Shown here: in pieces, positions 1 through 64,000 of the stretch
Position numbering within the stretch: position 1 is the stretch's first letter
Layout of the letters: each line of letters starts with the position of its first letter
Source of the DNA: a virus
Length of the DNA stretch: 64,000 bases
Virus record (IMG/VR): IMGVR_UViG_3300045988_165521
Reading direction: 5' to 3' (one strand)
Notes under the pieces: generated by a model
What the model was told of the DNA's origin: nothing
Databases searched by the model: none
The model's input: only the letters and a program-made list of their open reading frames with translations
Made by a program: the position numbers and the translations under genes

Positions 1-195
1 TATTTTCCTGAAATAAAGTGTTGTATACAAGCAGTTAGATCTCTAAAACAAAACCATTGTAGTAATAATCAATGCTATAAGTCAACCAATTATTGTATTT
101 TGTTTTTACCTGCTTTCAATAAAAGTTGTCTTAAATATTATTTTTGGAGAGTTTCTTATCGTGTATTCTTAGAAGCTTCTTATGATAGAATATAA
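1..195 (+). CDS. Cys-rich small protein, tRNA-array paralog family (3' part; 5' end outside window)
   Basis: Frame 1 is open from the window edge to TAA 193-195. The tail ...CLKYYFWRVSYRVFLEASYDRI matches the Cys-rich body plus aromatic-Y-R-I/V tail of ORFs 291, 690, 928, 1145 and 10837. Confidence 0.5.
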   Translation, partial: YFPEIKCCIQAVRSLKQNHCSNNQCYKSTNYCILFLPAFNKSCLKYYFWRVSYRVFLEASYDRI

Positions 196-203
196 AATAT
201 AAT

Positions 204-276
204 TGGAATGTGGCTGAGTGGTTGAAGCACCAAACTGTTAATTTGGGTTACGTGGGTTCGAGCCCCACCGTTCCAG
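204..276 (+). tRNA. tRNA-Asn (anticodon GTT)
   Basis: Cloverleaf by eye: acceptor TGGAATG/CGTTCCA, anticodon arm CCAAA-CTGTTAA-TTTGG, T-arm GTGGG-TTCGAGC-CCCAC. Confidence 0.85.
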
Positions 277-290
277 CTAATATTAAACTT

Positions 291-551
291 ATGCAACAGA
301 TAAATACTTATGCAGAACTTAGAAAACTTAAACTAAATAAGTTATTCAAACATCCAACTTATAATATATATCAAGTTATTAAAAATAGAAATGCAGGATT
401 TTGTCAGGGTGGATCTAGTAATATTAACCAGTGTGGTTTTATGTATCGTACTAGTTTTAATAAGCCATTTTGTTATAGAGCATGTGTACAAGGAAAACAA
501 TATTTCTGGTATATAAAAATCAAATATAGAATTATACTAGATGATAAATAA
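291..551 (+). CDS. Cys-rich small protein, tRNA-array paralog family
   Basis: ATG 291 is used because the track start 210 lies inside tRNA-Asn. The N-terminus ELRKLKLNKLFKH parallels ELNKIKLNQLFKY of ORF 690. Four Cys, then YFWYIKIKYRIILDD. Confidence 0.6.
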   Translation: MQQINTYAELRKLKLNKLFKHPTYNIYQVIKNRNAGFCQGGSSNINQCGFMYRTSFNKPFCYRACVQGKQYFWYIKIKYRIILDDK

Positions 552-588
552 TTTGCTACAAATTTATTAACTTTTTGTGTTAAAATAC

Positions 589-679
589 GGAGGATTGAGC
601 CAAGTTGGACTAATGGCAGCACTCTTGAAAAGTGTAGGTCGCTTAAAACGGCGTGGGGGTTCGAGTCCCTCATCCTCCG
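589..679 (+). tRNA. tRNA-Ser (anticodon TGA, reads UCA)
   Basis: Acceptor GGAGGAT/ATCCTCC, anticodon arm GCACT-CTTGAAA-AGTGT, long variable arm, T-loop TTCGAGT. Confidence 0.85.
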
Positions 680-689
680 CAATAAATAT

Positions 690-935
690 ATGAAAACAGT
701 AGAAGATCTTACAGAACTTAACAAAATCAAGTTAAATCAACTATTTAAATATATAAATAACTATATATTCCAGGCTATTCGAAGTAAAAAACATTTCTAT
801 TGTTTTGATAATAAGAAGAATATTGGATGTAATTTATATAAGATTGGTCGTAGATGTAGCTTAGTTTGTATAAAATCTAAAGAAGAAAATTTCTGGTATA
901 TAAGAATCATATATAGAATTAGACTAGATGAGTAG
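690..935 (+). CDS. Cys-rich small protein, tRNA-array paralog family
   Basis: 81-aa ORF with four Cys and the tail NFWYIRIIYRIRLDE. Confidence 0.6.
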   Translation: MKTVEDLTELNKIKLNQLFKYINNYIFQAIRSKKHFYCFDNKKNIGCNLYKIGRRCSLVCIKSKEENFWYIRIIYRIRLDE

Positions 936-1161
936 AGATATTGTATTAAAATATTGGAAAATAATTAGATATAAAACTTTAATTATTCAATGTGTACCTG
1001 AAGGAACACCTATAAAAAGATTTTGTTATGAATCTTCTGTTGGAAAGCCATGTGCTTTTACAGGAAAGGCTTGTAGTGATTTTAAATGTATAGATAGAGT
1101 AGATGGTCTTCGAGTTAGGTATATTAAAATAGATCATAGAGTTTATGTCAGCAAAACATAG
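928..1161 (+). CDS. Cys-rich small protein, tRNA-array paralog family
   Basis: 77-aa ORF with multiple Cys and the tail LRVRYIKIDHRVYVSK. Confidence 0.55.
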   Translation: MSRDIVLKYWKIIRYKTLIIQCVPEGTPIKRFCYESSVGKPCAFTGKACSDFKCIDRVDGLRVRYIKIDHRVYVSKT

Positions 1162-1405
1162 AGTTTCTCAAATAATTCTATTATTTGGTTATAGATATCG
1201 ATTACATCAGGTTATTCTAGGTATACAAGGAGAATCATCGTGTTATATGAGTGTTATTAAAGGTAAATCTTGTATATTTCGTGAGTATAATAGAATAAAT
1301 GGTAAGACATGTTGTGTCGATATTGCATGTACTCCTTTAGAACGAAAAGATGATATTAGAGTACGTTATATTAAATTAGACTATCGAATTTATTTGTTTA
1401 AATAA
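1145..1405 (+). CDS. Cys-rich small protein, tRNA-array paralog family (start uncertain)
   Basis: Cys-rich ORF with the tail IRVRYIKLDYRIYLFK. The stop abuts tRNA-Trp. Confidence 0.5.
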   Translation: MSAKHRVSQIILLFGYRYRLHQVILGIQGESSCYMSVIKGKSCIFREYNRINGKTCCVDIACTPLERKDDIRVRYIKLDYRIYLFK

Positions 1406-1477
1406 GCACTCTTGATGTAACTGGTAACATGACAGTCTCCAAAACTGTTCTTTGGGGTTCGAATCCTTAAGAGTGTG
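1406..1477 (+). tRNA. tRNA-Trp (anticodon CCA)
   Basis: Acceptor GCACTCT/AGAGTGT (G1-U72), anticodon arm ACAGT-CTCCAAA-ACTGT, T-loop TTCGAAT, discriminator G. Confidence 0.85.
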
Positions 1478-1491
1478 CTTATATATAATTA

Positions 1492-1563
1492 GGGCTGTTA
1501 GTATAGTGGCTATTACATCTGGTTTGCAACCAGAAAACAGGGTTTCGATTACCCTACGGTCCA
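1492..1563 (+). tRNA. tRNA-Ala (anticodon TGC)
   Basis: Acceptor GGGCTGT/ACGGTCC contains the G3-U70 Ala identity pair. Anticodon arm TCTGG-TTTGCAA-CCAGA; T-arm AGGGT-TTCGATT-ACCCT. Confidence 0.85.
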
Positions 1564-1705
1564 CAATCTTCTGTAGATTAGGATTCTATACAGAAAGAGT
1601 ACTGTAATCTGTTAAGAGCTTATAAATCAGACGTTAAAGAAAAAAGTTTTCGGGGCTGAAGAGCCCTGCTATGAATCTAATCCTAGTAGAAATACTAGGA
1701 TTTTT

Positions 1706-1778
1706 GGAACTGCGGTGTGCTAGGTGCGCTCGCTGGACTGAAAATCCAGAGGTAAATGTTCGACTCATTTCAGTTCCG
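1706..1778 (+). tRNA. tRNA-Phe (anticodon GAA)
   Basis: Acceptor GGAACTG/CAGTTCC, anticodon arm CTGGA-CTGAAAA-TCCAG, T-arm AAATG-TTCGACT-CATTT. The D-arm region is irregular. Confidence 0.7.
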
Positions 1779-1867
1779 CACTATCGTCTTCCTTATTAAG
1801 TTTGGTAACACGTGCACTGCCTGTAAATCTTAATAATAGATATGCTTAGTACTTGTTTTTATTAATG

Positions 1868-1939
1868 GATGTATTAGCTCAGTGGTAGAGCTCTGGCAAG
1901 GAGTGCCAGAAGTCATAGGTTCGAATCCTATATGCATCC
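1868..1939 (+). tRNA. tRNA-like gene with aberrant anticodon loop AAGGAGT (nominal anticodon GGA, no U33); isotype undetermined
   Basis: Acceptor GATGTAT/ATGCATC, D-arm GCTC-AGTGGTA-GAGC, anticodon stem CTGGC/GCCAG, T-arm ATAGG-TTCGAAT-CCTAT. The variable loop is short, so it is not Ser-type. Confidence 0.6.
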
Positions 1940-2149
1940 CTTAAATCAAAAAATTATGATTATACCTCCAAATTTTTTAGTTAAAACTATTCCACTATAT
2001 AGTGAAGGAGATGTATCTACTCCACATGTAGTAATAAATTATCTTACAAGAAGTCTATTTTTATTCTTTTAAAATTTCCTCCGAATTGGAAATTGATAAA
2101 AGTTAAAGAAATAAAAGATAGAATTTTTATTAAAAATCTTGATTATAAG

Positions 2150-2245
2150 ATGACTATGGGTCTTATGGAAGCAAAACGAATTGTAGATGAATTAACTATA
2201 GAATATGATATGAATAATATCTATAGAATACGATTGGTAGAATAG
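2150..2245 (+). CDS. Possible mini-ORF carrying only the paralog-family tail (IYRIRLVE)
   Basis: ATG 2150 to TAG 2243-2245, overlapping the first 10 nt of the tRNA at 2236. Its tail resembles that of ORF 690. Confidence 0.25.
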   Translation: MTMGLMEAKRIVDELTIEYDMNNIYRIRLVE

Positions 2246-2307
2246 CCAAGTTGATAAGGCAGTGGTCTGCAACACCACGATCGCAGGTTTGAGTCCTGCT
2301 TCTACCT
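2236..2307 (+). tRNA. tRNA-Cys (anticodon GCA)
   Basis: Acceptor GGTAGAA/TTCTACC, anticodon arm GTGGT-CTGCAAC-ACCAC, T-arm GCAGG-TTTGAGT-CCTGC. Confidence 0.75.
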
Positions 2308-2310
2308 CTA

Positions 2311-2383
2311 AGCGAGTTGGAGAAGATGGTTACCTCGAGAGTTTCATAAGCTCTAGACCTCGGTTCAAATCCGAGACTCGCTA
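2311..2383 (+). tRNA. tRNA with anticodon CAT (Met, or Ile if lysidine-modified)
   Basis: Acceptor AGCGAGT/ACTCGCT, anticodon arm AGAGT-TTCATAA-GCTCT, T-arm CTCGG-TTCAAAT-CCGAG. Confidence 0.8.
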
Positions 2384-2400
2384 CACAAAATTTTAAAGTT

Positions 2401-2718
2401 ATGAGAAATATATTTAACGTACTTATATGGAATTTTAATACACAAACAATAGAAGAATATAATGTTATTCCATATTTTGTAAGAGAATGGAAAGAAGAAA
2501 AAGATAAATCTAAATTTAAGTCTTTTGATGATATTAAAGAATTTGTTAGAAGTAAATCTTTATATCAATTCTGGTCTCGATGTGAATATGAAATGATTGT
2601 TAAAGGATGGCCTGTAACTAAAAGAGAAATTAAATTAGATGTACATGAACAAATCATGATGAATCTTGATTTAGTTACACAAGTTTTTATAAATACTATT
2701 GGATGGAAAGTAAAGTAA
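2401..2718 (+). CDS. hypothetical protein
   Basis: 105-aa ORF, ATG to TAA, packed in the same orientation as its neighbours. Confidence 0.5.
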   Translation: MRNIFNVLIWNFNTQTIEEYNVIPYFVREWKEEKDKSKFKSFDDIKEFVRSKSLYQFWSRCEYEMIVKGWPVTKREIKLDVHEQIMMNLDLVTQVFINTIGWKVK

Positions 2719-2867
2719 AGAATATTTTGTTACTTTTAGAACAAAATGGATGATCTGATCTTATCGATAGTCGATGGGAACAACAGGTTAGAGAGGAAAT
2801 ATTAACAGCTTATCCTGATATTGATATAGATACTTTAGATAAGGTATTAGAAATTGTATTAATTTAA
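2703..2867 (+). CDS. hypothetical small protein (one in-frame TGA at 2751)
   Basis: ATG 2703 to TAA 2865-2867 is open only if TGA 2751-2753 is read through: MESKVKNILLLLEQNGWSDLIDSRWEQQ... Confidence 0.35.
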
Positions 2868-2879
2868 TTAGGATTACAA

Positions 2880-3155
2880 GTGAAAATAATTGTAAGTCCA
2901 GTTGACTATAATCACGATGAAACTGCAATTATATTTTACTGTAGAGCAAAAGATCGTGAGGATTATATGCGAGTATATGGTATTTTTGATACAGAACAAT
3001 TTGAAATTATTGAATCAAGAATTACTGATATAACTATTTTTAGAAAAATGGTTGAAAAACTTAACGATTTTGGATTTGAAAATGAAAAATATAAAGAAAA
3101 TAATCCTAATTTTGATATTAATATTGTTAAGCTCATGTGCAACAACAAAGTTTAA
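2880..3155 (+). CDS. hypothetical protein
   Basis: 91-aa ORF with a GTG start. Confidence 0.4.
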   Translation: MKIIVSPVDYNHDETAIIFYCRAKDREDYMRVYGIFDTEQFEIIESRITDITIFRKMVEKLNDFGFENEKYKENNPNFDINIVKLMCNNKV

Positions 3156-3221
3156 CTTAATGGTTGGTCCTACAGGTGAGGAACAGAAAACATATATAGA
3201 AAATATAAAACAGTATAAATA

Positions 3222-3470
3222 ATGATAATTATTATTTTCATTTTATTTTATTTACTTCCTATATTTTTAATTCATATCGTTGGATTATATTTTTGGAAGA
3301 AGCGCACTGATTGTGGGAAAACAATAGGAGATATGTATGAATATTATGATGCAGCTGATGGAAATCCTTTAGTAATTTTTACTTGGGTTCCTCTCGCTAA
3401 TATTTTTATATTATTAGCAGGACTTATTATATTTTTTATAAATTTAATGAGTAATATAAAAATTCGATAG
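3222..3470 (+). CDS. small membrane protein (paralog of 3472)
   Basis: Two hydrophobic helices. The central IGDMYEYYD motif parallels IGKIFEYWND in the next ORF. Confidence 0.5.
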   Translation: MIIIIFILFYLLPIFLIHIVGLYFWKKRTDCGKTIGDMYEYYDAADGNPLVIFTWVPLANIFILLAGLIIFFINLMSNIKIR

Positions 3471-3471
3471 G

Positions 3472-3735
3472 ATGTATACTTTTTTTGTTATTATTTTATG
3501 TTATATTATTCCTGTATTTATTAATGCTTTTCTTTTTGTTTTTGCTTATAAAGTAAGTCATAAAGAAAAGATTGCTATTGGAAAAATATTTGAATATTGG
3601 AATGATAAGTTTAGGGATAGTGATGGTGATAGTAGTCTTTGTCTATTTCTTTTTATTCCTGGAATGAATATACTATTTATACTCTATACCTTTTTCTTAT
3701 CATTGTATAACATATTTAAAAATATAGAAGTCTAA
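3472..3735 (+). CDS. small membrane protein (paralog of 3222)
   Basis: Same architecture as ORF 3222. Confidence 0.5.
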   Translation: MYTFFVIILCYIIPVFINAFLFVFAYKVSHKEKIAIGKIFEYWNDKFRDSDGDSSLCLFLFIPGMNILFILYTFFLSLYNIFKNIEV

Positions 3736-4115
3736 TGTTTACTTTTATTACAGGTCTAATTGCAGTTTTGGTATGTGGAGCTCTTATAGGATATGAACGA
3801 CAATTTAAATCTAAAATAATTGGAATTAGAACCTGTATATTAATTATGTTAGGTTCTTTTGTTTTTACATATATCTCAATTAAAATAGGTGGAGATCCGT
3901 CTAGAGTTGCTGCACAAATTGCTTCTGGTGTTGGTTTTATTGGCGCAGGTATAATATTTAAGAATGGAATTGATGATATTCGGCATTTAACTACAGCTGT
4001 ATTAGTTTGGGTATTAGCGGCTTTAGGTAGTTTAATTTCTCTTGGATATTTATTTGAATCGTTAATGATAACTGGAATAATCTATATAATCCTTAAAATA
4101 AAAATACTAAAATGA
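3735..4115 (+). CDS. mgtC: MgtC/SapB-family membrane protein
   Basis: GYERQ...IGIRT...GSF...QIASGVGFIGAGIIF...LTTA..VW..AALG matches MgtC family motifs. It ends at a TGA inside an ATGA overlap; if that TGA is read as Trp, the frame runs 17 more codons to a TAA. Confidence 0.7.
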   Translation: MFTFITGLIAVLVCGALIGYERQFKSKIIGIRTCILIMLGSFVFTYISIKIGGDPSRVAAQIASGVGFIGAGIIFKNGIDDIRHLTTAVLVWVLAALGSLISLGYLFESLMITGIIYIILKIKILK

Positions 4116-4369
4116 ACAAAATTGAAAAGCTGTACAGGTCTATGTATGAAAATGAATTACGTAAACTAAGAAAATGTGCAGAATCTGTTCAAAAACCTTC
4201 TCAATATGTTGTATTTAAAGCATGGAGTAAGGAAGTAATGGCTTACTTGTTTTTTAAAATAGATCGTTTAGATTATACTTGGGAATGGGAATATAAGGAT
4301 AAAATTGCAATGTTTATTCAGGATTGTCAAGAAATTGCTTTGCGAAAAGTAAAACTTAGTTCTAAATGA
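4112..4369 (+). CDS. hypothetical protein
   Basis: 85-aa ORF ending at a TGA within an ATGA overlap. Confidence 0.5.
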   Translation: MNKIEKLYRSMYENELRKLRKCAESVQKPSQYVVFKAWSKEVMAYLFFKIDRLDYTWEWEYKDKIAMFIQDCQEIALRKVKLSSK

Positions 4370-4613
4370 CAGAAGAAAGAAAACTTTGGTTATCAATATG
4401 TAATAATGATTTAAAGAAATTAGAAGCTTGTGCTGAATCTATTCAAACTGAAATTCAAAGAAATGTGTTTTGAATTGGAGCGAAAAGGTAAAGTGGAATA
4501 TTATCTTTAAATTAGATAAAGCTACTCGTTGGGGGCATAGTCCTCATAGAAGAGAAATTTCTTATATTATTTCTGTATATCAACAAAGAGTTAGAGAAAT
4601 GATGCTAGAATAA
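4366..4613 (+). pseudogene. Disrupted paralog of ORF 4112 (in-frame TGA 4471 plus a -1 frame change)
   Basis: The N-terminal part (KKLEACAESIQ) and the frame-shifted C-terminal part (NWSEKVKWNIIFKLDKA) both align to ORF 4112 (RKLRKCAESVQ, KAWSKEVMAYLFFKIDRL). The frames join at GTG TTT TGA. Confidence 0.4.
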
Positions 4614-4626
4614 ATATTAATGGTTT

Positions 4627-4698
4627 GCGTCGTTGGTGTTAGTGATAGCATATTAGACTTCCAATCTAAAGGGGAGAGTTTGAATCTCTTACGACGCT
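4627..4698 (+). tRNA. tRNA-Gly (anticodon TCC)
   Basis: Acceptor GCGTCGT/ACGACGC, anticodon arm TTAGA-CTTCCAA-TCTAA, T-arm GAGAG-TTTGAAT-CTCTT. Confidence 0.85.
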
Positions 4699-4720
4699 CT
4701 AAAGTGAATAATGAATATTG

Positions 4721-5449
4721 ATGAAAACTATTAAAGAACTTTCAGATAGACAAATTAAACTTGCGTGAATTAGTAGTAAAAGTTTATATGAAATTTGTAA
4801 AAAATTAGAAATTCACGATAATACTTATAATAGAAAATATTTAAGAGTTTGAGGAGTTAAGGAAGGACTAAAAATTCCTGTTTTTACACGATTTACTAAA
4901 ACAGATTATATAAAAAATCCTAAATTGTGTAAAAAATGTAAAAAACCTATTCCTTGAAATCAAAGAGAAAATAACTTCTGTTCTCACTCTTGTGCAACTA
5001 GTTATACAAATATAAAAAGAGGTGCTATAACTAGTGGTAAATATGTCAAAAATGCAACTAGTAAATGCTTAAATTGTGGAAAGGAAATTTTTGCAAGAAA
5101 TAAATATTGTAGTATTATTTGTCAAGTTGAATTTAAATATAAGGAGTATATTCAAAGGTGGAAAGACGGGAAAGAAACAGGAATGTCTGGTACAGATGGT
5201 CTTTCAAATCATATAAGAAAATATTTATTAGATAAGACTAATTATACTTGTGAAATTCCAGGGTGTGGATGCAATTTTATTAATCCTTATACTGGATTAT
5301 CTATTTTGCAAATTCATCATATAGATGGAGATGCAACTAATAATAAAGAGCAAAATCTTCAGGTTTTATGTCCTAATCATCATGCTATGACAGAACATTT
5401 TGGCTCCAGAAATAAAAATAGTACTAGAAAGTATCGTTATAAAAAGTAA
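4721..5449 (+). CDS. HNH homing endonuclease (free-standing; 3 in-frame TGA)
   Basis: A single frame from ATG 4721 with TGA at 4766, 4850 and 4955. Zn-ribbon CxxC pairs and the C-terminal HHIDGD...N...LCPNHH motif. Confidence 0.75.
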
Positions 5450-5476
5450 TTACCCACTCTAATAAATTTTAAAAAC

Positions 5477-6346
5477 ATGAAATCCTTATCTAAAATTTTT
5501 AATGCAATATATTTGTGTATAAGATTTCCATTCTTATATCCAAGAAATAGATTTTCAGATAAACATACAGTTTATATAAGATGGATGTCTAATTTAGTAT
5601 ACAAATACTATAGTAAGTCTTATTATGATATCAGTTTAGCTTATAAGTTTTATAAAGATCCTCAAGAATGTACTACTATTACAAAGCAAGTAATCTTCAA
5701 GGATAAATACAATTTTAAAGCAAGGCTTATACGTAATAATACTATTTTAAGATTTTATAGTGATATATTGAAAGAACCTTATGATTTTAATATACAAAAG
5801 TATGTGGGTGATAATTTTAAGATTTCAGGAATTACTGTAAGTAAATCAACCTTCAATAATATACCTGTTTTATATTATCATATACATAAAAAGGAAGTTA
5901 CTAATACTAATTATGGATTTAGTTATAAGAAGTTAGAATTTGTAGCTGATACCAAAAGTGTCAAGATCTATACTATTCTAAACTATATTTACGAAAATAT
6001 AATTCCTAAAATTTGTTTTATTCCAACTTATACAGAACTTAATAGTATGCCAATTGGTTGGAGAAAAGCATTTGGCATTCAAATGTGTAAAGAAATAAAA
6101 CAAGCTCTTAAAAAGCATAATTATTTATATAATTATAGAATTATGCAGATTAAAGAGAAGTACGGTTCTCTTCGTTGGTATGATGCAGGAGCTCCAGAAG
6201 AAATACAGACTATAATTAATAAGTATGAAGATATTTCTTATCATACATGTATAAGTTGTGGAAAACCTGCTAAATATTTAAGTACAGGGTGGATATGTCC
6301 TTATTGTGAAAAATGTGCTCCAAGGGGCAGTAAGTTAATGAAATAA
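5477..6346 (+). CDS. hypothetical protein with C-terminal CxxC...CxxC zinc ribbon
   Basis: 289-aa ORF with no TGA. Confidence 0.55.
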   Translation: MKSLSKIFNAIYLCIRFPFLYPRNRFSDKHTVYIRWMSNLVYKYYSKSYYDISLAYKFYKDPQECTTITKQVIFKDKYNFKARLIRNNTILRFYSDILKEPYDFNIQKYVGDNFKISGITVSKSTFNNIPVLYYHIHKKEVTNTNYGFSYKKLEFVADTKSVKIYTILNYIYENIIPKICFIPTYTELNSMPIGWRKAFGIQMCKEIKQALKKHNYLYNYRIMQIKEKYGSLRWYDAGAPEEIQTIINKYEDISYHTCISCGKPAKYLSTGWICPYCEKCAPRGSKLMK

Positions 6347-6678
6347 TGACTTTTAAAGAATTTTGTAAAGAACTATTAGAGGAGTATGGATATATAATAT
6401 TTCAATATGATAGTGTTATTTCTTTTACTCAAACTTTTCCTGATACAACTTGTGGATTAGGTGGAATAGGAGGACAAGCATTTACTGATGCTCAAATATT
6501 TATATTTGTTGATCAAAGTAATAGAAATGCTATTGTAATTGGTCCTGCATGGAGTTATTACATAGAAGGTATTACTGAAAAATTTTCAGTAGATTGTTGT
6601 AACCATCATATGGCTGGAATTAATAATATTGCAAGAATTAAAAAATATGGTGACATTAAAGAAATTAAAAGAGCTTAA
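6346..6678 (+). CDS. hypothetical protein
   Basis: 110-aa ORF. Confidence 0.5.
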   Translation: MTFKEFCKELLEEYGYIIFQYDSVISFTQTFPDTTCGLGGIGGQAFTDAQIFIFVDQSNRNAIVIGPAWSYYIEGITEKFSVDCCNHHMAGINNIARIKKYGDIKEIKRA

Positions 6679-7051
6679 GCAGATTAAGCGAGATAATAAG
6701 GTAATTTATAATTTGTTAAATACTATCATTGGAGAGTGTGAACAGATTAGTAAAGATCCTTCTTGTAGTCAGGTTATGGATGTTATACAGAAAATGTATA
6801 AAGATAATAAACAGACTATTAGTGAATGTTCGGTGGATAGAGTTGATCAACTTAATACCCTAAACGAAGAAAATGCTTTCCTTGAGAGTTATTTACCTCA
6901 ACCTCTTACTAAGGAGGAATTAACTGCACTTATTGGTTCACAATTAACTGCAGGTAACAATATGTCAAAAATTATGAAATATCTTTCAGAAGAATATAAA
7001 GGAAGATATGATGGCAAAGTTGCAGTAGAAATTATTAAATCCTTACAATAA
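6629..7051 (+). CDS. YqeY/GatB C-terminal-domain-like protein (start uncertain; ATG 6650 possible)
   Basis: FLESYLPQPLTKEELTALI......NMSKIMKYL....KGRYDGKVAVEIIKSL fits the YqeY family pattern. Confidence 0.65.
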   Translation: MQELKNMVTLKKLKELKQIKRDNKVIYNLLNTIIGECEQISKDPSCSQVMDVIQKMYKDNKQTISECSVDRVDQLNTLNEENAFLESYLPQPLTKEELTALIGSQLTAGNNMSKIMKYLSEEYKGRYDGKVAVEIIKSLQ

Positions 7052-7413
7052 TGTTAATTGTATTTATTATAATATTCATAGCTTTATATGAACTAATAAC
7101 AGTTATGTATTATGAAAGTCTTAAGATAAGACTTGTCAAAGTAGGCGCTTTTATAGATCATCTTAATACTTTTGGTTCTACAGAAGATAAACAAATTTTC
7201 TATAAGTTTTTAAAAGAAGTTAATACAGAATCTATTAGATGCAATGCTAAACTTGATATAACTATAGAAAATGCAAGTAAACCTGAACTTTGGTACAGAT
7301 ATCCTTCAAATCCTAATACCTTTAAAGAGTGTTTCAAACTTTTTAATTTATGTTTTTATCGAAATGTAGTTAAAGATTCAGTTGATAAAATAATTAACTG
7401 GTTTAAGAAATAA
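7051..7413 (+). CDS. hypothetical protein (N-terminal TM helix)
   Basis: 120-aa ORF. Confidence 0.5.
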   Translation: MLIVFIIIFIALYELITVMYYESLKIRLVKVGAFIDHLNTFGSTEDKQIFYKFLKEVNTESIRCNAKLDITIENASKPELWYRYPSNPNTFKECFKLFNLCFYRNVVKDSVDKIINWFKK

Positions 7414-7417
7414 AAAT

Positions 7418-7636
7418 ATGAAATTTTTACTTTGTCTAATTTGTTTAATTACAGTTAGTTGTAATGCTGTAATTGATCCTAAGTCAGAAACTATAAGATC
7501 TGAAGATGGATACTATATTGGTACTGCACATAAATTTAAGTTTGAAGGACATGATTATATTAGTTTTACTAAAGGTCATGGTGTAGCAGTTGTTCATAAT
7601 CCTAAATGTCATTGTAATCTAAATGAAGACTATTAA
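7418..7636 (+). CDS. putative lipoprotein
   Basis: Signal peptide with lipobox-like LITVSC. Confidence 0.5.
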   Translation: MKFLLCLICLITVSCNAVIDPKSETIRSEDGYYIGTAHKFKFEGHDYISFTKGHGVAVVHNPKCHCNLNEDY

Positions 7637-7811
7637 AACATATTGCCCAGAATGTGACAAAGAAACAGTTCATATAATTTGGACGGAGGATGCATATGGA
7701 GCTTCTGGTGTAGCTAGAATCTTTTCAACTTTACTTTCTGTTGGAATGTCAAACTTAGCTTGTACTACATACAGTAAGTGTATTAGTTGTGGAAATACTA
7801 AAGAATTATAA
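7623..7811 (+). CDS. small zinc-ribbon protein
   Basis: CPEC...CISC pairs. Confidence 0.45.
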   Translation: MKTIKTYCPECDKETVHIIWTEDAYGASGVARIFSTLLSVGMSNLACTTYSKCISCGNTKEL

Positions 7812-7812
7812 A

Positions 7813-8076
7813 ATGATTAATGACCAAATTAAAAAGTTAGCTAATAAAAAGATTCCATTATATAATAACTCTTCTAGTTTATATGATATTTTGGATTGGC
7901 TGCGGGAGAAAAAATTCCTACATGTAGAGATACAATGGTATCCTCATGGTTGGATGTTTGTTATTTATAAAATTGATTCTCAAGAGGATGAACCATATGA
8001 TACTTTCTCTGAAGTATATACTAGTTATCTAAATTGTTTAGAAGCTGGAATTATAAGAGCATTAAATATTATATAA
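7813..8076 (+). CDS. hypothetical protein (tandem paralog of 8079)
   Basis: LYDILDWLREKKFLHVEIQWYPHGW parallels LHDILDELRDKESLHVEIGWHPNGY. ATG 7813 was chosen to avoid overlap. Confidence 0.55.
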   Translation: MINDQIKKLANKKIPLYNNSSSLYDILDWLREKKFLHVEIQWYPHGWMFVIYKIDSQEDEPYDTFSEVYTSYLNCLEAGIIRALNII

Positions 8077-8078
8077 TT

Positions 8079-8294
8079 ATGAAAAATACAGGTTTACATG
8101 ATATTCTGGATGAACTAAGAGATAAAGAGTCTTTACATGTAGAAATCGGATGGCATCCTAATGGATATGCATACTCTATTTATAGAATTAATAGGCGAGA
8201 TACAGAGCCGTGTTATGCTTCTTCTGAAAGATACCATAATTATCGGGAATGCTTAGGAGCGGCAATTGTAAAAGCAATGAACTTGGCGGATTAA
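8079..8294 (+). CDS. hypothetical protein (tandem paralog of 7813)
   Basis: See 7813. Confidence 0.55.
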   Translation: MKNTGLHDILDELRDKESLHVEIGWHPNGYAYSIYRINRRDTEPCYASSERYHNYRECLGAAIVKAMNLAD

Positions 8295-8299
8295 TAAAA

Positions 8300-8719
8300 A
8301 TGAAAACATTACTTTGGGTGGACGATGCTCGTAATCCTCTTGAGAATGATTGGTTAAATTTTAGTCCTATCGGTCGAAACTGTTTTGTAATATGGGCGCA
8401 AACTTATCAAGAAGCAATACAATTTCTTGAAAAAGACTGGCCTGATGCAATTTGTCTTGATCACGATTTAGGAGAAGAAGAAAGCGGTTATGATATAGCT
8501 AAATATATTGTAAATCGTTGTATTGATGAGGGAAAGAAACTTCCATTATTTGCAAGTCAATCTGCAAATCCTGTAGGTAGAGAGAATATCTTAAGATTGT
8601 TTAAAAATTATCAAAAACAGGAATTATTAGAACATGTTCAAGAAGCAGTTCAATATAAACATGATTGGTTAAATGCTGTTGAAAATGGTACAGAAATTCC
8701 CAAAAAGAGACGAATGTAG
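8300..8719 (+). CDS. receiver(REC)-like domain protein
   Basis: LLWVDD...DAICLDHDLG...GYDI pattern. The assignment is weak. Confidence 0.4.
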   Translation: MKTLLWVDDARNPLENDWLNFSPIGRNCFVIWAQTYQEAIQFLEKDWPDAICLDHDLGEEESGYDIAKYIVNRCIDEGKKLPLFASQSANPVGRENILRLFKNYQKQELLEHVQEAVQYKHDWLNAVENGTEIPKKRRM

Positions 8720-9032
8720 AATTCTTTATCATATAACCTTAAAAGAAAATTTAGATAGTATTTTAGATAAAGGACTTATTCCAGATATTGGTTCTCAGTG
8801 TACTCATTGTAAAAATGATAATCCAACTGAGAAGTTAGTTTATATGACTGATTTAGAAGGAATTGCTAAATGGAAGAAAGCGTTATATGGTAATAGTAAT
8901 TCTTGTGTAATTCTTGAAGTTAATACTCTTAATCTTGAAATAATCTATCGCAGAAAGTTTGTTGAAGGAACTGAATATGCATGTAAAGAAACTATTTTAC
9001 CTGACAGATTAAAGATTATAACTCTTAAATGA
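8685..9032 (+). CDS. hypothetical protein
   Basis: ORF ending at a TGA within an ATGA overlap. Start uncertain. Confidence 0.4.
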   Translation: MVQKFPKRDECRILYHITLKENLDSILDKGLIPDIGSQCTHCKNDNPTEKLVYMTDLEGIAKWKKALYGNSNSCVILEVNTLNLEIIYRRKFVEGTEYACKETILPDRLKIITLK

Positions 9033-9217
9033 AAAATTTTATTCAACATGTTGTTTATAGTCATAGAGAGGGATTACGTTGGTACTTTAAATCAACAGAG
9101 CGTAAAGGTACATTTGTAATTTCTTTATATCCTTGGGATATTAGACTTTTAAAATATGGACTTTATTTACTAATTCCACCTCTTAAAGAGACTCATATTA
9201 AAGGCAACTGGAATTAA
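9029..9217 (+). CDS. hypothetical protein
   Basis: 62-aa ORF. Confidence 0.35.
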   Translation: MKNFIQHVVYSHREGLRWYFKSTERKGTFVISLYPWDIRLLKYGLYLLIPPLKETHIKGNWN

Positions 9218-9226
9218 AAAAGGTAT

Positions 9227-9309
9227 GCCCACGCAGCAGAGTTGGAGATCTGCACGAAACTGTAAATTTCGCGTCTCAGACTAATGAGGTTCGAATCCTC
9301 ACGGGGGCA
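9227..9309 (+). tRNA. tRNA-Tyr (anticodon GTA)
   Basis: Anticodon arm CGAAA-CTGTAAA-TTTCG, long variable arm (bacterial type II), T-arm TGAGG-TTCGAAT-CCTCA. There is one A-G mismatch in the acceptor stem. Confidence 0.8.
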
Positions 9310-9332
9310 CAAAATAATAAAAATTGCAAATA

Positions 9333-9854
9333 ATGAAAAATTTTCAAGTAACTTCAAAAGAAGATAATCAAAAATACTGGATTTCGAGGTCTTGTGCAGT
9401 TGCTATGTTTCTATTTTCTAGAGATAAATTTGGAAACTTATGTATTTTAGCAAATAAACGTGGTACTGGAACTCCTGATTTTCAAGGATATTGGAATTGT
9501 CCTTGTGGTTATATAGACTTTGATGAAACTGGAGAAGATGCCGTTTGCAGAGAAATTATGGAAGAAACAGGATATGTAATTACTCCTGAAGTTCCTAAAT
9601 TTGTAGAGGTTGAAACAAGTCCAAAGGCTAATAAGCAAAATATTACTCTTAGATATACTGCTTTAGTACCTTATAAATTACTTTCTCAAGTTAAACCTAT
9701 TGGAGGCGAAGATAATGAAGTTGAAGAGGTTAAATGGATTGATATAAGAAAATTAAACAACTATAAATGGGCATTTAATCACAACAAAATAATTGAAAGA
9801 ATTATACTTTTAAAACAATATATACAAAATGACAGACATAAACACTTTAGCTAA
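9333..9854 (+). CDS. NUDIX hydrolase
   Basis: Nudix box GYIDFDETGEDAVCREIMEETGY. Confidence 0.8.
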   Translation: MKNFQVTSKEDNQKYWISRSCAVAMFLFSRDKFGNLCILANKRGTGTPDFQGYWNCPCGYIDFDETGEDAVCREIMEETGYVITPEVPKFVEVETSPKANKQNITLRYTALVPYKLLSQVKPIGGEDNEVEEVKWIDIRKLNNYKWAFNHNKIIERIILLKQYIQNDRHKHFS

Positions 9855-10386
9855 AAGTGGTTGGTATGAAACTAATCACGATAAGTATAAGTATGTTTAC
9901 TTAGAGCTTGATTATAGTAAAAAAATTAACAAGTTTGTATTTTCAGGCTGTTTAAGCCCTCAAGGGTTAGCTTATTTTCCACTTCCTAATCAAATTTATA
10001 GAGAACCAGATAGTGGAAATATGTTTTGTATCCCTTTTACATTATTTTCGCTTGTAAAATTTTGTGACGGGACTTTACTTCCACTAGTTTTAACTGAAGA
10101 CTTAGTAAAAAGGTACGCAGATCCTGAAAATATTGTTCTAACTTCTTTATGTATTAATATCTCTCGTTATGCAAGTAGTTTAGACTTTAGTACTATTCAT
10201 CTTACTCGAGATACTCCTTTAAGAAATCTCTTGAGTGAAGAGGCATTAAGAGTTGTTACTGGTAGTATGTTTGATTATTTTATGATAAGTGTATTAGAAC
10301 ATAAGAAGGAGTTTGATGAGCTTAACACTTCTCATTCAAATATAGAGTCTTTCATTAAGGTAATCTTAAAAATAATAGACTTATAA
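9829..10386 (+). CDS. hypothetical protein
   Basis: 185-aa ORF. Confidence 0.5.
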   Translation: MTDINTLAKSGWYETNHDKYKYVYLELDYSKKINKFVFSGCLSPQGLAYFPLPNQIYREPDSGNMFCIPFTLFSLVKFCDGTLLPLVLTEDLVKRYADPENIVLTSLCINISRYASSLDFSTIHLTRDTPLRNLLSEEALRVVTGSMFDYFMISVLEHKKEFDELNTSHSNIESFIKVILKIIDL

Positions 10387-10387
10387 A

Positions 10388-10705
10388 ATGTTTACTTTTA
10401 TTATTCTTTATTTTTTAAACTTAGTTCTAGATTATCCATTGCAAGGAACATTTCTTGCAGAATATAAATGTAAAAATAATTATATTTTATTTGTTCATTG
10501 TGCTATTTGGGCATTAGGTATTTATATTGCTTTATATTTTCTAGGGCTAGCTACAGTTTGGAAACTTGTAATGTTATTAGTTGGACATTATCTTATTGAC
10601 TACTGGAAATGTAGAGGCTTATATAAGAAATATATGAAAGACTTTACCGCTTATTATATTGATCAAAGTCTTCATATTGTTCAGGTTCTACTTTGTTTAA
10701 TATAA
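10388..10705 (+). CDS. hypothetical membrane protein
   Basis: Three hydrophobic segments. Confidence 0.5.
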   Translation: MFTFIILYFLNLVLDYPLQGTFLAEYKCKNNYILFVHCAIWALGIYIALYFLGLATVWKLVMLLVGHYLIDYWKCRGLYKKYMKDFTAYYIDQSLHIVQVLLCLI

Positions 10706-10732
10706 AACAAGTTCTATAAAAACTTGTTTTTT

Positions 10733-10821
10733 GGAGAGTTGGGGGAGTTGGCTTAACCCATCGTCCTGCTAAGACGACGTACCTCAAAAGGGTGCCACTA
10801 GTTCGAATCTAGTACTCTCCG
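10733..10821 (+). tRNA. tRNA-Ser (anticodon GCT)
   Basis: Acceptor GGAGAGT/ACTCTCC, anticodon arm TCGTC-CTGCTAA-GACGA, long variable arm. Confidence 0.85.
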
Positions 10822-10836
10822 CAAATTTAAAATAAC

Positions 10837-11103
10837 ATGAGTAAACTAATAATTAATAAACATCAAATTTGTTATATACCAGAATACAATTTATATTTAC
10901 AGAGAGTAGGAGTAGATAATACAAGCGTTCGTCATACTTGTGAACGTATATGTTCGATTTATCAGATCTGTAGGTATGGTTATTGTCGTAATAAGACTAT
11001 AGACCCACATTATGGTAATCATGGTTGCGCAGATAACGGAGAGCAAGACGCTTATAAAATTATTTGTTATAGAATATACTTAGAACCTATAGAATGGAAA
11101 TAG
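10837..11103 (+). CDS. Cys-rich small protein, tRNA-array paralog family (distal copy)
   Basis: Many Cys and the tail AYKIICYRIYLEP. It lies directly after tRNA-Ser. Confidence 0.5.
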   Translation: MSKLIINKHQICYIPEYNLYLQRVGVDNTSVRHTCERICSIYQICRYGYCRNKTIDPHYGNHGCADNGEQDAYKIICYRIYLEPIEWK

Positions 11104-11852
11104 CAAATTTAAAGGTATATAATGATAATATGCGAAAATCACTTTTAGATAAAGCATATTTTCTATCTTTTGTAGATTCGGATACGTTCATTGATTTTGG
11201 ATGTGCTGATGGATCTTTATTAAAATATATTCATGAGATGTTTCCTGATAAGAAACTAATTGGATATGATATATCTCCTGAAATGCTTCAAGTTGCAGAA
11301 AAGAATCTTGAAGGATGTAATGTTTCTTTATATAATAATTTTGAAAACGTTATATCCTTAAAGTTAGATAATGCTACTTTAATACTTTCTTCTGTTATTC
11401 ATGAAGTTTATAGTTACGGTGATAATCAAAGTGTAAATGAATTTTGGAGACAAGTTTTTAATGAAAACTTTAGATATATTGCTATTCGAGATTTAACTCC
11501 TCGAAAATCAATTGATAGAATGTCTGATATTAATGATGTTTCTAGAGTTTTACATAATGCTAATCCCACACATTTAGCTGAGTTTCAATCTATTTGGGGA
11601 AATATTAGTAACAATAAAAATCTAGTTCATTTCCTTATGAAATATAAATGGGTTGAAAATTGGGCTAGAGAAGTTAGAGAAAATTATTTTCCAATAACTA
11701 TCGAAGAGTTTTTATCAAAAGTTCCTAATAACTATGTTATTGATTATTTTTACGAATTTATTATGCCTCAAACTCAGCAAGGAATTCTTAAAGATTTTAA
11801 TATCCTATTAAAGGATACAACACACTTCAAATGCATTTTAAGAAAAATATAA
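11094..11852 (+). CDS. SAM-dependent methyltransferase
   Basis: Motif I FIDFGCADGSL. Confidence 0.6.
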   Translation: MEIANLKVYNDNMRKSLLDKAYFLSFVDSDTFIDFGCADGSLLKYIHEMFPDKKLIGYDISPEMLQVAEKNLEGCNVSLYNNFENVISLKLDNATLILSSVIHEVYSYGDNQSVNEFWRQVFNENFRYIAIRDLTPRKSIDRMSDINDVSRVLHNANPTHLAEFQSIWGNISNNKNLVHFLMKYKWVENWAREVRENYFPITIEEFLSKVPNNYVIDYFYEFIMPQTQQGILKDFNILLKDTTHFKCILRKI

Positions 11853-11853
11853 T

Positions 11854-12144
11854 ATGAAAGTAGTACAAGTAAATGTGGATTACACTGAAGAAGTTAATTC
11901 TTCGAATAAGAATTGGTTAAATTCTGATTCTAGGCATTGTGATATCTTAGTTAGAAGTGATGATGCAGAAACTATTAAGTATAGTGGAACTTTATCTCAA
12001 TCACAAGTAGAACATATCGTGTTTCTAATTCAAGATAATTATTCTGGAAAAGATATTAAAGATCAAATTATCGAATATGAAGTTCAAAATCTATCTCCTA
12101 CAGTAACTTCTCAGATTGGAGATCCTGAATTTTTAGAAGAATAA
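11854..12144 (+). CDS. hypothetical protein
   Basis: 96-aa ORF. Confidence 0.45.
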   Translation: MKVVQVNVDYTEEVNSSNKNWLNSDSRHCDILVRSDDAETIKYSGTLSQSQVEHIVFLIQDNYSGKDIKDQIIEYEVQNLSPTVTSQIGDPEFLEE

Positions 12145-12166
12145 TAGAGAGATTTACTCTCTATTT

Positions 12167-12253
12167 GCCCTCGTGATGGAACTGGCAGACATGCCGCTCT
12201 TAGAAAGCGGTCTGAAGTAATAGTAGGGTGCAGGTTCAAATCCTGTCGAGGGC
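12167..12253 (+). tRNA. tRNA-Leu (anticodon TAG)
   Basis: Acceptor GCCCTCG/CGAGGGC, anticodon arm CCGCT-CTTAGAA-AGCGG, long variable arm, discriminator A. Confidence 0.85.
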
Positions 12254-12298
12254 ACTCTAATAGCTTCCTATCTTGGAGGCATTTTCTATTTTATAGAT

Positions 12299-13042
12299 AT
12301 GTTTAAGTTTATTAAAAAGATGTTTAACAATAGAAATATTCTAACTAAAAACTTATATAAAGTAAAGTTAGATAAATATGATGAAGCTCTGATTATTATT
12401 TGTAAAGCTTTAGGAGTAAACTTACTAAAAGCAAATTTCTTCCATATAGATTCTTATACAAAAGTAATGAAATCATATGGCTCTTTGATAACTATTATTG
12501 ATTTTGATAATGCTATTGATTTAATTTTTGGTAATTTAAGTTCTAAAAGAAATCATGACGAAATTGTTTTACAATACATGATTAAGGTTATGCAGCTTCC
12601 TTCTAGTGTTATTGATAATGATAGATTTTATCGTAGTATTCATAGGACCTTTAATAAGATTTCTGTGTATTATTCTAAAGAAGATAAATTTACATGGTTT
12701 CAAGAATATTGTCAAAAATTTATAAAACCTGAATGGTCTAATTCTTTTTGCTTTTACTATAAATCTGCAGAATTTTATGTAACTTTTTATCAAGGATATT
12801 TTAAATATAAACGTAAACAGGAAGACTATCGAAGAAAAAGTAGAGAGAATTATCAATCTCAAAAACAACCTAATATAAATGAGTATTATAGAATACTTGG
12901 AATTAATATTACTAAAGATAAGGCTATTATCAAAACTGCTTATCGTAAGTTGTGTTTTCAGTATCATCCTGATAAAGGAGGCTCTAAGGAAAAGTTTATT
13001 GAAATTAATCAAGCATATGAATATTTAATTACACATGTCTAA
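12299..13042 (+). CDS. J-domain (DnaJ-like) protein
   Basis: C-terminal YYRILGI...AYRKLCFQYHPDKGG with the HPD motif. Confidence 0.8.
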   Translation: MFKFIKKMFNNRNILTKNLYKVKLDKYDEALIIICKALGVNLLKANFFHIDSYTKVMKSYGSLITIIDFDNAIDLIFGNLSSKRNHDEIVLQYMIKVMQLPSSVIDNDRFYRSIHRTFNKISVYYSKEDKFTWFQEYCQKFIKPEWSNSFCFYYKSAEFYVTFYQGYFKYKRKQEDYRRKSRENYQSQKQPNINEYYRILGINITKDKAIIKTAYRKLCFQYHPDKGGSKEKFIEINQAYEYLITHV

Positions 13043-13295
13043 AATGTATAAATTAATGAGTCTTAAAGGCTATAACGGGCCTGAAGATGTAATAAAACTT
13101 CAAGAATGGTTAGCTATAGAAAAACAAATATTTATTGAGACAAGAGTGTGTTGGAATAAAGAAGGAACTTTCCCTATTGGATATAGTGCAAGAGCTTGGA
13201 TGCCTCCGTATATATTATATACAGTAGCTCCAACAGAATTAACTATTGAAGAAGCAGTTATGGCAATTCTAGCAAGAATTTATGATTATATTTAA
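13035..13295 (+). CDS. hypothetical protein
   Basis: 86-aa ORF. Confidence 0.45.
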   Translation: MSKMYKLMSLKGYNGPEDVIKLQEWLAIEKQIFIETRVCWNKEGTFPIGYSARAWMPPYILYTVAPTELTIEEAVMAILARIYDYI

Positions 13296-13346
13296 ATAAT
13301 CTTGCTCCCGTAGTTCAAGGGATAGAAATTAATTTTTGATTCGAAC

Positions 13347-13378
13347 TTTGTATTTTTAATAAAATTTTTGTATCTTTG
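13347..13378 (+). promoter_or_regulatory. Bacteroidota-type promoter (TTTG-N20-TATCTTTG) for the HNH gene
   Basis: TTTG 13347-13350 and TAnnTTTG box 13371-13378, 28 nt upstream of ATG 13406. Confidence 0.55.
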
Positions 13379-13405
13379 TGTACGAAAATTTTAAATATAA
13401 AATAT

Positions 13406-14017
13406 ATGATAAGTTGAAAATTAGAAAAAGAAAATTTAATTAAGTTCCTTATTGATGAAAAATTAAGTTTTGAAGAAGTAGGTCGTAAGTATAAATGTAG
13501 TGGTAGCAATATTAGAAAAGTAGCACAACGTTTAAATATAATTGTTCCTTCTAGAAGAGCAGTAAATCCATGCGAAACTTTTAGAAGAGGAACTGCTAAA
13601 AAAGGTATCTGTAAGAACTGTGGAAAAGAATTTATATTATATTTATCTCATAGCGGAATTTATTGTAGTAGTAAATGTCAACAAGAGTACCAATCTAAGA
13701 AAAGATATGAATTAATTCTTAATGGAGATCCTTCTATTATGAGAGCTAATTATAACCCTAGATCATCTAAGAAGTATATATTAGAGGAACAGAATAATAA
13801 ATGTGCCATTTGTGGGATGGAACCCAGTTGAAATGGGAAAGAGTTAGTTTTTATTTTAGATCATATTGACGGTCATGCTTCTAATAATAAAAGAGATAAT
13901 TTAAGATGTATATGTCCTAATTGCGATTCTCAGTTGGATACTTACAAATCTAAAAATAAAAACGGAGACAGATATTATTATAGATACTATAAAAGTAGGA
14001 GTGACCAGAATGGATAA
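13406..14017 (+). CDS. HNH homing endonuclease (free-standing; 2 in-frame TGA)
   Basis: A single frame with TGA at 13415 and 13829. LDHIDGHASNN...NLRCICPNCDS motif. It is a paralog of ORF 4721, and its 3' end overlaps tRNA 13995 by 23 nt. Confidence 0.75.
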
Positions 14018-14081
14018 TGGACCAGACTTCTAATCTGGCGAGCTGCAATGCTCATTGCGGGTTCGACTCCCGCCTCCTATA
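13995..14081 (+). tRNA. tRNA with anticodon TCT (nominally Arg) but a type II long-variable-arm architecture
   Basis: Acceptor GTAGGAG/CTCCTAT (G1-U72), anticodon arm CCAGA-CTTCTAA-TCTGG, 18-nt variable region containing hairpin GAGC-TGCAAT-GCTC, T-arm GCGGG-TTCGACT-CCCGC, discriminator A. Confidence 0.7.
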
Positions 14082-14097
14082 CTAAATAAATATAACT

Positions 14098-14370
14098 ATG
14101 ATATTATATAAAGTTCAGAAATACTTTCCTACAGATTTTTCACAAAATTTTATAGAATGTAATATTTGTTCTATAGACAATTTTGAAAGAGAAAGTATAA
14201 AACATGCTATTCGCGATGGTCTTAAACCACATATTTGTTCAGGCATGTGTAGAGAATGTAATAATTTTATAGGTTTGATTGGAGTAGATCTTGAAAAACG
14301 AACAGGAACTGTAATATGTTCTCATAAAAATTATTACAGACTTGAATTTGATGAAAACGAAGGTGCATAA
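14098..14370 (+). CDS. hypothetical Cys-rich protein
   Basis: 90-aa ORF. Confidence 0.45.
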   Translation: MILYKVQKYFPTDFSQNFIECNICSIDNFERESIKHAIRDGLKPHICSGMCRECNNFIGLIGVDLEKRTGTVICSHKNYYRLEFDENEGA

Positions 14371-14380
14371 ATTATTATAT

Positions 14381-15238
14381 ATGAAATTATACGATTCAAC
14401 TGAAAACACATTTCATTGGGAAAAATTAGATTTAATCCCTGAAATAGAAAAACTAAAACGAATACCTCAAAATGAAATATGGCACAAAGAGGGTAATGCT
14501 TTTGTACATACTTGTATGGTTGTACAAAGTGCATTAGATCATATTTCAAATGAAACTATTGATTATTTAGCATCACCTGAAATTAGAGAAATTTTAGTAT
14601 ATGCTGCTTTATTGCATGATGTTGGCAAAGCTTTTACAACAAAGAAAGGAGAAGATGGCCTATATCATGCAAGTAACCATGCAATTAAAAGTGCAGAAAT
14701 TGCAAAAGATTTATTAGTTAAGTTAGAAGTAGATAAACATTTACATACAGCAATTATTTCATTAGTTCGCTGGCATATGCAGCCTATGTATATTCTTGAA
14801 CAGACAAATCCTGAAAAAGCTATACTAAAACTAGCTAATAATCTTAATGAAGTAAATGTAGAACTTTTAATTCTACTAAAACAATGTGATTGTGAAGGTT
14901 CAATCTACGATAAGGATGATCATCGAGACGAAATACTCCAAAAGGTAAGAGAGATTTATTATGATAAAATTACTTACAAACGTGGAGAAACCGTTAAAAT
15001 TACTAAGTTATCAGATAATGATACTTGTAGTTATGTTCCAGGACATCATCCTAATGGAATTAATACTGGATATGAAAAAATAGGTAGGCTAATTGAACCT
15101 ATTACAAAAGGACATAGAGTATATCTAGGACTTGGATTCTCTACATCTCCTGTTGTAGAAATTGTTAGCAAAAATTGTTTTAAAACAAGAAATTCTGTAT
15201 ATGAAATTACAGAAGTTTGTAAAACTACAGAAAAATAA
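14381..15238 (+). CDS. HD-domain phosphohydrolase
   Basis: H...LLHDVGK...H motifs. ATG 14381 was chosen. Confidence 0.6.
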   Translation: MKLYDSTENTFHWEKLDLIPEIEKLKRIPQNEIWHKEGNAFVHTCMVVQSALDHISNETIDYLASPEIREILVYAALLHDVGKAFTTKKGEDGLYHASNHAIKSAEIAKDLLVKLEVDKHLHTAIISLVRWHMQPMYILEQTNPEKAILKLANNLNEVNVELLILLKQCDCEGSIYDKDDHRDEILQKVREIYYDKITYKRGETVKITKLSDNDTCSYVPGHHPNGINTGYEKIGRLIEPITKGHRVYLGLGFSTSPVVEIVSKNCFKTRNSVYEITEVCKTTEK

Positions 15239-15249
15239 AATTTAATATA

Positions 15250-16029
15250 ATGCGTTATTTATTAGTAAAAACCGAAAACATGCCTATTTTGGCTCTGGCT
15301 CTTGGAAGTCTAGATTACAAAGCTGGAAACTCACCTATTTTTCCTATTGCATTTGGAGAATTCTCAATTTTAATTGATAAGGAGGATAAAACATTCTTCT
15401 ATGTTAAAGGTCGAAAAGAAATTGATAAATTTGTTGAAGATCATGCTAAAATCTATACAACTAATGATTTATCACATGCTCTTGAATTTCTTAAGGAAGA
15501 CGAAGATGAGGAAACCGATAAGTCTGAAGAAGATAAAGAGGAGATCGATCTTAAAACTATTTTTGAACATCCTTTAATGCAGGTTTTTAGTCGGCATATT
15601 CCTAAAGAGATTTTGGCTAAGTGTATTATGGAAGCTAAAGAAGAACGAGAACAGGAAGAAGAAAACGCTGCAGAGGAAAAATCTGAAGATAAAGAGTCTA
15701 ACTTCCATAAAGAGTTGGTACCTGGACGAATCGTTCAGTTTGAAAATGCAGGTATGATTCGGTATGGAATTGTACTTAGTAATGGTACAGTAATGCACTT
15801 TTCAGGAAGTAATTTAGCTGCTTCAGGATATATTAATAATATTACTGAAGATCGTCCTTATAGAGTTGTACGTATTCTTAAGCCTACAAGTAAATATTAC
15901 AATCTAAAGGATGTAAGTAATATGGAAGTAGCTTGGGAACGTAAAGTTCGCAAACCTAAAGTTACTAAAACAATAACCGAGATTGAAAAGGAATTAGGGC
16001 TTGCTCCTGGTTCGTTAGTCATTGAATAA
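15250..16029 (+). CDS. hypothetical protein with an acidic low-complexity centre
   Basis: 259-aa ORF. Confidence 0.5.
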   Translation: MRYLLVKTENMPILALALGSLDYKAGNSPIFPIAFGEFSILIDKEDKTFFYVKGRKEIDKFVEDHAKIYTTNDLSHALEFLKEDEDEETDKSEEDKEEIDLKTIFEHPLMQVFSRHIPKEILAKCIMEAKEEREQEEENAAEEKSEDKESNFHKELVPGRIVQFENAGMIRYGIVLSNGTVMHFSGSNLAASGYINNITEDRPYRVVRILKPTSKYYNLKDVSNMEVAWERKVRKPKVTKTITEIEKELGLAPGSLVIE

Positions 16030-16057
16030 GAGGGATTAATTCCCTCTTTTTGTTTTT
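16029..16057 (+). terminator. Rho-independent terminator
   Basis: AGAGGGA-TTAAT-TCCCTCT followed by TTTTTGTTTTT. Confidence 0.7.
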
Positions 16058-16063
16058 ATAAGT

Positions 16064-16201
16064 ATGGGTAAGTTTATTCGGGATTATCAAGTTGGTAAGA
16101 CATTTAGTAAAGAAGAGGAAACTTTTAAGCCTAATCGTAAAAAGGTAAAAAAGTTTAAAGACCCTGAAAAACGTGAAAAGAAACAATCTAAAAAAGATTA
16201 A
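16064..16201 (+). CDS. small basic protein
   Basis: 45-aa Lys-rich ORF. Confidence 0.35.
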   Translation: MGKFIRDYQVGKTFSKEEETFKPNRKKVKKFKDPEKREKKQSKKD

Positions 16202-16204
16202 AAG

Positions 16205-17245
16205 ATGACATATGGATTGAACGATATTTGTTTAGTACCTGCTAGGATTAGTGATATTGAACATCGTGAACAATGTAATCCATATAATGCTGATAATATG
16301 CTCCCGTTGTTTACTGCTCCTATGAGTTCAGTAATTAACGAGAGCAATTATCAGGTATTTATGGATAATAAAATAAATACTATAATTCCTCGTTCAGTAG
16401 ATTTATCTACTAGATATGAGTTAATGTCAAAAACTTTTGTGGCCTTAAGTTTATCTGAATTTGAAACATTTGCAGGTCTAGAATTAGGTGAAATTAAGGA
16501 GGAAGAAATATTTTATATATGCGTAGATATTGCTAATGGTCATATGCGTAAGCTTATTGATCTTTGTAAATCTGTAAAACAGAAATATGGAGGTCATGTT
16601 ATACTAATGGCAGGCAATATTGCAAATCCTGATACTTATATAGATTATGCCTTAGCTGGTATTGATTTTGTACGTGTTGGAATTGGTGGTGGATCAGTAT
16701 GTACTACTTCTGCAAATGGAGGAGTTCATTATGCTATGGCTTCTTTAATTAAAGAGGTTGTAGATCGTAAGTGGGAGATAGAAAAAGCAATTAAAGATGC
16801 AGAAGCTATGCGTATTTCCCATAAATATGAGTCTTTGCCATTTATTGTAGCTGATGGAGGATTTGATAATTATGATAAGATTATTAAAGCGTTAGCATTA
16901 GGTGCAGATTATGTAATGGTAGGCAAAATCTTTGCTCAAGCAGAAGAAGCTTGTGGTAAAGTAATAGAACATTGGGTACGAGGAGAGTATATTGCTCGAG
17001 ACCGAGTTTATTATGGGATGTCTACTAAAAAAGCTCAAGTAGAAACTGGAAGTCAAAAATTAAAAACAGCAGAAGGAATAGAAGTTACAGTACCTATTTT
17101 GTATCCTTTAAGTGGATGGTGTGAGAATTTTGTTCATTATCTTCGATCAATGATGAGTTATACAAACTCTTTTACACTTAGTGATTTTAAAAATACAGAA
17201 TATCGTATTGTTAGTCCTTCTGAATATTTATCATATTATAAGTAA
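16205..17245 (+). CDS. guaC: GMP reductase-like (IMPDH/GMPR family)
   Basis: 346 aa, with CVDIANGH, VGIGGGSVCTT, ADGG, GADYVMVG, YYGMS and AEG matching GuaC landmarks. Confidence 0.7.
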   Translation: MTYGLNDICLVPARISDIEHREQCNPYNADNMLPLFTAPMSSVINESNYQVFMDNKINTIIPRSVDLSTRYELMSKTFVALSLSEFETFAGLELGEIKEEEIFYICVDIANGHMRKLIDLCKSVKQKYGGHVILMAGNIANPDTYIDYALAGIDFVRVGIGGGSVCTTSANGGVHYAMASLIKEVVDRKWEIEKAIKDAEAMRISHKYESLPFIVADGGFDNYDKIIKALALGADYVMVGKIFAQAEEACGKVIEHWVRGEYIARDRVYYGMSTKKAQVETGSQKLKTAEGIEVTVPILYPLSGWCENFVHYLRSMMSYTNSFTLSDFKNTEYRIVSPSEYLSYYK

Positions 17246-18420
17246 TGGCAGAGATAATTTATTGTAAATTAACTGAAACTAGATCTCGAAGAACTTGGCA
17301 AATATTGCCTAAGCAGTATTTTCCTGACAAAACTCCTGTTTATGAATTAGCTGTATCTATTTCTCAGTATACAATTGATAGGGTACAACATCCTTTTGAT
17401 TGTATAGTTGGATTATATGCTAAACAGCTAAATTTTGCATCAACACAAAAGTATTATTCTTATTCTGGAGACGTATATTCAATAGCGGATAATCCTGAGG
17501 CAGATTCTGGATATCAAAAATACCTTAAAAATAGGGATAAGACTCCTGAAGAAATAGAAGAGGAAGAAGCTAAATTAAAGTCAAAAGTTTTATATCAAAT
17601 TAAAAATAATCCTGATATAGTTCCTATGTCTATTGATAAAGATGGTTTCTATATTAAGGATGAAACTTTTTATCTACTTACTCGAAATATTTATAAACGT
17701 GTAAATACAATGCTAACTGGTCCTACTGGATCTGGTAAAACACAAGTAGTAGAATTAATTTGTAAGCAATTAGGACTTCCTTGTACTATTTATGATATGG
17801 GTGCCATGCATGATCCTATATCAGACTTACTTGGTGTTCATCGTCTCGAAGAGGGGAAGTCTATCTTCGACTATGCTAAATTTACTCAAGATGTTCAAAA
17901 ACCTGGAGTTATTGTTTTAGATGAGCTGTCGCGTGCGCCTGCTACCTGCCTCAATATACTTTTTCCTGCTCTTGACCATCGTAGGACTTTGCCTGTAGAA
18001 ATTGCAGGTTCTAAGGATATTCGTGAAATTCCTATTCATCCTGAAGTATGCTTTATATCAACTTGTAATATTGGTATTGAATATACTGGTACCTCAACTC
18101 TTGATAAAGCATTAAAGAATCGTTTCTTCCCAATTGAATTTACATATCTTCCTGCAGACATTGAAGCTCGAGTTCTCATGAAGAGATGTGATATTGAGAA
18201 ACAGGATGCTGATATGATTACTTCTATTGCTGCTAAACTTCGTAGGATGGCAGAAAATGCAGAGGCTGCAACTACAGTATCAACTCGAGAAACTTTAATG
18301 ATTGCAGAATTAATTCATGATGGATGGTCAACATTAGATGCATTAAATTATGTATTAATTCCACTATGTGATAGTAAAGAGTCTCGAGAATTAGTACGAA
18401 AATTGTTAATGAGTAAATAA
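17245..18420 (+). CDS. AAA+ ATPase, CobS/MoxR-like
   Basis: Walker A GPTGSGKT, Walker B VLDELSRA. Confidence 0.6.
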   Translation: MAEIIYCKLTETRSRRTWQILPKQYFPDKTPVYELAVSISQYTIDRVQHPFDCIVGLYAKQLNFASTQKYYSYSGDVYSIADNPEADSGYQKYLKNRDKTPEEIEEEEAKLKSKVLYQIKNNPDIVPMSIDKDGFYIKDETFYLLTRNIYKRVNTMLTGPTGSGKTQVVELICKQLGLPCTIYDMGAMHDPISDLLGVHRLEEGKSIFDYAKFTQDVQKPGVIVLDELSRAPATCLNILFPALDHRRTLPVEIAGSKDIREIPIHPEVCFISTCNIGIEYTGTSTLDKALKNRFFPIEFTYLPADIEARVLMKRCDIEKQDADMITSIAAKLRRMAENAEAATTVSTRETLMIAELIHDGWSTLDALNYVLIPLCDSKESRELVRKLLMSK

Positions 18421-18421
18421 T

Positions 18422-20368
18422 ATGTCATTTACTGACTGGTTTGGGCGTAAAGGTAAGAATTATACATCTACTTATAAAGGATCTACTCGTTTAGGGTGGG
18501 ATACTAAAGTAAGTGGATCGTATTCTTCTTTCTTTGCACCTGATTTAAACAAAAGAAAGCTTTTAAGAGATTCCTATCGTCACGCATGTGATATTAGGGA
18601 TATTATGGATATTCCAAGAAATATTCGAATACAGTTAAATGTAGACACAGAAACTTCATGTACAGATGGAAAAACAGTTATTGTTTCTACTAAAGTATAT
18701 GATGATAATAAAATCGATAATAATGTTAAATTAGATGTATTCTTAGGTACAACTATTCATGAATTTTCTCACATATTATATACAGATATGGCAGAAATTC
18801 GTAAAAATAGACCTAATAAGTTCCTTTTTAATCTGTTCAATACTATTGAAGATGAACGAATTGAATACAATACTACACAAAATTATCCTGGGTATGCTAA
18901 TTTTATTGGGCAAGCAAAATATTATTATTTTGATTTGTTATATAAAAAAGCTGAAAAACAGGATGATTTAATGGATGTATTACAAAACATTTTATATATT
19001 GTAAGATATCCTGCAAGAGTAGATACTAAGGTTATTTATCGACATCAGGTTTTGTTTGATAAAATTAAGAAAGTTCTTTGTGACTTTGGAAATAATTCTA
19101 AAGAAGCTTATGATAAAGCAGAAAAAATTTATAAGCTATTACTAGATTACTTTAAGTTCCCACCTCCTCCGCCTGAAGAACAACAAGAAGGAGATGAAGA
19201 ACAAGATCAATCTGATTCTAGTGAAGGACAGTCTGATTCAGGTGAAGGCCAAGAAGGATCAGACGGAAGTTCTGACCCTCAAAATTCTAAACAGTCTTCT
19301 CAAAAACAAGATTCTAAAGATAATGAAGGATCAGATAAGAATAGTAAAACACAAAGTTCTCCCAAAAGTGGTTCTGATGAGGGATCTGCGGGCAAAAAGA
19401 AACAAGAACCTATTAAAGCATATACTCAAGAAGAAATAAAACAGGCAGCTGAGAAATTAGCTGAACAAATGCGACGTTTAATTACTTCTAATACTTCTTT
19501 AAATAGTAATGAAATTAAAGATGAGTGGGATTCTAAAGAAATTGCTGATGAGTGTAAGCAAATAAAAGATGATGTTTTTATTGTAAAACAAGAAGATTAC
19601 GAAAGACGTTATAAAGCGGATTTTGATACAGTAAAACAACATATTAATGGTTTAGTTAATACTTTTAGCAAATTCTTTGTTGAACAGGAATATCGTTTAA
19701 CAGGAATGCGAAGAGGTGTGCTAGATACTAATAAATTAGCTGAAGCTTATCAAGCAGTAGAAACTGTCTATTCAAATAAGTTTAAACGTACTACTCCTGG
19801 TTTAGATGTTTGTGTATTGATTGATGAGAGTGGCTCTATGAGCGGAACTAATATCGCATCTGCAAGAAAATGTGCAATATTACTTAATGAGGTATTTTTA
19901 CGTTTAAAGCAATGTGACTTTTATGTTTATGGTCATACTGCAGATAATCGACATATGGGAGAAGTTACTATTAATGTATATCGTGATCACTGGAATAGGA
20001 ACCGTTATGCTTTAGGTAAAGTTGAAAGTTATTCTAATAACAAAGACTCTGTTGCTATTGAAGAGACATATAAAATGGTTAGAAAGCAAACTTCGAAACC
20101 ACTTTTAATGTTTGTAATTTCTGATGGAGCACCTAATGCATATGGTTTAAGAGGACAACCTGCTGTAGAGGAAGTTAAAAAGGTAGTAAATAGAATTGAA
20201 TCAAATGGAGATACTCTAGTTTGTCAAATTGCTATTGAAAGCCACTTCCGACCTCAGGATATGTTTAATCATTATGTTGTCATGACAGATATGAATACTT
20301 TTCCAAGTGACTTATCTGGATACGTTATGAATACGTTAATATCTAAACTTAAAAGAGTAGATGTTTAA
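18422..20368 (+). CDS. vWA-domain protein, CobT-like
   Basis: A central acidic Ser/Gln-rich tract and a C-terminal MIDAS DESGSMSG. Confidence 0.6.
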   Translation: MSFTDWFGRKGKNYTSTYKGSTRLGWDTKVSGSYSSFFAPDLNKRKLLRDSYRHACDIRDIMDIPRNIRIQLNVDTETSCTDGKTVIVSTKVYDDNKIDNNVKLDVFLGTTIHEFSHILYTDMAEIRKNRPNKFLFNLFNTIEDERIEYNTTQNYPGYANFIGQAKYYYFDLLYKKAEKQDDLMDVLQNILYIVRYPARVDTKVIYRHQVLFDKIKKVLCDFGNNSKEAYDKAEKIYKLLLDYFKFPPPPPEEQQEGDEEQDQSDSSEGQSDSGEGQEGSDGSSDPQNSKQSSQKQDSKDNEGSDKNSKTQSSPKSGSDEGSAGKKKQEPIKAYTQEEIKQAAEKLAEQMRRLITSNTSLNSNEIKDEWDSKEIADECKQIKDDVFIVKQEDYERRYKADFDTVKQHINGLVNTFSKFFVEQEYRLTGMRRGVLDTNKLAEAYQAVETVYSNKFKRTTPGLDVCVLIDESGSMSGTNIASARKCAILLNEVFLRLKQCDFYVYGHTADNRHMGEVTINVYRDHWNRNRYALGKVESYSNNKDSVAIEETYKMVRKQTSKPLLMFVISDGAPNAYGLRGQPAVEEVKKVVNRIESNGDTLVCQIAIESHFRPQDMFNHYVVMTDMNTFPSDLSGYVMNTLISKLKRVDV

Positions 20369-20387
20369 TTTGTATATTTTCAGATTT

Positions 20388-20422
20388 TTTACTACCTTTG
20401 CTGTATAACTAAAGGTAGTAAA
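20388..20422 (+). other. 12-bp hairpin immediately upstream of the suppressor tRNA
   Basis: TTTACTACCTTT-(11 nt)-AAAGGTAGTAAA with no T-run after it. It could be a processing or regulatory element. Confidence 0.4.
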
Positions 20423-20424
20423 AT

Positions 20425-20862
20425 GCGAGCTTAGTGTAATGGTAGCACAGCGGTCTTCGAATTGGAGCACGCTTGGCGTGAAAATTGTGGCAAATTCGGT
20501 AAAAGCGAAATAAGATGATAAAAATCATGCGAATCAGCTTTCTAAGAAAGTCTAAGGTCCCGAAATATGGATAGCTGATAATACCGAGCTAAATTAGAGT
20601 AAAATACAGTAGAGAACATAGGCTGTCTATGCCGTGTAAAATAGGCGGAGTGCTTAGTAGGTCGAAAATTAAAGCCGTACACTTCTCTATGTATCCTACT
20701 TTACTCTATAAATGTGTAGAGACTAAATGCCACACTTGTATATCAAGCTGATATAGTCCAGACCACAAACAGTAAAACTGGTAGTGAAAACTATAGTGGT
20801 AAGCAAAACCGTATTGTAGGGCTCCAAACCCTACGGTCTCTGTTCGAATCGGAGAGCTCGTG
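20425..20862 (+). tRNA. Intron-containing opal-suppressor tRNA (anticodon TCA after splicing; exons 20425-20457 and 20804-20862)
   Basis: 5' half: GCGAGCT TA GTGT-AATGGTA-GCAC A GCGGT CTT. 3' half: CAAA ACCGT, 25-nt extra arm, CTCTG-TTCGAAT-CGGAG, AGCTCGT, G. The spliced anticodon loop is CTTCAAA. Confidence 0.8.
20458..20803 (+). mobile_element. Group I intron (IC3-like, ORF-less) in the tRNA anticodon loop
   Basis: The 5' exon ends in U and the intron ends in G. Guide TTGGAG (20462-20467) pairs with CTT (P1, U-G wobble) and CAA (P10). Core-like motifs CAAATTCGG (20491) and GTGTAGAGACTAAATGCCAC (20714). Confidence 0.75.
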
Positions 20863-20876
20863 CTAATAAGTTGATT

Positions 20877-21446
20877 ATGAGTAAGTTAAAGGAACAAATT
20901 CTTATTTTAAGAAGTGATAATAAAAGTTATAATGAAATTGCTAAGATACTTGGATGTAGCAAAAGTATTGTTGGATATTATTGTAATGATATAACTAATA
21001 GTAAACAACGAAAATCTACTTCATTATGACGTAATACACTTAAGGGGAGAATTAAATCTAGACTATGTACTTTTTGTGCTAGAATCTCTCATGGAGGTAG
21101 AAGAATCTCTAATAGAACATGACGTAAACGTTTAAGGAGATATATTGAACATTTTCAAAATAGAGGAACGAAGAGTTTAAATAAAATTAAGACTTTAGAT
21201 ATTATTAATAAATTTGGTACAAAAACAAAGTGCTATTTAACAGGTACTCCTATAGATTTAGAAAAAGATAATTATTGTTTTGATCATATAGTTCCTGTTT
21301 CTAAAGGTGGAACAAATGATTTGTCAAATTTAGGTATTACAATTCCTATTGCTAATTATTCTAAATCTGATTTAACAGTAGAAGAATATTTAGAATTATG
21401 TAAGAAAGTACTTGAACATTATGGTTATACCGTTAATAAGATATAA
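20877..21446 (+). CDS. HNH homing endonuclease (free-standing; 2 in-frame TGA)
   Basis: A single frame with TGA at 21027 and 21120. DHIVPVSKGGTNDLSNL...N motif. Confidence 0.75.
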
Positions 21447-21448
21447 CA

Positions 21449-21613
21449 ATGCAACATAGTCCTTATAAGATAAAGTATGAGCAATATTTTGTAATGTATT
21501 CTGATAGATTAAAAAGAAGGTATTATCAAGGAAAGCCTTGGGCAGAAGCAGGCTCTTATACAGTTTGAAATCTTCATTATATTAATAAAACTTATCGAAT
21601 TGTTATACAATAG
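21449..21613 (+). CDS. hypothetical small protein (1 in-frame TGA)
   Basis: ATG 21449 to TAG 21611. Confidence 0.35.
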
Positions 21614-21645
21614 GCATCTAGAGTAATCTAGGTGCCTTTATTTTT
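21612..21645 (+). terminator. Rho-independent terminator
   Basis: AGGCATCTAG-AGTAAT-CTAGGTGCCT followed by TTATTTTT. Confidence 0.7.
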
Positions 21646-21660
21646 AAAACGAAGAATATT

Positions 21661-21744
21661 ATGGTAATTGGAGTATTAATTTTAGGAACATTAGTTGCTT
21701 TGGATAGTTTGGCAATTATAGAATATTTTATAGATAAAAAGTAA
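21661..21744 (+). CDS. 27-aa single-TM peptide
   Basis: MVIGVLILGTLVALDSLAIIEYFIDKK. Confidence 0.3.
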   Translation: MVIGVLILGTLVALDSLAIIEYFIDKK

Positions 21745-21745
21745 A

Positions 21746-22351
21746 ATGAAATCAATTTTAATAAAAATTGGGATATTAGCTGTTTTAGGTTTAACAATAT
21801 TTTTCATGGGACAAAGAATTCATGATTTAAATATTGCATTAGATAATTCAGTTAATAACGAAAAGGCTTATGCTGCAGAAAATTCTGGTTTAAAAGAAAG
21901 TAATCGAGTATTTAAATTAACTATTGAACAATTAGATTATTATAATGATTCACTTATGTTAGCTATGAAAAAAATAGCTAATGATAATGGTATTAAAGAT
22001 AAAAAAATTAAGTCTTTACAGTATCAATTAGAACATTATTCTAAAAGAGATACTTTAATTCTTAGAGATACTGTATTTAAAGATCCTAATTTTGTTCTTG
22101 ATACATGTATTATTGATCGTTGGAATAAGAGCTGTTTACACTTACAATATCCTGGTACAATTGCTCTAAGTAATGAGTATGAAAATGAAAAGTTTATTAC
22201 TTTAAGTTCTCATCGAGAACCTATTAAACCTCGTAAATGGTTTTTACCTAGATGGTTTACTAAGAAACAAACTGTAGTAGAGGTTTTAGTAGTTGATGAA
22301 AACCCTTATGTTAAAACAAAACAACAAAGATTTGTTGAAATTATAGACTAA
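21746..22351 (+). CDS. hypothetical membrane-anchored coiled-coil protein
   Basis: N-terminal TM helix; 201 aa. Confidence 0.5.
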   Translation: MKSILIKIGILAVLGLTIFFMGQRIHDLNIALDNSVNNEKAYAAENSGLKESNRVFKLTIEQLDYYNDSLMLAMKKIANDNGIKDKKIKSLQYQLEHYSKRDTLILRDTVFKDPNFVLDTCIIDRWNKSCLHLQYPGTIALSNEYENEKFITLSSHREPIKPRKWFLPRWFTKKQTVVEVLVVDENPYVKTKQQRFVEIID

Positions 22352-22352
22352 T

Positions 22353-22661
22353 ATGAAAGCTGCACTTCCAAGAGATGTTTCTTTAAATATATTATTTGTA
22401 ATAGATATCTGTAAATTAACTTTAGAAGAAAAAGGTAAACTCCAGGAAGATTTATTTGGAGTAGGAGCTTATTGGAGTAATAGTCAGAGAGTTATTATTG
22501 AAGAGGGCACGGATAATTCAGTTGGATATTATTTTATATATCCTAATCGAAGAATAACTTATTTACAAAAAGATCATAATATTTTTGATTTTACCTTTGA
22601 TCGTATTGTAGATAAAGATACTGCGCTAAATCTTTTAAGATATAGAATTTTTCTAAAGTAA
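22353..22661 (+). CDS. hypothetical protein
   Basis: 102-aa ORF. Confidence 0.45.
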   Translation: MKAALPRDVSLNILFVIDICKLTLEEKGKLQEDLFGVGAYWSNSQRVIIEEGTDNSVGYYFIYPNRRITYLQKDHNIFDFTFDRIVDKDTALNLLRYRIFLK

Positions 22662-22825
22662 TGAAAAAGAAAGCTATTGCATTAATAGATTATATTGATG
22701 ATGATGGAATGATTGCATTTCAAGTTAATCAAAGAGTTAATATAATTGAATTTACAGATAATTGTCTAGTTAAAACTAAGTATGGTTATATAAAAATCTC
22801 TAAAGAATATTTAAAAATATTATAA
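22661..22825 (+). CDS. hypothetical small protein
   Basis: 54-aa ORF with a TAATG overlap. Confidence 0.35.
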   Translation: MKKKAIALIDYIDDDGMIAFQVNQRVNIIEFTDNCLVKTKYGYIKISKEYLKIL

Positions 22826-22826
22826 A

Positions 22827-23114
22827 ATGTCTGAAAAATCTCTTTCAATTAAAATTCGAAGAGCTAGAAAAGAGCTAAGAATAATGCAAGGTGAAGCTAC
22901 TAATATTTATTCTTATCTTACTGTAATAAAGAATATTGATAAAAATAATCATATGGCTCGCAATATATATGTAAGTTTAATAGCTGACAATTTAGAGCAA
23001 TACTCAGTTAAAAGTATTACTGAACTAGAAAAACTTATTCGAAAACAGAAAAGTAAAATACGTAAATATGATCAAAGAATATGCAAATTACGGTCAACAC
23101 AAAATATGAAATAG
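22827..23114 (+). CDS. hypothetical protein
   Basis: 95-aa ORF. Confidence 0.45.
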   Translation: MSEKSLSIKIRRARKELRIMQGEATNIYSYLTVIKNIDKNNHMARNIYVSLIADNLEQYSVKSITELEKLIRKQKSKIRKYDQRICKLRSTQNMK

Positions 23115-23341
23115 GACAGCAGGTATATCTTTGTAAAACAAAGTTAAAATTTAAAGATGGAGATTTTGTAAACGCAAGTGTACCTAATTTGAATCCTTTT
23201 ACTGTAACTTCTATTCGGATTCATCAACATCCTAATTCTCAGAGTATTTATTATCGCTTAGATGGCTTACAAAAATCTATTCGAGAAGATCAGATTTTTG
23301 AATCTATTGAAGCAGCTAAAAAATTTTGTCATGAGCAATAG
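23081..23341 (+). CDS. hypothetical protein
   Basis: 86-aa ORF. Confidence 0.45.
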   Translation: MQITVNTKYEIGQQVYLCKTKLKFKDGDFVNASVPNLNPFTVTSIRIHQHPNSQSIYYRLDGLQKSIREDQIFESIEAAKKFCHEQ

Positions 23342-23840
23342 TTTTAATCATCAATCTTTTTTAAAAGCAGGAGCTGAAAAAGAACAAGAATTTGCTAATT
23401 TATTAGTTCTTAGGAATGGTGGGGTCATTTCACATTCTGATAGAAGTACAGATATTAAAGATCATATAGATCTTTTCTGAACTAAAGACAATAAAACATT
23501 TTCTTTTGATGTTAAGGGCTTAAAAAAGAGTAATTGATCAGATATTAATACCGATAGTAGTATTCATTGGATTGAAATTAGTAATGTAAGAGGAAATCCA
23601 GGCTGGTTATACGGAAAAGCAGATTATATTGCTTTTGAGACAGATAAAGAATGGCTTTTAGTAAAAAGACGTAAGTTAATTGATTTAATCAATTCGAAAG
23701 TAACAGATACTGCAGTTAAAAATACTAAAGAATTATATACTTACTATCAAAGATATGGTAAAAAAGATATAATTGTTAAGGTTTTAACTAAAGATTTAGC
23801 TGAAATAGCTTCAAAAACTATTAGTAAATGAGAAAATTAA
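23331..23840 (+). CDS. PD-(D/E)XK-like nuclease (in-frame TGA codons)
   Basis: A single frame through 2 internal TGA codons. DHIDLFW...FSFDVKGLKK resembles a D...D/ExK motif. A terminal TGA sits in an ATGA overlap with mgsA, with a TAA 3 codons later. Confidence 0.45.
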
Positions 23841-24313
23841 ATATAGCATTAGTTGCACACGATGCTAGAAAACAAGAATTAGTAGACTGGGTTAAGTTCA
23901 ATAAACAAGTTTTATTTCCACATCATTTAATAGCTACTGGAACTACCGCAAAGTTACTAAGTGAGATTAATATTGATGAGATCAGTCCAGACTGGCCAGG
24001 TAAAGGAGATTATTATAATACTTATTTAGCTGTAACTCCTGTTCTTTCAGGACCACTTGGAGGAGATCAAATGATAGGAGCTATGATTGCTCAAGGACAA
24101 ATTGATGTATTAATTTTCTTTTGTGATAATCTTATTACTCAAGGGCATCAAACTGATATATCTGCATTAACTCGTTTAGCATCATTATACAATATTGCTT
24201 TTGCAACAAATAGAACTACTGCGGACATGATTCTTACATCCTCATTATTTGGAAATGAAGATTATGTTCCTATTAAACAAGATTTTAGTTCTTATTTAAA
24301 TAGAAAATTATAG
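23828..24313 (+). CDS. mgsA: methylglyoxal synthase
   Basis: IALVAHD..K......ATGTT...SGPLGGDQ..GA.I..G.IDVLIFF.D......H..D..AL.RLA...NI..ATN..TAD aligns along its length with E. coli MgsA as recalled. Confidence 0.85.
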   Translation: MRKLNIALVAHDARKQELVDWVKFNKQVLFPHHLIATGTTAKLLSEINIDEISPDWPGKGDYYNTYLAVTPVLSGPLGGDQMIGAMIAQGQIDVLIFFCDNLITQGHQTDISALTRLASLYNIAFATNRTTADMILTSSLFGNEDYVPIKQDFSSYLNRKL

Positions 24314-24334
24314 ATAATTTAAAAATAAGAAGAT

Positions 24335-24733
24335 ATGAGTAAAGTAGTTAAATTTTATTACACTAGACCTCTTTCCTTTCTTGAAGTAGCAATTGTGCCA
24401 ATTCGAGAAACTGTAGCAGTACCTCAGCAAAAAACTCGTATGAGTGAGCGATATACAATTGCTGCAATATACGATGAGGAAGCTAAAACTATTAAGTTTG
24501 GTCTTGCAACATGTGTTCCTGCCGATCCTTTTGTTAAAAAGATTGGTCGAGAAATTGCTGAAAAGAGAGCAGAAACTGAACCTTTCTTTGAAGTAAAAGA
24601 TTTTGATGGAACTTTTGCAGATTTTAGGCGTTTGGTTATAGAGGTTGGTACTAATAAAGAAGAGGAATTACTTTATCGGAAGTATAACCGTTATATGCAG
24701 GCTGCTGATGAAAATCCTAGATCTAGCATTTAA
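24335..24733 (+). CDS. hypothetical protein
   Basis: 132-aa ORF. Confidence 0.5.
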   Translation: MSKVVKFYYTRPLSFLEVAIVPIRETVAVPQQKTRMSERYTIAAIYDEEAKTIKFGLATCVPADPFVKKIGREIAEKRAETEPFFEVKDFDGTFADFRRLVIEVGTNKEEELLYRKYNRYMQAADENPRSSI

Positions 24734-24870
24734 AGGGAAGGTAACCCTTTCTTTGGAAAAAGAACAAGACTTCTTAAAAGATTTCGAAGACTTACTAGCT
24801 AAATACGATGCCTATTTTGATGGCACAATTAGGTCTTATGAATTTGACGATTGTGAAATTATAGAAGAAA

Positions 24871-25212
24871 TTGAAGAAGTGAGAAGTTAATATTCCAATT
24901 TTTGATAAAGATATTTTAGTTATTCAGGATGAAGATATAAGTAAGATCACATCTTATTTAGAAGATATGTATTCTGTGCATCTTGAGTACCAATCTAATC
25001 TAACAGATGGTATTACTTGTATACTACCTAACGGATTAATTGTTATTGGATTAACCAATAACGATCCATATATTGCTTTACATGAATGTACTCATGCTGT
25101 ATTTGCTTTAAAAGAGATAATAGGATGATCAGATAACGATGAAGAAGTATTTTGTTATACTTTAGAATGAGTCTATAAGCATGTAACAAAGTATATAAAT
25201 TCTCATGATTAG
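24871..25212 (+). CDS. HExxH-motif protein (putative metallopeptidase-like; start uncertain; in-frame TGA)
   Basis: Frame open from 24865 to TAG 25210. HECTHAV motif. TGA at 24880 plus two more. Confidence 0.35.
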
Positions 25213-25645
25213 AGTATATACAGATGGTAGTTATAAACCAACATTAAATCAAGGTGGATATTCTTCAGTTATAACTGAAGATGGAAAAGTAATTAAAATT
25301 CTTTATCAAGGTTTTAAAAATACTACTAATAATAGACAAGAACTAAAAGGAGTTTTAGAAGCCTTAAAGTATTTTAAAACTCCTCAAGTTCTTGAAATTT
25401 ATTCTGATTCAAGCTATGTAGTTAGTAGTATAAATAATGGCCATGTGGCTAGATGAATCGAAGAAAAAGACGATTCAAAGAAAAATATGGATTTATGAAC
25501 TGAAATCTACAAGTTAATTCAGTTTCATAAAGTTACATTTGTCTGAGTAAAAGGACATAATAACAATGAATTTAATGAACTTGCAGATTTATATGCACAA
25601 CATGCTGCAGAATGTTTAGAATTAACAGAAGATGAAAAGTTTTAA
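25205..25645 (+). CDS. rnhA: ribonuclease HI (3 in-frame TGA)
   Basis: YTDGS...NNRQEL...YSDSSYV...W...DLW...VxWVKGH..N..NE.AD. TGA at 25454, 25496 and 25544 occupy positions that are Trp in RNase HI. Confidence 0.85.
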
Positions 25646-25991
25646 ATTAAGAAAAATTGGAAATCATTGGTATCCTTGTATTGATCATGAACTTGGAGAT
25701 CCTATTAATCTTACTGAAAAAGTTGACCGATATTTAAATATATTAGATCTCTCTAAATCAGGAGAAATTACAGTAGAACTAGAAGAATTAGGAATTTTAT
25801 TTGGAGGTATAAATATTATCTATTTTAACGAAGAGGATATTGTTCGATATTTGACTACTGATGATAATTTTGATATTCGTTTTGTTGTAAACGAACATGA
25901 GTTTCTTATATCTTCTGATGTTTATTGGTTATTGGAAAATCAATTTAATTTTAATTTTCATAAGACTAGTTATAAAATTCATATTTATTAG
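25632..25991 (+). CDS. hypothetical protein
   Basis: 119-aa ORF. Confidence 0.5.
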   Translation: MKSFKLRKIGNHWYPCIDHELGDPINLTEKVDRYLNILDLSKSGEITVELEELGILFGGINIIYFNEEDIVRYLTTDDNFDIRFVVNEHEFLISSDVYWLLENQFNFNFHKTSYKIHIY

Positions 25992-26030
25992 AGATAGCAG
26001 AAATGCTTTGTATTTTTAACCATTATAATT

Positions 26031-26606
26031 ATGGTAGTTAAAGAAACTGCAAAAGATCCTACTGGACCTAAAGATATTAGTAGGAGAGAATGTACATTAA
26101 GTAAAGAAATTCAAGAGTTATTACTTCGACAGCTTAAACATGAATTACAAAATCATAATATATACATGAATTTTGCTAATTATTTTGGAGTTCGTGGATT
26201 TGTAGTTCTCGAAGAGTATTTTAAATTAAGAGCCGATGAAGAATATTTGCATCATAGTTGGATTCGTAAGTATTTAAATGAAAATGATGCAGAATATATT
26301 TATCCTACTATTGATCAATTTGATAAAAAGATAGTGGATATGGTTGATCCATTCAAGATGACTGTTGATCTTGAAATTGAAACTACTCAAATGATCTATG
26401 AAATAGTTGATCAAGCTGCTGCTGAATGTGATTGGGCAACGTTTAACTGGCTTAATGGTCATGATCCTGTAACAGGTATGCTTGTAAATGAGCAAGTTGA
26501 GGAAGAATCTATTAGTCGTACAGCTTTAGATATTGCAGAATCAGAAGGTTCTTGGCTTCGGAAAGAGAAGTCTATTATGAACGCTTATAAAGGCGATACT
26601 GATTAA
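26031..26606 (+). CDS. ferritin-like protein
   Basis: Helical protein with ferritin-like E...EE..H spacing. The assignment is moderate. Confidence 0.5.
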   Translation: MVVKETAKDPTGPKDISRRECTLSKEIQELLLRQLKHELQNHNIYMNFANYFGVRGFVVLEEYFKLRADEEYLHHSWIRKYLNENDAEYIYPTIDQFDKKIVDMVDPFKMTVDLEIETTQMIYEIVDQAAAECDWATFNWLNGHDPVTGMLVNEQVEEESISRTALDIAESEGSWLRKEKSIMNAYKGDTD

Positions 26607-26617
26607 TAGTTAAATCT

Positions 26618-27418
26618 ATGTTAATTCAACTTCCAGATACAATTAAAGACTTATACTTTGTTGGCGATGTTCATGCTGGATGAAATATAGTTACTTATTA
26701 TATTCGACAATACAAAATTAAGGACTCTGTTTTTATTTTTTGTGGAGATGTTGGTATTGGATTTGAAAGTCTAATGCATTATGCTAATTGTGTAGTTCCT
26801 CAACTTCATAAGACATTAAAGAAATTTAATGACATATTTATTTGGGTTAGAGGTAATCATGATGATCCATCCTATTTTGAACAAAGGCTAATTGATACTA
26901 AATACGTAAAATGTGTTTCAGATTATGATATTATTAATGTTTGTAATTTAAACGTTTTATGTATAGGTGGAGGTATTAGTATTGATAGACAGTTTCGTAT
27001 GCAAAATGATAGTGTTAGTATAGTTAGATATATGAAATATCATAATTGTGACTATCAAACTGCAGAACTGAGTTGTCTTAAATCATATTGGCCTGATGAG
27101 CCAGTAATATATCGTCCAAAAGTAGAAGAACACATTGATATTATTTGTAGTCATTCCGCTCCTTCTTTTTGTTATCCAAATGATAAAGGAGGAATTGTAA
27201 AAGACTTTGCAGCATACGATTCTGAGTTATTAAATGATATTGACAATGAGCGAGCTGTATTAGATCGAGTATATGAGGATTATAAGAATGAAGTAACACA
27301 TTGGTATTATGGTCATTTTCATAAAAACCAAATGCAGACTATTAATAATACAATGTTTAAACTTTTAAATATTGGCGAAATTGTTCGACACTACTCAGAC
27401 AATAACAATACATTGTAA
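26618..27418 (+). CDS. metallophosphoesterase (1 in-frame TGA)
   Basis: GDVHAGW...GDVG...RGNHD...H..P...GHFH motifs. In frame with track ORF 26774. Confidence 0.7.
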
Positions 27419-27710
27419 GATAGTTGCTATTGAAGATGGTCAGTATACAGCTATTGTAGTAGAAGATCTGAATCGAATAGAAACAGATGATCTTAAATAT
27501 GTTACTGTTGTTAAATGTCCAAACTGAGATATTTCTACTTTTGAAATTGGAGATATAGGTTATCTTCAATTTCAATATGTAGAAGGAGGAAAGACACAAT
27601 GATACAACAAAGATTCAAAAGATTTTGAAATTTATAAATATACAAATAATTATTTTATAAGTTTTATTAAAGAAAAAGATATATGTAATCAAAAAGAATT
27701 TAATTTTTAA
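27372..27710 (+). CDS. hypothetical protein (start uncertain; 2 in-frame TGA)
   Basis: The frame is open to TAA 27708. There is no ATG, so a TTG start is possible. Confidence 0.3.
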
Positions 27711-27712
27711 AT

Positions 27713-28555
27713 ATGCGTAAAGAGACAGAATTTGGCGAGAAGTTACGTAGCGTGTTAGAATCAATTGATTCCTTAACATGGAGAGACAAAAGTGGGAATG
27801 ATGTTAAACTTGTTGATGCATCTGTAGAGGACTTACGTAAATGATATAAGCACTGTTATGAGATGTTACATAACGTTAGTCCTTGGAATCCTGGTAAGTT
27901 TATAGTTAGAGAAAACATTCATCGAACTTGAGATTCATGTAATACGGAACTATTTGTTAGATACATTCTTCATGAATGCGAAACAGATATCAAAACTAAG
28001 AAAGATATCTTAGATTATATTAATAAACAAAGAGCAGCATCTGAAAAAGATATACTAAATGATTCAATAGCAAGTATATTTAATGGTGTTCCTCCTATTT
28101 TTGAAAAAGTAACAGTAAATCGTCTTATGGATGCTTGTTTTGATAAACTTGACGTTCTTAATAAGAAAATGATTACTGATAAATTCATTTTAGCACAAGG
28201 AATTTGGCTAACGGACGAGGAAAAAATTGAGCTAACTGAAGTTGGCAAAGACGGCAAAGCAAGAAATAGAATGGAAGTTATTAAGGAACGATTGTGTTTA
28301 AATCCTGATATCAAATTAAGAGTTAGTCCTACAGGGTTATCTTTTACAGAATTTAGATCTTTAGTTCAACTTAGCTCTTTACCAAAAATTTCTTCTTTAA
28401 CTACAATTGCACTGAAAACACTAAGAGATAAGATCTTATTACTTTTAGATAACGATCTCGATTATCATATAAATAAATGAAGTACATTAATGTCTAATAT
28501 TCAACGAGTTGCGGATGCTCGAAATATTGAAATTAATCCTCCTGCAGGAAATTAA
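27713..28555 (+). CDS. hypothetical protein (3 in-frame TGA)
   Basis: ATG 27713, in frame with track ORF 28127, to TAA 28553. Confidence 0.5.
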
Positions 28556-28592
28556 TTAGTACTAAAAATTTTATTTTTTAAATAAAAATTTG

Positions 28593-28600
28593 TATCTTTG
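28593..28600 (+). promoter_or_regulatory. TAnnTTTG box (TATCTTTG) abutting the helicase ATG
   Basis: The octamer is identical to those at 13371 and 55145. There is no clear -33 TTTG, and its position directly before the ATG makes its role uncertain. Confidence 0.3.
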
Positions 28601-29824
28601 ATGAACAGAACGGAACGTCAAAAGCTTGCTATTAGACGTTGATTAGATAGTAATGGGATAGGCACAATTGTTGCTGCAACTGGATTTGGTAAGACCTATA
28701 TGACTTGCATGTTGATAAAGGCACTATATAATAAAAATCCTAGACTATCTGTATTAATTGGAGTTCCTACAGAGGTTCTAAAAGAACAATGACTTAGAGA
28801 GTTGGCTAAAAACCAACTCTTTTCTGTCTGTAAGGTAGAGATATTTAACACTATTGTTAAAAATCAGTATACAGTTGATTTATTTGTAATTGATGAAATT
28901 CATTGCGCATGTAGTGAAAATAACATCAATATGTTTAAAGCTGTAAAATATCGTTATTTTTTAGGATTAACTGCTACATTTGAGAGATTAGACGGAAAAG
29001 AAGACCGATTATCTGAGTTTACTTATGTTTGTGATCGTATAAATATAAAGGAAGCAGTTGATAATAATTGATTATCTGATTATAGAAATTATAAAGTTTT
29101 AATTGATGTAGACTTATCTCTATATCATGAATGAAATCAGAAATTTCAAAATCTATTTTCTATATTTAATTTTGAATTTAATACAGTAATGAATTGTATT
29201 AGTCGTCCTGGTTTTGCAAGTAAATATGCAAAGAAAACAGGATGAAGTGAATCTCAAGTTAAAGGATTTGCAGCAGCTTGAATGAGAATGTTAAGAAAAC
29301 GTAAGTCTTTTGTAATGTCTCATCCTAAGAAATTTGAAATAGCAGATAAGATATTAGATGCAAGAAGTAATAAAAAAGCAATTACTTTTTCAGCTACTAT
29401 TAAAGATGCAGAATATTTTAAGAAACGAGGATATGTTTTACATAGTAAACAGAAAAAGAAGGAAAATAATACCATTATAGAAAGTTTTAACCAACAAACT
29501 ATAGGTGTATTAAGTACTTCAAAATCTTGCGACGCAGGTGTAGATATAAAAGGGTTAAGTGTTGGAATTATATTAAGTGGAGATAGTTCAAAGACAAGGA
29601 CTACGCAGAGGATTGGAAGAATTTGTCGATTCGAACAAGGTAAACTCGCAGAAATGTTTACACTAGTTATTAAGGGAACTATAGAAGAAACCTGATATAA
29701 TAACTCTAATTCAAACCAACAGTATATAACTATTGATGAATCACAATTAGATATAGTGTTAAGTGGAAAGGAGATTTCTACTAGACCAAAAAAAGGCATA
29801 ATAGATATAGAACATAGATTTTAA
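28601..29824 (+). CDS. SF2 (DEAD/DEAH-like) helicase (7 in-frame TGA)
   Basis: ATGFGKT, DEIH, TATFER and QRIGR motifs. Track ORFs 28802 and 29282 lie in the same frame. Confidence 0.7.
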
Positions 29825-29870
29825 TAAATAGATCTAACGTAGTACGTTTGTTTATTTTTTATCGTATTAT

Positions 29871-30476
29871 ATGGAGTTAGATACGATTCTTAATATTATG
29901 GCTAAATATAAACTAACAGCTGATGAGTTACTGTTAGTTTATTTAACGTTTATTGCTCAAACAGAAAATGGAGATCCTAAAATAAATAGGAACTATTTTC
30001 GAAGGTGATATGAAGGGGGCGGCAAAGAAAGATTACGAGAATTATTCAATTCACTAAAAGAGAAAGGAGTAATCAGGAAAAACTATAACCCAAGTACTTA
30101 TGATCCTGATGAAATTGAATTTAATCAGAATTTTATAAAACAATATTTTAAACTTTCTGGAGAGCTTGGCATGGAATTAGAGGATGCTTATCCAACTAAT
30201 TTATACTTTAATGGGAAAACAGTTAGTTTAAAAAATATTGCAAAGAAATTCTTAAATATGTCAGAATTCTACTTCTGATATTCCTCTACTATTGGACATA
30301 GTATTGAAAAGCATCGTGAAATATTAGAGATACTAGAATGAGCTAAATCTAAAGATCTTGTACAAGTTTCTATGATTGAATTTGTTTCCAGTCAAAAATG
30401 GAAAGAGTTTAAAGAAATGCGAGATAAAGGAATTAATGGCAAAGTTAGTACTGAACAACTTTACGATACTGCTTAA
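29871..30476 (+). CDS. hypothetical protein (3 in-frame TGA)
   Basis: ATG 29871 to TAA 30474. Confidence 0.45.
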
Positions 30477-31600
30477 TGTCTATTGTAGATGAATTATATT
30501 CTGAAATTGACAATGGTAGAGAAGGTAGAAACTTAGGTTTAAAAACTGGATTGCCAAAGTTGGATTGATATACAGGCGGATTCCAAAAAGGAGTTTACAA
30601 ATTAATATTTGGACAAAGTGGTTCAGGTAAAAGTTCATATGTAATATATTCTGATTTATATCGTATATTACGAGATTATCCAGATAGAGATATTGTACAT
30701 GTATATTTTAGTCTGGAAATGAGTTCGAAAGTTTTACTTGCTAAATTGCTTAATCTATATATATATGATACTTATGGAATAGAAATTTCTTATATGACAC
30801 TAATGTCCGTTCGAGAAAAACTATCTGATAAATATTATAAGTATATTCAAGAGTCCAGAGTATGACTAAACTCAATCATACATAAGCTTATTATCTTTGA
30901 TAAACAGCTAAGTTCTAATACTTTCTATGGTAATATGAAAGAACTTCTAAAACAATGAGGTACTTTTCAAGATATTGATGAAGGTAGAAGAAATATTTAT
31001 ATTCCAAGTAATCCCGATAAAATAATAAATGTAATAATTGATCATGCTGGTTTATTAACTCCAGTTGATGGTAGAACTAAAAAACAGGAAATTGATCAAA
31101 CCTCGCAATACTGCGTTTATTTTAGAGAAAAGTGTGGAATATCTATTGACTTTATTATGCAAGAAAATAGAAACACAAGTGATGTAAATAGATTAAAAAT
31201 GGATCTTGCAGAGCCAACCCTTGATGATGTTAAGGATTCTGGTAATGCAGGTAATGACTGTAATATTTGTGTTGCAGTATATAATCCTATAAAACATCAA
31301 CGTAGTACTTATAGAGGATATACTATCATTAATAAAGAATATCCAGAAGAATCTTTAGGTTCTGCTATGCGTGGATTAATATTATTAAAACATCGATTTG
31401 GAGTTGCAAATAAAGTTTTTTGTACTGGCTTTCAAGGTAGTTTAGGACGATTTGAGGAACTTCCTGATCCAGGAAGTATTAATTATGAAGTATATCAATC
31501 TTGAAAAGATGAGAAGTTAGAAGATGAAATAACAAAAGATACAGCTGCAAAAGATGCAGAAGAAAAAGATAGCTTACAAAAACCAATATTCAAATTTTAA
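30476..31600 (+). CDS. DnaB-like replicative helicase (RecA-fold domain; 4 in-frame TGA)
   Basis: Walker A GQSGSGKS and Walker B-like IIDHAG. Track ORF 31157 is in frame. Confidence 0.6.
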
Positions 31601-31602
31601 AT

Positions 31603-33479
31603 ATGGCTATCACATTACCAACAAACAAAATTCCTGCAGAAACTCAGGACCCAAGAAATTTAATTATTTTCTCAAAACCAAAATACGGTGGCTTTCGCCG
31701 TGTATTATAGTAATATAATACTTATGAATGGGCAAAAACGGTGAATTCTAAAAATTTGCCATATATTTACATTCTTAGTTGGAATTTCCAGAATCTTTAT
31801 GTAAATTTGCATTATTAATTTTTAAACTAAAATAATTATTATGCAAATTAAAAGACAAAAATATTCGTATGAATTATTACAAGAGTGTTCAAATTATTTA
31901 AATACACACTCTCTTAAGGAAACAGCTATACACTATAACCTTAGTTATAAAACAATGATAAATGGGTTAATTAGGTTTGGATTTTATACTCCAACTAGAA
32001 AACACAAAATAACTAAGAACAACTGCTATAATCAAAATTTCTTTAGTAAAATTGATTCTCATGATAAAGCATACTTTTTAGGATTTTTAATGGCAGATGG
32101 GTATATTTGTACAACTCCTTACAATAAACAAATAGGAATTGGGATTCAGACAAAAGATAAATATATATTAGAATACTATAAAAATTTAATAGGTAAAAAA
32201 TTAAATATAAAACAATATAAAAATTCTAGTAAACTAACTATTACTAGTACTATAATGTATAGTGATCTAACTAAATTAGGATTTATAGAAAATAAATCTC
32301 ATAATGACTATCATTTTCCAGATATTCCTGATGAATTTAAATCATCTTTCATTTGTGGATATTTTGATGGAGATGGGTGTATAACTATAAAATCTACAGG
32401 ATTTAGTGTATGTTCAATATGTTGTAATTCTAAAATATTCTTAGAAGATTTAAAATCTATATTGGCAAAATATAACATACTATGTAGACCTATCTGTAAA
32501 GAAATAAAAAATAGAAAAAATTCAATATATGTTTTATATTTATCAGGAAGATCCAACCAATTAAAATTTAAGGATTTTATATATAAGAGCGTTAATGTTT
32601 ATCTTGTACGTAAATATGATAAATTTATGAAAATACCGTGCTAACTGTTGTAATAATATATAATGGTAGTGTAACGCGTAGGAAGTGAACCTGTTATACA
32701 GAATATAATCTTCCCAAGAGTGTCCATTATCCTTATGGGATAAAAATGTACGCTGAACTATAAGGAAACTTATAGAAGTAGAGATAAAAAGCTCTACGAT
32801 AACAAAATTGAAAAGCACAGCTTGTGCTAATCTTCCTGGAGCATTATGTATCGACCTTGAAGGGGGTGGATATGATTATATTGATGCTGTAAAGGTAAAA
32901 GCATCTTCTGTTAAAGATTTAAAAGAAATTTGTGCTGCAATTAAGGAAGCTAAATATCCTTATAAGTTTATTGTATTGGATACAATTACTAGACTTGAAG
33001 AAATGGTTAAACCATTAGCTTTAAAGTTATATTTAAATAGTCCTGCAGGACAAAAGTTTACAGGAGATGACGTACTTGATGCACCAATGGGAGCAGGATA
33101 TAGCGCTCTTCGTAAGGCATTAGAGATGGTTATTGATATGGTATCTAAATGTGCACCTAATATTATTCTTATTTGTCATACAAAGGATTCAGCAATCGGT
33201 AATACTGATATGACTGCAAAGACTATTGACTTATTTGGAAAAGCAGGTAGAATTCTTGCTTCAAAGTCAGATGCTATTGGTTATTTAGATAGAGATGAAG
33301 ATTCAAATACTATTCTAAGTTTTAATACAAATGATAAATTTGTAGAATGTGGTGCTAGACCAGAACATTTACGAAATGCAGATGTAGTATTAGGAGAAAT
33401 GAAGGAAGATGGAAATATTGAATTTCATTGGGAAAGAATTTATCCTTCACTTTTAAATCCTGTAGAAGTTAATATATAA
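31603..33479 (+). CDS. Sak4-like/RecA-fold ATPase, split by a group I intron: join(31603..31689,32811..33479)
   Basis: Exon 1 ends ...IIFSKPKYG and exon 2 starts KSTACANL, so the join restores Walker A G-KS/T. Confidence 0.65.
31802..31809 (+). promoter_or_regulatory. TAnnTTTG box (TAAATTTG) upstream of the LAGLIDADG ORF
   Basis: 32 nt upstream of ATG 31841. The -33 element is imperfect. Confidence 0.35.
31841..32644 (+). CDS. LAGLIDADG homing endonuclease (double-motif)
   Basis: YFLGFLMADGYI and FICGYFDGDGCI. Confidence 0.85.
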   Translation: MQIKRQKYSYELLQECSNYLNTHSLKETAIHYNLSYKTMINGLIRFGFYTPTRKHKITKNNCYNQNFFSKIDSHDKAYFLGFLMADGYICTTPYNKQIGIGIQTKDKYILEYYKNLIGKKLNIKQYKNSSKLTITSTIMYSDLTKLGFIENKSHNDYHFPDIPDEFKSSFICGYFDGDGCITIKSTGFSVCSICCNSKIFLEDLKSILAKYNILCRPICKEIKNRKNSIYVLYLSGRSNQLKFKDFIYKSVNVYLVRKYDKFMKIPC

Positions 33480-33489
33480 TCTAAGGATT

Positions 33490-33945
33490 ATGCTAAAGGT
33501 ATCTTTTGAATTTGACGAAGAATCGAAGGCTGTTACAAATGTTAAAGTTGTTAAAGTGCCTTCAAAATATGATAATATAGATTTACCAATTGTAGAGATA
33601 GGAGATAGTAAGTTAATTATGTCTCCTAAAGCCGTTAGTTTATTATCTGCACAATGCGGAGATCGGATAGCAGTTAATTATATCCAAAAAAGTAACGAGC
33701 TTACAATCCCAGTTATCGGTAAAGCTGAAGTATTTTCAGATCCTGAAAATGGGAACAAATTAACAAAAAGTAATACAGTCTCTTTTAAAGGGACTCAAAA
33801 AACAATTTTATCTAAATATGGTCAACTCTTTAAAATAGAGGAATGTAGACCTGGTATGTTTAAAATGATTAAGATTGATGAATCAGATCTTTCTAAAGCT
33901 GATACCGATTTAGATACAGAAAATTCAGATTTATTAAAAATTTAA
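33490..33945 (+). CDS. hypothetical protein
   Basis: 151-aa ORF. Confidence 0.5.
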   Translation: MLKVSFEFDEESKAVTNVKVVKVPSKYDNIDLPIVEIGDSKLIMSPKAVSLLSAQCGDRIAVNYIQKSNELTIPVIGKAEVFSDPENGNKLTKSNTVSFKGTQKTILSKYGQLFKIEECRPGMFKMIKIDESDLSKADTDLDTENSDLLKI

Positions 33946-33957
33946 AATTATAAGAAT

Positions 33958-34623
33958 ATGTCAATGTTTGATTTTAGTGTAGCAAAGAATGCAAATCAAG
34001 TAACTTCTACTTTCCTTCGTGGAGGAATCCATAATGTAACCTATAAAGGTATTGAATGAGTAGCTAGTCAGAGTGAAGGTAATTCTGATGCTTTTGTTTT
34101 GTTATTTGAAACAAAGGACGGTATCCAGCATCGAGAAACTATTTTTGATCCAAGTAATATAAGTAATTGTACTCAGAGAGCTACAACTCAGTATGGAGAA
34201 AATCCATCTGAAATGGAAAACTTTATGGTTAAGATTACTCAAATCATTAATGCTCTTAATCCTGAATTAGGTGCAAAAATTGCTGCAGGAGAAAAGATTG
34301 AAGTAAGTAGCTTTAAGGCTCTTGCTAAATATTTAAAGGAAAACTTAGCAAGTTCTGTTGGTAAGGAAACTCAAATCAAGTTAATTCCTTATAAAGGTTT
34401 TGCTAATATGCCTAAGTATGTTGCATCAGTAGGTAAAGATGGAGTAGTTCGTAGTAAAACAAAAGTTATTGGTGAAGATTTAACTTTAACTGCTAGAGAA
34501 AAGACTGATATTGAGAATGCTAACTCTGCACAACCTACTAACATGAAAGAACGGGATAAGGATTTAGACGATCTTAAGGAAACGTTTAATGTAAAAGGCT
34601 CAGAAGACGACTTGCCATTCTAA
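33958..34623 (+). CDS. possible ssDNA-binding protein (1 in-frame TGA)
   Basis: Acidic C-terminal tip ...EDDLPF resembles the SSB tail. It sits within the replication gene cluster. Confidence 0.4.
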
Positions 34624-34645
34624 AAAATAATATAGTTAAATTTTA

Positions 34646-35674
34646 ATGGTCTTTACATTAGAACCGATAAATATCACTAAAGAACTTATTTTAAGTAAAG
34701 TTAGTGAAGAAACTTTAATGGAGCATTACTTGGGCATTCCTGTAAAAAAAGGATTGTTCAAGTCTCCATTAAGGCAAGATAGTAAACCTACCTGCGCATT
34801 TTATAGGAATAGGAAAGGAGATTTAATATTTAAAGATTTTCGTGGAGACTTTTATGGAAATTTTATTTCGGTTGTAATGTATAAATTCGATTGTCCTTAT
34901 GGCAAGGCTTTACAAATAATTGCTAATGACTTTGGAATAGTTTCCCGCAAAAATTTAACTATAAATAAACCTCTTATTAAATATACAAATCAAAAGTTTA
35001 ATGATACTACTCAAGCTGTTATTCAAATTGAAGATAAGTCTTGAGAAGATTATGAACTTGAATGGTGATCTAAATATGGTATAGATAAAACTATACTAAA
35101 AAAGTTTCATGTATTTTCATGTAAAAATGTATTTTTAAATGGAAGTATATTTAGTTTACATAAAGATCGGCAATTAGTATTTGGATATTATGGAGGTATT
35201 CGAGAAGATATAGAACGTTGACGTATATATTTTCCTGGAAATATAAAGTATAAGTTTATTTCAAATTGAAAGTCATTTAGATTACAAGGTGCTCATGCAC
35301 TTCCAAAAAATGGAGGAGAATATTTAGTTGTAACGAAATCTTTAAAGGATGTTATGACTCTTTATTCATGTGATAAAATTCCTGCAATAGCTCCAATTTC
35401 TGAAAATTGTTTTTTAACTGAAGCTCAATATACAAAGTTAAAGTCTAAATTCAACAAGATAATTTTATTCTATGATAATGACCTTGCTGGAATTGAAAAC
35501 ATGAATAAAATTCGTAAGAAATTTCCTGACGTACATGTATTATTTATACCTAGACATTATAAAGCTAAGGATATATCAGATTTTTATAAAATGTATGGAA
35601 GGACTAAAACTTTAGAATTAATTGAAAAAGCAAAAAACTACATCTCAGAAAAAGAAAACAGGAGCATACTGTAG
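34646..35674 (+). CDS. DNA primase (Toprim; 4 in-frame TGA)
   Basis: Toprim-like VVTKSLKD...YDNDLAG. Track ORFs 34646 and 35354 lie in the same frame. Confidence 0.6.
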
Positions 35675-36017
35675 AAATAAAGGACATAGATATGAGACAA
35701 AAATTGCTCAGGAACTTAGAAATCTTGGATTTACAGATGTAGTTACATCAAGATCTGAGTCTAAGAGTATGGATGACAAAAAAGTGGATTTAGTTGATCG
35801 CAGTGGTAAGTTACCATGTTATATACAATTGAAAAATACTGTTAATACACCTCAATATCATGCTATTAAAAAAGAATGTCCTTTAAAAGATAAACCTTTT
35901 ATTGTAATTTGAAATAAACAAGTTAAGAAAGAAAAAGTATTTGGTTCTGCAGGAGAAGTAGTAATCATGGATAAAGACTTTTTCTATGAACTCTTATCAA
36001 AATTAATTAATGGATAG
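35622..36017 (+). CDS. PD-(D/E)XK / resolvase-like nuclease (1 in-frame TGA)
   Basis: GHRYE...VDLVD...IQLK pattern. Confidence 0.4.
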
Positions 36018-36216
36018 TTGTAGAGTAGTGTTCACCTCTGCTTCTGGACAAAAAATCATTATTGTATTTACATATGATGAAGAGAAGGATGAATTAAATT
36101 ACGTCCCTCGATTTGAACCTCAAGTTGATGCAAAAACTCAATTAGGTTTGTCTGGAAAGTTATGTGAAATATTTTTAGAAGCATTATCTAGCAAAGATGG
36201 AACAACAAAAGATTAG
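36010..36216 (+). CDS. hypothetical protein
   Basis: 68-aa ORF. Confidence 0.4.
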   Translation: MDSCRVVFTSASGQKIIIVFTYDEEKDELNYVPRFEPQVDAKTQLGLSGKLCEIFLEALSSKDGTTKD

Positions 36217-37769
36217 ATACGATTTGACTCCACAATATGGAATTGAGGAGGTCAACAAAATTCTTACAAGTAAATTAAGTAAGTACCAAGAAAACGAATG
36301 GAAAAGAGGTATGAAGTGGACGGATGTTCTCTCATCTCTTAAAAAACACTTGAATCAGTTCGAACGAGGTATTGATTATACAAACGAGGGACTTTTAGAA
36401 ATGGCTGAAGTAGCTACTAATGCATTGATATTATGTGAATTTTATCATATATATCCTCAAGGAGATGATAGAGTTATGGCCCCTATCGATAAGCCTATTG
36501 TTGGATTAGATCTCGATAATGTAGTATTTGATTTCAATAAAGCTTATGAAGACAAGTTTGGTGTTGCTATGAATCCTTACTGGAATGCAAACTATCAGAT
36601 GTCTGAACATCTACATGAATTAGAATCAGATAAAGAGTTTTGGATTAATATTCCTGTATTACATAGACCCTCTTTTGAAGTAGACTATTATGTAACTGCA
36701 AGAAATATTCCAACTGAATGGATTCAGGAAAGTTTACAGAAGAATGGTTTACCATGTGCTCCTGTAATTACAGTACCTTGGAATGCTAGTAAAGTTGAGG
36801 CAATTAAAAGTAGGGGAATTACGATTATGATTGACGATTAAAAATATTACTTCAACTAATCCAGTCGTCATTAAATCGCATGAATTGCTGGAAACTCCAG
36901 AGATGGACAATCAGCAGCCAAGCACACCTTTAACAAAGTGTGAAGGTTCAACGACTAACTAATGAAACTATGTTAACATTAATTTTAATAATACTATTTA
37001 GTTGTAGAATATATTATAATCCTAGTCCATTGTTTGAAGAGTATAAAAATTATAGAAATCAAAAACATGAATTAGAATTAGTACAATGTGCTAATACAGA
37101 TAAGAAAATTAAGCAGCTATTATCTATATACTTAGATAAGTACCAGGGAAATCGAATATGGATAATACAGTATCATAGAGGGATCAATGACTACATGTGT
37201 GGTTCTATGAGATTTGAACTTTATGATAAACAAACTAAACCTATTAAATATCAGTATACTGATTTTAACCTAAGTTGGTATACTCTACCCGATTATTTAA
37301 GAATCCATGATAGTTTTATAGGAAAACTTGAAGAGGTTGATCCTGTTTTATCTATAAGTAATAGTGCAAAATATATTATTTGTAAATTAATAAGAGATTA
37401 CAATAATGTTTCTATTGGTATATTTGGTATATCTTATTTAGATAAGCTTCCTAACAAATTGTTAGAAACAGATCTGCAACAAGATTATATTGAATTACAA
37501 AAATTAATGTTAGAATAGAATATAATTTAGACACGAGCGTGCGACATCTAGAAATAGATGATGATATAGTCTGAACTACAGATATAATCTAAAAATGAAA
37601 CTGTAGAATTAACAGATAAAGAACTGTTAAGTTAACATAATTGAAATATGATAATTATAAAGAAATTACTAATGCGGGAATATTCTGTTATTTAATGGAT
37701 GCTCCTCATAATCAGTATTATCAAGTAGGACATCGTAGAATTTATGATCTTAAAATACCTATTAAGTAA
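36197..37769 (+). CDS. 5'(3')-deoxyribonucleotidase (HAD/NT5C-like) with an N-terminal extra domain, split by a group I intron: join(36197..36838,37644..37769)
   Basis: DLDNVVFDF HAD motif. Exon 1 ends ...ITIMIDD and exon 2 reads KYDNYKEITNAGIFCYLMDAPHNQ... to TAA 37767. Confidence 0.6.
36839..37643 (+). mobile_element. Group I intron (phage IA2-like core) with an unrecognised ORF
   Basis: P1: exon TGACGAT (36832-36838) pairs with GTCGTCA (36864-36870), with a U-G wobble. It shares TGAATTGCTGGAA, AATCAGCAGCCAAGC, GGTTCAACGACT, ACACGAG and GATATAGTCTGAAC with the introns at 51581 and 55102. It ends ...ATAATTG. Confidence 0.75.
36970..37518 (+). CDS. intron-encoded protein of unknown function (N-terminal hydrophobic helix; no endonuclease motif seen)
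   Basis: ATG 36970; 182 aa: MLTLILIILFSCRIYYNPSPLFEEYKNY... Confidence 0.5.
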   Translation: MLTLILIILFSCRIYYNPSPLFEEYKNYRNQKHELELVQCANTDKKIKQLLSIYLDKYQGNRIWIIQYHRGINDYMCGSMRFELYDKQTKPIKYQYTDFNLSWYTLPDYLRIHDSFIGKLEEVDPVLSISNSAKYIICKLIRDYNNVSIGIFGISYLDKLPNKLLETDLQQDYIELQKLMLE

Positions 37770-38062
37770 TGAACTTAAAGGATAAATTAGAACTGGCCTT
37801 ACATGAAGCCTATATAAAAGCCTATAAATTAGCTGAACCTTCTGCAGACTTTGATATTTTAGTTGAAAATGCAGAAATTATGTCAGATGGCAAGAAGAAC
37901 ATTCATTTTGAAAACTACTTTTTAGATGATGATATTGCAGAAAATATCTTAAATGAAGTAGCTAAGAAATATAAGTTATCTAAATACATGAAAAGCCAGC
38001 TTCATATAGCTTATTATTTAGGTTGTAGTCCAGCGACAAAACGCAAGGAAAATGACAATTAA
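37769..38062 (+). CDS. hypothetical protein
   Basis: 97-aa ORF. Confidence 0.5.
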   Translation: MNLKDKLELALHEAYIKAYKLAEPSADFDILVENAEIMSDGKKNIHFENYFLDDDIAENILNEVAKKYKLSKYMKSQLHIAYYLGCSPATKRKENDN

Positions 38063-39071
38063 CTTAAATGATATAAAACTTAGTCCAGTCTTAGAAAGTG
38101 TATATAGAAGTAAAATAAGTGATGCAGAATATTTCTCAAGCTCTTATTCTAATTATATATCAAATTCTAGATTAAAGTATATAAATCCCGATCAGGGTGG
38201 TAGTCCAAGTTTATATAATAAAGGTATAGAAAATAAATCAACTAATTCTTTAGAATTAGGAACAGCTATACATGAATTATTTTTACAACCAGAGTCTTTT
38301 AAATTAGGTGATTCATATAATAAGCCTACAGCAAAATTAGGTATGGTAATAGATAGTATTATTAAATATAGAAAACAAGGTTATACTATTAGAGAATCTA
38401 TTACTAAAAGCTGTATTGATATAGATTATTATAAAAATAATTTAAATGAGAGTAGAATCCAAAATATAATAAAATCTGGATTAAATTATTATCAAAACTG
38501 CAAAGATTTAATAGAAGGCGATTTAGTAATTTTAAATGATAAACATCGTACAATTTGCAGTAATTGTTTAGAATCGTTATCTAACAATCCTTCAATAGTA
38601 AACTTAGTAAGACCTGAAGGTCTTGAAGCTTATAATGAAGATGCTTTGTTCATAGATATTATTGGCGAATATAATAATAGTAAATGTATATTAAAATTAA
38701 AAATGAAAGCTGATAATTGGACGATTGATAAAGATAATAAAATAATTACTCTTAATGATTTAAAGACTACGGGTCATTTACTTGAACAATTTATGAATGG
38801 AAGTTTTTGGAATTTTCATTATCATAGACAGATGGGAATGTACCTATGGATGTTACTTCAATTCTGTAAAAAAGAATATGGATACACTCCTAAAGACTGG
38901 ACTTTTCAAGCTAATATTATTGCCGTTGAAACTACAGGCTCTAACAGAGCTAGTGTTTTTAATATTGATTCAGATATACTTAATATAGGTAGATTAGAAT
39001 TTTGTAGACTTCTAAAAATGGTTGCATATTGTGAAATCAATGGTTATTCTGATGATGTTACATTTATTTAA
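38052..39071 (+). CDS. PD-(D/E)XK exonuclease-like protein
   Basis: LGTAIHELFL ... KADNW...LNDLKTTG motifs. Confidence 0.45.
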   Translation: MTINLNDIKLSPVLESVYRSKISDAEYFSSSYSNYISNSRLKYINPDQGGSPSLYNKGIENKSTNSLELGTAIHELFLQPESFKLGDSYNKPTAKLGMVIDSIIKYRKQGYTIRESITKSCIDIDYYKNNLNESRIQNIIKSGLNYYQNCKDLIEGDLVILNDKHRTICSNCLESLSNNPSIVNLVRPEGLEAYNEDALFIDIIGEYNNSKCILKLKMKADNWTIDKDNKIITLNDLKTTGHLLEQFMNGSFWNFHYHRQMGMYLWMLLQFCKKEYGYTPKDWTFQANIIAVETTGSNRASVFNIDSDILNIGRLEFCRLLKMVAYCEINGYSDDVTFI

Positions 39072-39073
39072 AT

Positions 39074-39625
39074 ATGCGCAAATTAGAAATTCAGGCTTAT
39101 ACCTTAGATGAAGCTAAAATTAATGCTTTTAAACAAGGTATAACTGTAGTACAAGATGCTACCAGAAGCTGAAAAAAATCTGGATCTCCAGTTCTAACTA
39201 AAGATATGAATATATTTGCTGCAGATTTTCTTGAACAAAAAGGAATGTTTGATTTTGAAGGTGCTGGTATTATTATTGCTATAAAATCTGGCACTAAAGA
39301 TACTCGTAAGAAACCTTATAAAGTTATTAGTTCAAGACGTAAAGGACGTTGTAAGCTTTATCGAACTATTGAAATTCGTTTAAAACGTAATCATGAAGTG
39401 ATTGGAGAAGCAGTAAACAAAACTGAAGCGTTAAATCTAGCTAAAAGTTTAATTCGTAACTTTCGTGAAAATGTGTATGCAAAAACTGTATACAATACTA
39501 AAGATATTGATTTTGAACTTGAATATATGCCTTCTACTAAGGCAGAAAAAGGGCAATATATTGTCTTTGGAGTAGAACAATCTGATGTAAAACTCAGTAA
39601 AAGAAAGAATAGAGGGGCAGAGTAA
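39074..39625 (+). CDS. hypothetical protein (1 in-frame TGA)
   Basis: ATG 39074, in frame with track ORF 39206. Confidence 0.45.
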
Positions 39626-39637
39626 TCTGCCTCTTTT
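39614..39637 (+). terminator. Rho-independent terminator
   Basis: GGGGCAGA-GTAA-TCTGCCTC followed by TTTT. Confidence 0.6.
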
Positions 39638-39666
39638 ATTCTCTTTATATATAAAATTATATATAA

Positions 39667-41910
39667 ATGACTATAGAAGAATGGTTAAATAAAGACGAAC
39701 TTGCAATAACAATTTGAAATAATAAATATAGATTTGAAAATGAATCATTAGACGCGTGGTTTAAACGAGTAAGTAATAATAATCCTGAAGTCGAAAAACT
39801 AATCAGAGAAAAGAAATTTATTTTTGGAGGACGAATTTTAGCAAATAGAGGTTTGAATTCTAAAAATAAAAAAATTACTTATTCAAATTGCTATGTAATT
39901 GCTCCTCCACAAGATAATCTTGAATCTATTTTTGAATGTGGATCTAAGCTAGCTCGTACTTTTAGTTATGGAGGTGGATGTGGAATTGATATTTCAAATC
40001 TCCGTCCAACAGGATCTAAAGTAAACAATGCAGCAAAAACAACATCTGGTGCAGTTAGCTTTATGGATTTTTATTCATATATTACTGGATTGATTGGACA
40101 ATCTGGAAGACGTGGGGCATTAATGATCTCAATATCTTGTGATCATCCAGATCTTGAAGAATTTATTGAACTTAAGTCAAATTTAGATAAAGTTACAAAA
40201 GCTAATATTTCTGTTAGAGTTAGTGATAACTTTATGAAATCTGTTATTAATGCAGAAACTTTGATTCTTAAGTTTATTACAGATACAGGAGAAGTTATAA
40301 CTAAAGAAGTTGAAGCTTATCCTATTTTTAGAAAATTAGCAGAGATGAATTGAGATTATGCAGAGCCTGGAATTTTATTCTGGGATGCTATTAAAAATTG
40401 AAATCTTCTCTCAAATAACCCTGATTTTTCTTTTGCTGGAGTAAATCCATGTGCAGAAGAACCACTTCCTGCAGGCGGTAGTTGTTTATTAGGAAGTATA
40501 AATCTTGCAGAATTTGTTACAGAATGTGAAACATTTGACTTTGTAGGATTTAAAGATACTGTTAAAAAAGCAGTAGTTGCATTAAATGAAGTACTTGATG
40601 AAGGTCTTCCATTACATCCTCTTATTGAGCAAAGAGAATCTGTTAAAAATTGGAGACAGATTGGACTAGGAGTAATGGGATTAGCAGATATGTTTATAAA
40701 ACTAGGTATTAAGTATGGCAGTGAAGAATCTATTAAATGGATTAATATGATTGGAACTGAAATGATCTTTTCAGCTTTGGAAAGTTCTAATGAACTAACA
40801 ATAAGTAAAGGAGCATATCCAATGTTTAATACAAAAGTTGTAGATACACCTTTCTTTCAAGCGCTTAATACTAAGGAAAATAATCTTCGATATCAGGAAT
40901 TAAGAAGTAATGTTCTTTTAAGAGGATTATGTAATTCTCAGTTATTAACTTGTGCTCCTACAGGTAGTATTGCTACTATGTTAGGAATTTCAACAGGTTG
41001 TGAACCTATTTTTGCAACTTCTTATACAAGAAAAACAGAATCTTTAGTTGATAAAGAGAAACTTTATAAAGTATATACTCCAATTATCCAGAATAATTTC
41101 ATTTCAAAAGGAGTTCCTGAAAATCAACTTCCAGAATATGTAGTAACTTCAGAGAACATTCCTTATACAGAGAGAATTCAAGTTCAAGCTGCTTTACAAA
41201 GATATATAGATGCTTCAATTTCCTCAACAATAAACTTACCTGAATCTGCTACAATAGATGATGTTGAAAGAATTTATAGACTTGCATGAGAGTATCATTT
41301 AAAAGGCGTAACTGTTTATAGAGCAGGTTGTAAAAGAGGAGCTATTTTATCTAAGAAACCTATGGGAAGTAAAGAATTAATGAAGCGTCCAGAATCAATT
41401 GATGCTAAATTAATTAGATTTAAAAATGGAACTGAAAACTGGATTGCATTTGTAGGTTTAGTTGATGATAGACCTTATGAAGTATTTACAGGAATTAATA
41501 ATATTGAGGATTTTCCAATTCCCTCAACTATTACCGAAGGTAAAATTATTAAGGTAAAAGATGAATTTGGTAAACGATATGATTTTCAATATGTCGATAA
41601 GTATGGATATACAAATCGATTAGGAGGATTGTCTCGCATCTTTAATCAAGAATACTGGAATTATGCTAAATTAATATCTGCTCTATTAAGAGGAGGAATT
41701 GAATTAGATAAAGTAGTCAAGATTATTGATGGTATGCATTTTGAATCTGATACTTTAAATACCTGGAAGAATGGAGTAAAAAGAGCAATAAAAACATTTA
41801 TTGTTAATGGAACAGAATCTCACGAACTTTGCCCAGATTGTGGTGACCATTTAATATATGAAGGTGGTTGTACTATATGTAAGAGTTGTGGATTTAGTCG
41901 TTGTGTATAA
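39667..41910 (+). CDS. nrdJ: ribonucleotide reductase, class II-like single chain (4 in-frame TGA)
   Basis: Track ORFs 39853, 40675 and 41362 lie in one frame, joined by TGA at 39715, 40351, 40399 and 41287. NPCAEEPLPAGGSCLLGSINL active-site loop, GVTVYR, and a C-terminal CPDC...CTICKSC zinc ribbon. Confidence 0.8.
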
Positions 41911-41951
41911 TTGTAAATAATAAAATATTAATAGATTAAAATTTAAGAGAT

Positions 41952-42314
41952 ATGAAGACAGAAAGAATCGTTTCCGCTCACGGATTAGAAGGTTATCGTG
42001 TAACTGATAGTGGTAAACTTATTGGTAAGAGAAATTGTCAGTTAGTTGGATGCTTAAGTAATGGTTATACTCGATATACTGTTAGAGTAAATAAGAAAAC
42101 TAAGAGTATTAATGGAGCTCGTGTAGTTTGGGAAAGTTTTTATGGTCCGATTTCTAAAGGCTTTGAGATTGACCACATTAATGGAGATCGAAGTGATAAT
42201 CGTTTGTCTAATCTTAGAGTAGTAACTCATAAGGAAAATATGGCAAATCCTATTACTCGTGCTAGAATGGGTAAACCTCGTAAGCGTTATTCAGTAAAAT
42301 ATGAAAAAGTATAG
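41952..42314 (+). CDS. HNH homing endonuclease (free-standing)
   Basis: EIDHINGDRSDNRLSNLRVVTHKEN. Confidence 0.75.
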   Translation: MKTERIVSAHGLEGYRVTDSGKLIGKRNCQLVGCLSNGYTRYTVRVNKKTKSINGARVVWESFYGPISKGFEIDHINGDRSDNRLSNLRVVTHKENMANPITRARMGKPRKRYSVKYEKV

Positions 42315-42855
42315 TGAAGAATTTCGTGATGCAATGACCGATGTTGAAGTAGTTAATATTTCTAAAAATACTCTTCCAGAGTATACTGAAGAATGAGATG
42401 CTGGTTGTGATGTTAGAGTCGACTTTAGTAGAATAACTTCAGATGAACCACTAAAAACAAAAGGAGATTGCCAATTTCTATTTGAAAACGAAGTTAATCC
42501 ATTAAAATCTTTTATTCTTGAACCTAGATCTCGAGCAATTATACCTACAGGTTTATTTGTTTGTATTCCAAAAGGATATGAAATACAAGTACGCCCAAGA
42601 TCTGGTTTAAGTTTTAAGGTTGGTCTTACTTTAATTAATTCTCCAGGTACAATTGATGCAAGATATCGGGACGAAGTAGGTTTACTTGTTGTTAATAATG
42701 GTTCTGAACCTGTTGTAATAACAGATGGAGAACGTATTGGACAGCTAGTACTTAAGCGTGTTGAATTTATTAATTGGATTGTAAAACGTTCTGTTAAAGA
42801 ATTCTCTGATCAATCTGATAGAGGTGGAGGAACAGGACATTCTGGAGTAAATTAA
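42301..42855 (+). CDS. dut: dUTPase (1 in-frame TGA)
   Basis: RSG...NSPGTIDARYRDEV...GERIGQLV...RGGGTGHSG motifs. Confidence 0.8.
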
Positions 42856-42856
42856 A

Positions 42857-44242
42857 ATGATTTTAAACTATGATTTACCAAAATTAGAATCTGAATTACT
42901 TTCATTTCAACTAGATTCTAAGCAAAAAGAAGTACTTGAATCAGCTCTAAACTATATTAAAAGTGATATTAAGATTAATTCTGATACTAAACATTTGTGC
43001 ATATCAGGTAGAGCAGGTACTGGAAAAACTCAAATATGTGCTTTAATTGTGAAGATATTGAAGGATAATAATATTCCATTTTTGGTAATTACTCCTACAA
43101 ATAAGTCAAAGAACGTAATAGCTTCTGTAGTTGATTCAGAAGCTATTACTGTTCATAGACTATTAAGTTTATCTCCACAAGTTGATATACTTGAATTAGA
43201 TCTTAAAGAGTTAAACTTTATACAAAAAAATGCTATATATTTACAATATAAAGCAGTTTGGATTATTGATGAATGTAGTATGGTTAATGATAATTTATAT
43301 AAATTAATTATTGATCAAGCTACTGATCATCAATGTAAAATTATATGGCTTGGAGATGAAAAACAGTTAAGCCCTGTAAGTCAAAAACAAGTATCTAAAA
43401 CATTTAGAAATTCTACTAAATACACTTTAGATAAAGTATATCGTCAATCTTCAGATTCTCCAATTGGAAAAATATTAGAAACGTTACGTTCTAAGCCAAT
43501 TAGTAGATTTGAATCTACGCCAGATAGTGATTCTGGATCTTTAAAAGTATACAATAATATTCGAGAAATGTTAGAAGAGCATTGCTATCTATTTAAGGTT
43601 GGAATGAATCTTGAAGATCAACATATTATAAAATTAGTCACATATACTAATAAAAGGATTGAAGCTTTAAATCAAATTATTAGACGTTTAGTTTTTAATG
43701 ATGATGAGGAGTATCATTTTGGAGAGGTCTTAACTGGGTATGATTCTTGTATGTATAAAAATCAAGGTATTATTGAAAACTCATCTGATTATTTAGTTAG
43801 AGAAGTTGAAGATACTACATTTCAAGGATTAAAAGCATATAAATTAACTTTATATGATCCTTCTAAAGAGTGTGATATTGAGATTACTATAATTTCAAGA
43901 TATAATAGTAGTTATGATATTGCTAATTTAGCAGCTCGAATTGATAATATGAGAGTTAAAGCTGTAAAAAGTAAAAATGGCAAAGATTGGAGAGCTTATT
44001 ATCAATTTCGAGAAGCGTTTCTTACTCCCTTTGATTTAGTACATGAAGGAAGAGTTATAAAGAGAAAATCTTTAGACTATGGATATTGTATATCTGCACA
44101 TAAATCACAATCTTCTTCATATTTAGCAGTATTAGTTGATATGGAAAATATTTTGCAATGTACAGATCCTGAGGAATTACGACAATTACAATATGTAGCT
44201 TTATCTCGAACTACTAATGATATATATTTATATCAAAGATAA
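42857..44242 (+). CDS. SF1 Dda/RecD-like DNA helicase
   Basis: GRAGTGKT, IIDECSMV, YCISAHKSQSS. Confidence 0.75.
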   Translation: MILNYDLPKLESELLSFQLDSKQKEVLESALNYIKSDIKINSDTKHLCISGRAGTGKTQICALIVKILKDNNIPFLVITPTNKSKNVIASVVDSEAITVHRLLSLSPQVDILELDLKELNFIQKNAIYLQYKAVWIIDECSMVNDNLYKLIIDQATDHQCKIIWLGDEKQLSPVSQKQVSKTFRNSTKYTLDKVYRQSSDSPIGKILETLRSKPISRFESTPDSDSGSLKVYNNIREMLEEHCYLFKVGMNLEDQHIIKLVTYTNKRIEALNQIIRRLVFNDDEEYHFGEVLTGYDSCMYKNQGIIENSSDYLVREVEDTTFQGLKAYKLTLYDPSKECDIEITIISRYNSSYDIANLAARIDNMRVKAVKSKNGKDWRAYYQFREAFLTPFDLVHEGRVIKRKSLDYGYCISAHKSQSSSYLAVLVDMENILQCTDPEELRQLQYVALSRTTNDIYLYQR

Positions 44243-44243
44243 T

Positions 44244-45449
44244 ATGACAAATTACTTCTTTAAAAGAGACAATAATAATAAGATTCGAGTAGTTCAACTA
44301 AATTTAAATGAACATACTGATATTCAATCGAATGAAAAATTCTATTCAATAACTGGAGAAACTGGCGTATTGAATGGAAAAATGGTTAAACGACCTTTAG
44401 TTACTATTGAACAAGGTAAAGTTAAAAGAACTGTCAAAGAACAAGCTGAATTACAATATAATAGCTTATGCAATAGCTATTTAGATAAAGGGTATAAATC
44501 TCAAGAGGAACTTAAAATAAAAGATATAACAGATGAATCAGAAGTAGATTTAAAAGTTCCTAAACAGAATACCGACGCAAAAGGAAACTTAAAGCCTATG
44601 TTGGCTCTTAGTGTTGATAGTCTCCCAAAATCTAAACAAAATATATTAGACAATAAATGATATGCTTCAACTAAGCTAGATGGAGTAAGGTGTCTAATGT
44701 ATTATAAGGATAAGGAAGTTTATACTTCTTCTAGAGGAGGTAAAGATTATGATACTCCTACAACTTATATTCGTAAGAATACATTCTTAAATCAATTTTT
44801 TAATAATAATCCAAATGTAGTATTAGATGGAGAATTATATATTCATGGAAAGCCTCTATCTTATATTAGTGGAATTGTTAGATTACAAGATCTTTGTGAA
44901 AAACACGAAGAACTTCAATATTATGTTTATGATATAGTTGATGAAACTAAAACTTTTCAGGAAAGACTAAAAATTCTAACTGAGTTAGATAAATGTATGA
45001 GTTTAAGTTCTATTATTCCTAATAGAGTTGTAGTAGTTAATCATGAAAGTGTATCTGGAAAGGATGCAATTGTTCAACTTCATAATCAGTATATATCTGA
45101 AGGTTATGAAGGTTTAGTTATTAGAGATCCAAATGAAAAATATAAATGTGGAGCTCGAGATAAGCGAATGCTAAAAGTAAAAATGTTCCAGGATGATGAA
45201 TTTGAAATAACTGGAATGACTGATGGCCTTCGAGAAGAGGATTTTGTTTTTAATATGAAAACAAAGGACGGATATCCATTTGAAGCTAAGCCTATGGGAG
45301 ATAGAGCTTTAAAGAAGTGATATCGAGAAAATATAGACAAATTAATAGGACAAATGGGTACAGTAAAGTATTTTGGATATACTGCAACAGAAAATGCAGT
45401 TCCAAATCTTCCAGTATTCAAAAGTCTACGAGATAAAACTGATTTATAA
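44244..45449 (+). CDS. ATP-dependent DNA ligase (2 in-frame TGA)
   Basis: KLDGVR (motif I), DGELY, EGLVIRDP, LKVK. TGA at 44658 and 45318 join the track ORFs. Confidence 0.75.
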
Positions 45450-45847
45450 TGAAACTTACATTAAAGCAACTTAAAGATTTAATTTCAAGTTATCGTACTG
45501 CTTTAAATGAAGCAGAGAATTTTGAAAGACTAGGTTTTGATATTAGAAGTAGTGAGATGTGGTATTATTTAGAACATGCTCTTGATATAGCTTTAACGTT
45601 GTATTTTGGAGAGAATGTTTCTGAAAAAATATGGAATTTTATTTTAAATGATTCTGTAAATGAATTTGCTACTATTGAGGAATTATTTGAATTTGTATCA
45701 GATAAATATTCAGAATTAGTTAATAAAGATACAGCACTTACACTTGATCAACTTCAAACATTATTTCCTCAGGAAGAAATGTTTAAGTATTTTGATAAAG
45801 TAATTAAAGAACAAACTAAACAAAAAGAAAATGAAACAACCGTTTAA
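45449..45847 (+). CDS. hypothetical protein
   Basis: 132-aa ORF. Confidence 0.5.
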   Translation: MKLTLKQLKDLISSYRTALNEAENFERLGFDIRSSEMWYYLEHALDIALTLYFGENVSEKIWNFILNDSVNEFATIEELFEFVSDKYSELVNKDTALTLDQLQTLFPQEEMFKYFDKVIKEQTKQKENETTV

Positions 45848-46280
45848 CCTATCTCAAGAAAAAATTGATCAACTTTTTCGACATTGTATATTCGATCTAA
45901 CTCCAAAAGCTATAGGTAATAAATATATGTATTATCATACTTCTGATAACGCTTATCGATATAGAATTCAATGGACTGAAAAAGATGATAGATCTTATCA
46001 TTCTTATCCATGTAGCGATATTACAGAAGATCTTTTTGAATCAGATAACTTAAAATTTAGGATAATTATATATCGTACTTTTGAAGATACTGTATTTGGA
46101 GCGTATCCATGTACTAGTATTGCTCTTGAAGTATCTGATTTAGATTTTGAAGAACTTCAAAAAGTTAAATTAGAAATATATAATACATATAAGGAATTTT
46201 ATAATGATTTATTAGAAAGTGCTCCTTGTGAACTTTCATCTATTGAAGCACATCCTAGAGTTATAAAACCTAATGAATAA
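45831..46280 (+). CDS. hypothetical protein
   Basis: 149-aa ORF. Confidence 0.5.
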   Translation: MKQPFNLSQEKIDQLFRHCIFDLTPKAIGNKYMYYHTSDNAYRYRIQWTEKDDRSYHSYPCSDITEDLFESDNLKFRIIIYRTFEDTVFGAYPCTSIALEVSDLDFEELQKVKLEIYNTYKEFYNDLLESAPCELSSIEAHPRVIKPNE

Positions 46281-46776
46281 AGAAGAGATTAAGGAATTAA
46301 AAGAGAACAAGGATATTAAGTATATTTATAAAATTCCTTGTTCTCTTTTTGAAACTGATCTTTTAGTTATCATTGGAAACATTAAAACCAAATATGATAA
46401 AGAAAAACATTGTTTATATTTTTCTTTTGAAGATTGGTTTCAAAGAACTGATTGTGGGGATCTTTTACCATATGTATGTTCTACACTTAATAAAAAAGGA
46501 AAGATAAAAGAATATCTTAATGTTTATGTAAAACCTGATTTAGTTAAGTTTAGAAATTATATTATTAAAGATCCTAGTATTACTCCTTTAGAAAAGTATA
46601 TAGAAGTTAATTGGGCATTACAAATTCTTAGAGAGTTTAAAGTAAATCGTCCAGATGTGTTTTCTAGAGAATCTAATCTTGAAGAACTTATGAAAAATAA
46701 GTACCAAAAAGATTTAAGTACTTTTCTAACAGAAGTCCATCCTATGTATATAAAGCAATTTTATGACAAAAAATAA
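46273..46776 (+). CDS. hypothetical protein
   Basis: 167-aa ORF. Confidence 0.5.
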   Translation: MNKEEIKELKENKDIKYIYKIPCSLFETDLLVIIGNIKTKYDKEKHCLYFSFEDWFQRTDCGDLLPYVCSTLNKKGKIKEYLNVYVKPDLVKFRNYIIKDPSITPLEKYIEVNWALQILREFKVNRPDVFSRESNLEELMKNKYQKDLSTFLTEVHPMYIKQFYDKK

Positions 46777-47209
46777 ATTAACAATAATTGTAATGGTTGG
46801 ACCTCCAGCTAGTGGCAAAACTTCGTGGTCTAAAGAGTTCGTGAAGGGAAAGTCTACTTGGATTCGGGTGAATAGGGACGATCTCCGACTTATGTGCGGT
46901 GATTATTGGATTCCGTCTCGGGAAAAGTTAATTAATACTCTTGAGGAAACAACTATTACCTCTGCTTTAGAGCAAGGTTATAACGTTATAATTGATGCTA
47001 CTAATCTTAACCCTAAAACTAGGGCTAAATGGGAAGAAATTGCCTCAAATTTCGATGCAAATATTGAATATAAGGAAATAGTTATTCCATATAAAGAAGC
47101 TGTTAAACGGGATAAAAATAGGGATTTACAAGTAGGTGAAGATACAATACGTATATTTTATCGAAAATATTATCCTGAGCTACTAAAACAAGAATTAGAC
47201 GAAATATAA
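46763..47209 (+). CDS. polynucleotide 5'-kinase-like P-loop kinase (T4 Pnk kinase-domain-like; no phosphatase domain)
   Basis: GPPASGKTSW...VNRDDLR...DATNLNPKTRAKWEE...KRDKNR parallels the T4 Pnk N-terminal domain as recalled. Confidence 0.65.
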   Translation: MTKNKLTIIVMVGPPASGKTSWSKEFVKGKSTWIRVNRDDLRLMCGDYWIPSREKLINTLEETTITSALEQGYNVIIDATNLNPKTRAKWEEIASNFDANIEYKEIVIPYKEAVKRDKNRDLQVGEDTIRIFYRKYYPELLKQELDEI

Positions 47210-47210
47210 T

Positions 47211-47375
47211 ATGAAATATATACTTATTGAGTGGCCTGAAGTTCAAGAATTAATGAGTTATGATGATTTTGATTGTCATGCGCATCTTGTTAATGATGAA
47301 GGTTGAATTGATCAGTATGGCCCTTCTTCATACTTTGTAGAAGAGGATTGATTAAAAAAGTTAAAGAAATGTTAA
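47211..47375 (+). CDS. hypothetical small protein (2 in-frame TGA)
   Basis: ATG 47211 to TAA 47373. Confidence 0.35.
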
Positions 47376-47477
47376 GAATATATAATATTTATATCCAGAT
47401 ATACAATAAATTGTGTTTACTCAATAATATAGTTCTACAGGAAAATTTATTGTATTTAACACTAATACTACAATCTT

Positions 47478-47828
47478 ATGTCCACTAGATCTAGAATAGG
47501 AATGATAAATCCATATGGTAGTGTTAGTTCAATTTATTGTCATTTTGATGGATATCCAGAAGGTGTTGGGAAAACTCTACATGATAATTGGAATGATATA
47601 AACGATATTATTGAACTAATTGCTAATGGAGATATATCTTGTTTAGGAACAGATTTAGATATAACAAGTTTTTATGCAGATGGATCTGGCGCAATTATAT
47701 CTCCAACTGAAGAAGATTACTATAATTTAGATCCAATAATGATTGAGTATCATTATTTACATAAAAATGGAGAATGGATATGTAAAGAGGTAAACCTTAA
47801 GGAACGTTTTAATGAAAGCTCGAGTTAA
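47478..47828 (+). CDS. hypothetical protein
   Basis: 116-aa ORF. Confidence 0.5.
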   Translation: MSTRSRIGMINPYGSVSSIYCHFDGYPEGVGKTLHDNWNDINDIIELIANGDISCLGTDLDITSFYADGSGAIISPTEEDYYNLDPIMIEYHYLHKNGEWICKEVNLKERFNESSS

Positions 47829-48009
47829 GAATTTTGATGTAGAGGTAGAACCTATGACTAAATATGAATTTTATGATAGAATTAAGAAAATTCAGTTACA
47901 ACATCCTGAAAATAAATGAGTCAAAGGTTATTATATTAACTGGAATGGATATGAATTCTGGTTAATGGAAGAAAATTTTAATAAATTATATGAAATAATA
48001 GAATGTTAA
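47812..48009 (+). CDS. hypothetical small protein (1 in-frame TGA)
   Basis: ATG 47812 to TAA 48007. Confidence 0.35.
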
Positions 48010-49952
48010 TCCGAGGTAAAACTGTATATGTTTATGATATTGAGATATTTCCAAATGTATTTCACTGTACAGTAAAAAATTCTGAAACAGGAGAATATTT
48101 ATATTTTGAAATTTCTGAAAGACGAAATGATCTTCTAAAACTAGTTGATTTCTTTTGAACTATTCAAGAAGAACCTCAAGATGGCATTTGAGCAAAAAAC
48201 TATACTACAGATCTACAATTCTTTACAGATAAAATATTTTGTGGATATAATAATTTACATTATGATAATCCTATAATTAATTATATTATTGATTATCATA
48301 AGAAATTGTCAACACTTGATTATCTTAGTGTTTGCAAATCTTTATATAATCTTAGTAATGAAATTATTAGATCTACAGATAGTAACTTTACTTCTTGGAG
48401 TAAATGGAAATATAAAATTTATTTTGAAACCTTGGATTTGCTTACAATGTTATATTCTCAAAAATTGCGAGTGGGATTAAAAGAAATGCAAGTAACTATG
48501 CAATTTCATAATGTTCAAGAATATGAAGGAGATTTCCAAACCTGACTTCCTGCATCTGAAATTCCTAATATGATAAAATATAATATTAACGATGTTGATT
48601 CTACTGAGGAATTATTAAATCGGTGTAAAAAGGATATAGAATTACGATTAGCAATCGAAGATGAATATGGAGTAAAAGTATTAAATAAAGATGGTGTAAA
48701 CATTGGAATGAAGATTATTACTCAAAAATATCTTGAGAAAACAGGTCAAACTTGAAATCAAATCAAGGATTTACGTTCTCCTTGTGATATGATTGATCTA
48801 AGTAAAGTTATTCTTCCAATTGTTAAGTTTGATACACCGATTCTCCAAGAAGTTCTAAAAGATATGAAAAGTCAAACTGTTTCACCTGGTAGAAAAGGTT
48901 ATGAAAAACATTTTATACTAGATGGATTAGAATATTGCGTGGGCGTGGGAGGGATTCATACAGTAAATAAACCTGAAGAAGTTATACCTTCTAATGATCA
49001 GATACTCAGTGACATAGATGTAGCTTCTCTATATCCGAGTATGATAATTGAACATGAATTTTATCCTCAACATCTTGGTAGAGAATTCCTTGAGGTTTAT
49101 TCCCAAATTAAAAATGAGCGTATTGAGGCTAAACATAATGGAAATAAAATAAAAAATGAAACATTAAAACTTGCTCTTAACGGATTAAGTGGAAATTTGC
49201 AAAATGAACACAACTTTTGTTATAGTCCGTTTACCGTTATGCAAATTAGAATTAACGGACAATTATTATTATTAATGTTAGCCGAACGATTAATTGCAAT
49301 AGGTTGTAAAATTGTTCAAGCTAACACTGATGGCTTATTTGTTCTGCGCCCAAAAAATAAAGAGCAGGAGTTTCAAGATGTTTGTAAAGATTGGGAAAAG
49401 TTAACTAAACTTAATCTTGAAGAAGATCGTTTTGAAGCTATGTTCCAATTTGCAATTAATGATTATTTAGCAATTAAAGAAGGATATTCTAAAACTAAAA
49501 ATCCTGATTTGTTAAAAACTAAAGGAATGTTTATTGATAAAGTTAAACTTGGTAAAGGTATGGATGCTACTATTATACCTGAAGCTATTAACAAATGTTT
49601 AGCTGACGGAATTCCTGTTGAAGAGACAATTCGAGGATGTAAAGACATTAATAAGTTTATTACTTATCAGAAAGTAAGTAAAGATTATTCTGTTGAATAT
49701 GATGGTAAAATTATTCAAAGAATTAATCGTTATTATATTTCTACTGATGGTCCTTGGTTATATAAGTGTAAAATTGATAGTAATGGTCGTCGATATAATT
49801 ATATCAAGTTGTTAACTGATTCTGGAGTAACAATTATGAATACTATTGACGATAAGACAAAGATTCCAAATAATATTAATTATCCATTTTATATTGCGTC
49901 TGCTCAAAAGATAGTATATTTATTTAAACATAAGCAATTGAGCTTATTCTAA
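48003..49952 (+). CDS. DNA polymerase with 3'-5' exonuclease domain (4 in-frame TGA)
   Basis: Exo motifs YDIE, GYNNLHYDNPI, YNINDVDST. Polymerase motifs DVASLYPS, KLALNGLSGN, QANTDGLF. TGA at 48156, 48189, 48543 and 48753 join four track ORFs in one frame. Confidence 0.8.
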
Positions 49953-49972
49953 AATATAAAATTTTAATGTAA

Positions 49973-50004
49973 TTTGGTGTTTTAAATATAAATTTATATA
50001 TTTG
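49973..50004 (+). promoter_or_regulatory. Bacteroidota-type promoter (TTTG-N20-TATATTTG) for the GIY-YIG gene
   Basis: TTTG 49973-49976 and TATATTTG 49997-50004, 32 nt upstream of ATG 50036. It is embedded in a 20-nt inverted repeat. Confidence 0.5.
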
Positions 50005-50035
50005 TAACATCAAATTACATTAAAAATAATATACT

Positions 50036-50824
50036 ATGAAAAATAACAAATGATGCGTTTATAAACATACAAGTCCTTCCAAAGGAGTTTATATTGGAAT
50101 AACTAAACAAAATCCAGTAATTAGATGAAGTAACGGTTCTGGATATAAAAGAAATCCATATTTTTATAAAGCTATACAAAAGTATGGATGGGATAATTTC
50201 AAACATGAAATACTTTTCTCTAACTTAACACAAGAAGAGGCAGAAAGATATGAAAAAAACTTAATATCTGAGTATAGAAATGGAGGTAAATGCTATAATA
50301 TTCTAGATGGAGGGTTAGCTGCAGTAGTAGATACTTCTAAAAAAGTCTACCAATACACTTTAGAAGGTAAGTTTTTAAAAGAATGAACTTCAGCTACGGA
50401 AGCAGCAAAATTTTACAAAGTCACACAAAGTACTATTACAAATTGTTGTAATCCAAATTACAGAACTAAAACTGCTTGTGGATTTATTTTTAGTTATAAT
50501 AAAACTTCTAAAAAAGATCCTATTATCTCTGTTTCTACAAAAGCAGTAAATCAATATGATTTACATATGAATTTAATAAAAAAATGGCCATCTAGAAGAA
50601 AAGTCCAAAAAAACTTCCCAAATTGAAGAATTGGGGCATGTTTAAATGGTAAGGTTAAATCTTGTAACGGTTATATATTTAAATATACTGATGACGCTAT
50701 ATCAGAAAAACCTGTACATAAAGGAAAATTAGTTACTATTAATGGAATTACTTATCAATCATTAAAGCATGCTTCTACTGCTTTAGGAATTACTGTATAT
50801 AAAATAAAAAAATTGTTATGTTAA
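50036..50824 (+). CDS. GIY-YIG homing endonuclease (free-standing; 4 in-frame TGA)
   Basis: CVYKHTSPSKGVYIGIT...R...GY...NYE-like N-terminal module plus repeated DNA-binding modules (VYQYTLEGKFLKEW; VNQYDLHMNLIKKW). Confidence 0.7.
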
Positions 50825-51078
50825 AATTATTGAAATTCGGAGCATCTTATTGTGCTCCATGTAGAGCTATGGCTCCTATTTTAGAAGAATTAAAATCTAA
50901 AATTGATATACAAGATATAGACGTAGACGAAGCAGATCCTGTAGTACTTACTAATTATAAGATTAGAAATATTCCTGTATTAGTCTTATTAAAAGATGAT
51001 AAAGAAGTTTGAAGACATGTTGGAAGTATTTCAAAATCTGACTTAGAAAAAGAAATTGAAAAATATGAAGCTAATTAA
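50818..51078 (+). CDS. thioredoxin (1 in-frame TGA)
   Basis: FGASYCAPCRAMAP CxxC site, and IRNIPVLVLLKD. Confidence 0.7.
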
Positions 51079-53168
51079 ACCTTATTTTGAAATTATAGAA
51101 CAGGAATCTGGACTTGAAGGTATTTATAAACAAATTGAACTCGCAGGAAGAACTTGTTATAAATCAGAAGATAAAATAACTCCTGATTCTGCTAAAGGAT
51201 TTGTCGATAGAATGATCAAATCTGGTCATGGCGCTATGCTAGAACATGGTACTGTATATTTAAAAGCTGATTCTGAATTTTATAATCCTTTTATTCAACC
51301 AGAAGACGGAGAGGAAGAAGAATACAATGATTTATTTAAATATGGCGATAATAACTATTCGGTTTGTCATGAACAAAGAAGTGTAAATGGAAATACGATT
51401 TATGTCACCACTAATCTTAGAGTATTAGTAGAAAATAACTGGCTTGATGATCTAAAATATCTCTGTGAACCTACTGAATATCATGAAAAACGAATTACAG
51501 TAAAGTTTATTTGTGATCGTGGTGTATCTCATGAATTTGTAAGACATAGAGTATTCTCTTTTGCTCAGGAATCTACCCGTCAAGAAACAATGGCGGCTTA
51601 AATAAGTAATTATTTATGCATAACCCAGTGAATTGCTGGAAGGCTAAAATTTATTAAACTTTTCTACAAGTTTGGATATATCCAAATTTATCATTAACTT
51701 TGTTACAGTAATAAATATAAAATTTTTAAGCTATGAGAAAAATGGATATTAACGTAGGTGATAAATTTGGAGATTGGACTGTAACAAATATAAATGTTCT
51801 ATCAAAGAATAAAAGTAGATATGTATTATGTCAGTGTAAATGTGGCTATATGGGAGAAGTTAATGCCTCAGCCCTTAGAACTGGAAGGAGTTCTAGCTGT
51901 AAATCCTGTGCCAAAAGGAAAAATACCACAATTTTAAAAGTAGGAAGTAAATACAAACATTGGACTATACTAGAAGGTCCAATATACAAAAATTCTACTG
52001 CTTATTACAAAGTTAGATGTGATTGTGGGACTGAAACCTATAAGTTACCTATAGAACTTCTTTATAAAGATAGGGACTTTCAATGTGAAAAATGTGCTCA
52101 TAAAGAGAATATGGAAAATATTAGAAAGAAAAATGGAGAAGTTGGAGAACTTACTAAAACTGAATATACTAGGCTTAAGAGGTCTGCTGAAAAGAGAGCT
52201 TATGTTTTTGAGGTTTCTATAGAATACTTATGGAATCTATTTCAAGAACAAAAACAAATTTGTGCTATTACTGGGGATTATATCCCTAATATAGAAGAAG
52301 CTTCTCTTGATAGAATAGACTCCTCTAAAGGGTATATTGAAGGTAATGTTCAATGGGTAACTTATCAAGCTAACTTAAGTAAACATGTTATGACAATGGA
52401 ACAATTATACGAGTTTTGTAGAAAAGTATTAAATCATGCTAATCAGCAGCCAAGCCAGAGGTTAACAACTCTGGAAGGTTCAGAGACTAATTGATGAAAC
52501 TATGTCTAAAATAATTTTTGAATGTCCTGTATTGCAGGAATTTTGGGACAAATATATAGCCAATAGAGATTGGAATAAAACTTGTAAAGAGATTAGTACA
52601 ATTCTTGATGGCTTAGAGTATTTTAGTGTAGAATATAATTCAAACACGAGTGCTGGACATCCTTTATAGGATGATGATATAGTCCGATACTCTGAGGAAA
52701 CTCAGAGAGTTCAAGATAAAGAGCTTGAACATTAACTAATTGTACTGTAATTATAGCAAAGATAAGTTTGGAAGTGAGCTTACTTTTATTATTCCTTATT
52801 GGACAAATATTCCAGAAGGACAAAGTTATTGGCATGATGGCATTGGGTATCGCGTAGGAGCAGATATTCAAAATAAAGATTTTGGATATATTGAGAAGTC
52901 TCCAAACTATTTTAATTTCTTATCTTCTTTAGAAGAATCAGAAAAATGTTATCTTAGACTATTAAATGAAGGATGGGTTCCTCAACAAGCTCGTTCTATA
53001 CTTCCAAATTCTCTCAAAACAGAGTTAGTAATGACTGGAACTCTTGAACAATGGAAAGGATTCTTTAAGTTACGTAGTCCATTATATGGAGCAATAGGAG
53101 CTCATCCTCAAGCAGCAGAACTAGCAGATAAACTGTATATACAGTTTAAGGAGAAAAATTATATTTAA
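51065..53168 (+). CDS. thyX: flavin-dependent thymidylate synthase, split by a group I intron: join(51065..51580,52743..53168)
   Basis: Exon 1 ends ...RHRVFSFAQESTR and exon 2 starts YCNYSK..., so the join restores the ThyX RHR-x7-8-S-x-R-Y signature. Confidence 0.85.
51581..52742 (+). mobile_element. Group I intron (same family as 36839 and 55102) with an HNH gene
   Basis: Shared core motifs at 51629, 52441, 52644 and 52676. The 5' exon ends in T and the intron ends ...CTAATTG. P1 is only about 4 bp by eye (weaker). Confidence 0.7.
51733..52494 (+). CDS. HNH-type homing endonuclease (intron-encoded)
   Basis: Zn-finger CxxC pairs, then SLDRIDSSKGYIEGNVQWVTYQANLSK. The 3' end of the ORF runs into the intron core element AATCAGCAGCCAAGC. 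Confidence 0.7.
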   Translation: MRKMDINVGDKFGDWTVTNINVLSKNKSRYVLCQCKCGYMGEVNASALRTGRSSSCKSCAKRKNTTILKVGSKYKHWTILEGPIYKNSTAYYKVRCDCGTETYKLPIELLYKDRDFQCEKCAHKENMENIRKKNGEVGELTKTEYTRLKRSAEKRAYVFEVSIEYLWNLFQEQKQICAITGDYIPNIEEASLDRIDSSKGYIEGNVQWVTYQANLSKHVMTMEQLYEFCRKVLNHANQQPSQRLTTLEGSETN

Positions 53169-53169
53169 A

Positions 53170-53397
53170 ATGAGCCATTATAAAGAAACAGTACAGTATG
53201 ATCATATAGATGAAGAACAAGAACATTCTTTTAGACATCTTTATGCAGATTGAAATTCTAAAACAAATACTGTAACTGTATGAAATAAAGAAGGTATAGT
53301 TATATATAGTGGATACGATGATGAAGCTAAAGCTTTAGGTTGTTTATTATCTAATATTAGATGTCAAAAAATCGATAAATTTCCACATGAAGATTAA
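53170..53397 (+). CDS. hypothetical small protein (2 in-frame TGA)
   Basis: ATG 53170 to TAA 53395. Confidence 0.35.
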
Positions 53398-53409
53398 AAA
53401 ATTTAAGAT

Positions 53410-54603
53410 ATGCAACTCATTAAAGCATGTAAAGAATTAATGATTAGAGAGCCCTTTTATGGGCTCTTTCTTCTTAATTTAAATAAAGAAATATCTGATA
53501 CATATGTAGATACAGCTTGTGTTTCTAGAAATGGAGTAAATTCTAAACTAGTTATAAATCCTAATTACTGAGATAAATTAACTGACAATCAGCAGTTAGG
53601 TTTATTAAAACATGAGCTAATTCATATATGTTTTAACCACATGTTTATTGAATCAGAACTTCGAATTAGTGACCACAAACTATTCAATATTGCTTGCGAT
53701 TTAGTTTGTGATCAATATATAAAAGATGTTCCTGATAATATGTGGGATCAACTAAAAGATAAATATCCTGATTTAGTAAAAAACTTAGAAAAGGACAAAG
53801 GTGCAAAATATTATTATGAAGAGCTAATAAAATATGCACAAAAAAATTCTCAATCTGGACAGAAAGGATCAGGTAGTGGGAATAGAGGCACAATACAAGG
53901 TCTTGATGGAATTAGTGGAGGAGCTGATGATCATAAGTCTTGGAAAGAATATCAAAATCTTGATGAAGCAGGAAAAAAATTAATGCAAAATCAAACTGAG
54001 CATCAATTAAAAGAAGCAGCTACAGCTACTACTAAAAGTAGAGGTAGCATTCCAAGAGAATTTCAATCAATAATTGATGCATTATTTAAAGTAGATCCTC
54101 CTATATTTAATTGGAAAATGTATTTCCGAAGATTATTAGGAAATTCATTTAAAACGTATACAAAAAAATCTCTTCGAAAAGAGTCTAATAGATTTGTTGG
54201 AAGTGCTGGAATCAAAGTAAAGCATAAACAACATATTCTTGTTGGAATTGATACATCTGGATCTGTAAGTGATTCAGAATTACAAGATTTCTTTAGTGAA
54301 ATCTATCACATATATAAAACTGGGTCTATGGTAACTATTGTAGAATGTGATGCCGATATTCATAAAATATATGAATATAAAGGAAAGTTTGATGGAAAAA
54401 TTACAGGTAGAGGAGGTACAGATTTTAAACCTGTAATAGATTATTATAACGCTAATCTAAATAAATATACTACCTTAGTATTTTTTACTGACGGTTATGC
54501 TCCATTAGACACATTCAAACCTATGCGACAAATGATGTGGGTTATTACAAGTAATGGGCATAAAACCCAAAAATATCCAGGACATACTATTTTTATACCA
54601 TAA
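53410..54603 (+). CDS. vWA-like protein with N-terminal metallopeptidase-like domain (1 in-frame TGA)
   Basis: HELIHI motif, then DTSGSVS MIDAS-like and FTDG. ATG 53410 is in frame with track ORF 53641. Confidence 0.55.
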
Positions 54604-54606
54604 AAT

Positions 54607-56931
54607 ATGAAGAAAAATATAAATACAATTAATATTGAAGAATTAAAAACATTAGCTAGTTATATTATTGATAATAATAAACGATTATATAATGAGCATA
54701 AAAAGACTACTGCAATTGAAGTAGTAGGTGAATCTGGTTTAGGTAAAACTTCTGCTATCATTCAGTTAGCTCAAGAAAGAGGAATGGACTGTATTAAACT
54801 TAATCTTTCTCAGTTAGAGGAATTAGGTGATCTTATTGGTTTTCCAATTAAAGAGTATTATGTTTGTACAGAGCGTCCTAGACTTGATGATGATGGAATG
54901 CCTGTTGTAGAAAATGAAATAGTAATTAAGGATGAGGAATGTCTTTGGGTATCTGCAGATGTACTAGATTCTTATATTGCAGAGGGTTATAGAATTAAAG
55001 ATAATATATCTCGAATGGGATACGCTCTTCCTGCATGGGTTCCTACTTCTCGAAATGAAAATGGCACAATTTTAATTCTTGATGACTTTAATCGTGCGGA
55101 TTAAAAAATATATTGTAAAGTTTTGTTTCCCTGAATAAATTTAGTATCTTTGATATAAATTTAAAAATATGGAAAAACTAACATTACAAAAGATTAAAGT
55201 TTATAAAAAAGTTTGTGGAATTTATAAAATAAAGATCCACGATAAAGAATATATAGGAAGTTCAAAAAATATTCAGCATAGATTAAGACAACATCTAATT
55301 ACTTTAAAACAAAATAAACATCACAATCATACTATGCAAAATTTGTATAACAAGTATGGCATTGATAATATTTATTTTGAAGTTATAGAAACTTGTCTTG
55401 AGGAAAATAGAATTAGTAGAGAAAAATACTATATAAATAGTATTAAACCTTATATAAATCATATTTTAGACCCTGAGAATATCATTAGAGATAAAGAATA
55501 TAAACATAGAATAAGTATCTCTAAAAAGAAATATTATGAGACACATTCTCCAGTTAATATAAAAATGGTATATCAGTATAGTTTAGAAGGAAAATATCTT
55601 CAAAGTTATAAATCGATAACAGATGCAGCTATATCTACTAACCAAGATACTACTGCAATATGTAGTGTATGTAATAATCGTAGTTATACTGCTGGTGGAT
55701 ATAGATGATCATTTGAATTAAAAGAAAATCTTTCTAAACTAAAAAAGAAATATAAGAAAATACCTGTTATTCAATATTCACTTGATAATGTTTTTATTAA
55801 AGAGTGAGATTCTAAAACAGATGCTGAAAAAGAACTAAAAATTTGTAATATATCTCGCGCTATAAGAAAAAATCTTACTGCAGGAGGATATAAATGAAAG
55901 TATAAAATCTAGAGGTCCGCATAAAATAGCGTGAATTGCTGGAAAAGCCTGAGGAGGTCAATCAGCAGCTAAGCTAATTAGTAATAATTAGAAAGTTCAA
56001 CGACTAGTACATGGAGTCCAGGAATGGATGGTAAAGTACCACGAGTGCGCTACACTATTTATATAGTGAAGATATAGTCTGAACTACGTTATAACCTAAG
56101 AAAAGACGTAGAAGTATAGGATAAAGAGCCTATACGATAACAATAATGCCTAGATTTATACAAGCTACCATGGAGCTTATTGACCGAGGAGAATATATTT
56201 CATGGAGTCTTCCTCCTAATTGTACAATTATATTAACATCAAATCCTGATAATGGTGATTATAATGTTAATTCTATGGATAATGCCCAAAAGACTCGATA
56301 TATTAGTTTCGAATTAGGTTTTGATAAAGATGTATGGGCTCGTTGGGCTGAGAAAGAGGGTATTGATGGTCGTTTTATCAATTTCGTATTATCTTATCCT
56401 GAGATTATGAACAAGGAGGGAGGAGTACAAAAAGTTAATCCTCGAAGTTTAGTAACCTTTGCAAATACTATTTCAGGTTTTAAAGATTGGTCAGATACTA
56501 ATACTTTAGGTTTAATTCTTAATATTGCTCAAGGTTGTTTTACTTCTGAAGAAAACGTTATTGGAAACTTATTTACTACATTTATTGCTAATAAGTTAGA
56601 TAAATTAATGGACCCAGATACAATGTTAAATAAAGATTGGGATTATGTTAAAGGAGAATTAGCAAAACAAGTATATGATGGTACTAACTATCGTGCAGAT
56701 ATTGCTGCAGTTTTAACAACTCGATTCTGTAATTTTGTAAATCTATATTTTGATACAAAAGGTAGTAAAACAGAAGTAGCTGTTGATAGAATTCTTAAAA
56801 TTATTGAGCATGATAAGATGTTATTTTCTGAGGATTTGATTTTCAGTTTAATTAAAACTCTCCAAAAAAATCATCCTACAAGATGTAATAAATTATTATT
56901 GAATCCTAAAGTAGCTAGAAAGTTAATATAA
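54607..56931 (+). CDS. AAA+ ATPase (MoxR-like), split by a group I intron: join(54607..55101,56149..56931)
   Basis: Walker A GESGLGKTS. Exon 1 ends ...ILILDDFNRAD and exon 2 starts PRFIQATMELIDRGEY, a continuous Walker B / sensor region. Confidence 0.7.
55122..55152 (+). promoter_or_regulatory. Bacteroidota-type promoter (TTTG-N19-TATCTTTG) inside the intron, for the GIY-YIG ORF
   Basis: TTTG 55122-55125 and TATCTTTG 55145-55152, 17 nt upstream of ATG 55169. Confidence 0.55.
55169..55912 (+). CDS. GIY-YIG homing endonuclease (intron-encoded; 3 in-frame TGA)
   Basis: GIYKIKIHDKEYIGSSKNIQHRLRQH...N...YG motif. The frame continues through TGA to TAG 55910. Confidence 0.75.
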
Positions 56932-56932
56932 T

Positions 56933-58132
56933 ATGTTATTTAATTTAAGTAATACAAAATTAAGAATAGTTGTTTGCGACTATTATAGAAGACAAGGAAA
57001 TAGTAATAATGGTTACTGTTATAACAACATAAGTAACACTTGCCTTGCAGATATGATTGTTGTTTATGATGTTAATGGGAGTAAAAAACATATTGGAGAC
57101 GATTGCTATTATACTAGTCCTTTTTGTGCAGAAAAAGTATTTGGTATGTATTTAGGAGATAGTGATAGTATAGAAACTATCATTTCTTCTAAAACTTTAA
57201 CAAGTTTAGCTGGAGTGAAAAGAGTATATTTTGATCCTAAATCTAAATATCCTCGATTTAAACTAAGCGAAGCTACCACTATAAAACGTAGTTTAACTGC
57301 TGCAAAAGCAGATGTTTGTATATTGCCAAAAGTAGAATATAGTGTATATACGCCTAAATATAGTTCAGGAGGTGCTCCAAGGGATAAAAACATTAAATTA
57401 TATTATTCTCCATCAGAAGATACTTATTATCTAATTGATCATAAACCTGGAGCTTGTTATCAAAGTAGTTCTACTAAAGACTTAAACAACTTTATTAATA
57501 AAGCGATAAATACTAGCTCTTCAGATCCTCTTGAACAGTTTGCTTCAGCAGTAATGGCTGAGGGAATTATTCCTGCAGACTGTACATTATTTTATTCAGG
57601 CAAATGCTGTTTCTTTACAGATAATTCAGAGTATGAGCAAGTTAATAATATTTTAAATAATTATATGAAAGTAATATATGATACAGAATTAGATAAATTT
57701 GTAAGTAATAATTTATCTAATCTTACAGAGGACGATCTTAAATCTTTATCTGGAATGTTAGGTTCTCAAGATCCTACTGTTGTAGGTATGGGTATTAAAT
57801 TACTCTCTGGATATAATATTCCAGATTCAGTTTGTTCTGTAGGTATTCTACTTATGAGTAACTGGAATACTATTACAAGTAATTCTGCTTTTAAAAGTGT
57901 AGGATTTCAACAAATTTTAAATACATTAGGAATTTCTGAAAGAGAGGTTTATAGTGGCATTACTGATAATATTATAAATAAACTTTATAAAAGTAGTACA
58001 AATGATGCAGATAAAGAAAAGGCTAGAAAGATAGTTATAGACAAACTCAAGAAAAGTTTTGAAAAGAAATGGGCTGAACATAAGTCGCAACTTGATGCTA
58101 TACCTATGAACTTCGATTTTACATTAGAATAA
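56933..58132 (+). CDS. hypothetical protein
   Basis: 399-aa ORF with no TGA. Confidence 0.55.
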   Translation: MLFNLSNTKLRIVVCDYYRRQGNSNNGYCYNNISNTCLADMIVVYDVNGSKKHIGDDCYYTSPFCAEKVFGMYLGDSDSIETIISSKTLTSLAGVKRVYFDPKSKYPRFKLSEATTIKRSLTAAKADVCILPKVEYSVYTPKYSSGGAPRDKNIKLYYSPSEDTYYLIDHKPGACYQSSSTKDLNNFINKAINTSSSDPLEQFASAVMAEGIIPADCTLFYSGKCCFFTDNSEYEQVNNILNNYMKVIYDTELDKFVSNNLSNLTEDDLKSLSGMLGSQDPTVVGMGIKLLSGYNIPDSVCSVGILLMSNWNTITSNSAFKSVGFQQILNTLGISEREVYSGITDNIINKLYKSSTNDADKEKARKIVIDKLKKSFEKKWAEHKSQLDAIPMNFDFTLE

Positions 58133-58858
58133 GTGAAAAATATAATAGCTATTCAAGGTTTTAAAGGAAGTGGAAAAGATGAAGTTGCTAAATATCTAAA
58201 CTATTTATTAAATACTCCAACTTGTTTACATTCTTATAATATTGCTTCTGCATTAAATTTTACTCCTGTACCGTTTATGATTTCAAAGCGTTGAAAGATA
58301 GTACATTATGCAGATAAACTAAAGGAAATGTTATCTATTATGATGAATGTAGATAAGAGTAAGTTTGATGATAGAGAATTTAAAGAATATTATCATTTTG
58401 ATTTTCAGAAGTTTTTACTTTACGATAGTAGAGTAAAAACTTTTGGAAACGAACCTACAGATAAAGTATTTGCTAGAGAATTAAAAAAAGAAAATAGAAA
58501 TTTAGCTATAGAATATAATTTATCTATTAGACAAATATTACAATATTTTGGTACAGATATAATGCGTAAATATTTTGGAGATAAATTATGAATATATTCA
58601 ACACTTCAAAGTGGAAATAAAAGTAATATTGTAATTGCAGATCAAAGATTTGCAATTGAAAATGAAGTAGTAAAAGAATACAATACCTTTATTATTCATG
58701 TAACAAGAAAAGGTTGTAGTATAGGTTTACATTCTTCAGAAAGAGAACTAGATACTCTTTATAAAAAACATAAATTTGATATATCGTTAGTAAATAATGG
58801 TACATTAAAAGAATTATTTAATAAATGTAAAAATATTGTATATGGCTACTGAAATTAA
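58133..58858 (+). CDS. deoxynucleoside monophosphate kinase (T4 gp1-like; in-frame TGA)
   Basis: GTG start. GFKGSGKD P-loop, QYFGTD, ADQRF..E, IIHVTR, HSSE, NNGTLKELF parallel T4 gp1 as recalled. A TGA is penultimate to TAA 58856. Confidence 0.7.
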
Positions 58859-59006
58859 GTTTTGTAAAAACTGCGCAGATAATAAAATTACACATGAGTT
58901 TCAAGATGAAAAATACGGAAAATTTATTCGTGTTTTTAATATTGGAGAGAAATCAGGTACTTCTACTTGTACCATTTGTAATGGCGGTAAAAAAGCTAAG
59001 AAATAA
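58842..59006 (+). CDS. small zinc-ribbon protein
   Basis: CKNC...CTIC; 54 aa. Confidence 0.4.
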   Translation: MATEIKFCKNCADNKITHEFQDEKYGKFIRVFNIGEKSGTSTCTICNGGKKAKK

Positions 59007-59314
59007 TGAATAAAATTATATATAAATATCCTCTAGATTTTACTTATCCTCAAACGATTAAGTTACCTAGTAGTGCAGAAATTTTATATGTTGATAGCCA
59101 AAGAAATACACCTACAATTTGAGCTATAATAGATACAGATGATAAATCAACAATAGAGGTTGATGTTTATATAATTGGTACTGGTCAAGCTTTTGATGCT
59201 AGTAATAAATTATATGTTGGTTCATGTATAACTGAAAACGGACTCTTTGTTTGGCATATATTTATTGATTATTCTAAGAGCGAAAATATAATATTACCAG
59301 GTGTTGATCTTTAA
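59006..59314 (+). CDS. hypothetical protein (1 in-frame TGA)
   Basis: ATG 59006 to TAA 59312. Confidence 0.45.
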
Positions 59315-59340
59315 AAAATAAATTGTTTTACTTCTATGAA

Positions 59341-59420
59341 AAATCCCCTTACTTGCTTAATTGCGAGTAAGGGGATTTCTTTTGCCTCTATCTGCTTATG
59401 CGGATAGAGGTTATTTTTTT
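59341..59420. terminator. Two back-to-back hairpins at the convergence of + and - strand transcription
   Basis: AAATCCCCTTACT-(12 nt)-AGTAAGGGGATTT, then CCTCTATCTGC-TTAT-GCGGATAGAGG plus TTATTTTTTT. T/A-runs lie on both sides. Confidence 0.7.
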
Positions 59421-62400
59421 AATCTAATTTATCTCCAATATACTTAAGATCACTCATAAATCCAAATGTACTTGTAGCTCCTTCCCAGAGATTTTTATCT
59501 CCAGTAATAACAGCTGTACTTTGATTTACAATATTCTTAATAATAGAGTATGCAGGTGGATTTAAGTCTCCTGCAAATTGTGCAACAATATTTTGAATTG
59601 GACCATCTTGAAATGATGTATATAAAGCCATAGCTCCTAAGTGTCCTAATGCTCCTAATTCTTCTTTATTTTCTTCTGAAAGGAATACTGCATATATCAT
59701 CCACATTATTAGACTCATAAATATTAAATCAGTTAAGAATAAATAAAAATTAGCCTTTTTAGTTGGATTAGCTCATAATGCTTTAAATTCATTATAATCC
59801 ATTTTACCTATAGCTTTTAGAAAATCAATCATAGAATAAGCAATACCTTCAATAAATCTTCCTTGCCATTCTACATAAGGAGTAGCTGTTTCTCCTTCTT
59901 TTACATTTGTTTCAAGATCAACTCTTGTAGTAGGTAACCCATTTTCTCCTGTTGATTGAATCATTACATAACGAACTCCATTTTCATCAAATTTTTCTAC
60001 AAACTTACCTTGATCATAAGTTCCAGGTTTAAGAATCCATTGTTCAAGTTTAGCAGAAAGGAATGTACGGAATTGTAACATCATAGCTCCCATAAACATA
60101 CTTTTAGCAAGCATCTGAGTATTTTTATCATAGTGTCCAAAACAAAGTTCTGCAAAAGACTTAATACTTGTTGCTTCTCTAACAGTATAGGCTCTAGGTA
60201 ATGGTTGTCCTTTTTCAATATTTCATCCTTCTTGATTGAATTGCTGTCTATAAGCTTCATATAATCCTTCTTGTCTCTTATAAGCTTCAGAATTTACATC
60301 AGCTCCTGCAGCAGTAAACACATTAAAACGTTTATCCTTCTTAAAGTCATATACTAATTCATCATCTGAATTTAAACTATATGCTTCTCAGCATCCATCA
60401 TGAATCATTTTTGCAATTAATAAGCCCATTCTATGATATACATCAGGAGCTCTATTACAAACATATAACATATCAGAATTAAAGTTCTTAATACCATTAC
60501 GAGATTGACTGAGTTCTTTTTGAACTATGTCGGCGTCCATATTAGCCATACCAAAGTCTGCATTTAAAGCTTCAACTTTTGTTAAAGTAGCAATACGCTT
60601 TGGACTATCTTTAAAGATAATTCCTCAAGCTTCAGCTAAATCCTTTCCAGAAAATTGATCTTTTCCATAAGCATTTGTCATAGCTCTACTAATATGAATT
60701 CACATACCTTGCATCATTTCTCGAAGTCCAGATCTTAAGTTAAGACCTAAAGCAGTAGCAGTAGTAAATTTCTTAATTGCAGCTAAAGTTTTATAAACAG
60801 GTTGTAAACCTTTATCCATAATAGGTTTATTATAGATATTAACTGTTAGATACTTATCAAGAAATTCAAGTAAGTTTTCTGCTTCTTGTCCATACATTGC
60901 TTGATTATACTGTAATGCTATTTTAATTCCTTGAATTTGAGGAATAATATCATTGTATTCTGCTTCTGCAACATATGCATGAATATAGCTTCTTAATAAA
61001 TCTTCGAGTTGAGTTTCAAGACTATTTATTCCATGATTTGATATAATTTGCTCTCGGGTATCATTTCCAATTTTAAATTTGTTATATACTCTTTGCGCAT
61101 CTTTAGCAAGATCAAAATCCTTCATTTGTTCCTCAAACAGCCTTAACATATTAGTAACTTTTTGATACTCCATTTTAAGACCTTCTTTAAAACCTTTATT
61201 ATGGAATTGAGACTTCATAGAACCAATAGTTACAGGAACTTGATAATAAGTTCCGTCTTCTATTGCTTGTTGATAACGTCCAGGATTTCCTTCAAAACGA
61301 AGTTGGTTTACAATTTCTGTAAATGTTTTTATTAACGCTTTTTCTTCTTTAGCTAAAGAACTATCATTAATGTCTTTTAACATAAAATCTTTTGTAATAT
61401 TACCATTTTCATCTCTTCTAAATAGATTATCAAAATATTTTACTTCTCCACCTATTAAACGGTTTTGATCTTTAAATTTATAAAATTCCTTAAATACTTT
61501 TCTAATCTTAGAATCCCAAGCTAATTCTTGTCTACGTATCTTAGTTTCTGTTACTGCAACAATACGTCCAACTTCTTGAGCTGTTAATGAAGGAGAATTA
61601 TTAATACTTGTAATATTAGTTCCTGCGTGAAAACTACCTGTTACACTAACTCATTTTGCAGGGTCTGGTTCAATATAAACTTCATATCCTCTTACTTTGT
61701 TAAGAGCTTTTCCAAGTAACATATAGGAAGTTTGTAAAGGATCATCAAAATTTCATTGCCCAGTATGTATTGCTTTACGCAATCCCTGAGCGTTATCTAG
61801 TTTCCTAAGTTCTTCCATTCTATTTTTTAGAAATTCTCCACCTTTAATAACATCATCGGCACTAAATGTAACAGCTCAATTTCCAATATGTTTTAGTTTT
61901 TCAGGACCACATATATCAGTAATTGTACTTACCACAGATTCAAGAGTTGAACTAAAGTTTGATCTTTTAAGATTTATAGGAACATTGTGTATTCTACATA
62001 ATTCTACAAAGTTATCATATAACTTATCAAAATATTGCTCTGAACCAGTTTGTTGCCAAATATTAATACTTTCAATTTTATTAATTCGATAATTTTCATA
62101 TTTAATAGCATCGCTATTTAGTAATGCCATTACTTTAATTAAGTCAATATTTCCATTTGTCGCAGACATTATTTTATGTTCATCAACATCTCGATTAGCT
62201 ATTGTTGAACCTAAAATATTTGTTCCCTTTTCAAGTTTAACTGTTTGATGAGTAACATTATTTGTAATAGATACTATTTCTAATACTTTATTTTTTGTAA
62301 ATACTAGTAAACCTGCAGAAATAAATGATGGATTATTTTCAAATTGCCATTCTCCTTCAATATATTTTTCAATATGTCTACGTAAAAAGTCTCCTTTATA

Positions 62401-63855
62401 TGGATTATCCTTTGCAATATCGTTAATATCCATCGATCCCTGCTGGACATTTATAATATCCTGAGCAATATCAGCTAACTCATTTCCACGTCGCTCATTA
62501 ATACTTTTTATATAGTCCTCTAACTTTTTATCAAGTTCTTCTTCCGTTTGAGCATATTCTCACCTACTTTTTACAGAATCTTTAGGTTTATATTCATTTC
62601 AGAATCTATATTTTCCATATCCTGCTTCAGGAGCAGAAGAACTAATATATTGAACGATTTTTTCTTTATAAAACTTAAAGTTTGCGTTCTTTCTTTGAAC
62701 TTTTGAAGATAGTTCATAATTAGGAAAGAACTTACTCATAGGTTCTTCAATAGTTTTAATAATATCAAATGAATCTGTTAAACGTCTAATAGGAATAATT
62801 TCTCTAACTCTATCATAATATTTTCCAATTGTATTAGATGGATTTACTATAATATTATCAGAATCAATGTATACACTCGATAAATTATCAATTTGAGATA
62901 AATTATCATTTCCTGAATTATCTTTTTTATAATCAATATCAAGTTTAACAGGAATAATTCCTACTGTAGCTACATTAATACCTTGTTGTTCTAACATAGC
63001 TTTATAGAAGTTTAACTGATATGCTGCACCTAATTTTTTAGTAGAAGCTCATACATTATTTAATAATGCATTTCTAGTTTCATCTCAAGCTCCTACTGCT
63101 TTTCGAGATACTTTAAAATCTCGAATATGAGCATTACCATTTTTATCTACAATTAATAAGTCAATTCTACCATTAATTGAATTTAATCCTGCTGCTTTAT
63201 AAGGTTCAGCTATATCTTCAGAAACAATTGGTATTTCAGTAATGAATTTACAGTCTCTTCCAAATTTTTCTTTAGTGTCTTCTATAAAATCTCTTAATTG
63301 GTTTTGTAACAATGATACTTGCTCTTCATTTAATAATTTTGGAGTATATTCTATTTCAGGATTAATTACAGATTCAAAAAGTTTATGTACTTCTGTACCA
63401 TAATCGGTTAGTTGAGTTCAACTCTTTTGTAGATCCTCCAAATATTTATCTGCTTCGTTCGAAGTCATGCCTTTTTTCATTAGTCTTTCTTTTTCTCTTT
63501 TCAGATACTCTTCAAGATTAAATTTTGTAACTAATACTTTAGCTAAATCAAAAGGATCTCCATAGGTTGTAAGGAACTTAGTAACACCCATTGATTTATC
63601 TAATTTTAGAGCAATTTCCTTTTCTCCGTCTTCATTTGTTATTTCAAACTCTGTAGCAAGTGATTTATATTTTTTTATAGCTTCACTTATTTTATCTACA
63701 GTGACTTGTTGTTGATCTACTTGTAGTGTTGCATCAACATTATCAACTACCATATTTTGAGCGTAGTTGTCAAGAAACGTGTCCAACTCCATTTCGGAGT
63801 TGAACACTTTCTTTTCACCGTTTATCGTAATTTCGTATGTACAATTTCTTGCCAT
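59419..63855 (-). CDS. large hypothetical protein, 1478 codons with 13 in-frame TGA (possible virion/cargo protein; weak N-terminal PD-(D/E)XK-like motif)
   Basis: All seven minus-strand track ORFs share one frame. I scanned the gaps triplet by triplet and found only TGA (59773, 60223, 60388, 60625, 60700, 61651, 61753, 61876, 62560, 62599, 63049, 63085, 63418), no TAA or TAG. TAA stop at 59419-59421. Confidence 0.7.
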
Positions 63856-64000
63856 TATTTACAATCTTCTTTTATAATATCATCATTCATTAATTTATTC
63901 TTGATTGTAGCTACTTTTTGACTAAGTTTATAGTTTTCATGAATAAAACTATCATAGAATGGCATGATTTCTCCACTATTAATAATAGCTTTAAGTTCAG
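63855..64000 (-). CDS. hypothetical protein (3' end only; continues beyond window)
   Basis: Open frame ending ...NKLMNDDIIKEDCK with TAA 63855-63857 overlapping the ATG of the downstream gene. Confidence 0.4.
   Translation of the reverse strand, partial: ELKAIINSGEIMPFYDSFIHENYKLSQKVATIKNKLMNDDIIKEDCK

Follow-up and report, generated by a model that had tools for sequence, protein, structure and literature searches.

A model in which standard-code genes come first and the remaining genes are gated by a suppressor tRNA has been published for recoded phages (Ivanova 2014; Yutin 2021, PMC7886860; Borges, bioRxiv 10.1101/2021.08.26.457843; Pfennig, bioRxiv 10.1101/2022.06.29.495998). In dual-coding gut phages, the code switch usually coincides with a strand switch, and the replication and transcription genes are unrecoded (Mgcod; Yutin). 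Use of the alternative code was found to be variable in replication genes and to affect most of them in Lak megaphages (Borges, bioRxiv 10.1101/2021.08.26.457843). In the Zeta group of crAss-like phages, TGA has been noted in a PolB gene (Yutin, PMC7886860) and, for one phage, in helicase and RNA polymerase genes (PMC12386605).

The window analyzed here, a 64,000-nucleotide stretch of viral DNA (IMG/VR record IMGVR_UViG_3300045988_165521), comes from a phage with a real and conserved "two-code" layout of this already published kind. Its source fits a crAss-like gut phage of ~174 kb: related contigs reach 174,492 bp, and genome size, tRNA content and mobile-element load are compatible with the Zeta group (145-192 kb genomes with many tRNAs, introns and homing endonucleases). 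The markers TerL, MCP, portal and RNAP are not encoded in the window; its DNA polymerase shares 64% identity with polymerases of Suoliviridae, but such genes are known to be exchanged. No close DNA relative was found in the GenBank phage collection, which yielded distant protein matches only.

Reassignment of TGA and the TGA-poor block

Several features of the sequence indicate that TGA encodes Trp in this phage. Pfam domains run across the in-frame TGAs of the helicase, DnaB, RNR and ligase genes, and the coding score carries on across such codons. Codon 228 of the RNR gene, a TGA, aligns with a Trp conserved in solved structures, and the TGA positions of the helicase correspond to an invariant W in its homologues. 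TGA and TGG are each the other's commonest substitution, and the frequency of Trp-equivalent codons is normal only when TGA is counted. A pairwise comparison with cr4_1 offered too few aligned positions to inform the meaning of TGA.

To evaluate the distribution of TGA, ORFs were called with code 4 and filtered with a coding score derived from codon usage. Left of position 20425, sense-like in-frame TGA was present in 3 of 41 called genes, two of which are mobile HNH endonucleases, as opposed to 29 of 60 genes on the right (Fisher p=8.4e-6). The codon counts were 6 TGA and 72 TGG on the left and 77 TGA and 102 TGG on the right, and the gene-wise TGA densities differed as well (Mann-Whitney p=3.9e-5). 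When genes were shuffled, the chance of any 41-gene window being equally TGA-poor was 1.3e-4. The two regions proposed from the sequence-only reading thus differ, but the statement that most downstream genes carry TGA was too strong: the actual proportion is 48% overall, rising to 63% when only genes with 200 or more codons are counted. Maximum likelihood puts the change point at gene 20871, the first gene 3' of the suppressor tRNA, with a likelihood that is flat from ~18.4 to 24.9 kb and resolves the boundary to a few kb only.

The left block, the right-arm genes without TGA and the right-arm genes that use it do not differ in GC, GC3 or the bias toward A-ending codons, whereas TGA/(TGA+TGG) is 0.10, 0 and 0.64, respectively. 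Since composition and the A/G third-position bias are shared by all gene classes, mutation pressure toward TGA must be the same in each. The TGA partition is therefore real and not an artefact of composition.

The part of the TGA-poor, standard-code-compatible block that lies in the window spans positions 1 to 20368 on the forward strand. The block reaches ~25 kb further upstream, beyond the window start, where the continuation found in relatives is also TGA-poor; in total it measures ~45 kb, holds ~70 genes and begins the forward-strand gene array. The region had been described as a left arm: it is TGA-poor as described, but it is not an arm of the genome, since the window contains the last 20 kb of a longer block. 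The whole block, which includes genes for host takeover, encodes ~26 tRNAs, a tmRNA, a ClpP-like protease, an SPFH protein, an RNA ligase, AAA ATPases, a methyltransferase, DnaJ and HD proteins, a GMP-reductase-like protein and a CobS/CobT-like pair.

Nine large genes of the window part had been singled out as free of TGA, and each indeed contains no TGA and one to four TGG. They start at 5477, 9829, 11094 (MTase by Pfam match), 12299 (DnaJ), 14342/14381 (HD), 15250, 16205 (GMP reductase/IMPDH), 17245 (MoxR/CobS-like AAA) and 18422 (CobT/VWA). The proposed number of 13 tRNAs was also right: ARAGORN found 12 and Rfam added one. ARAGORN and Rfam place a forward-strand cluster at 204-2384, with tRNAs for Asn, Ser, Trp(CCA) (1406-1478), Ala, Phe, Ser, Cys and Met. 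Four more tRNAs, for Tyr (9227-9310), Ser (10733-10822), Leu (12167-12255) and Arg (13995-14082), are scattered on the same strand, and the tRNA missed by ARAGORN (4627-4698, forward; Rfam 51.5 bits) has the anticodon loop CUUCCAA (UCC, Gly).

The TGA-containing exceptions in the window part of the block were those already listed. An HNH homing endonuclease gene at 4718-5449 (given as 4721; HNH_3 match) contains three in-frame TGAs, and a second HNH endonuclease gene at 13406-14017 contains two; the segment carrying the latter (13255-14079) is missing from the relatives L012 and L014 and is thus mobile. The only sense-like TGA outside HNH genes lies in a 54-aa ORF (2703-2867) that is conserved in a relative contig. 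Three further TGAs, at 4113, 4367 and 9030, are probably true stops, each forming an ATGA overlap with the next start. They end the genes at 3735-4115, past which the coding score drops, at 4112-4369, which is followed by the disrupted paralogous ORF from 4366, and at 8673-9032, which overlaps the ORF at 9029-9217. All of these exceptions are on the forward strand. Stops of the ATGA type fail to discriminate between the blocks, similar cases being found on the recoded side (23829, 52492; L068 and L071).

The mosaic of recoded genes

To the right of the tRNA, a replication and nucleotide-metabolism module on the forward strand (21746-59314) is a mosaic of TGA-using and TGA-free genes. TGA and TGG, respectively, occur 7 and 0 times in the SF2 helicase (28598), 4 and 0 in DnaB (30476), 4 and 1 in the primase (34646), 4 and 8 in the RNR (39667), 2 and 0 in the ligase (44217) and 4 and 4 in the DNA polymerase (48003). 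The genes for a ferritin-like protein (26031), an exonuclease (38052) and a Dda-like helicase (42857) and the gene at 56933 have no TGA, the last three as had been claimed. The reverse-strand block opens with a 1478-aa gene (59419-63855) containing 13 TGA and 7 TGG, and in relatives the adjacent gene, of 2941 aa, has 22 TGA and 7 TGG; the giant genes of this strand are heavily recoded. The code switch near 20.4 kb and the strand switch near 59.4 kb do not coincide, lying ~39 kb apart.

TGA use per right-arm gene is bimodal (P<5e-5) but without spatial clustering (runs test P=0.66). The right arm is a gene-by-gene mosaic rather than uniformly recoded, and because TGA-free and TGA-using genes are interleaved, a simple scheme of early and late operons cannot explain it. 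These observations favor the idea that TGA is avoided for translation efficiency or expression level rather than timing. Because release factor 2 is a constant competitor of suppression, genes requiring high or error-free output would keep TGG, genes needed in low amounts would tolerate or exploit TGA, and the left block would be a run of genes of the former sort. The 0.64 share of TGA in TGA-using genes, below the 0.75-0.9 of other A-ending pairs, suggests a general cost of TGA and points the same way. However, effects on individual genes do not readily account for ~45 kb of ~70 contiguous genes nearly without TGA, and the very large virion genes are heavy in TGA. We regard this explanation as unlikely overall.

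Wherever they are located, homing endonuclease genes have the highest TGA content. This pattern would suit a containment lock, in which TGA silences phage genes whose products are toxic or costly, such as those for nucleases, homing endonucleases, replication and the virion, in cells without the phage suppressor, while the suppressor might also damage the host by reading through its TGA stops. Host read-through or anti-defence roles have been proposed (Yutin, PMC7886860; PMC12386605). A lock leaves the need for a long contiguous TGA-free block unexplained, and it overlaps with suppressor gating instead of competing with it; as a replacement for a timer, we consider it improbable.

The suppressor tRNA and conservation of the boundary

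The sequence-only reading had placed an intron-split suppressor at 20425, and this holds. The 5' exon of tRNA(UCA) (20425-20457) is followed, between anticodon positions U34 and C35, by a group-I-like intron (20458-20803) and a 3' exon (20804-20863) whose long variable arm ends in a CUCCAAA loop, all on the forward strand. The joined exons fold as a 93-nt cloverleaf with anticodon UCA, the splicing being presumed. Against Rfam RF00028 the intron scored 19.8 bits (E=0.012), under the gathering score of 50; motifs for P7 and P3/P8 can be recognized, and no assignment was reached for P1 and the guide sequence. The junction CTT|...TAAG|CAAA, with the 5' splice site after U and G as the last intron base, is kept in 43 IMG/VR contigs, and variants show covariation in the anticodon stem (GCGGT/ACCGT, CTGGT/ACCAG and GAGGT/ACCTC). 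A reading as an ordinary tRNA-Trp(CCA) interrupted between positions 26 and 27 was rejected: the UCA hairpin sits at the canonical anticodon position and has a covarying stem, and A26 would be an unusual base to precede a 5' splice site.

A 10-bp hairpin precedes the tRNA (20390-20420) and is also found in L004, L070 and L073. Downstream lie two small TGA-containing ORFs (20871-21446 and 21449-21613) and a terminator-like hairpin with an 11-bp stem and a T run (21612-21637), all on the forward strand; the segment at 20766-21449 is variable and replaced in many close relatives. A scan for sigma-70-type promoters was uninformative (103 sites versus 105.8 expected), intergenic k-mer enrichment gave no motif that tells the blocks apart, and no promoter class separating them emerged.

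TGA use per gene was conserved in relatives at 45-85% protein identity (Fisher 8e-6, 3e-3 and 6e-3). At conserved Trp positions, the TGA or TGG state was kept in 85% and 77% of cases as opposed to the 50% expected, although Lys, Glu and Gln third positions were saturated in the same relatives. With base composition equal and the Trp-codon state kept far past synonymous saturation, the pattern is maintained by selection, and the retention of the state at each codon is direct evidence for a functional choice rather than drift. TGG/TGA polymorphism among 13 close relatives provided too few events; in one close relative, L013, codon 18 of gene 17245 in the left block is TGA instead of TGG.

The TGA-free block is likewise conserved and recurs in diverged relatives with tRNA(UCA) at or near its boundary. 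Upstream versus downstream of the tRNA, or of the equivalent boundary, TGA/TGG counts were 0/11 versus 32/36 in L069, 3/38 versus 26/20 in L070, 0/7 versus 41/31 in L072, 0/10 versus 51/29 in L073 and 0/32 versus 33/17 in L071. The first gene to use TGA coincides with the intron-split tRNA(UCA), or follows it within ~6 kb, in most of the syntenic lineages that were compared; in five syntenic lineages the TGA-free stretch continues ~6 kb beyond the tRNA. The same cassette occurs amid TGA-rich surroundings in L100 and L106, and no tRNA(UCA) was found in the examined stretches of L071, L074 and L075. The genes adjoining the tRNA differ by lineage, being CobS/CobT in one and amidoligase/GATase in others. 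The gene-wise conservation is what selection on efficiency would predict, but the ending of the TGA-free run near the suppressor in several lineages with different flanking genes is not.

These comparisons also bear on a historical accident, whereby the left block would be recent accessory DNA from standard-code sources that has had little time to acquire TGA. Accessory and variable genes are plentiful in the block, its tRNA-adjoining genes vary, and close relatives differ by many indels. Yet its GC, GC3 and codon bias are those of the rest of the genome, its TGA-free status persists where synonymous sites are saturated, homologues of left-block genes 16205, 8249, 3735, 7623 and 7789 lack TGA in further lineages, and its only TGA-rich genes are the truly mobile homing endonucleases. 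An accident is thus already disfavoured, and we judge it very improbable.

Proposed gating and comparison with known systems

We favor, with moderate confidence, two-code gating, in which the TGA-free block comes first and the TGA genes are gated by the intron-split tRNA(UCA). The ~45-kb forward block is kept without in-frame TGA by purifying selection and, lacking such codons, would be translatable by an unmodified standard-code host. The tRNA(UCA), with the intron in its anticodon loop and its gene at the distal end of the block, would be transcribed, spliced and charged with Trp, and would then permit translation of genes containing TGA, which comprise roughly one in two genes of the replication module as well as the large virion genes on the reverse strand. 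As these genes would need the spliced, charged tRNA, TGA would gate the translation of a defined set of genes. Counting against this reading are the interleaved right-arm genes, the loosely placed boundary, the stretches of relatives that yielded no tRNA(UCA), the change in L013 and the sub-threshold intron match. The expression of the left block ahead of the rest, the splicing of the intron and the charging enzyme are inferred. Strong TGA avoidance suggests, indirectly, that the host reads TGA as stop. A host with code 4 or 25 was rejected because its phages, which carry TGA in ~90% of genes (Borges), would not maintain a 45-kb TGA-free block.

A more elaborate version, which we find distinctly doubtful, is a programme of three tiers whose timing is set by RNA processing. 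The first tier would consist of standard-code genes for host takeover and translation support, and replication and then virion genes would be unlocked only after tRNA(UCA) self-splices. Here the long variable arm of the suppressor may copy the anticodon loop of tRNA-Trp (U-CCA-A), so that host TrpRS may still charge the tRNA despite its changed anticodon. If true, this would be a previously undescribed way of building a suppressor and would also account for the "missing" opal suppressors of many recoded phages. The intron itself may explain why standard tRNA finders have missed opal suppressors, which matters for annotation.

The phage thus keeps two "dialects" in its genome, in a clean case that is statistically solid and conserved in evolution, with the switch point upstream of the replication genes rather than at late genes. 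The accepted model is unchanged by it; what is refined is which genes can be gated. Recoded replication genes had been presented as a contrast to the literature, and they do contain TGA, but the novelty was overstated, such genes having been reported for Lak and for Zeta crAss-like phages.

As in other dual-coding crAss-like and gut phages (Ivanova; Yutin; Borges; Pfennig/Mgcod), TGA is reassigned to Trp with the phage's own suppressor tRNA, part of the genome has no reassigned stops and is readable in either code, the suppressor heads the recoded part, and homing endonuclease genes are preferentially recoded. Unlike in their usual form, the switch lies inside the forward strand, well before the strand switch, the recoded side includes the helicases, primase, RNR, ligase and DNA polymerase, and recoding of the replication module is a conserved gene-by-gene mosaic. 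Lak megaphages resemble this phage in their mostly alternative-code replication genes (Borges, Fig. S5 legend) but differ in that TAG is reassigned and recoded modules are scattered through unrelated genomes of >500 kb.

Group I introns are known in the anticodon loops of bacterial tRNAs, for example the cyanobacterial tRNA-Leu(UAA). The intron described here is likewise inserted after U34 and ends in G, and its flanking exons restore the anticodon stem-loop, but its host gene is a stop-codon suppressor and its Rfam score is under threshold.

The Zeta opal-suppression phages (Lera, c815351 and others; PMC12386605; Yutin 2021) are also comparable. They share with this phage a size of ~160-190 kb, a tRNA block starting the forward array, many homing endonucleases and introns, and TGA as Trp, including in helicase and polymerase genes, and they too comprise several genomes in which no suppressor tRNA has been detected. 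In contrast to this phage, TGA is reported mainly in structural genes, in 18% of Lera ORFs (PMC12386605; Yutin 2021). These papers describe neither a TGA-free block ending at the suppressor nor a suppressor intron, whereas both are present here.

Reading of TGA and identity of the phage

The G+C content of the window is 27–33%, and the coding strand is positive until ~59.3 kb and negative beyond. With TGA read as sense rather than as stop, open reading frames of ≥100 aa total 19,301 residues instead of 13,310, and full-length enzymes result. In the replication and nucleotide-metabolism genes, in-frame TGAs are spanned by Pfam domain matches, namely in the SF2 helicase, DnaB-like helicase, Toprim primase, class II ribonucleotide reductase (RNR), and ATP-dependent ligase; Pfam also identifies a Dda/RecD-like helicase and a DUF2201 metallopeptidase. 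The 649-aa DNA polymerase shares 60–64% identity with those of crAss-like phages in the Suoliviridae. No close relative was found in the GenBank phage set. IMG/VR holds more than 12 contigs with 96–100% identity to the window, the longest of 174,492 bp. Thus, the window lies inside a crAss-like genome of ~174 kb, which by its size and its load of tRNAs and mobile elements is a candidate member of the Zeta group (Yutin et al., PMC7886860; PMC12386605).

RNR codon 228, a TGA, lies opposite a conserved tryptophan in two solved class II reductases. When the helicase was compared with 98 homologues, four of its seven TGAs faced an invariant tryptophan and the other three faced W/F/L/Y, evidence that is partly circular, as the homologues in the database could have been translated with code 4 (TGA read as Trp). 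As a noncircular test, we aligned codons with two relatives of 45–85% protein identity. Opposite window TGA stood TGA 44 times, TGG 8 times, and no other codon more than twice; opposite window TGG stood TGG 49 times and TGA 13 times. The share of TGG among codons is 0.54% in TGA-using genes, as opposed to 1.1–1.2% elsewhere; adding TGA brings the former to 1.49%. By these alignments and frequencies, TGA codes for tryptophan.

Partition of TGA use along the genome

The sequence-only reading had proposed that a TGA-poor left arm, spanning the first 20.4 kb, ends at the suppressor tRNA gene. To count TGA per gene, code-4 open reading frames were filtered by a codon-usage coding score, and overlaps were resolved. 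Left of 20425, 3 of 41 genes contained a sense-like TGA, with 6 TGA and 72 TGG codons overall; without the HNH genes, these values were 1 of 39 genes, 1 TGA, and 71 TGG. Right of the suppressor tRNA, 29 of 60 genes did so, with 77 TGA and 102 TGG codons. The two sides differed significantly by gene (Fisher P = 8.4e-6) and by TGA density (Mann-Whitney P = 3.9e-5), and an equally TGA-poor run of 41 genes appeared in 0.013% of shuffles. The best two-segment change point was 20871, the first gene past the suppressor tRNA; because the likelihood was nearly flat from ~18.4 to 24.9 kb, the boundary is placed only to within a few kilobases.

The partition is confirmed and strengthened, and its particulars all hold, with two corrections. 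The nine large left-arm genes are TGA-free in the filtered set, and TGA occurs in two left-arm HNH genes, in the 54-aa frame at 2703, and in the disrupted paralogue at 4366. The left arm indeed has 13 tRNAs, by ARAGORN and Rfam, plus the suppressor, and three long genes right of the suppressor tRNA indeed lack TGA. The statement that most downstream genes carry TGA holds for genes of ≥200 codons (63%) but not for all genes (48%). Three further left-arm TGAs, at 4113, 4367, and 9030, are probably genuine stops, since each sits where a stop and a start overlap as ATGA and the coding signal falls beyond it; similar cases in the right arm mean that such stops are not diagnostic of the left block. 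At the end of gene 51733, a tandem in-frame TGA-TGA (52492–52497) is followed three codons on by TAA and may act as a reinforced stop, a lone TGA being read through in this genome.

The window contains only part of the TGA-poor block. In an upstream walk along a close relative, the TGA-poor region began near the start of the forward-strand array; in the relative L045, a negative-strand gene precedes it. The suppressor tRNA of the close relative is at contig position 44,936, and the 72 genes called before it contain 13 TGA versus 111 TGG codons, most of these TGAs being in HNH genes, stop-like positions, or doubtful small frames. Upstream of the window, the block carries a tmRNA and further tRNAs as well as genes for a ClpP-like protease, an SPFH protein, an RNA ligase, and AAA ATPases. 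Past the downstream end of the window, a 2941-aa gene (22 TGA, 7 TGG) stands at the opening of the reverse-strand block, adjoining the 1478-aa gene. The walk and these recoded genes give a four-part layout: ~45 kb nearly without TGA, the suppressor tRNA, ~39 kb of genes for replication and nucleotide metabolism whose TGA use is a mosaic, and the recoded reverse-strand block.

The tmRNA gene predicted by ARAGORN (tag peptide ANNIFSRIINKVETALFGDIEGVALMAA) is at 444–822 of the relative L028, equivalent to 9600–9978 of L040; in relatives, this locus in the TGA-free block precedes the window by ~17 kb, and an RNA ligase and a ClpP-like protease lie close by. At the start of the forward array in a relative (L044, 1–9000), coding density computed with frames of ≥45 aa is very low (0.16–0.48 per 5 kb), and tRNAs are scattered.

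In the right arm, TGA use per gene is strongly bimodal (P < 5e-5). TGA/TGG counts are 7/0 in the helicase and 4/0 in DnaB, and 0/4, 0/6, and 0/4 in the ferritin-like, dGTP-pyrophosphohydrolase-like, and exonuclease genes. TGA-free and TGA-using genes are randomly interleaved (runs test P = 0.66). Together, interleaving and bimodality fit gene-by-gene translational gating better than early/late operon blocks, and they keep alive the alternative that TGA use tunes expression level.

Homing endonuclease genes (HNH, LAGLIDADG, GIY-YIG, and a PDDEXK_5 intron frame) are among the most TGA-rich, even inside TGA-free regions, with TGA/TGG counts of 7/0, 8/1, and 6/1. They are found at 4718–5449 and 13406–14017 of the window and, in relatives, at L074 1523–2632 and 8235–9056, L075 8307–9332, and L068 409–894. 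Preferential recoding of an intron endonuclease in an early gene has been reported (Borges et al., bioRxiv 10.1101/2021.08.26.457843).

We compared left-block genes, TGA-free right-arm genes, and TGA-using genes. GC (0.29), GC3 (0.15–0.165), and the fraction ending in A among Lys, Glu, Gln, Leu, and Arg codon pairs (0.74–0.91) were alike across the three classes; thus, mutation pressure toward TGA is equal everywhere. TGA/(TGA+TGG) was 0.10, 0, and 0.64, respectively. In more distant relatives, reached through helicase homologues (contigs of 145–176 kb), the presence or absence of TGA was conserved gene by gene (Fisher P = 8e-6, 3e-3, and 6e-3). Conserved Trp positions shared the same TGA/TGG state in 85% (L068) and 77% (L069) of cases versus 50% expected, and in mixed genes the state agreed at 35 of 49 positions. 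The A/G third-base match at conserved Lys, Glu, and Gln was at chance level (0.59–0.73 versus 0.55–0.71 expected). By this comparison, synonymous sites are saturated whereas Trp codon choice is not; purifying selection acts on that choice, at the level of the gene at least and apparently also at that of the single site.

The intron-split suppressor tRNA and its position

The suppressor tRNA(UCA) gene at 20425–20863 comprises a 5' exon (20425–20457) and a 3' exon (20804–20863), which after splicing are predicted to form a 93-nt cloverleaf whose anticodon loop is CUUCAAA. Motifs of the group I core are present in the 346-nt insert, with a score of only 19.8 bits; the spliced form is supported by covariation of the anticodon stem across variants. 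Because of the intron, standard tRNA detection fails: default ARAGORN and Rfam at gathering threshold missed the gene, and intron-mode ARAGORN labels it tRNA-Ala(cgc). Such misses may account for the Zeta crAss-like genomes that Table 1 of PMC12386605 gives as opal-recoded but lacking a suppressor, and for the finding by Borges et al. (bioRxiv 10.1101/2021.08.26.457843) that only 35% of TGA-recoded genomes had a detected suppressor.

A terminator-like hairpin lies downstream (21612–21637). Directly 5' of the tRNA, a 10-bp hairpin (20390–20420; TACTACCTTT ... AAAGGTAGTA, loop gctgtataact) is kept in L004, L070, and L073, whose flanking genes differ, and could be a processing or promoter element.

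The 3' exon contains a long variable arm (~20813–20838), seen also among L004, L068, L069, L070, L073, and L076–L118. The loop of the arm, CUCCAAA, matches exactly the anticodon loop of tRNA-Trp(CCA), which the phage itself encodes at 1406–1478; no description of such a match was found in the literature searched. In 43 contigs, the 3' exon takes ~17 forms; the loop core U-CCA-(A/C) sits on at least nine distinct stems, all fully compensated, and two forms have only a short variable loop. The window-type intron starts with CGAATTGGAG, and UUGGAG is complementary to CUCCAA. The loop could mimic an anticodon for TrpRS or serve as a site of pairing between exon and intron.

We counted TGA/TGG on either side of the tRNA or equivalent boundary in five relatives. 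Upstream and downstream counts were 0/11 and 32/36 in L069, 3/38 and 26/20 in L070, 0/7 and 41/31 in L072, 0/10 and 51/29 in L073, and 0/32 and 33/17 in L071, where no tRNA was found in the stretch. In place of CobS/CobT, amidoligase/GATase genes adjoin the tRNA in these lineages. A 28-nt sequence at the junction of intron and 3' exon is conserved in 43 IMG/VR contigs. Five syntenic lineages (L078, L097, L099, L105, and L109) were considered as exceptions and rejected as such: their TGAs upstream of the tRNA are all in HNH homologues, and the TGA-free stretch is just longer, running ~6 kb past the tRNA to an RNase H homologue. In L100 and L106, the tRNA cassette has TGA-rich surroundings on both sides, and no tRNA was present in the stretches fetched for L074 and L075. 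Given these cases and the ~6-kb offsets, the association of tRNA and boundary is common in these phages but approximate, not universal.

Nine close relatives (L004–L009, L011, L012, and L014), although 96–99% identical to the window elsewhere, differ from it at 20766–21449. They lack the frame at 20871–21446 and have a different tRNA allele (acceptor stem AGGAGCT versus GCGAGCT, and a different 3' exon) matching that of the much more distant L070. The tRNA-intron cassette appears, from these alleles, to have been exchanged between lineages.

Relation to published dual-code phages

The model in which host-code early genes are followed by suppressor-unlocked recoded genes is that of Ivanova, Yutin, Borges, and Pfennig. 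A temporal order here, with the standard-code block translated first and the suppressor unlocking the rest, is plausible and consistent with this accepted model, but unproven. According to Pfennig et al. (bioRxiv 10.1101/2022.06.29.495998), the code switch usually follows a strand switch, the recoded strand carries the suppressor at its 5' end, and replication and transcription genes are among the unrecoded genes. The sequence-only reading presented recoded replication genes as a departure from the literature. This was overstated: Borges et al. (bioRxiv 10.1101/2021.08.26.457843) found alternative-code use variable in replication machinery and Lak replication genes mostly recoded, Yutin et al. 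(PMC7886860) reported TGA in a Zeta PolB, and PMC12386605 reported it in helicase, RNA polymerase genes, and "DNA-processing enzymes." In contrast to published dual-code phages, the switch here occurs inside the forward strand, ahead of the replication module, and the gene-by-gene TGA mosaic is conserved. The phage adds a well-documented case to the known dual-code phages, not a new principle.

Follow-up and report, generated by a model that had tools for sequence, protein, structure and literature searches.

A predicted group I intron in the anticodon of a tryptophan-like opal-suppressor tRNA gene of Zeta crAss-like phages

The locus described in this study is very probably the opal-suppressor gene of a Zeta-group crAss-like phage, in which a mobile group I intron of the IC3 type lies between nucleotides 34 and 35 of a tryptophan-like tRNA(UCA) with a long extra arm. 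The stretch of DNA that was analysed (the window, 64 kb of a genome of about 174 kb) comes from a Zeta-group crAss-like phage of the gut, and the features of the locus are given in Table 1. The genomes OKSC01000019, OGYM01000002 and OLVX01000015 have been recorded as TGA/w with no Sup tRNA, and a suppressor tRNA was reported in none of the zeta_11 and zeta_12 genomes (Yutin et al., PMC7886860). In zeta_11 and zeta_12 the suppressor is predicted here to be present but split by an intron, and it would have been missed in those surveys because a group I intron interrupts the gene.

Table 1. Features of the split suppressor tRNA locus and its surroundings (positions in the window)
Feature	Position	Strand	Details
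tRNA exon 1	20425..20457	+	acceptor GCGAGCT, D arm GTGT-AATGGTA-GCAC, stem GCGGT, loop C32 U33 U34 (CTT)
Group I (IC3-like) intron, predicted	20458..20803	+	346 nt, no ORF, omega-G at 20803
P1 hairpin	20455..20467	+	CUU/C (20455-20458) with GGAG (20464-20467); U34.G wobble at 5' splice site
P2 hairpin	20468..20480	+	CACGC-UUG-GCGUG; C-G to U-G in 10 rows; also in MFE fold
P3 5' strand	20486..20492	+	UGUGGCA, partner 20728-20734
P4 and P5 region	20495..20588	+	UUCGGU (20495-20500) with ACCGAG (20583-20588); encloses enlarged P5
P6 and extension of about 110 nt (P6a-c)	20595..20708	+	peripheral element; 7 pairs with double changes
J6/7, P7 5' strand, J7/3, P3 3' strand	20714..20734	+	aligns with bacterial IC3 GUGUAGAGACUAGACGGCAC
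P8 hairpin	20735..20747	+	CUUG-UAUAU-CAAG
J8/7 (CUGAUAU) and P7 3' strand AGUC(C)	20748..20759	+	pseudoknot with 20719-20724
P9 domain	20763..20803	+	outer helix CCAC/GUGG, hairpin CAG-UAAAA-CUG, hairpin UAGU-GAAA-ACUA, UAAG, omega-G
tRNA exon 2	20804..20862	+	C35 A36 A37 A38, anticodon stem 3' strand ACCGU, extra arm
Exon 2, 3' part	within 20804..20862	+	T arm CUCUG-UUCGAAU-CGGAG, acceptor AGCUCGU, discriminator G73
Long extra (variable) arm	20813..20837	+	stem GUAGGG/CCCUAC, loop CUCCAAA (20822-20828)
Free-standing HTH + HNH endonuclease gene	20877..21446	+	candidate homing endonuclease; Pfam HNH_4 23.7 bits, HTH_38

The two tRNA halves proposed in the preliminary description, whose coordinates and sequences were all correct to the base, do join to a UCA tRNA. 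In the 92-mer spliced in silico, ARAGORN recognised a tRNA whose cloverleaf is of the 7/5 type and whose anticodon is TCA; it has G73, a long extra arm, a 7-bp acceptor, a 5-bp T stem and a 4-bp D stem that closes a 7-nt loop, and CCA is not encoded in exon 2. The anticodon stem GCGGU/ACCGU is formed by the exons and is invariant, and the insertion lies between nucleotides 34 and 35. At the native locus no tRNA was called by ARAGORN or Rfam. The intron mode of ARAGORN proposed a tRNA-Ala(CGC) with a 344-nt intron, which was rejected because it ignores the rule of U at position -1 and G at omega; CUU/...G/CAAA was chosen as the sole construction with a 7-nt loop that follows this rule. Matches in a sigma-70 promoter scan were no more numerous than in shuffled sequence, and the GenBank phages searched contained nothing closely related to either the locus or the tRNA.

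The split gene was found as 29 distinct alleles amongst IMG/VR and metagenome contigs, a recurrence well beyond chance; the introns, of 187-633 nt, all occupy one site. All of the 29 have U at position -1 and G at omega, with an intron 3' end of ...GUAAG, and their exon 1 sequences are identical or nearly identical. Five of the 32 matches to the anticodon-arm pattern were coding DNA; three matches to the pattern GGTCTTCGNNTTGGAGCAC (L052-L054) were rejected as chance matches in coding DNA. Based on the structure alignment, 97.5% of cells are paired at the proposed pairs compared with 33-40% when the 3' partners are slid, and 19 pairs are altered on both sides. The covariation score was 0.158 as against 0.079 in shuffles, none of the 500 reaching 0.158. 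Compensatory changes were observed in P3, P6/P6a and P9, and also in the tRNA acceptor and T stems; four pairs of the T stem show double changes, and acceptor pair 2-71 switches from C-G to G-C in eight of the 22 distinct rows. No variation exists at P1, P4, P7 and P8 within the intron type of the window, and their support within this type therefore comes from sequence similarity and from the other types. In types B and C, P4, P7 and P8 differ in sequence with complementarity kept, P8 still being self-complementary.

The window intron starts with CGAATTGGAG and ends with GGTAAG, and its landmarks are TTGGAG (20462-20467), CAAATTCGG (at 20491) and GTGTAGAGACTAAATGCCAC (at 20714). All four P1 pairs are invariant over the 22 distinct rows and are preserved in types B and C, which are independent intron types, and the P1 loop of other alleles ranges from 4 nt to about 500 nt (with an ORF inside) while the pairing is retained. 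P10 is formed by CAA (20804-20806) with UUG (20462-20464) of the guide TTGGAG, and is weaker in the L064 type (guide UUCGGAG). Compensatory double changes occur at three of the seven P3 pairs (G-C/A-U twice, C-G/U-A once), and J3/4-P4, CAAAUUCGG, aligns to the bacterial IC3 core. The P5 region comprises three hairpins (20515-20579), in which one pair is broken in six of the 22 rows and the pair 20558-20571 changes from U-A to C-G in L107. An 11-nt tetraloop receptor considered for this region was dropped, as the covarying pair 20558-20571 implies another helix. The only place where a canonical receptor (CCUAAG...UAUGG) can be seen is P8 of the L064-type intron.

The P6 extension is missing from L086 and is replaced by unrelated sequence in L133 and L139. 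Downstream of it are the P7 5' strand G-A-GACU (20719-20724), J7/3 (AAA) and the P3 3' strand UGCCACA (20728-20734), which abuts P8 (20735-20747) directly; the P7.1/P7.2 helices that mark the subgroup IA phage introns are thus absent. The outer helix of P9 covaries (C-G, U-G, U-A), and the GAAA (GNRA) tetraloop of P9 is retained above differing stems (CAAU/AUUG, CAGU/ACUG) in other alleles.

By Rfam the intron stayed below the curated score. RF00028 (Intron_gpI) gave no match to the window copy at the gathering score of 50 bits; under permissive filters the window copy reached 19.8 bits (E = 0.01 in a search of 601 nt), a sub-threshold score whose alignment misplaces the 5' end onto an upstream hairpin at 20387-20420. 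The shorter homologues L086, L084, L064 and L128 gave no matches to this model at E <= 0.01. The Rfam Intron_gpI seed contains no bacterial sequences, and scores of 18-20 bits within split tRNA calls were accepted in the survey of Williams (2020). A covariance model made from only 31 betaproteobacterial tRNA(CAU) intron cores (R1), a set that is 'IC3' according to the literature and not according to a subgroup classifier, scored 55.1 bits on L086 (E = 9e-12), 38.7 on L064, 32.7 on L084 and 24.7 on L128. On the window copy R1 gave 14.5 bits (E = 4e-4) and 8.1 bits (E = 0.016) in a local search of 20400-20900, and 14.5 bits with E = 0.13 in a 158-kb search. The high R1 scores come from the shorter homologues at the same site and not from the window copy, whose low model scores are attributed to its large P5 and P6 insertions.

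The introns of the window and L086 share three collinear blocks (80.8 bits, compared with a maximum of 60.9 in 200 shuffles). In addition, nhmmer with the bacterial core found no more than two collinear matches, both weak, in the window intron, and the MFE z-score of this intron is -3.3. The core aligns with that of the betaproteobacterial tRNA(CAU) introns over P3-J3/4-P4, J5/4-P4', P6, J6/7-P7, P3', P8 and J8/7-P7'. The insert is accordingly predicted from its sequence to belong to the group I introns, and amongst these to the type found in bacterial tRNA genes (IC3), and the proposal of such an intron between nucleotides 34 and 35 gains support from the 29 alleles, the covariation, the filled and empty alleles and the R1 model. 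The likeness to Azoarcus and other IC3 introns noted in the preliminary description also holds, since the core aligns and R1 finds the phage versions.

The known IC3 tRNA introns interrupt tRNA-Leu(UAA) in cyanobacteria and chloroplasts ('Leu.3Ug'), tRNA-Ile(CAU) in Azoarcus and other Betaproteobacteria ('Ile2.5Ug'), tRNA-fMet and tRNA-Arg. Bacterial and plastid members have in common with the phage intron the anticodon-loop site, the U at -1 in a U.G wobble, the omega-G, the GAAA loop of P9 and the lack of P7.1/P7.2. The Synechocystis tRNA-fMet intron encodes a PD-(D/E)XK endonuclease (I-Ssp6803I), as does one of the phage alleles. The phage intron occupies the slot CUU/...g/NAAA of the tRNA-Leu intron, which falls between nucleotides 34 and 35, so that the correspondence noted at the outset with tRNA-Leu(UAA) agrees with Leu.3Ug (Williams, 2020). 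Unlike the bacterial and plastid IC3 introns, the present intron has a phage as its host and splits a stop-codon suppressor rather than a sense tRNA. It also differs from the bacterial ones in its large P5/P6 insertions (in the window), in the free-standing HNH gene alongside and, in some alleles, in an endonuclease ORF located in the P1 loop.

Uninterrupted versions of the same tRNA were found in related phages. L084 and L048 form a filled and empty pair: they are collinear apart from a gap of 606 nt placed precisely behind tRNA nucleotide 33. Both L044, which matches the group-2 exons, and the syntenic L043 are uninterrupted. Near-identical uninterrupted alleles on other phage contigs scored 52-62 bits as Rfam tRNAs (gathering 29), and the intron-less allele reads GGTCTT^CAAAACCGT across the insertion site. 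A synteny walk from the helicase reached a relative at 56% identity with no tRNA within 10 kb. The cassette is 97-99% identical between phages in which the neighbouring protein is 71% identical.

The HNH gene, which starts 14 nt downstream of the tRNA and contains two in-frame TGA codons, was seen only beside group-1 alleles and is absent from L009 (with an identical intron) and from group 2; this distribution suggests that the neighbouring HNH enzyme may mediate homing. The introns of other alleles encode either a PDDEXK_5 protein (63.7 bits; PD-(D/E)XK) or a weak EndoVII/HNH-like protein. A relationship between the window HNH and the intron-encoded HNH-like ORF of L064 was considered and rejected, the two being unrelated. 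At least three unrelated putative homing endonucleases are associated with the insertion site. Given this number, the uninterrupted tRNA of related phages and the free variation in size, the intron is most readily understood as a selfish homing element whose DNA target, the anticodon arm, is very conserved, and not as a dedicated regulator.

For expression of the split gene, the precursor would be transcribed and the intron would fold, whereupon the guide GGAG would pair with CUU/C. This would form the U.G wobble that marks the 5' splice site, the point of attack for an external guanosine. The guide would then align CAA of exon 2 (P10), the exons would be joined with displacement of the omega-G at 20803, and ligation would restore the anticodon loop CUUCAAA. 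Tryptophan would be attached to the mature tRNA, presumably by the TrpRS of the host, and this tRNA would decode the in-frame TGA codons downstream. The intron is predicted to be active in splicing, and where it is present UGA decoding would need this predicted ribozyme reaction, since the published tables give these genomes no further suppressor. No other tRNA(UCA) was found in the 64-kb window or in the 10 kb upstream in relatives; the absence of a UGA decoder outside the window relies on the published tRNAscan table, in which an 'Undet' tRNA is also recorded for these genomes (Yutin et al., PMC7886860).

The preliminary description suggested that splicing could act as a gate or timer of the code switch, in which case the intron would be kept since the rate or conditions of splicing delay the suppressor tRNA and thereby set when standard-code genes give way to those containing TGA. 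An obligatory splicing step is in line with this suggestion, as is the location of the tRNA exactly at the border of TGA-free and TGA-rich blocks on the same strand. The intron-linked endonuclease ORFs hold in-frame TGA codons, which would create a dependence loop, and the guide TTGGAG is perfectly complementary to CUCCAA of the extra-arm loop, so that a competing pairing is conceivable. However, the boundary position is explained equally well without the intron, near-identical tRNAs lack it in related phages, and no signal-sensing element was found. The free variation of intron size and peripheral domains, together with the three unrelated endonucleases, are hallmarks of selfish homing and not of a selected timer. 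Furthermore, the intron is not tied to the code switch, since other tRNAs of these phages, such as Leu(UAG) in L064, are split too. A regulatory gate is therefore improbable.

It is most unlikely that the insertion has instead inactivated the tRNA, with UGA being read by a host tRNA, by an undetected phage tRNA or through altered release-factor activity. In favour of such a dead gene, splicing is a prediction, the window copy scores poorly with generic models, and an 'Undet' tRNA is recorded elsewhere in these genomes. On the other hand, the exons are under purifying selection across the intron-bearing alleles, with compensatory changes in the acceptor stem (one pair), the T stem (four pairs) and the extra-arm stems. 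The U.G wobble, guide and omega-G are invariant and the intron core covaries, and TGA recoding is heavy, yet neither the record nor the searches of the window and of the relatives' 10 kb upstream supplied another suppressor.

As regards the amino acid, the split suppressor gene divides the codon usage of the window. Upstream of the tRNA there are 3 TGA to 49 TGG codons and downstream 63 to 85 (p = 3e-7), with TGG use falling where TGA use rises and in-frame TGA codons beginning immediately 3' of the tRNA. Amongst relatives TGA and TGG interchange at 13 homologous sites, and no Ser codon occurs there. RNR position X229 (TGA) aligns with W in solved RNRs, the RNR alone being informative in the solved-structure comparison, and helicase positions X14, X64, X157 and X365 fall in columns of at least 90% W. 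A count of how often database proteins have W where the phage has TGA was discarded as biased, because the relatives are recoded too, and was replaced by the solved-structure comparison and the TGA/TGG interchange test. That TGA means tryptophan in these phages was shown in this way.

The tRNA itself is Trp-like, and not of the Sec or Ser kind. G73 is present in all 25 long-arm alleles, the first pair is A1-U72 or G1.U72, and many alleles have G2-C71/G3-C70; bacterial tRNA-Trp(CCA) has the same G73 and first pair, and shares G2-C71/G3-C70 with the group-2 alleles. The determinants for bacterial TrpRS include G73 and a first pair of A1-U72 or similar (PMC9976931), and charging of the spliced tRNA by TrpRS is inferred. 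The anticodon arm CGGUCU(C/U)CAAAACCG also resembles that of bacterial tRNA-Trp, and the 3' half of the suppressor has 87.5% identity to a tRNA-Trp(CCA) attachment site. The decoding anticodon, U34 C35 A36, is unlike C34 C35 A36 of tRNA-Trp. Bacterial tRNA-Sec has an 8-bp acceptor with a 5-bp T stem and a 6-bp D stem. A spliced and functional tRNA serving SerRS, with UGA as serine or selenocysteine, deserves very little credence: ARAGORN labels the tRNA SeC from its anticodon and long arm, and extra-arm size and G73 are tRNA-Ser identity features (PMC9976931), but its acceptor/T arrangement is 7/5 and not 8/5, its D arm is of the class I type, its acceptor and anticodon arm resemble tRNA-Trp, the codon evidence given above points to Trp, and C2-G71 of the window allele is an antideterminant for E. 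coli SerRS (PMC9976931).

The loop of the extra arm is identical to the anticodon loop of tRNA-Trp(CCA), and the phage's own tRNA-Trp (1406-1478) has the loop CTCCAAA. All of the 25 long-arm alleles carry UCCAAA in this loop, on 15 differing stems. Canonical tRNA-Trp is a class I tRNA with a short variable loop, whereas the phage tRNA has an extra arm of 25-27 nt with a further copy of the Trp anticodon loop; an arm of this kind was not found described in the literature searched. C34, C35 and A36 are determinants for TrpRS (PMC9976931). It is possible, though doubtful, that the extra arm serves as a second 'identity anticodon', one with no part in decoding, which is shown to the host TrpRS or to another Trp-specific factor. 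If true, the triplet read by the synthetase (CCA) would be separated from that read by the ribosome (UCA, restored by splicing).

Like the intron described here, the group I introns of other phages (T4 td, nrdB and sunY, SPO1/Bastille DNA polymerase, Twort, crAss-like and Jug) are phage-borne, present or absent among relatives and associated with HNH, GIY-YIG or PD-(D/E)XK homing endonucleases. Parts of the intron are 86-89% identical to DnaB introns (Kolpuevirus) and DNA polymerase III alpha introns (Enterococcus phage EF1), the P9 region reaching 89% identity with the 3' end of the Kolpuevirus DnaB intron, and the Zeta crAss group has been noted for its intron density (PMC7886860). According to a 2014 review (PMC3984707), every phage intron known by that time was in a protein-coding gene despite the many phage tRNA genes, in contrast to the tRNA gene split in the window, and a later report of a phage tRNA intron was not found in the literature searched. 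The belief that the arrangement was undescribed is consistent with this, and these appear to be the first group I introns in phage tRNA genes.

The suppressor tRNAs of other recoded phages (crAss-like, Lak, Agate, Jade and others) are likewise tRNA(UCA), with TGA-to-Trp recoding, a standard-code host and a location beside recoded genes. As far as the account in PMC10879173 indicates, theta (HDV-like) ribozymes are a precedent for a ribozyme role in making phage suppressor tRNAs. Theta ribozymes flank the suppressor tRNA, whereas the predicted ribozyme of the window lies inside the anticodon, which hides the gene from tRNAscan-SE and ARAGORN. Many recoded phages without a detectable suppressor have been left unexplained (PMC12386605, a 2025 paper on Zeta crAss-like phages; Yutin et al., 2021; Borges et al.), and a suppressor was detectable in only 35% of TGA-recoded genomes (Borges et al.). 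Split-tRNA searches are worth adding to phage annotation and genetic-code prediction. The engineering of orthogonal suppressors could draw on this naturally occurring class of tRNA, in which the extra arm is like a Trp anticodon. For the phages themselves, UGA decoding in an abundant human-gut lineage would rest on predicted ribozyme chemistry.

No tRNA was called by ARAGORN or Rfam in the native DNA at the locus, and removal of the 346 nt in silico gave a 7/5 cloverleaf with the anticodon UCA (ARAGORN). Among the options for a 7-nt anticodon loop, only the junction of CUU with CAAA has its 5' splice site preceded by U and its intron ending in G, so the choice of UCA is not arbitrary. The sequences and coordinates given in the preliminary description match the window sequence. 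The precursor would undergo ordinary group I splicing to restore the loop CUUCAAA, and the spliced tRNA, probably charged with tryptophan, would decode UGA.

The Rfam Intron_gpI model aligns with the insert at J3/4-P4, P7-J7/3-P3' and J8/7-P7', with a score of only 19.8 bits (gathering score, 50). None of the Rfam group I seed sequences is bacterial, and scores of 18-20 bits have been accepted within split tRNA calls (Williams, 2020). A structure model comprising P1, P2, P3, P4, three P5-region hairpins, P6 and its extensions, the P7 pseudoknot, P8, P9 and the tRNA stems was examined over 22 distinct sequences: pairing holds in 97.5% of cells, compared with 33-40% when the partners are slid, and 19 pairs are changed on both sides. 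The covariation score of 0.158 (0.079 in shuffles) was reached by 0 of 500. Three compensatory pairs fall in P3, and P6/P6a and the outer P9 helix also covary, while P1, P4, P7 and P8 do not vary within the intron type of the window. An energy-only fold recovers P2, P3, P4, the P5-region hairpins, P6 and P9 (z = -3.3). Short GenBank matches to the window intron lie inside recognised phage introns, namely a DnaB intron of Kolpuevirus (cultured, crAss-like) that carries a GIY-YIG gene and a DNA polymerase III intron of Enterococcus phage EF1 annotated 'Phage intron'.

The likeness to IC3 tRNA introns such as that of Azoarcus, noted in the preliminary description, was pursued with a scan of bacterial genomes for the P7-J7/3-P3' motif, made degenerate to fit both the window intron and the Azoarcus version. 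The scan yielded more than 120 loci, mostly in Betaproteobacteria, and GTGTAGAGACTAGACGGCAC was found in 67 of 67 usable loci, within 190-223-nt introns of tRNA(CAU) genes. This set is the classical tRNA-Ile intron, IC3 by literature (2014 review, PMC3984707; bacterial tRNA-intron survey). The 187-nt phage intron of L086, a locus in a 273-kb contig (L-numbers denote related loci), aligns with these bacterial introns over its entire core, with covariation in P4. A covariance model built solely from 31 bacterial tRNA(CAU) intron cores gave 55.1 bits for L086 (E = 9e-12), 38.7 for the L064 suppressor intron (E = 1e-7), 32.7 for L084 (E = 3.5e-6) and 24.7 for L128 (E = 3.6e-4). The window copy reached 14.5 bits, with E = 0.13 in a 158-kb search and E = 4e-4 when the search was restricted to 20400-20900, where a second, collinear partial match was found (8.1 bits, E = 0.016); it scores low because insertions of ~80 nt in P5 and ~110 nt in P6 break up its core. 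The window and L086 introns have three blocks in collinear order in common, one at the guide, one an exact match of 18 nt across J8/7-P7'-P9 and one at the 3' end, totalling 80.8 bits, with shuffles at or below 60.9 (n = 200). From the bacterial-core model scores and these blocks, the intron family is classed as IC3-like, the scores of the window copy itself being weak.

Several features point to tryptophan at TGA. G73 is present in 25 of 25 long-arm alleles and A1-U72, G2-C71 and G3-C70 in many of them, and the suppressor anticodon arm resembles that of bacterial tRNA-Trp; the determinants of TrpRS include all of these (PMC9976931). Among relatives, TGA exchanges with TGG at 13 homologous sites; the figure for any other codon is 2-3 at most (serine codons, 0). 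Position 229 of RNR (TGA) is aligned with W in two class II reductases of solved structure, and four of the TGA positions in the helicase lie in columns of at least 90% W, in relatives that are recoded too. A tRNA-Sec identity is ruled out by the 7/5 rather than 8/5 stems.

The extra arm is more than a generic long arm: its loop is identical to the anticodon loop of tRNA-Trp(CCA). UCCAAA, usually CUCCAAA, is found there in 25 of 25 long-arm alleles, both split and uninterrupted, above stems of 15 different sequences; the long-arm Trp-like tRNA(UCA) genes include those of L027, L028, L031, L035, L039, L043, L044, L047, L048 and others. Literature searches found no published description of such a loop. 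With UCA as the real anticodon, the loop may keep the tRNA recognisable to TrpRS. Because the anticodon and extra-arm loops differ at a single base, the guide is also a perfect Watson-Crick complement of CUCCAA (20822-20827), a better fit than its real substrate CUU/CAA, and a competing pairing is conceivable.

The intron occupies the same place in all close relatives collected through the upstream VWA gene, which form two allele groups differing in acceptor, T-stem and extra-arm sequence. A metagenome scan for exon 1 without an uninterrupted loop directly after it added further split versions, for a total of 29 distinct alleles whose introns measure 187, 341, 346, 360, 385, 606, 629 or 633 nt, all inserted between CUU and CAAAACCGU and ending in GUAAG. 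The converse scan, for an uninterrupted anticodon arm, found ~20 tRNA(UCA) genes in phages that share the design but lack the intron, with Rfam tRNA scores of 52-62 bits. One (L044) differs little from the group-2 exons, and another (L043) lies in syntenic position, adjoining a homologue of g21746. L048 aligns collinearly with L084 at 81-97% identity, apart from a 606-nt gap beginning exactly after tRNA nucleotide 33.

Endonuclease genes are found in and beside these introns. In L084 a PD-(D/E)XK endonuclease gene (PF11645, 63.7 bits) lies in the P1 loop; the L064 type has an EndoVII/HNH-like ORF there, which contains in-frame TGA codons. The free-standing HTH+HNH gene adjoins group-1 alleles, that of the window included, and is missing from group 2 and also from L009, although the L009 intron is identical. 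Phages whose adjacent proteins are only 71% identical agree at 97-99% in the tRNA-intron cassette, which suggests lateral spread of the cassette. The suppressor is not the only split tRNA, since tRNA-Leu(UAG) of L064 is also split, at 34/35. Coordinates of these and neighbouring features are collected in the table.

Features of the split tRNA locus and other elements in the window and related loci
Feature	Locus	Coordinates	Details
73-nt tRNA	Window	1868-1940	Labelled Ser(GGA) by ARAGORN despite no long arm
tRNA-Gly(UCC)	Window	4627-4698	Detected by Rfam, missed by default ARAGORN
tRNA-Arg(UCU)	Window	13995-14082	88 nt; unusual long extra arm
AAA/MoxR gene	Window	17245-18420	Upstream of tRNA; homologue split by ~1.07-kb insert in L004, L006, L013 (~3440-4517)
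AAA/MoxR insert region	L006	4292-4415	18.8 bits with bacterial-IC3 model
tRNA exon 1	Window	20425-20457	Acceptor 5' strand, class-I-type D arm, anticodon stem 5' strand, CUU
Intron	Window	20458-20803	No ORF within
Guide	Window	20462-20467	TTGGAG
tRNA exon 2	Window	20804-20862	CAAA, anticodon stem 3' strand, 25-nt extra arm, T arm, acceptor 3' strand, G73
Extra arm	Window	20813-20837	Loop CUCCAAA, 20822-20828
HTH+HNH endonuclease gene	Window	20877-21446	Free-standing, 14 nt past tRNA; two in-frame TGA
GIY-YIG+NUMOD1 homing endonuclease gene	Window	50036-50824	In-frame TGA
thyX	Window	51065-52600	Apparently split; ORF 51065-51601 matches Thy1 N-terminal part only
HNH-like ORF	Window	51733-52509	After thyX ORF; IC3-like core match 52447-52489
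GIY-YIG+NUMOD1 homing endonuclease gene	Window	55169-56021	In-frame TGA; followed immediately by weak group I core match, 55924-56021
tRNA-Leu(UAG)	L064	~7571-8445 (-)	Intron ~793 nt, HNH-like ORF; core (plus-strand 1987-2203) 50.6 bits with bacterial-IC3 model
Insertion in tRNA-Lys(UUU)	L084	8186-8669	484-nt insertion after U36 (compare L048 640-712), encoding PD-(D/E)XK-like protein; no recognisable group I core; 3' end not G
tmRNA	L160	2357-2735	74-100 bits (range for the three tmRNAs)
tmRNA	L084	8707-9130 (-)
tmRNA	L048	714-1153 (-)
c-di-GMP-I-GGC riboswitch-like element	L086	10453-10528	54.5 bits, gathering score 59; just 3' of split tRNA

The window has a G+C content of 29%, and the share of its sequence in long open frames rises from 0.71 to 0.87 when TGA is read as sense. 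It matches IMG/VR contig 3300014793_000001 (174,492 bp), and its split-tRNA allele is identical to that of OKSC01000019.1 (175,041 bp), a member of the crAss-like subgroup zeta_11 with translation 'TGA|w' (Yutin et al., 2021, PMC7886860). The in-frame TGA:TGG ratio is 3:49 in the upstream genes (5.5-20.4 kb; 5477-20368) and 63:85 in the genes from 20.9 kb onward (20877-59314; Fisher, p = 3e-7), while TGA and TGG together hold steady at 1.1-1.3% of codons; this sharp code boundary coincides exactly with the position of the tRNA. Beyond late genes, the recoded set includes replication genes (helicases, a primase-like protein, RNR, ligase and polymerase). The tmRNA genes, which adjoin the suppressor tRNA in two of three loci, are notable given the reassignment of a stop codon by these phages.

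No other suppressor tRNA was found in the window or within 10 kb upstream in relatives, and none is listed for genomes of this type (Yutin et al., 2021, PMC7886860). In a genome with the intron and no second suppressor, decoding of UGA depends on the predicted ribozyme. It is possible that splicing also serves as a switch or timer of the code change, as the preliminary description suggested, but this gating gains no specific support here: related phages do without the intron, its structure is plastic, and candidate homing endonuclease genes lie around it.

Group I introns are well known from the anticodon loops of bacterial and plastid tRNAs and, as mobile elements, from phages; the suppressor tRNAs of recoded phages are equally familiar. 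Their combination, a group I intron in a phage suppressor tRNA, is absent from the searchable literature, in keeping with the initial impression that it had not been described. According to a standard review, every phage intron known by 2014 interrupted a protein-coding gene, even though phages have many tRNA genes (PMC3984707), and the large bacterial survey of tRNA introns did not cover phages (Williams, 2020). Recoded genomes without a detectable suppressor have been noted by Yutin et al. (PMC7886860) and in the 2025 Zeta paper (PMC12386605), and TGA suppressors were detected in only 35% of TGA-recoded genomes (Borges et al.). For the zeta_11 and zeta_12 crAss-like groups, a split suppressor gene accounts for this stated puzzle.

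Follow-up and report, generated by a model that had tools for sequence, protein, structure and literature searches.

The window, that is the whole 64,000-nt stretch analysed here, is part of a 174,492-nt IMG/VR contig. At 20425-20862 on the plus strand it carries a tRNA(UCA) gene that is split between U34 and C35 by a 346-nt group I intron (Table 1). A near-identical 5' exon is present in related contigs. The 3' exon contains an extra arm in the variable region, followed by the T arm CTCTG-TTCGAAT-CGGAG, the acceptor 3' strand AGCTCGT and the discriminator G73, with no encoded CCA end. The loop of the extra arm, CTCCAAA (20822-20828, with CCA at 20824-20826), is an exact copy of the anticodon loop of the ordinary tRNA-Trp(CCA) of the same phage.

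Table 1. Features of the suppressor tRNA locus and of the ordinary tRNA-Trp gene in the window
Feature	Coordinates	Strand	Details
Ordinary tRNA-Trp(CCA) of the same phage	1406..1478	+	arm ACAGT-CTCCAAA-ACTGT, G1-U72, G73
5' exon	20425..20457	+	acceptor GCGAGCT, D arm GTGT-AATGGTA-GCAC, A26, GCGGT, C32 U33 U34 (ends GCGGT-CTT)
Group I intron, 346 nt	20458..20803	+	U at -1, terminal G, P3/P7 core AGACTAAAT ... GATATAGTCC
3' exon	20804..20862	+	C35 A36 A37 A38, ACCGT, extra arm, T arm, acceptor strand, G73 (starts CAAA-ACCGT)
Extra (variable-region) arm	20813..20837	+	25 nt: AT / TGTAGGG / CTCCAAA / CCCTACG / GT
Free-standing HNH endonuclease ORF	20877..21446	+	189 aa, two in-frame TGA, HNH_4 E = 4.7e-5

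The spliced suppressor RNA is 92 nt long, and ARAGORN folded it, after in-silico splicing, into a five-arm cloverleaf with the anticodon UCA. The program names it tRNA-SeC(tca), a label that is due to the anticodon alone. The minimum free energy structure computed with RNAfold was the same cloverleaf (-34.1 kcal/mol, z = -3.6), including the extra hairpin, whose stem was lengthened to nine pairs (7-9 pairs for the variable-region hairpin as a whole). With its stem-loop inserted in the variable region, the RNA has a trait of class II tRNAs. The preliminary description of this locus had given the layout correctly (the UCA arm followed by AT, a 7-bp hairpin with the loop CTCCAAA, and GT), and it was also right about the identity of this loop to that of the phage's own tRNA-Trp(CCA) and about the G73 and G1-U72 pair common to both tRNAs. 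Its prediction that excising 20450-20815 would leave a tRNA-Trp(CCA) was borne out, the resulting 73-nt sequence being called tRNA-Trp(cca) by ARAGORN. In its unspliced form the gene was detected neither by ARAGORN, whose list of 12 tRNAs for the window does not include it, nor by the Rfam tRNA search. A near-identity search of GenBank phages with the 12 kb around the gene gave no match.

The family A DNA polymerase of the phage is about 63% identical to that of crAss-like phages of the Suoliviridae; it had no match in the PDB, and the crAss relatives were used for comparison. In genome size, TGA recoding and presence of introns the phage is similar to the Zeta crAss-like group (Yutin et al.). 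As it is crAss-like, a Bacteroides host is plausible. When TGA was read as a sense codon, coverage by ORFs of 100 aa or longer rose from 0.71 to 0.87, and the longest ORF grew from 652 aa to 1480 aa. At least 30 of the window's ORFs contained in-frame TGA, and TGA-rich genes often had few or no TGG; the block 5477-20368 contained no in-frame TGA at all. TGA aligned with Trp in the ribonucleotide reductase (compared with 1xje), at two sites of an XPB-type helicase (compared with archaeal XPB) and in crAss DNA polymerases (EKTGQT-W), and none of the TGA positions confidently aligned with distant homologues matched Ser or Cys. Judging from these alignments, we count the reading of UGA as Trp in this phage among the established points. 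A search of the window (64 of about 174 kb) for the KMSKS motif of a synthetase or the GGQ motif of a release factor gave nothing convincing.

The intron starts with CGAATTGGAG and ends with GGTAAG. By inspection, CUU|C can pair with GGAG, so that a U-G pair marks the splice site. Rfam Intron_gpI matched weakly, with 19.8 bits and E = 0.012 against a gathering score of 50; the core P3/P7 segments aligned and the 5' end of the alignment was wrong. The core resembles sequences in the genomes of crAss-like, Enterococcus and Agrobacterium phages. The strongest support for the intron comes from comparing orthologues with and without it. Intron-less orthologues have an uninterrupted GGTCTTCAAAACC, and related contigs have, at the same insertion point, introns of 186 to 706 nt or none. 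The exons of L034, which has a 606-nt intron, and of L118, which has none, are one base apart, and the intron is missing from about half of the two-arm tRNA(UCA) family described below. From this one-base difference and this intron-free half of the family, we take the intron to be separate from the two-arm design, a mobile addition. The view that the second arm had been acquired as an intron-bearing arm is contradicted by the same observations, and by the range of intron lengths. The HNH ORF lies directly downstream of the intron-bearing tRNA and outside it, and it is possibly the mobility partner of the intron. The sequence downstream of the tRNA differs in L003 and L006, both variant-B loci examined. 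Pairing of the extra loop with the intron was considered and ruled out, because intron-less members keep the loop.

Thirteen related loci were reached through the neighbouring VWA-domain gene, which is 96-100% identical among them. They hold two versions of the suppressor tRNA, with 5' exons that are nearly alike and 3' exons that are very different: the extra stem is TGTAGGG/CCCTACG in one version and GGAG/CTCC in the other, while CTCCAAA is kept in both. We also carried out two scans of viral contigs, one demanding CTCCAAA and the other motif-free (GGTCTTCAAAACC-N4-34-GGTTCRA), both covering tRNAs with a GGT/ACC anticodon stem. The preliminary description had proposed looking for the same design, and for covariation, in related phages, and both were found: the combined scans gave 60 distinct full-length two-arm tRNA(UCA), intron-bearing or not, and in an alignment of 38 sequences all five pairs of the extra helix showed compensatory changes, although the sequences are phylogenetically related and such counts overstate their independence. 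In this alignment, the whole cloverleaf was 98.2% paired and the extra helix was paired in 90.5% of the cells, the pair closing the extra loop being non-standard in 14/38 sequences. T, C, C, A and A of the extra loop were each at least 90% conserved. Applied to the motif-free scan, a motif-blind hairpin finder returned CTCCAAA (17 distinct), GTCCAAA (14), TTCCAAC (3) and a few other extra loops.

The raw script counts for the motif-free scan were TCCAA in 39/48 and TCCA in 41/48 of the tRNAs sorted as 'other', and TCCAA in 0/27 of those sorted as 'Sec-like'. Seven rows were reclassified by eye (two non-tRNAs removed, two Sec-like tRNAs moved out, and three Trp-type tRNAs with GTCCATA moved in), after which TCCA was present in 45/47 and TCCAA in 40/47 of the long-armed non-Sec tRNA(UCA), and the figure for the Sec-like tRNAs was 0/26. 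The same scan contained 24 distinct tRNA(UCA) with a short variable region, mostly ordinary class I suppressors. TCCAA was absent from all 81 long-armed tRNAs for Leu (27), Ser (42) and Tyr (12) encoded at the same loci. The motif is common to two scaffolds, one with the D arm GTGTAATGGTAGCAC (4-pair D stem) and long linkers, the other with a D stem of 5-6 pairs, short linkers and an extra stem of 6-7 pairs. Most two-arm members have long linkers (4-6 and 3-4 nt), and the window suppressor, with 7-9 pairs and almost no linkers, is atypical among them. In the consensus, arms 1 and 2 are alike at 12/13 core bases (GGTCTTCAAAACC vs GGTCTCCAAAACC). Rfam model RF00005 recognised the intron-less homologue L062 with 61.6 bits (gathering score 29), the extra arm being treated as an insert in the variable region. 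A BLAST search of GenBank phages with the family consensus gave only partial matches, to ordinary tRNA-Trp genes. A scan of a genome collection returned mainly genuine tRNA-Sec with UCCAA loops (Caulobacterales), in which a role for TrpRS would be unexpected, and a few Trp-type two-arm genes on contigs of gut MAGs.

Taken alone, one 7-nt identity spotted post hoc is weak evidence. Because the motif is kept in dozens of divergent homologues with covarying stems and is absent from the control long-armed tRNAs, the comparison excludes chance as the source of the loop identity. By this comparison, the extra loop is under selection and tracks a Trp-type acceptor identity.

The determinants of tRNA-Trp in E. 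coli and B. subtilis are A1-U72, G2-C71, G3-C70, G4-C69, G5-C68, G73 and the anticodon C34 C35 A36 (PMC9976931). The consensus acceptor of the two-arm family, AGGGGCU/AGCCCCU together with G73, has all five of these acceptor pairs. The window gene has G1-U72, C2-G71, G3-C70, A4-U69 and G5-C68, with the discriminator G73 at 20862; the last column of the alignment (invariant G92) is G in 38/38 sequences. The decoding anticodon of the window gene is U34 C35 A36 instead of C34 C35 A36, and CCA occurs in the extra arm only. C34 is the sole major Trp determinant missing from the decoding arm, and the extra arm provides a full CCA. The body and the D arm of the suppressor match those of phage tRNA-Trp genes; its 5' half, for instance, matches Bacillus phage genes annotated as tRNA-Trp. 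In L062 the suppressor is immediately followed by an ordinary tRNA-Trp(CCA), whose anticodon stem is that of the suppressor's arm 1. The UGA codons aligned with Trp and the tRNA-Trp-like body and D arm rule out an identity of the Ser, Leu or Tyr type. Published work agrees with a Trp identity of such tRNAs, as all 13 phage tRNA(UCA) tested in an E. coli extract inserted Trp (PMC12636597). How phage suppressors are charged by host synthetases has been posed as an open question (bioRxiv 2021.08.26.457843), and tRNA-Trp with simple anticodon mutations is known to be charged with Trp in E. coli (work cited in the same preprint).

If the extra arm serves the synthetase, suppressors of UAG would be expected to show a glutamine anticodon. 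A scan for amber suppressors (GGTCTCTAAAACC-N4-34-GGTTCRA), which demanded no loop motif and again covered tRNAs with a GGT/ACC anticodon stem, returned at least 109 distinct tRNA(CUA), at least 31 of them with a long variable region and at least 78 with a short one, these mostly ordinary class I tRNAs. Among the 31 long-armed tRNA(CUA) listed, 22 had a hairpin of at least three pairs carrying the anticodon loop of tRNA-Gln (CUG or UUG), and none had a CCA loop; five further tRNA(CUA) among the matches listed had a Gln loop on a 2-pair stem. The Gln-type extra loops among the matches listed were CTCTGAA, TTCTGAG/A, CCCTGAA, CTTTGAA and TTTTGAT, and the stems that bear them vary (TCC/GGA, GCC/GGC, AGC/GCT, ATC/GAT, CCA/TGG, CCTACGG/CCGTAGG). 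The tRNA(CUA) examined (L394 and L438; others by eye) had a U1·U72 mismatch together with G73; weak pairing of 1 with 72, combined with G73, is a Gln-type feature. Of the four exceptions among the tRNA(CUA) listed, two are Ser/Leu-type class II scaffolds; SerRS and LeuRS do not read the anticodon. When the matches listed were cross-tabulated, the UCA tRNAs had 46 CCA loops and four loops with the degenerate Gln motif, against 0 and 22, respectively, for the CUA tRNAs (Fisher p = 8e-15, which is indicative only, the sequences being related). The extra arm is not obligatory in either group, suppressors without it being common (the 24 UCA and at least 78 CUA tRNAs with a short variable region mentioned above).

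The distance from the copied anticodon to the T stem was 11 nt in 48/58 UCA members (range 10-12), and this spacing was kept as 2+5+4, 2+6+3 or 2+7+2. It was also 11 nt in 17/24 CUA members among the matches listed (range 10-12), with stems of only about three pairs. The same distance of 11 nt separates the anticodon from the T stem in 51/68 ordinary tRNA-Trp and 140/179 ordinary tRNA-Gln of the same loci, and in the window's own tRNA-Trp(CCA), while other class I tRNAs of these loci mostly have 12 nt. By contrast, arm 1 and the copied anticodon were a variable distance apart (7 to 14). Arm 1 begins one base after the D stem. Arm 1 thus retains its usual junction at the D stem, and arm 2 the usual register of the T arm. 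Such a layout is compatible with an anticodon arm that was duplicated in tandem, in keeping with the 12/13 core bases noted above, and also with selection that still acts on where the copied anticodon lies. The alternative raised in the preliminary description, an RNA that folds in two registers, is a possible one; the two canonical junctions fit two alternative coaxial stackings, not two secondary structures.

We favour, with moderate confidence, a reading in which the extra arm offers a copy of the cognate sense anticodon to TrpRS or, in amber suppressors, to GlnRS, the suppressor of the window being built on a tRNA-Trp body. The architecture, its conservation and covariation, the spacing and the parallel Gln design are established at the level of sequence comparison, and from them we infer that TrpRS or GlnRS would bind the extra loop. 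The preliminary description had suggested that the retained CCA loop might serve as a TrpRS recognition element; this idea gained strong comparative backing from the selection on the loop, the Trp-type acceptor, the Gln parallel and the T-stem spacing, the mechanism keeping its conjectural status. In this mechanism, the group I intron would splice out of an opal suppressor with a tRNA-Trp body, after which arm 1, with its anticodon UCA, would read UGA on the ribosome. The extra arm would show U-CCA-A, to be read by a bacterial TrpRS along with G73 and the acceptor stem, so that the host enzyme would again attach tryptophan efficiently and specifically although C34 is missing from the decoding arm. 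Decoding and identity would then be served by anticodons in separate arms.

The variable arm exits the tRNA core in another direction than the anticodon arm, and some flexibility or swapping of arms would therefore be needed to reach the anticodon-binding domain of the synthetase. One option is a fixed variable arm that reaches this domain; another is that, while the tRNA is being charged, the extra arm and arm 1 exchange their positions below the D stem. The spacing data make such an exchange worth testing. In a bolder version, which we consider possible and put forward only tentatively, the phage stop suppressors would form a class of 'two-headed' tRNAs with two coaxial stackings in alternation: in one, the sense copy (CCA or CUG/UUG) would occupy the canonical anticodon position and be read by TrpRS or GlnRS; in the other, the stop-reading arm would occupy this position for the ribosome. 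Pairing of the extra loop with the UGG of the D loop was also considered and ruled out, since it leaves the Gln loops unexplained.

Several other explanations were weighed, and each was less consistent with the data than presentation to a synthetase. The two arms could both work on the ribosome in alternative stackings, UGA being read through UCA and UGG through CCA (UAG and CAG/CAA in the amber family). Each arm has indeed one canonical junction (the D stem for arm 1 and the 11-nt T-stem spacing for arm 2), both loops have 7 nt with U33-like and A37-like bases, and deletion of arm 1 leaves a sequence that is called tRNA-Trp(cca). However, many extra loops (GTCCAAA, 14 distinct) have a G at the equivalent of position 32, where G is rare in working anticodon loops; the loop-closing pair is non-standard in 14/38 sequences; and the extra stem of the amber suppressors often has just 2-3 pairs among the matches listed. 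Moreover, UGG is already readable by U34 wobble, and a separate tRNA-Trp(CCA) is kept, at 1406-1478 in the window and downstream of the suppressor in L062. We consequently regard dual decoding as unlikely. The duplication that the similarity of the two arms (12/13 core bases) would fit, and the existence of class I relatives without the arm, could also mean that the arm is a relic, kept as a generic structural element for stability, processing or fit to EF-Tu or the ribosome, with a functionless loop sequence. Against this stand the complete turnover of the stem sequence around a fixed UCCAA, the retention of the motif in two different scaffolds and the steady 11-nt distance from the T stem despite changes in the lengths of stem and linkers. 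The amber family, furthermore, independently keeps Gln anticodons in the extra loop and not a copy of CUA, so that we give a relic little credence.

An exposed, conserved, anticodon-like loop could equally be a decoy or a recruitment site for another reader of anticodon loops, such as a modification enzyme, an anticodon nuclease of a defence system or a tRNA-sensing regulator, and protein-binding mimics of anticodon arms are known in mRNAs (PMC9976931). What makes this improbable is that the loop agrees with the reassignment of the stop codon (to Trp in the case of UGA, to Gln in that of UAG) and that it is found together with acceptor and discriminator features of the same identity. This co-occurrence points to a synthetase, the sole known factor that reads both ends. 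We know of no Trp- or Gln-specific anticodon nuclease. An identity of the Sec or Ser type, in which the long arm and G73 would recruit SerRS and UGA would mean Sec or Ser, is suggested by the ARAGORN label tRNA-SeC(tca) and by the fact that a long variable arm and G73 are SerRS determinants (PMC7609411). It appears very improbable, as the acceptor and T stems are arranged 7/5 and the D stem has four pairs, unlike the 8/5 arrangement (the 13-pair domain of the RF01852 type) and the 6-pair D stem of tRNA-Sec, and the Sec-like tRNAs of the same scan form a separate group with other arms and loops. The TGA codons, which 30 or more of the window's ORFs use, also align at conserved sites with Trp and never with Ser or Cys.

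In gut phages, the recoding of stop codons relies on suppressors charged by host synthetases that normally read the very anticodon lost by the suppressor. A second arm that keeps the sense anticodon would be a simple and testable solution to the charging problem, and one that appears to be used both for UGA-to-Trp and for UAG-to-Gln. Presentation to a host synthetase predicts that the arm should be rarer where the phage carries its own synthetase. The two-arm design offers a natural blueprint for suppressor or orthogonal tRNAs with an identity independent of the decoding anticodon. The two-stacking switch, if true, would physically uncouple tRNA identity from decoding, and the principle could extend to any anticodon-reading synthetase. 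According to the literature on recoded phages, many of these have no detectable suppressor. Introns like that of the window, which hides the gene from ARAGORN, may partly account for the missing suppressors. In the full-text literature covered on recoded phages and unusual tRNAs, which leaves most subscription journals aside, such an arm is not described; given this coverage, an earlier description is possible.

Group I introns are known from the anticodon loops of bacterial and plastid tRNAs; in tRNA-Leu(UAA), for example, the intron lies between U34 and A35. Such introns have a U ahead of the 5' splice site and end in G. The intron of the window has the same insertion point after U34, the same U at the 5' site and the same terminal G. 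It differs in that its host gene is a phage suppressor tRNA, in its sub-threshold Rfam score and in the adjoining HNH gene. As to the tRNA itself, the closest known system is the opal suppressor tRNA-Trp(UCA) of code 4 gut phages (Borges et al. 2021/2022; Yutin et al. 2021; Seki et al. 2025), which also has UCA on a Trp-type body and belongs to crAss-like phages that read TGA as Trp in part of their genes, presumably with the help of the host TrpRS. The published accounts of these suppressors mention neither a second anticodon-like arm nor an intron, whereas the window gene has both.

With the class II tRNAs (Ser, Leu and bacterial Tyr) and tRNA-Sec, the two-arm tRNAs share a hairpin in the variable region and the idea of an arm read by the synthetase. 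In class II arms, size and orientation matter and the loop sequence does not (PMC9976931), whereas the family of the window conserves the loop, which copies a sense anticodon, and the arms of the Leu, Ser and Tyr control tRNAs lack the motif. The thrS operator of E. coli and the yeast AspRS mRNA contain hairpins that copy an anticodon loop and are recognised under tRNA identity rules (PMC9976931). They resemble the suppressor in having a copy of the cognate anticodon loop outside the working anticodon position. These mimics are regulatory and reside in an mRNA, while the copy of the suppressor is inside the tRNA substrate, where the case is made from sequence mimicry and conservation. Finally, the Hirsh suppressor (D-arm G24A) and a tRNA-Trp(CCA) with a 4-pair anticodon stem read UGA while retaining CCA (PMC13092985). 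They answer the same problem, namely how to read UGA as Trp and keep recognition by TrpRS. In those cases the tRNA body is altered, whereas the suppressor of the window changes its decoding anticodon to UCA and keeps a copy of CCA elsewhere.

Two alleles of the suppressor tRNA were found among L001-L013 (contigs carrying related loci, at about 8000-8460), despite the fact that the adjoining VWA gene is 96-100% identical. The 5' exons of these alleles are near-identical, but the extra stem, the T arm and the 3' strand of the acceptor are divergent. As judged from this sequence comparison, this suggests that the 3' exon was swapped at the intron in these phages, e.g. by co-conversion during homing. 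In the window, the intron-bearing tRNA is adjoined by an ORF encoding an HNH endonuclease, which may be a free-standing homing endonuclease and the partner of the intron. The sequence found at the position of this ORF is different in L003 and L006, the two loci compared that bear the second version of the suppressor (variant B). Directly 5' of the suppressor gene is an inverted repeat, ACTACCTTT-gctgtataact-AAAGGTAGT, which is kept in the variant-B loci. We looked for a terminator-like T run after this repeat and found none. Its alignment by Rfam as P1 of the intron is an error. None of the three genes preceding the suppressor contains an in-frame TGA codon. The coordinates of these and other features are listed in the table.

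Features of the window and of other loci
Feature	Location	Strand	Characteristics
tRNA called 'tRNA-Ser(gga)'	window 1868-1940	+	73 nt only, no long variable arm
tRNA called 'tRNA-Arg(tct)' (ARAGORN label)	window 13995-14082	+	88 nt, long variable arm GAGC-TGCAAT-GCTC, A73, G1-U72
Genes 5' of suppressor	window 16205-20368	+	IMPDH/GMP-reductase-like, MoxR/CbbQ-type AAA ATPase, VWA-domain protein
Inverted repeat	window 20390-20422	+	
HNH endonuclease ORF	window 20877-21446	+	N-terminal helix-turn-helix, two in-frame TGA codons
tRNA-Trp(CCA)	L062 9071-9120	+	ordinary type
Amber suppressor	L394 4235-4325	-	Gln-loop extra hairpin
Amber suppressor	L438 7965-8054		Gln-loop extra hairpin

Two other tRNA calls of the window were noted. 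In the 'tRNA-Arg(tct)', the anticodon UCU is combined with a body of class II type, and three more variants of this design were present among the other loci retrieved. The 'tRNA-Ser(gga)', the anticodon loop of which lacks U33 as drawn, is probably either unusual or wrongly assigned.

In L062, another locus with a two-arm suppressor, the tRNA-Trp(CCA) lies seven bases 3' of the suppressor and has the same anticodon stem as its arm 1. Trp-type two-arm tRNA(UCA) genes were also found in L221, L235, L237, L238 and L250, contigs that were binned with MAGs of Coriobacteriia, Oscillospiraceae, Treponema and Bacilli and that are probably phage or prophage. Their occurrence there hints that the two-arm design extends beyond the phages of Bacteroidota. 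UCCAA(AAGG) is also found within the variable-arm loops of genuine 8/5 tRNA-Sec from Caulobacterales and some other bacteria (genome contigs L222-L256), which cautions against treating UCCAA loops as Trp mimics without exception.

A comparable arrangement was observed in amber suppressor tRNA(CUA) genes. Among the matches listed from viral loci L391-L491, these carry an extra variable-region hairpin with the anticodon loop of tRNA-Gln (CTCTGAA, CTTTGAA or similar), and they are very similar to the UCA family in the D arm and the anticodon stem. From their sequences, the UCA and CUA families look like a single chassis in which acceptor identity and loop have been exchanged.

Follow-up and report, generated by a model that had tools for sequence, protein, structure and literature searches.

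The question raised by this locus is what a gut phage encodes with TGA in its replication and virion genes, and which tRNA reads that codon. The window, the whole 64,000-nucleotide stretch of phage DNA that was analysed, had been described from its letters and open reading frames as using TGA as a sense codon in most genes, almost certainly for Trp. All TGA positions listed in that preliminary description for NrdJ, the polymerase, RNase H, the helicase and the 59419-63855 frame were reproduced to the base (Table 1), and no internal TAA or TAG was found in the NrdJ, PolB, RNase H, SF2 helicase or 59419-63855 frames. The ORF next upstream of the 59419-63855 frame (sequence from related locus L149) carries 20 TGA and 7 TGG. 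The earlier estimate of about 80 in-frame TGA codons right of 20.9 kb was close to the 81 counted, and TGG is indeed used alongside, with 100 codons in the 62 called genes right of 20877. TAA and TAG make up 8.7% of off-frame triplets in those genes, so a long frame free of both is far beyond chance (P about 4e-59 for the 1478-codon frame). Pfam families were matched over their full length only when TGA was read through (RNase_H, 5-140 of 141; Ribonuc_red_lgC, 1-523 of 523; DnaB_C, 1-254 of 255; DNA_ligase_A_M, 1-204 of 204), and the motif DVASLYPS is readable in the PolB translation. Re-calling of genes under codes 11 and 4, a check that had been proposed, raised the coding coverage of 20877-63855 from 0.70 to 0.93 and mean ORF length from 143 to 216 aa; control code 15 gave a coverage of 0.72.

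The distribution of TGA was examined gene by gene. The statement that most genes carry it proved too strong: TGA occurs in 29 of 60 middle-block genes, and its usage is strongly clustered by gene. The TGA share of Trp codons climbs along the window, from 0.13 in the early block to 0.42 in the middle and 0.65 in the late block. When TGA and TGG were summed, Trp content was uniform (1.2-1.35% in all three blocks), and the sequence context of TGA showed nothing special compared with TGG. The 34 non-endonuclease genes of the early block contain 61 TGG and only 4 TGA, three of which are C-terminal and probably stops; coverage of this block was 0.80 under code 11 and 0.87 under code 4. In homologs of the MgtC-like gene (about 40% identity), TGA likewise occurs at aa 128-132, where the alignments end. 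The homolog of gene 4112-4369 that carries TAG is 62% identical and is found in related loci L092 and L108, and no informative relatives of gene 8673-9032 were found. Genes had been said to end in TAA or TAG; this held in general but not for these three early genes, which probably end at TGA (4113, 4367 and 9030), a codon that is never a terminator under translation table 4. As read from the sequence, code-4-like behaviour of the phage appears to be limited to the middle and late genes.

Table 1. Features of the window, with positions counted from its first nucleotide
Feature	Position	Strand	Remarks
Early block, tRNA and accessory genes	1-20368	+	compatible with standard code
tRNA-Trp(CCA)	1406-1478	+	reads TGG; ARAGORN and Rfam
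TGA, probable stop of MgtC-like gene 3735-4115	4113-4115	+	ATGA overlap with ATG of next gene
TGA, probable stop of early gene 4112-4369	4367-4369	+	TAG at equivalent codon in homolog
TGA, probable stop of early gene 8673-9032	9030-9032	+	81% along code-4 frame; low-complexity tail after
Exon 1: acceptor 5' strand, D arm, anticodon stem 5' strand, C32-U33-U34	20425-20457	+	manual parse
Group I intron, 346 nt	20458-20803	+	no ORF; between anticodon positions 34 and 35
Exon 2: C35-A36-A37-A38, anticodon stem 3' strand, long variable arm (loop CUCCAAA), T arm, acceptor 3' strand, G73	20804-20862	+	
Free-standing HNH homing endonuclease	20877-21446	+	Pfam HNH_4; 2 TGA / 0 TGG; adjoins split tRNA
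RNase HI	25205-25645	+	TGA 25454, 25496, 25544; 3 TGA / 0 TGG
SF2 helicase	28601-29824	+	7 TGA / 0 TGG
DnaB-like helicase	30476-31600	+	4 TGA / 0 TGG
Toprim primase	34646-35674	+	4 TGA / 1 TGG
NrdJ, class II ribonucleotide reductase	39667-41910	+	TGA 39715, 40351, 40399, 41287; 4 TGA / 8 TGG
ATP-dependent DNA ligase	44217-45449	+	2 TGA / 0 TGG
Family B DNA polymerase (PolB)	48003-49952	+	TGA 48156, 48189, 48543, 48753; 4 TGA / 4 TGG
Late (virion-type) protein, 1478 aa	59419-63855	-	13 TGA / 7 TGG; without TAA or TAG

Four independent tests of what TGA encodes (PolB swaps, TGA/TGG exchange, distant columns and solved structures) agreed on Trp, the residue that had been favoured at the outset. 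For PolB, the sum of TGA and TGG is always 8, both in the window and in six close relatives, and the two codons replace each other at the same columns; among standard-code relatives, W stands at aa 63 in 18 of 24 and at aa 251 in 24 of 24. Codon changes were counted in those genes of the 37-61 kb region for which alignment to five relatives was possible (86-89% identity in PolB), and this analysis revealed exchange in both directions, with 23 of 39 changed TGA codons becoming TGG and 24 of 34 changed TGG codons becoming TGA. When rebuilt proteins were aligned to relatives of less than 70% identity and the TGA columns tabulated, as had been suggested, Trp (TGG) or TGA was the majority at 33 of 57 sites (TGG 20, TGA 13), with Phe the majority at 8; the background frequency of W at other aligned positions was 0.96%. 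The RNase H codons had been placed at Trp positions of the family, and two of them fall on W104 and W120 of the E. coli family in solved-structure alignments, by which one NrdJ TGA also aligns with a conserved W. All three standard-code relatives have W at five of the seven SF2 helicase sites, and W occupies primase site 141 in 69 of 69 relatives. These sequence comparisons support Trp as the meaning of TGA in replication and virion genes, with about 90 TGA codons at Trp positions within the window.

Within some 107 kb of genome sequence, ARAGORN identified about 27 tRNA genes, with every one of the 20 amino acids represented, but none with a tca anticodon; an Rfam search of the window added no such tRNA, and an intact second suppressor may lie in the remaining late region of about 60 kb. 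The tRNA that reads TGA is most likely encoded by a split gene at 20425-20862, which sits between 20368 and 20877, just ahead of the recoded genes, and is hidden from tRNA finders because an intron interrupts its anticodon loop. Exon 1 pairs with exon 2 across the intron (RNAalifold), the predicted ligated junction is GCGGUCUU joined to CAAAACCGU, and a cognate UCA tRNA emerges only after in-silico removal of 20458-20803. The RNA spliced in this way was called tRNA(tca) by ARAGORN, with a length of 92-93 nt in all three allele types (92 nt for the window copy), and its variable arm contains UCCAAA, the sequence found in the Trp anticodon loop. A long variable arm together with G73 could in principle attract SerRS.

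We also examined the distribution and conservation of the split gene. It is present in 13 of 13 IMG/VR contigs of the species, and contig 3300045988_171911 (L215; 173,322 bp) carries it. Counting against the split-gene reading, a TCA suppressor was detected by standard tools in c815351, a 173,322-bp genome (PMC12386605). Intronless homologs are contiguous over the predicted exon junction. That of L309 matches at 90% identity across the full 93 nt. In L307, which comes from a likewise TGA-recoded phage with 86% identity in PolB, an intact tRNA (57 bits versus the Rfam tRNA model) occupies the same position and is immediately followed by the homolog of window gene 21746-22351. An alignment of 18 sequences of this tRNA family was 98.2% paired and showed two-sided changes in 17 of 25 pairs, a level reached by 0 of 500 shuffles. 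Compensatory changes were also seen in the acceptor and T stems between two alleles that are about 85% identical.

The intervening sequence has the features of a group I intron and is predicted to self-splice. Its guide UUGGAG (20462-20467) is fully complementary to the CUU-CAA junction, with U.G at the 5' splice site, and its last base is G (20803). The core elements R and S lie at 20716-20731 and 20750-20759, respectively. P3 (20487-92 with 20728-33) shows two compensatory pairs across alleles, and P2 and P9 likewise show compensatory changes between the two alleles; P7 (20719-25 with 20754-59) is invariant and is thus supported by sequence only. The Rfam Intron_gpI model gave no match at E up to 10 in 20300-21500. 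The adjoining HNH gene was found in 3 of 4 loci with the tRNA allele of the window and in 0 of 9 others, and is absent from the intronless L307.

We consider it very probable that a Zeta-type crAss-like gut phage here reads UGA as Trp after a standard-code early phase, by means of an intron-split UCA tRNA. Under this proposal, the early genes left of 20.4 kb avoid sense TGA, with a few probably ending in it. Self-splicing would join ...CUU to CAAA..., and the resulting tRNA would have UCA as its anticodon, G73 as its discriminator and, in its long variable arm, a loop that copies the Trp anticodon loop. Once charged with Trp, this tRNA would read the TGA codons of replication genes (42% of Trp codons) and late genes (65-74%). 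We infer that charging is by TrpRS, that decoding is timed in this order and that the host uses the standard code. A more tentative and on balance doubtful reading is that self-splicing gates the switch in this abundant lineage of gut phages, that the variable arm acts as a decoy securing Trp identity, and that split suppressors explain many suppressor-less recoded phages. If so, the suppressor would exist only after the intron had left the anticodon loop, which could time or tune the onset of TGA decoding, and many "recoded phages without a suppressor tRNA" may be accounted for.

An improbable alternative is that UGA is read by tRNA-Trp(CCA) of the phage or the host, through C-A wobble with weakened RF2, and that the split gene is a relic. 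The D stem of the phage tRNA-Trp(CCA) has U11-A24, as do the Hirsh UGA suppressor and B. subtilis tRNA-Trp, but its anticodon stem is normal (5 bp). Although 100% conserved in 15 of 19 related loci, this gene is missing from the rest, including L006 and L094/L110, which keep TGA-rich genes. In favour of this alternative, a suppressor was undetectable in published opal-recoded relatives (PMC12386605, Table 1). For the split gene, however, compensatory changes in its tRNA stems, together with a guide sequence that is intact in both alleles, argue that its function is under selection.

We regard it as very unlikely that the host itself uses code 4 and that the phage follows it with no switch. The low GC content of the genome (29%) and the predicted hosts of related phages, which include Erysipelotrichaceae (PMC12386605), would fit such a host. 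Against it stand the scarcity of TGA relative to TGG in early genes, the terminal position of three of the four early TGA codons and the alignment of one with the TAG stop of a homolog; middle-gene TGA reaches only 42% of Trp codons versus 80-90% in code-4 genomes (10.1101/2022.06.29.495998). Moreover, the phage encodes its own UCA tRNA, and its nearest PolB relatives stop at TGA in 9 of 36 genes.

That TGA encodes another residue, whether Gly (code 25), Ser (through a long-arm tRNA and SerRS) or selenocysteine, is scarcely credible. The UCA anticodon and long arm lead ARAGORN to label the spliced tRNA as tRNA-SeC, and the combination of long arm and G73 resembles tRNA-Ser. However, the majority in TGA columns is W, TGA or aromatic; of the 57 sites, none has a Ser majority, and the one with a Gly majority has a single aligned sequence. 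UGA as Gly and UGA as Ser were rejected on these counts. TGA and TGG also interchange among close relatives. The acceptor and D stems of 7 and 4 bp differ from the 8 and 6 bp of tRNA-Sec, whose decoding is SECIS-dependent, and Rfam ranks the general tRNA model first. Finally, the notion that TGA is a stop throughout and the frames are pseudogenes or independent short proteins, for which nothing speaks beyond the standard-code ORF track, is already refuted by full-length family matches, TAA/TAG-free frames (P down to 4e-59) conserved across relatives, and the residues in TGA columns.

The preferred reading, a split UCA tRNA decoding UGA as Trp, can be set beside several known systems. The cyanobacterial tRNA-Leu(UAA) intron is inserted in the anticodon loop, between positions 34 and 35. 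The intron described here shares that site, after CUU, as well as the U.G pair at the 5' splice site and the terminal G. Like other bacterial anticodon-loop group I introns (PMC3984707), it has no ORF and its exons pair in the anticodon stem. It differs in splitting a phage nonsense-suppressor tRNA, in being longer (341-360 nt) and unrecognised by the Rfam model, and in adjoining a free-standing HNH gene in some strains, an arrangement that resembles "collaborative homing".

Mycoplasma and Spiroplasma, under code 4, use tRNA-Trp(UCA) to read UGA as Trp. The phage shares this meaning and anticodon; unlike in these bacteria, TGG is still its commoner Trp codon, early TGA is probably still a stop and its tRNA has a long variable arm. 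A UCA anticodon, long variable arm and G73 are common to tRNA-Sec and allo-tRNAs, from which the phage tRNA differs in its 7/5 stems, 4-bp D stem and variable-arm loop UCCAAA, and in serving Trp codons.

A standard-code-compatible early block, with the suppressor gene within it and upstream of the recoded genes, agrees with the code-switch model (Borges et al., 10.1101/2021.08.26.457843; Mgcod, 10.1101/2022.06.29.495998). A TGA-rich intron endonuclease was noted in that work, and homing-endonuclease ORFs here have 16 TGA to 7 TGG. Unlike in the model, the switch point precedes the replication genes rather than structural and lysis genes, with RNase H, helicases, primase, ligase, PolB and NrdJ all carrying TGA, and the suppressor is predicted to need RNA splicing. 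Neither an RF1 nor a TrpRS gene was seen in the genome parts examined.

Zeta phages (Yutin et al. 2021, PMC7886860; "Echekviridae" proposal, PMC12386605) similarly have a tRNA block at one end, genes often split by introns and homing endonucleases, and TGA at Trp positions in helicase, polymerase and virion genes. The genome of about 173 kb (related contigs, 163-179 kb) is within their 155-190 kb range, and about 27 tRNA genes, split ThyX, split AAA ATPase and a split tRNA fit the tRNA block and many introns of that group. The only protein-level link is a 99-aa protein 92% identical to its counterpart in Zeta genome OHFV01000001. Recoding and detected suppressor tRNAs mismatch in Zeta phages, and 4 of 5 opal genomes of this polB/polA subclade are without a detected suppressor (PMC7886860, PMC12386605). 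Here, in contrast, an intron-split candidate suppressor was found, and recoding extends to replication genes rather than mainly late genes. Opal-to-Trp recoding was rightly said to be known in crAss-like phages (PMC7886860, PMC12386605), and since this phage probably belongs to the published opal-recoded Zeta group, to which one protein links it, the recoding itself is known; what appears to be new is the intron-split UCA tRNA gene at 20425-20862.

Every in-frame TGA coordinate in the preliminary description was exact on recount, and its estimate of about 80 such codons right of 20.9 kb agreed with the 81 that we counted right of position 20877, beside 100 TGG. TAA and TAG were absent from frames of 649, 747 and 1478 codons; these triplets make up 8.7% of off-frame triplets, and since the chance probability of such frames is 2e-26 to 4e-59, they cannot be attributed to chance. 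Coding coverage of 20877-63855 rose from 0.70 under code 11 (TGA as stop) to 0.93 under code 4 (TGA as Trp), while a control with TAG as a sense codon gave 0.72. When TGA was read through, Pfam matches covered whole domains of RNase H, SF2 helicase, DnaB-like helicase, Toprim primase, NrdJ, dUTPase and ATP-dependent ligase. The standard-code annotation of 20.9-64 kb, which fragments genes there, is thus invalid as proposed, and TGA as Trp is needed for re-annotation.

The assignment of TGA to Trp was borne out by codon swaps, homolog columns, structure alignments and an even Trp content. In the family B DNA polymerase (PolB), eight Trp-type codons were counted in the window and in each of six close relatives, with TGA and TGG exchanged at the same columns; in standard-code relatives amino acid 63 was Trp in 18 of 24 sequences (Phe or Tyr in the other six) and amino acid 251 was Trp in 24 of 24. 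Comparison of the alignable genes between 37 and 61 kb with five relatives (PolB 86-89% identical) revealed that changed TGA codons became TGG in 23 of 39 cases and changed TGG codons became TGA in 24 of 34. Relatives below 70% identity were available for 57 TGA sites; TGG formed the majority at 20 of these, TGA at 13 and Phe at 8, with Gly the majority at one site (a single sequence) and Ser at none, and the background of Trp at other aligned positions in the same comparison was 0.96%. The SF2 helicase had Trp in all three standard-code relatives at 5 of its 7 TGA sites, and solved-structure alignments placed the RNase H TGA codons at the DLW and WVKGH tryptophans. Homologs of NrdJ among 5.8 billion proteins came from the same phage clade only and gave no independent test of Trp; PDB alignments were used instead, and one TGA aligned with a conserved Trp. 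Once TGA was counted as Trp, the Trp content was even across blocks (1.2-1.35%). Context-dependent read-through was ruled out because the bases flanking TGA resemble those flanking TGG, with no sequence context special to TGA. Taken together, these data demonstrate that TGA is an ordinary Trp codon in this phage.

The use of TGA was uneven, and the claim that most genes carry it as a sense codon was therefore too strong. With two homing-endonuclease ORFs left out, the early block contained 61 TGG versus 4 TGA. Three of these four TGA codons were located at the C-terminal end of a gene. One shares bases with the next start codon (ATGA), another aligned with the TAG stop of a 62%-identical homolog, and MgtC homologs in distant relatives also have TGA at the corresponding point; the terminal TGA codons of early genes are probably real stops. 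That genes end in TAA or TAG holds generally, with these three early genes as the probable exceptions. In the middle block (replication and accessory genes right of 20.9 kb), TGA made up 42% of Trp codons and was strongly clustered by gene (chi-square 93 versus 51 expected, p < 5e-5). TGA accounted for all Trp codons of the SF2 helicase, DnaB-like helicase, ligase and RNase H and for 4 of 5 in the primase; PolB (4 TGA, 4 TGG) and NrdJ (4 TGA, 8 TGG) were mixed; and the ferritin-like protein, dGTP diphosphohydrolase, PD-(D/E)XK nuclease, RecD-like helicase, kinase, ThyX and AAA ATPase used TGG only. Genes free of TGA were mostly TGA-free in close relatives too. TGA use was bimodal between neighboring genes (28601-35674 versus 36197-39071, 42857-44242 and 56146-58132), with no or at most one TGG in several core replication genes and no TGA in accessory enzymes, a pattern mostly kept in close relatives; either timing or recent acquisition could account for it. 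The TGA share was 65% in the late gene and 74% in the next gene upstream of it. The homing-endonuclease ORFs were TGA-rich (16 TGA versus 7 TGG); a TGA-rich homing endonuclease was likewise remarked in another phage by Borges et al. (10.1101/2021.08.26.457843).

Features of the window, with positions, strand and main characteristics
Feature	Position	Strand	Characteristics
Early block	1-20.4 kb		tRNA genes, MgtC-like, YqeY, NUDIX, methyltransferase, DnaJ, HD, IMPDH-like, MoxR-VWA
tRNA-Trp(CCA)/tRNA-Ala pair	1041-1565	+	deleted in related locus L006
tRNA, Ser(GGA) by ARAGORN	1868-1940	+	73 nt, no long variable arm; 57 bits on Rfam tRNA; in all strains; anticodon loop AAGGAGU, position 33 A instead of U
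tRNA-Gly(UCC)	4627-4698	+	Rfam 51.5 bits, missed by ARAGORN
HNH-like ORF	4721-5449	+	follows tRNA-Gly(UCC); three TGA
HNH-like ORF	13406-14017	+	two TGA; overlaps 5' end of tRNA-Arg(UCU)
tRNA-Arg(UCU)	13995-14082	+	88 nt, long variable arm; 75 nt in strain L094 (16600-16674)
End of early block	14351-20368	+	HD-domain protein, IMPDH/GMP-reductase-like protein, MoxR-type AAA ATPase paired with 648-aa VWA protein; all TGA-free
Split tRNA, exon 1	20425-20457	+	acceptor strand, D arm, stem GCGGU, then CUU; read by hand
Split tRNA, intron	20458-20803	+	346 nt
Intron guide UUGGAG	20462-20467	+	complementary to all six bases of joined exons CUU and CAA; U.G at 5' splice site
Split tRNA, exon 2	20804-20862	+	CAAA, stem ACCGU, hairpin, T arm, matching acceptor strand, G73; read by hand
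HNH gene	20877-21446	+	in 3/4 loci with the window's tRNA allele, 0/9 others
LAGLIDADG homing endonuclease	31841-32644	+	no Trp codons; between DnaB-like gene and next ORF
ThyX, seemingly split	51065-51601, 51733-52509, 52740-53168	+	
AAA-type ATPase, seemingly in two halves	54607-55104, 55169-55912, 56146-56931	+	
Late gene	59419-63855	-	1478 aa

No tRNA with a tca anticodon was present among the 13 tRNA genes found in the window with ARAGORN and Rfam, and standard searches over about 107 kb (the window, about 36 kb to its left and 7 kb to its right) of a genome of roughly 173 kb, plus 9 kb more in relatives, detected no UCA tRNA either. The 107 kb contained a tmRNA and approximately 27 tRNA genes, which together serve all 20 amino acids. 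This failure agrees with published figures: a suppressor could be detected in only 35% of TGA-recoded phages (10.1101/2021.08.26.457843), and four of the five opal-recoded genomes in this subclade had none (PMC12386605, Table 1). The Ser(GGA) tRNA, a tRNA with a 6-nt loop in locus L167 and a UCC tRNA replacing Trp in L094 were set aside as none has a UCA anticodon. We also considered tRNA-Trp(CCA) as a Hirsh-type or short-stem reader of UGA; its anticodon stem has the normal length of 5 bp, and it is unlikely to be an essential reader because some strains lack the gene.

The tRNA complement varied among related phages. L094 (6150-6794) has other sequence in place of the tRNA-Trp(CCA)/tRNA-Ala pair, including a second tRNA-like gene with a UCC anticodon. 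The tRNA-like gene of L167 (7594-7665; also in L159, L162 and L163) combines a well-formed acceptor stem, D arm and T arm with an anticodon stem of 3 bp and the 6-nt loop GUUGUG. To the left of the window, about 9 kb from its first position (L102, 7137-7515; also L104 and L110), ARAGORN predicted a phage tmRNA whose tag peptide is ANNIFSRIINKVETALFGDIEGVALIAA, and the related phages L115 and L128 encode versions of their own. An ordinary 75-nt tRNA(UCA), with neither long arm nor intron, was found in distant relatives (L098, 13258-13332; L099; L100; contigs of 111-204 kb), where a homolog of window gene 5477-6346 lies 3 kb upstream.

The reader of TGA appears to be encoded between the last of the early genes and the first gene that contains TGA, a gap of 509 nt. 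The intron mode of ARAGORN flagged 20425-20863 as "tRNA-Ala(cgc) i(36,344)"; the place was right and the splice site wrong, and we replaced it with a junction that obeys group I rules. The predicted spliced 30-mer is GGTAGCACAGCGGTCTTCAAAACCGTATTG, and the unspliced junctions are GCGGTCTTCGAATTGG and GTGGTAAGCAAAACC. The intron carries the marks of group I: besides the guide pairing, it ends in G, P7 is formed by the conserved elements R (GUAGAGACUAAAUGCC) and S (GAUAUAGUCC), and P3, which reads GUGGCA/UGCCAC in the window, is AUAGCA/UGCUAU or AUGGCA/UGCCAU in other alleles. Group I membership rests on these sequence features, as the Rfam group I intron model gave no match. RNAalifold analysis of six sequences independently paired both the acceptor stem and the anticodon stem across the intron, with two-sided changes at 17 of 119 pairs. 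The exon halves read TAGTGTAATGGTAGCACAGCGGTCTT ... CAAAACCGT, and the split gene was present in 13 of 13 IMG/VR contigs of the species. The adjoining HNH gene is a separate mobile element.

In-silico removal of the intron gave a 92-nt RNA that ARAGORN recognized as a tRNA with anticodon tca, and two other alleles behaved likewise. Using the predicted spliced anticodon arm as a query, we identified numerous tRNA(UCA) genes that are intact on other phage contigs, one of them (L309) 90% identical over all 93 nt. Another, L307, lies on the same contig as L013, from a TGA-recoded phage with an 86%-identical PolB. This ortholog occupies the same place, behind the tRNA block and directly upstream of homologs of 21746-22351, 23262-23840 and RNase H, without the intron or the HNH gene; it scored 57 bits on the Rfam general tRNA model, which placed its anticodon arm at the UCA arm. 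In an 18-sequence alignment that included the window's spliced form, 98.2% of positions in five helices were paired, with two-sided changes at 17 of 25 pairs. The tRNA(UCA) has a long variable arm whose loop contains UCCAAA, identical to U33-A38 of the tRNA-Trp anticodon loop. The 18 sequences were picked for this motif, so its invariance among them is circular; the motif was also present in 19 of the 31 distinct long-arm UCA tRNAs retrieved, a count free of this circularity, and their stems differ and covary. Deleting the UCA arm from the window sequence would leave a canonical 71-nt tRNA-Trp(CCA). The variable arm could keep the tRNA recognizable to TrpRS, and it may be a record of origin from a tRNA-Trp gene.

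Other genes also appeared to be interrupted. The N-terminal part of ThyX (Pfam Thy1) ends shortly past the RHR...S motif and is followed by a homing-endonuclease-like ORF with two TGA codons and a further TGA-free ORF that may be a second exon. Between the two apparent halves of the AAA-type ATPase, both TGA-free ORFs, lies a GIY-YIG-like endonuclease ORF in which all three Trp codons are TGA.

The in-frame TGA codons and the split gene are read directly from the DNA, whereas splicing and charging of the tRNA, the timing, the genetic code of the host and the way RF2 is dealt with are inferred. In the most likely course, the early genes would be translated with the standard code of the host. 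A suppressor precursor transcribed at the end of the early block would splice itself and be charged with Trp, after which UGA could be read in the replication genes and, to a greater extent, in those of the virion. A genome of 173,322 bp (c815351), exactly as long as one of the split-gene contigs, is listed with a TCA suppressor in PMC12386605, so either a second intact copy lies beyond the approximately 107 kb examined or the two records differ.

TGA-to-Trp recoding has already been published for this phage group, and the preliminary description acknowledged it as known in crAss-like lineages; that finding as written is thus a correct rediscovery. The literature searched contained no report of a suppressor gene at a code boundary whose anticodon loop is interrupted by a group I intron, nor of a copy of the Trp anticodon loop in a variable arm (an anticodon mimic). 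In surveys of recoded phages, roughly one TGA-recoded genome in three has yielded a suppressor tRNA, and host suppressors or "undetectable" tRNAs have had to be invoked (10.1101/2021.08.26.457843, PMC7886860, PMC12386605). The window offers a concrete, testable answer for one very common human-gut lineage, and a simple fix for annotation pipelines, namely intron-aware tRNA searches in intron-rich phages. The natural design of a UCA anticodon combined with a Trp anticodon-loop copy in the variable arm may interest those working on tRNA identity and genetic-code engineering.

The phage is present in very many public-assembly samples, with one window protein indexed in 2568 collection blocks (contigs of up to 173 kb); in IMG/VR, the contigs of this species and of its relatives span 163-179 kb. 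The window (64 kb, 29% GC) encodes genes on the plus strand as far as 59.3 kb, followed by the single minus-strand late gene, whose product has GenBank phage relatives at 25% identity only. Its PolB is 60-64% identical to annotated Suoliviridae crAss-like phage polymerases. The nearest GenBank relative by PolB, crAssphage cr4_1 (NC_055893), is of the other recoding type, with 18 in-frame TAG codons in one late gene, TGA as the stop in 9 of 36 replication-side genes and no in-frame TGA in PolB. A 99-aa protein is 92% identical to its counterpart in the named Zeta genome OHFV01000001. The split tRNA gene links recoding and intron density, two oddities of Zeta crAss-like phages. The pairing of its intron with an adjoining HNH gene is reminiscent of collaborative homing (PMC3984707), and the phage resembles Zeta crAss-like phages (PMC7886860, PMC12386605) in its genome size, its block of approximately 27 tRNAs and its several genes split by introns with homing endonucleases.
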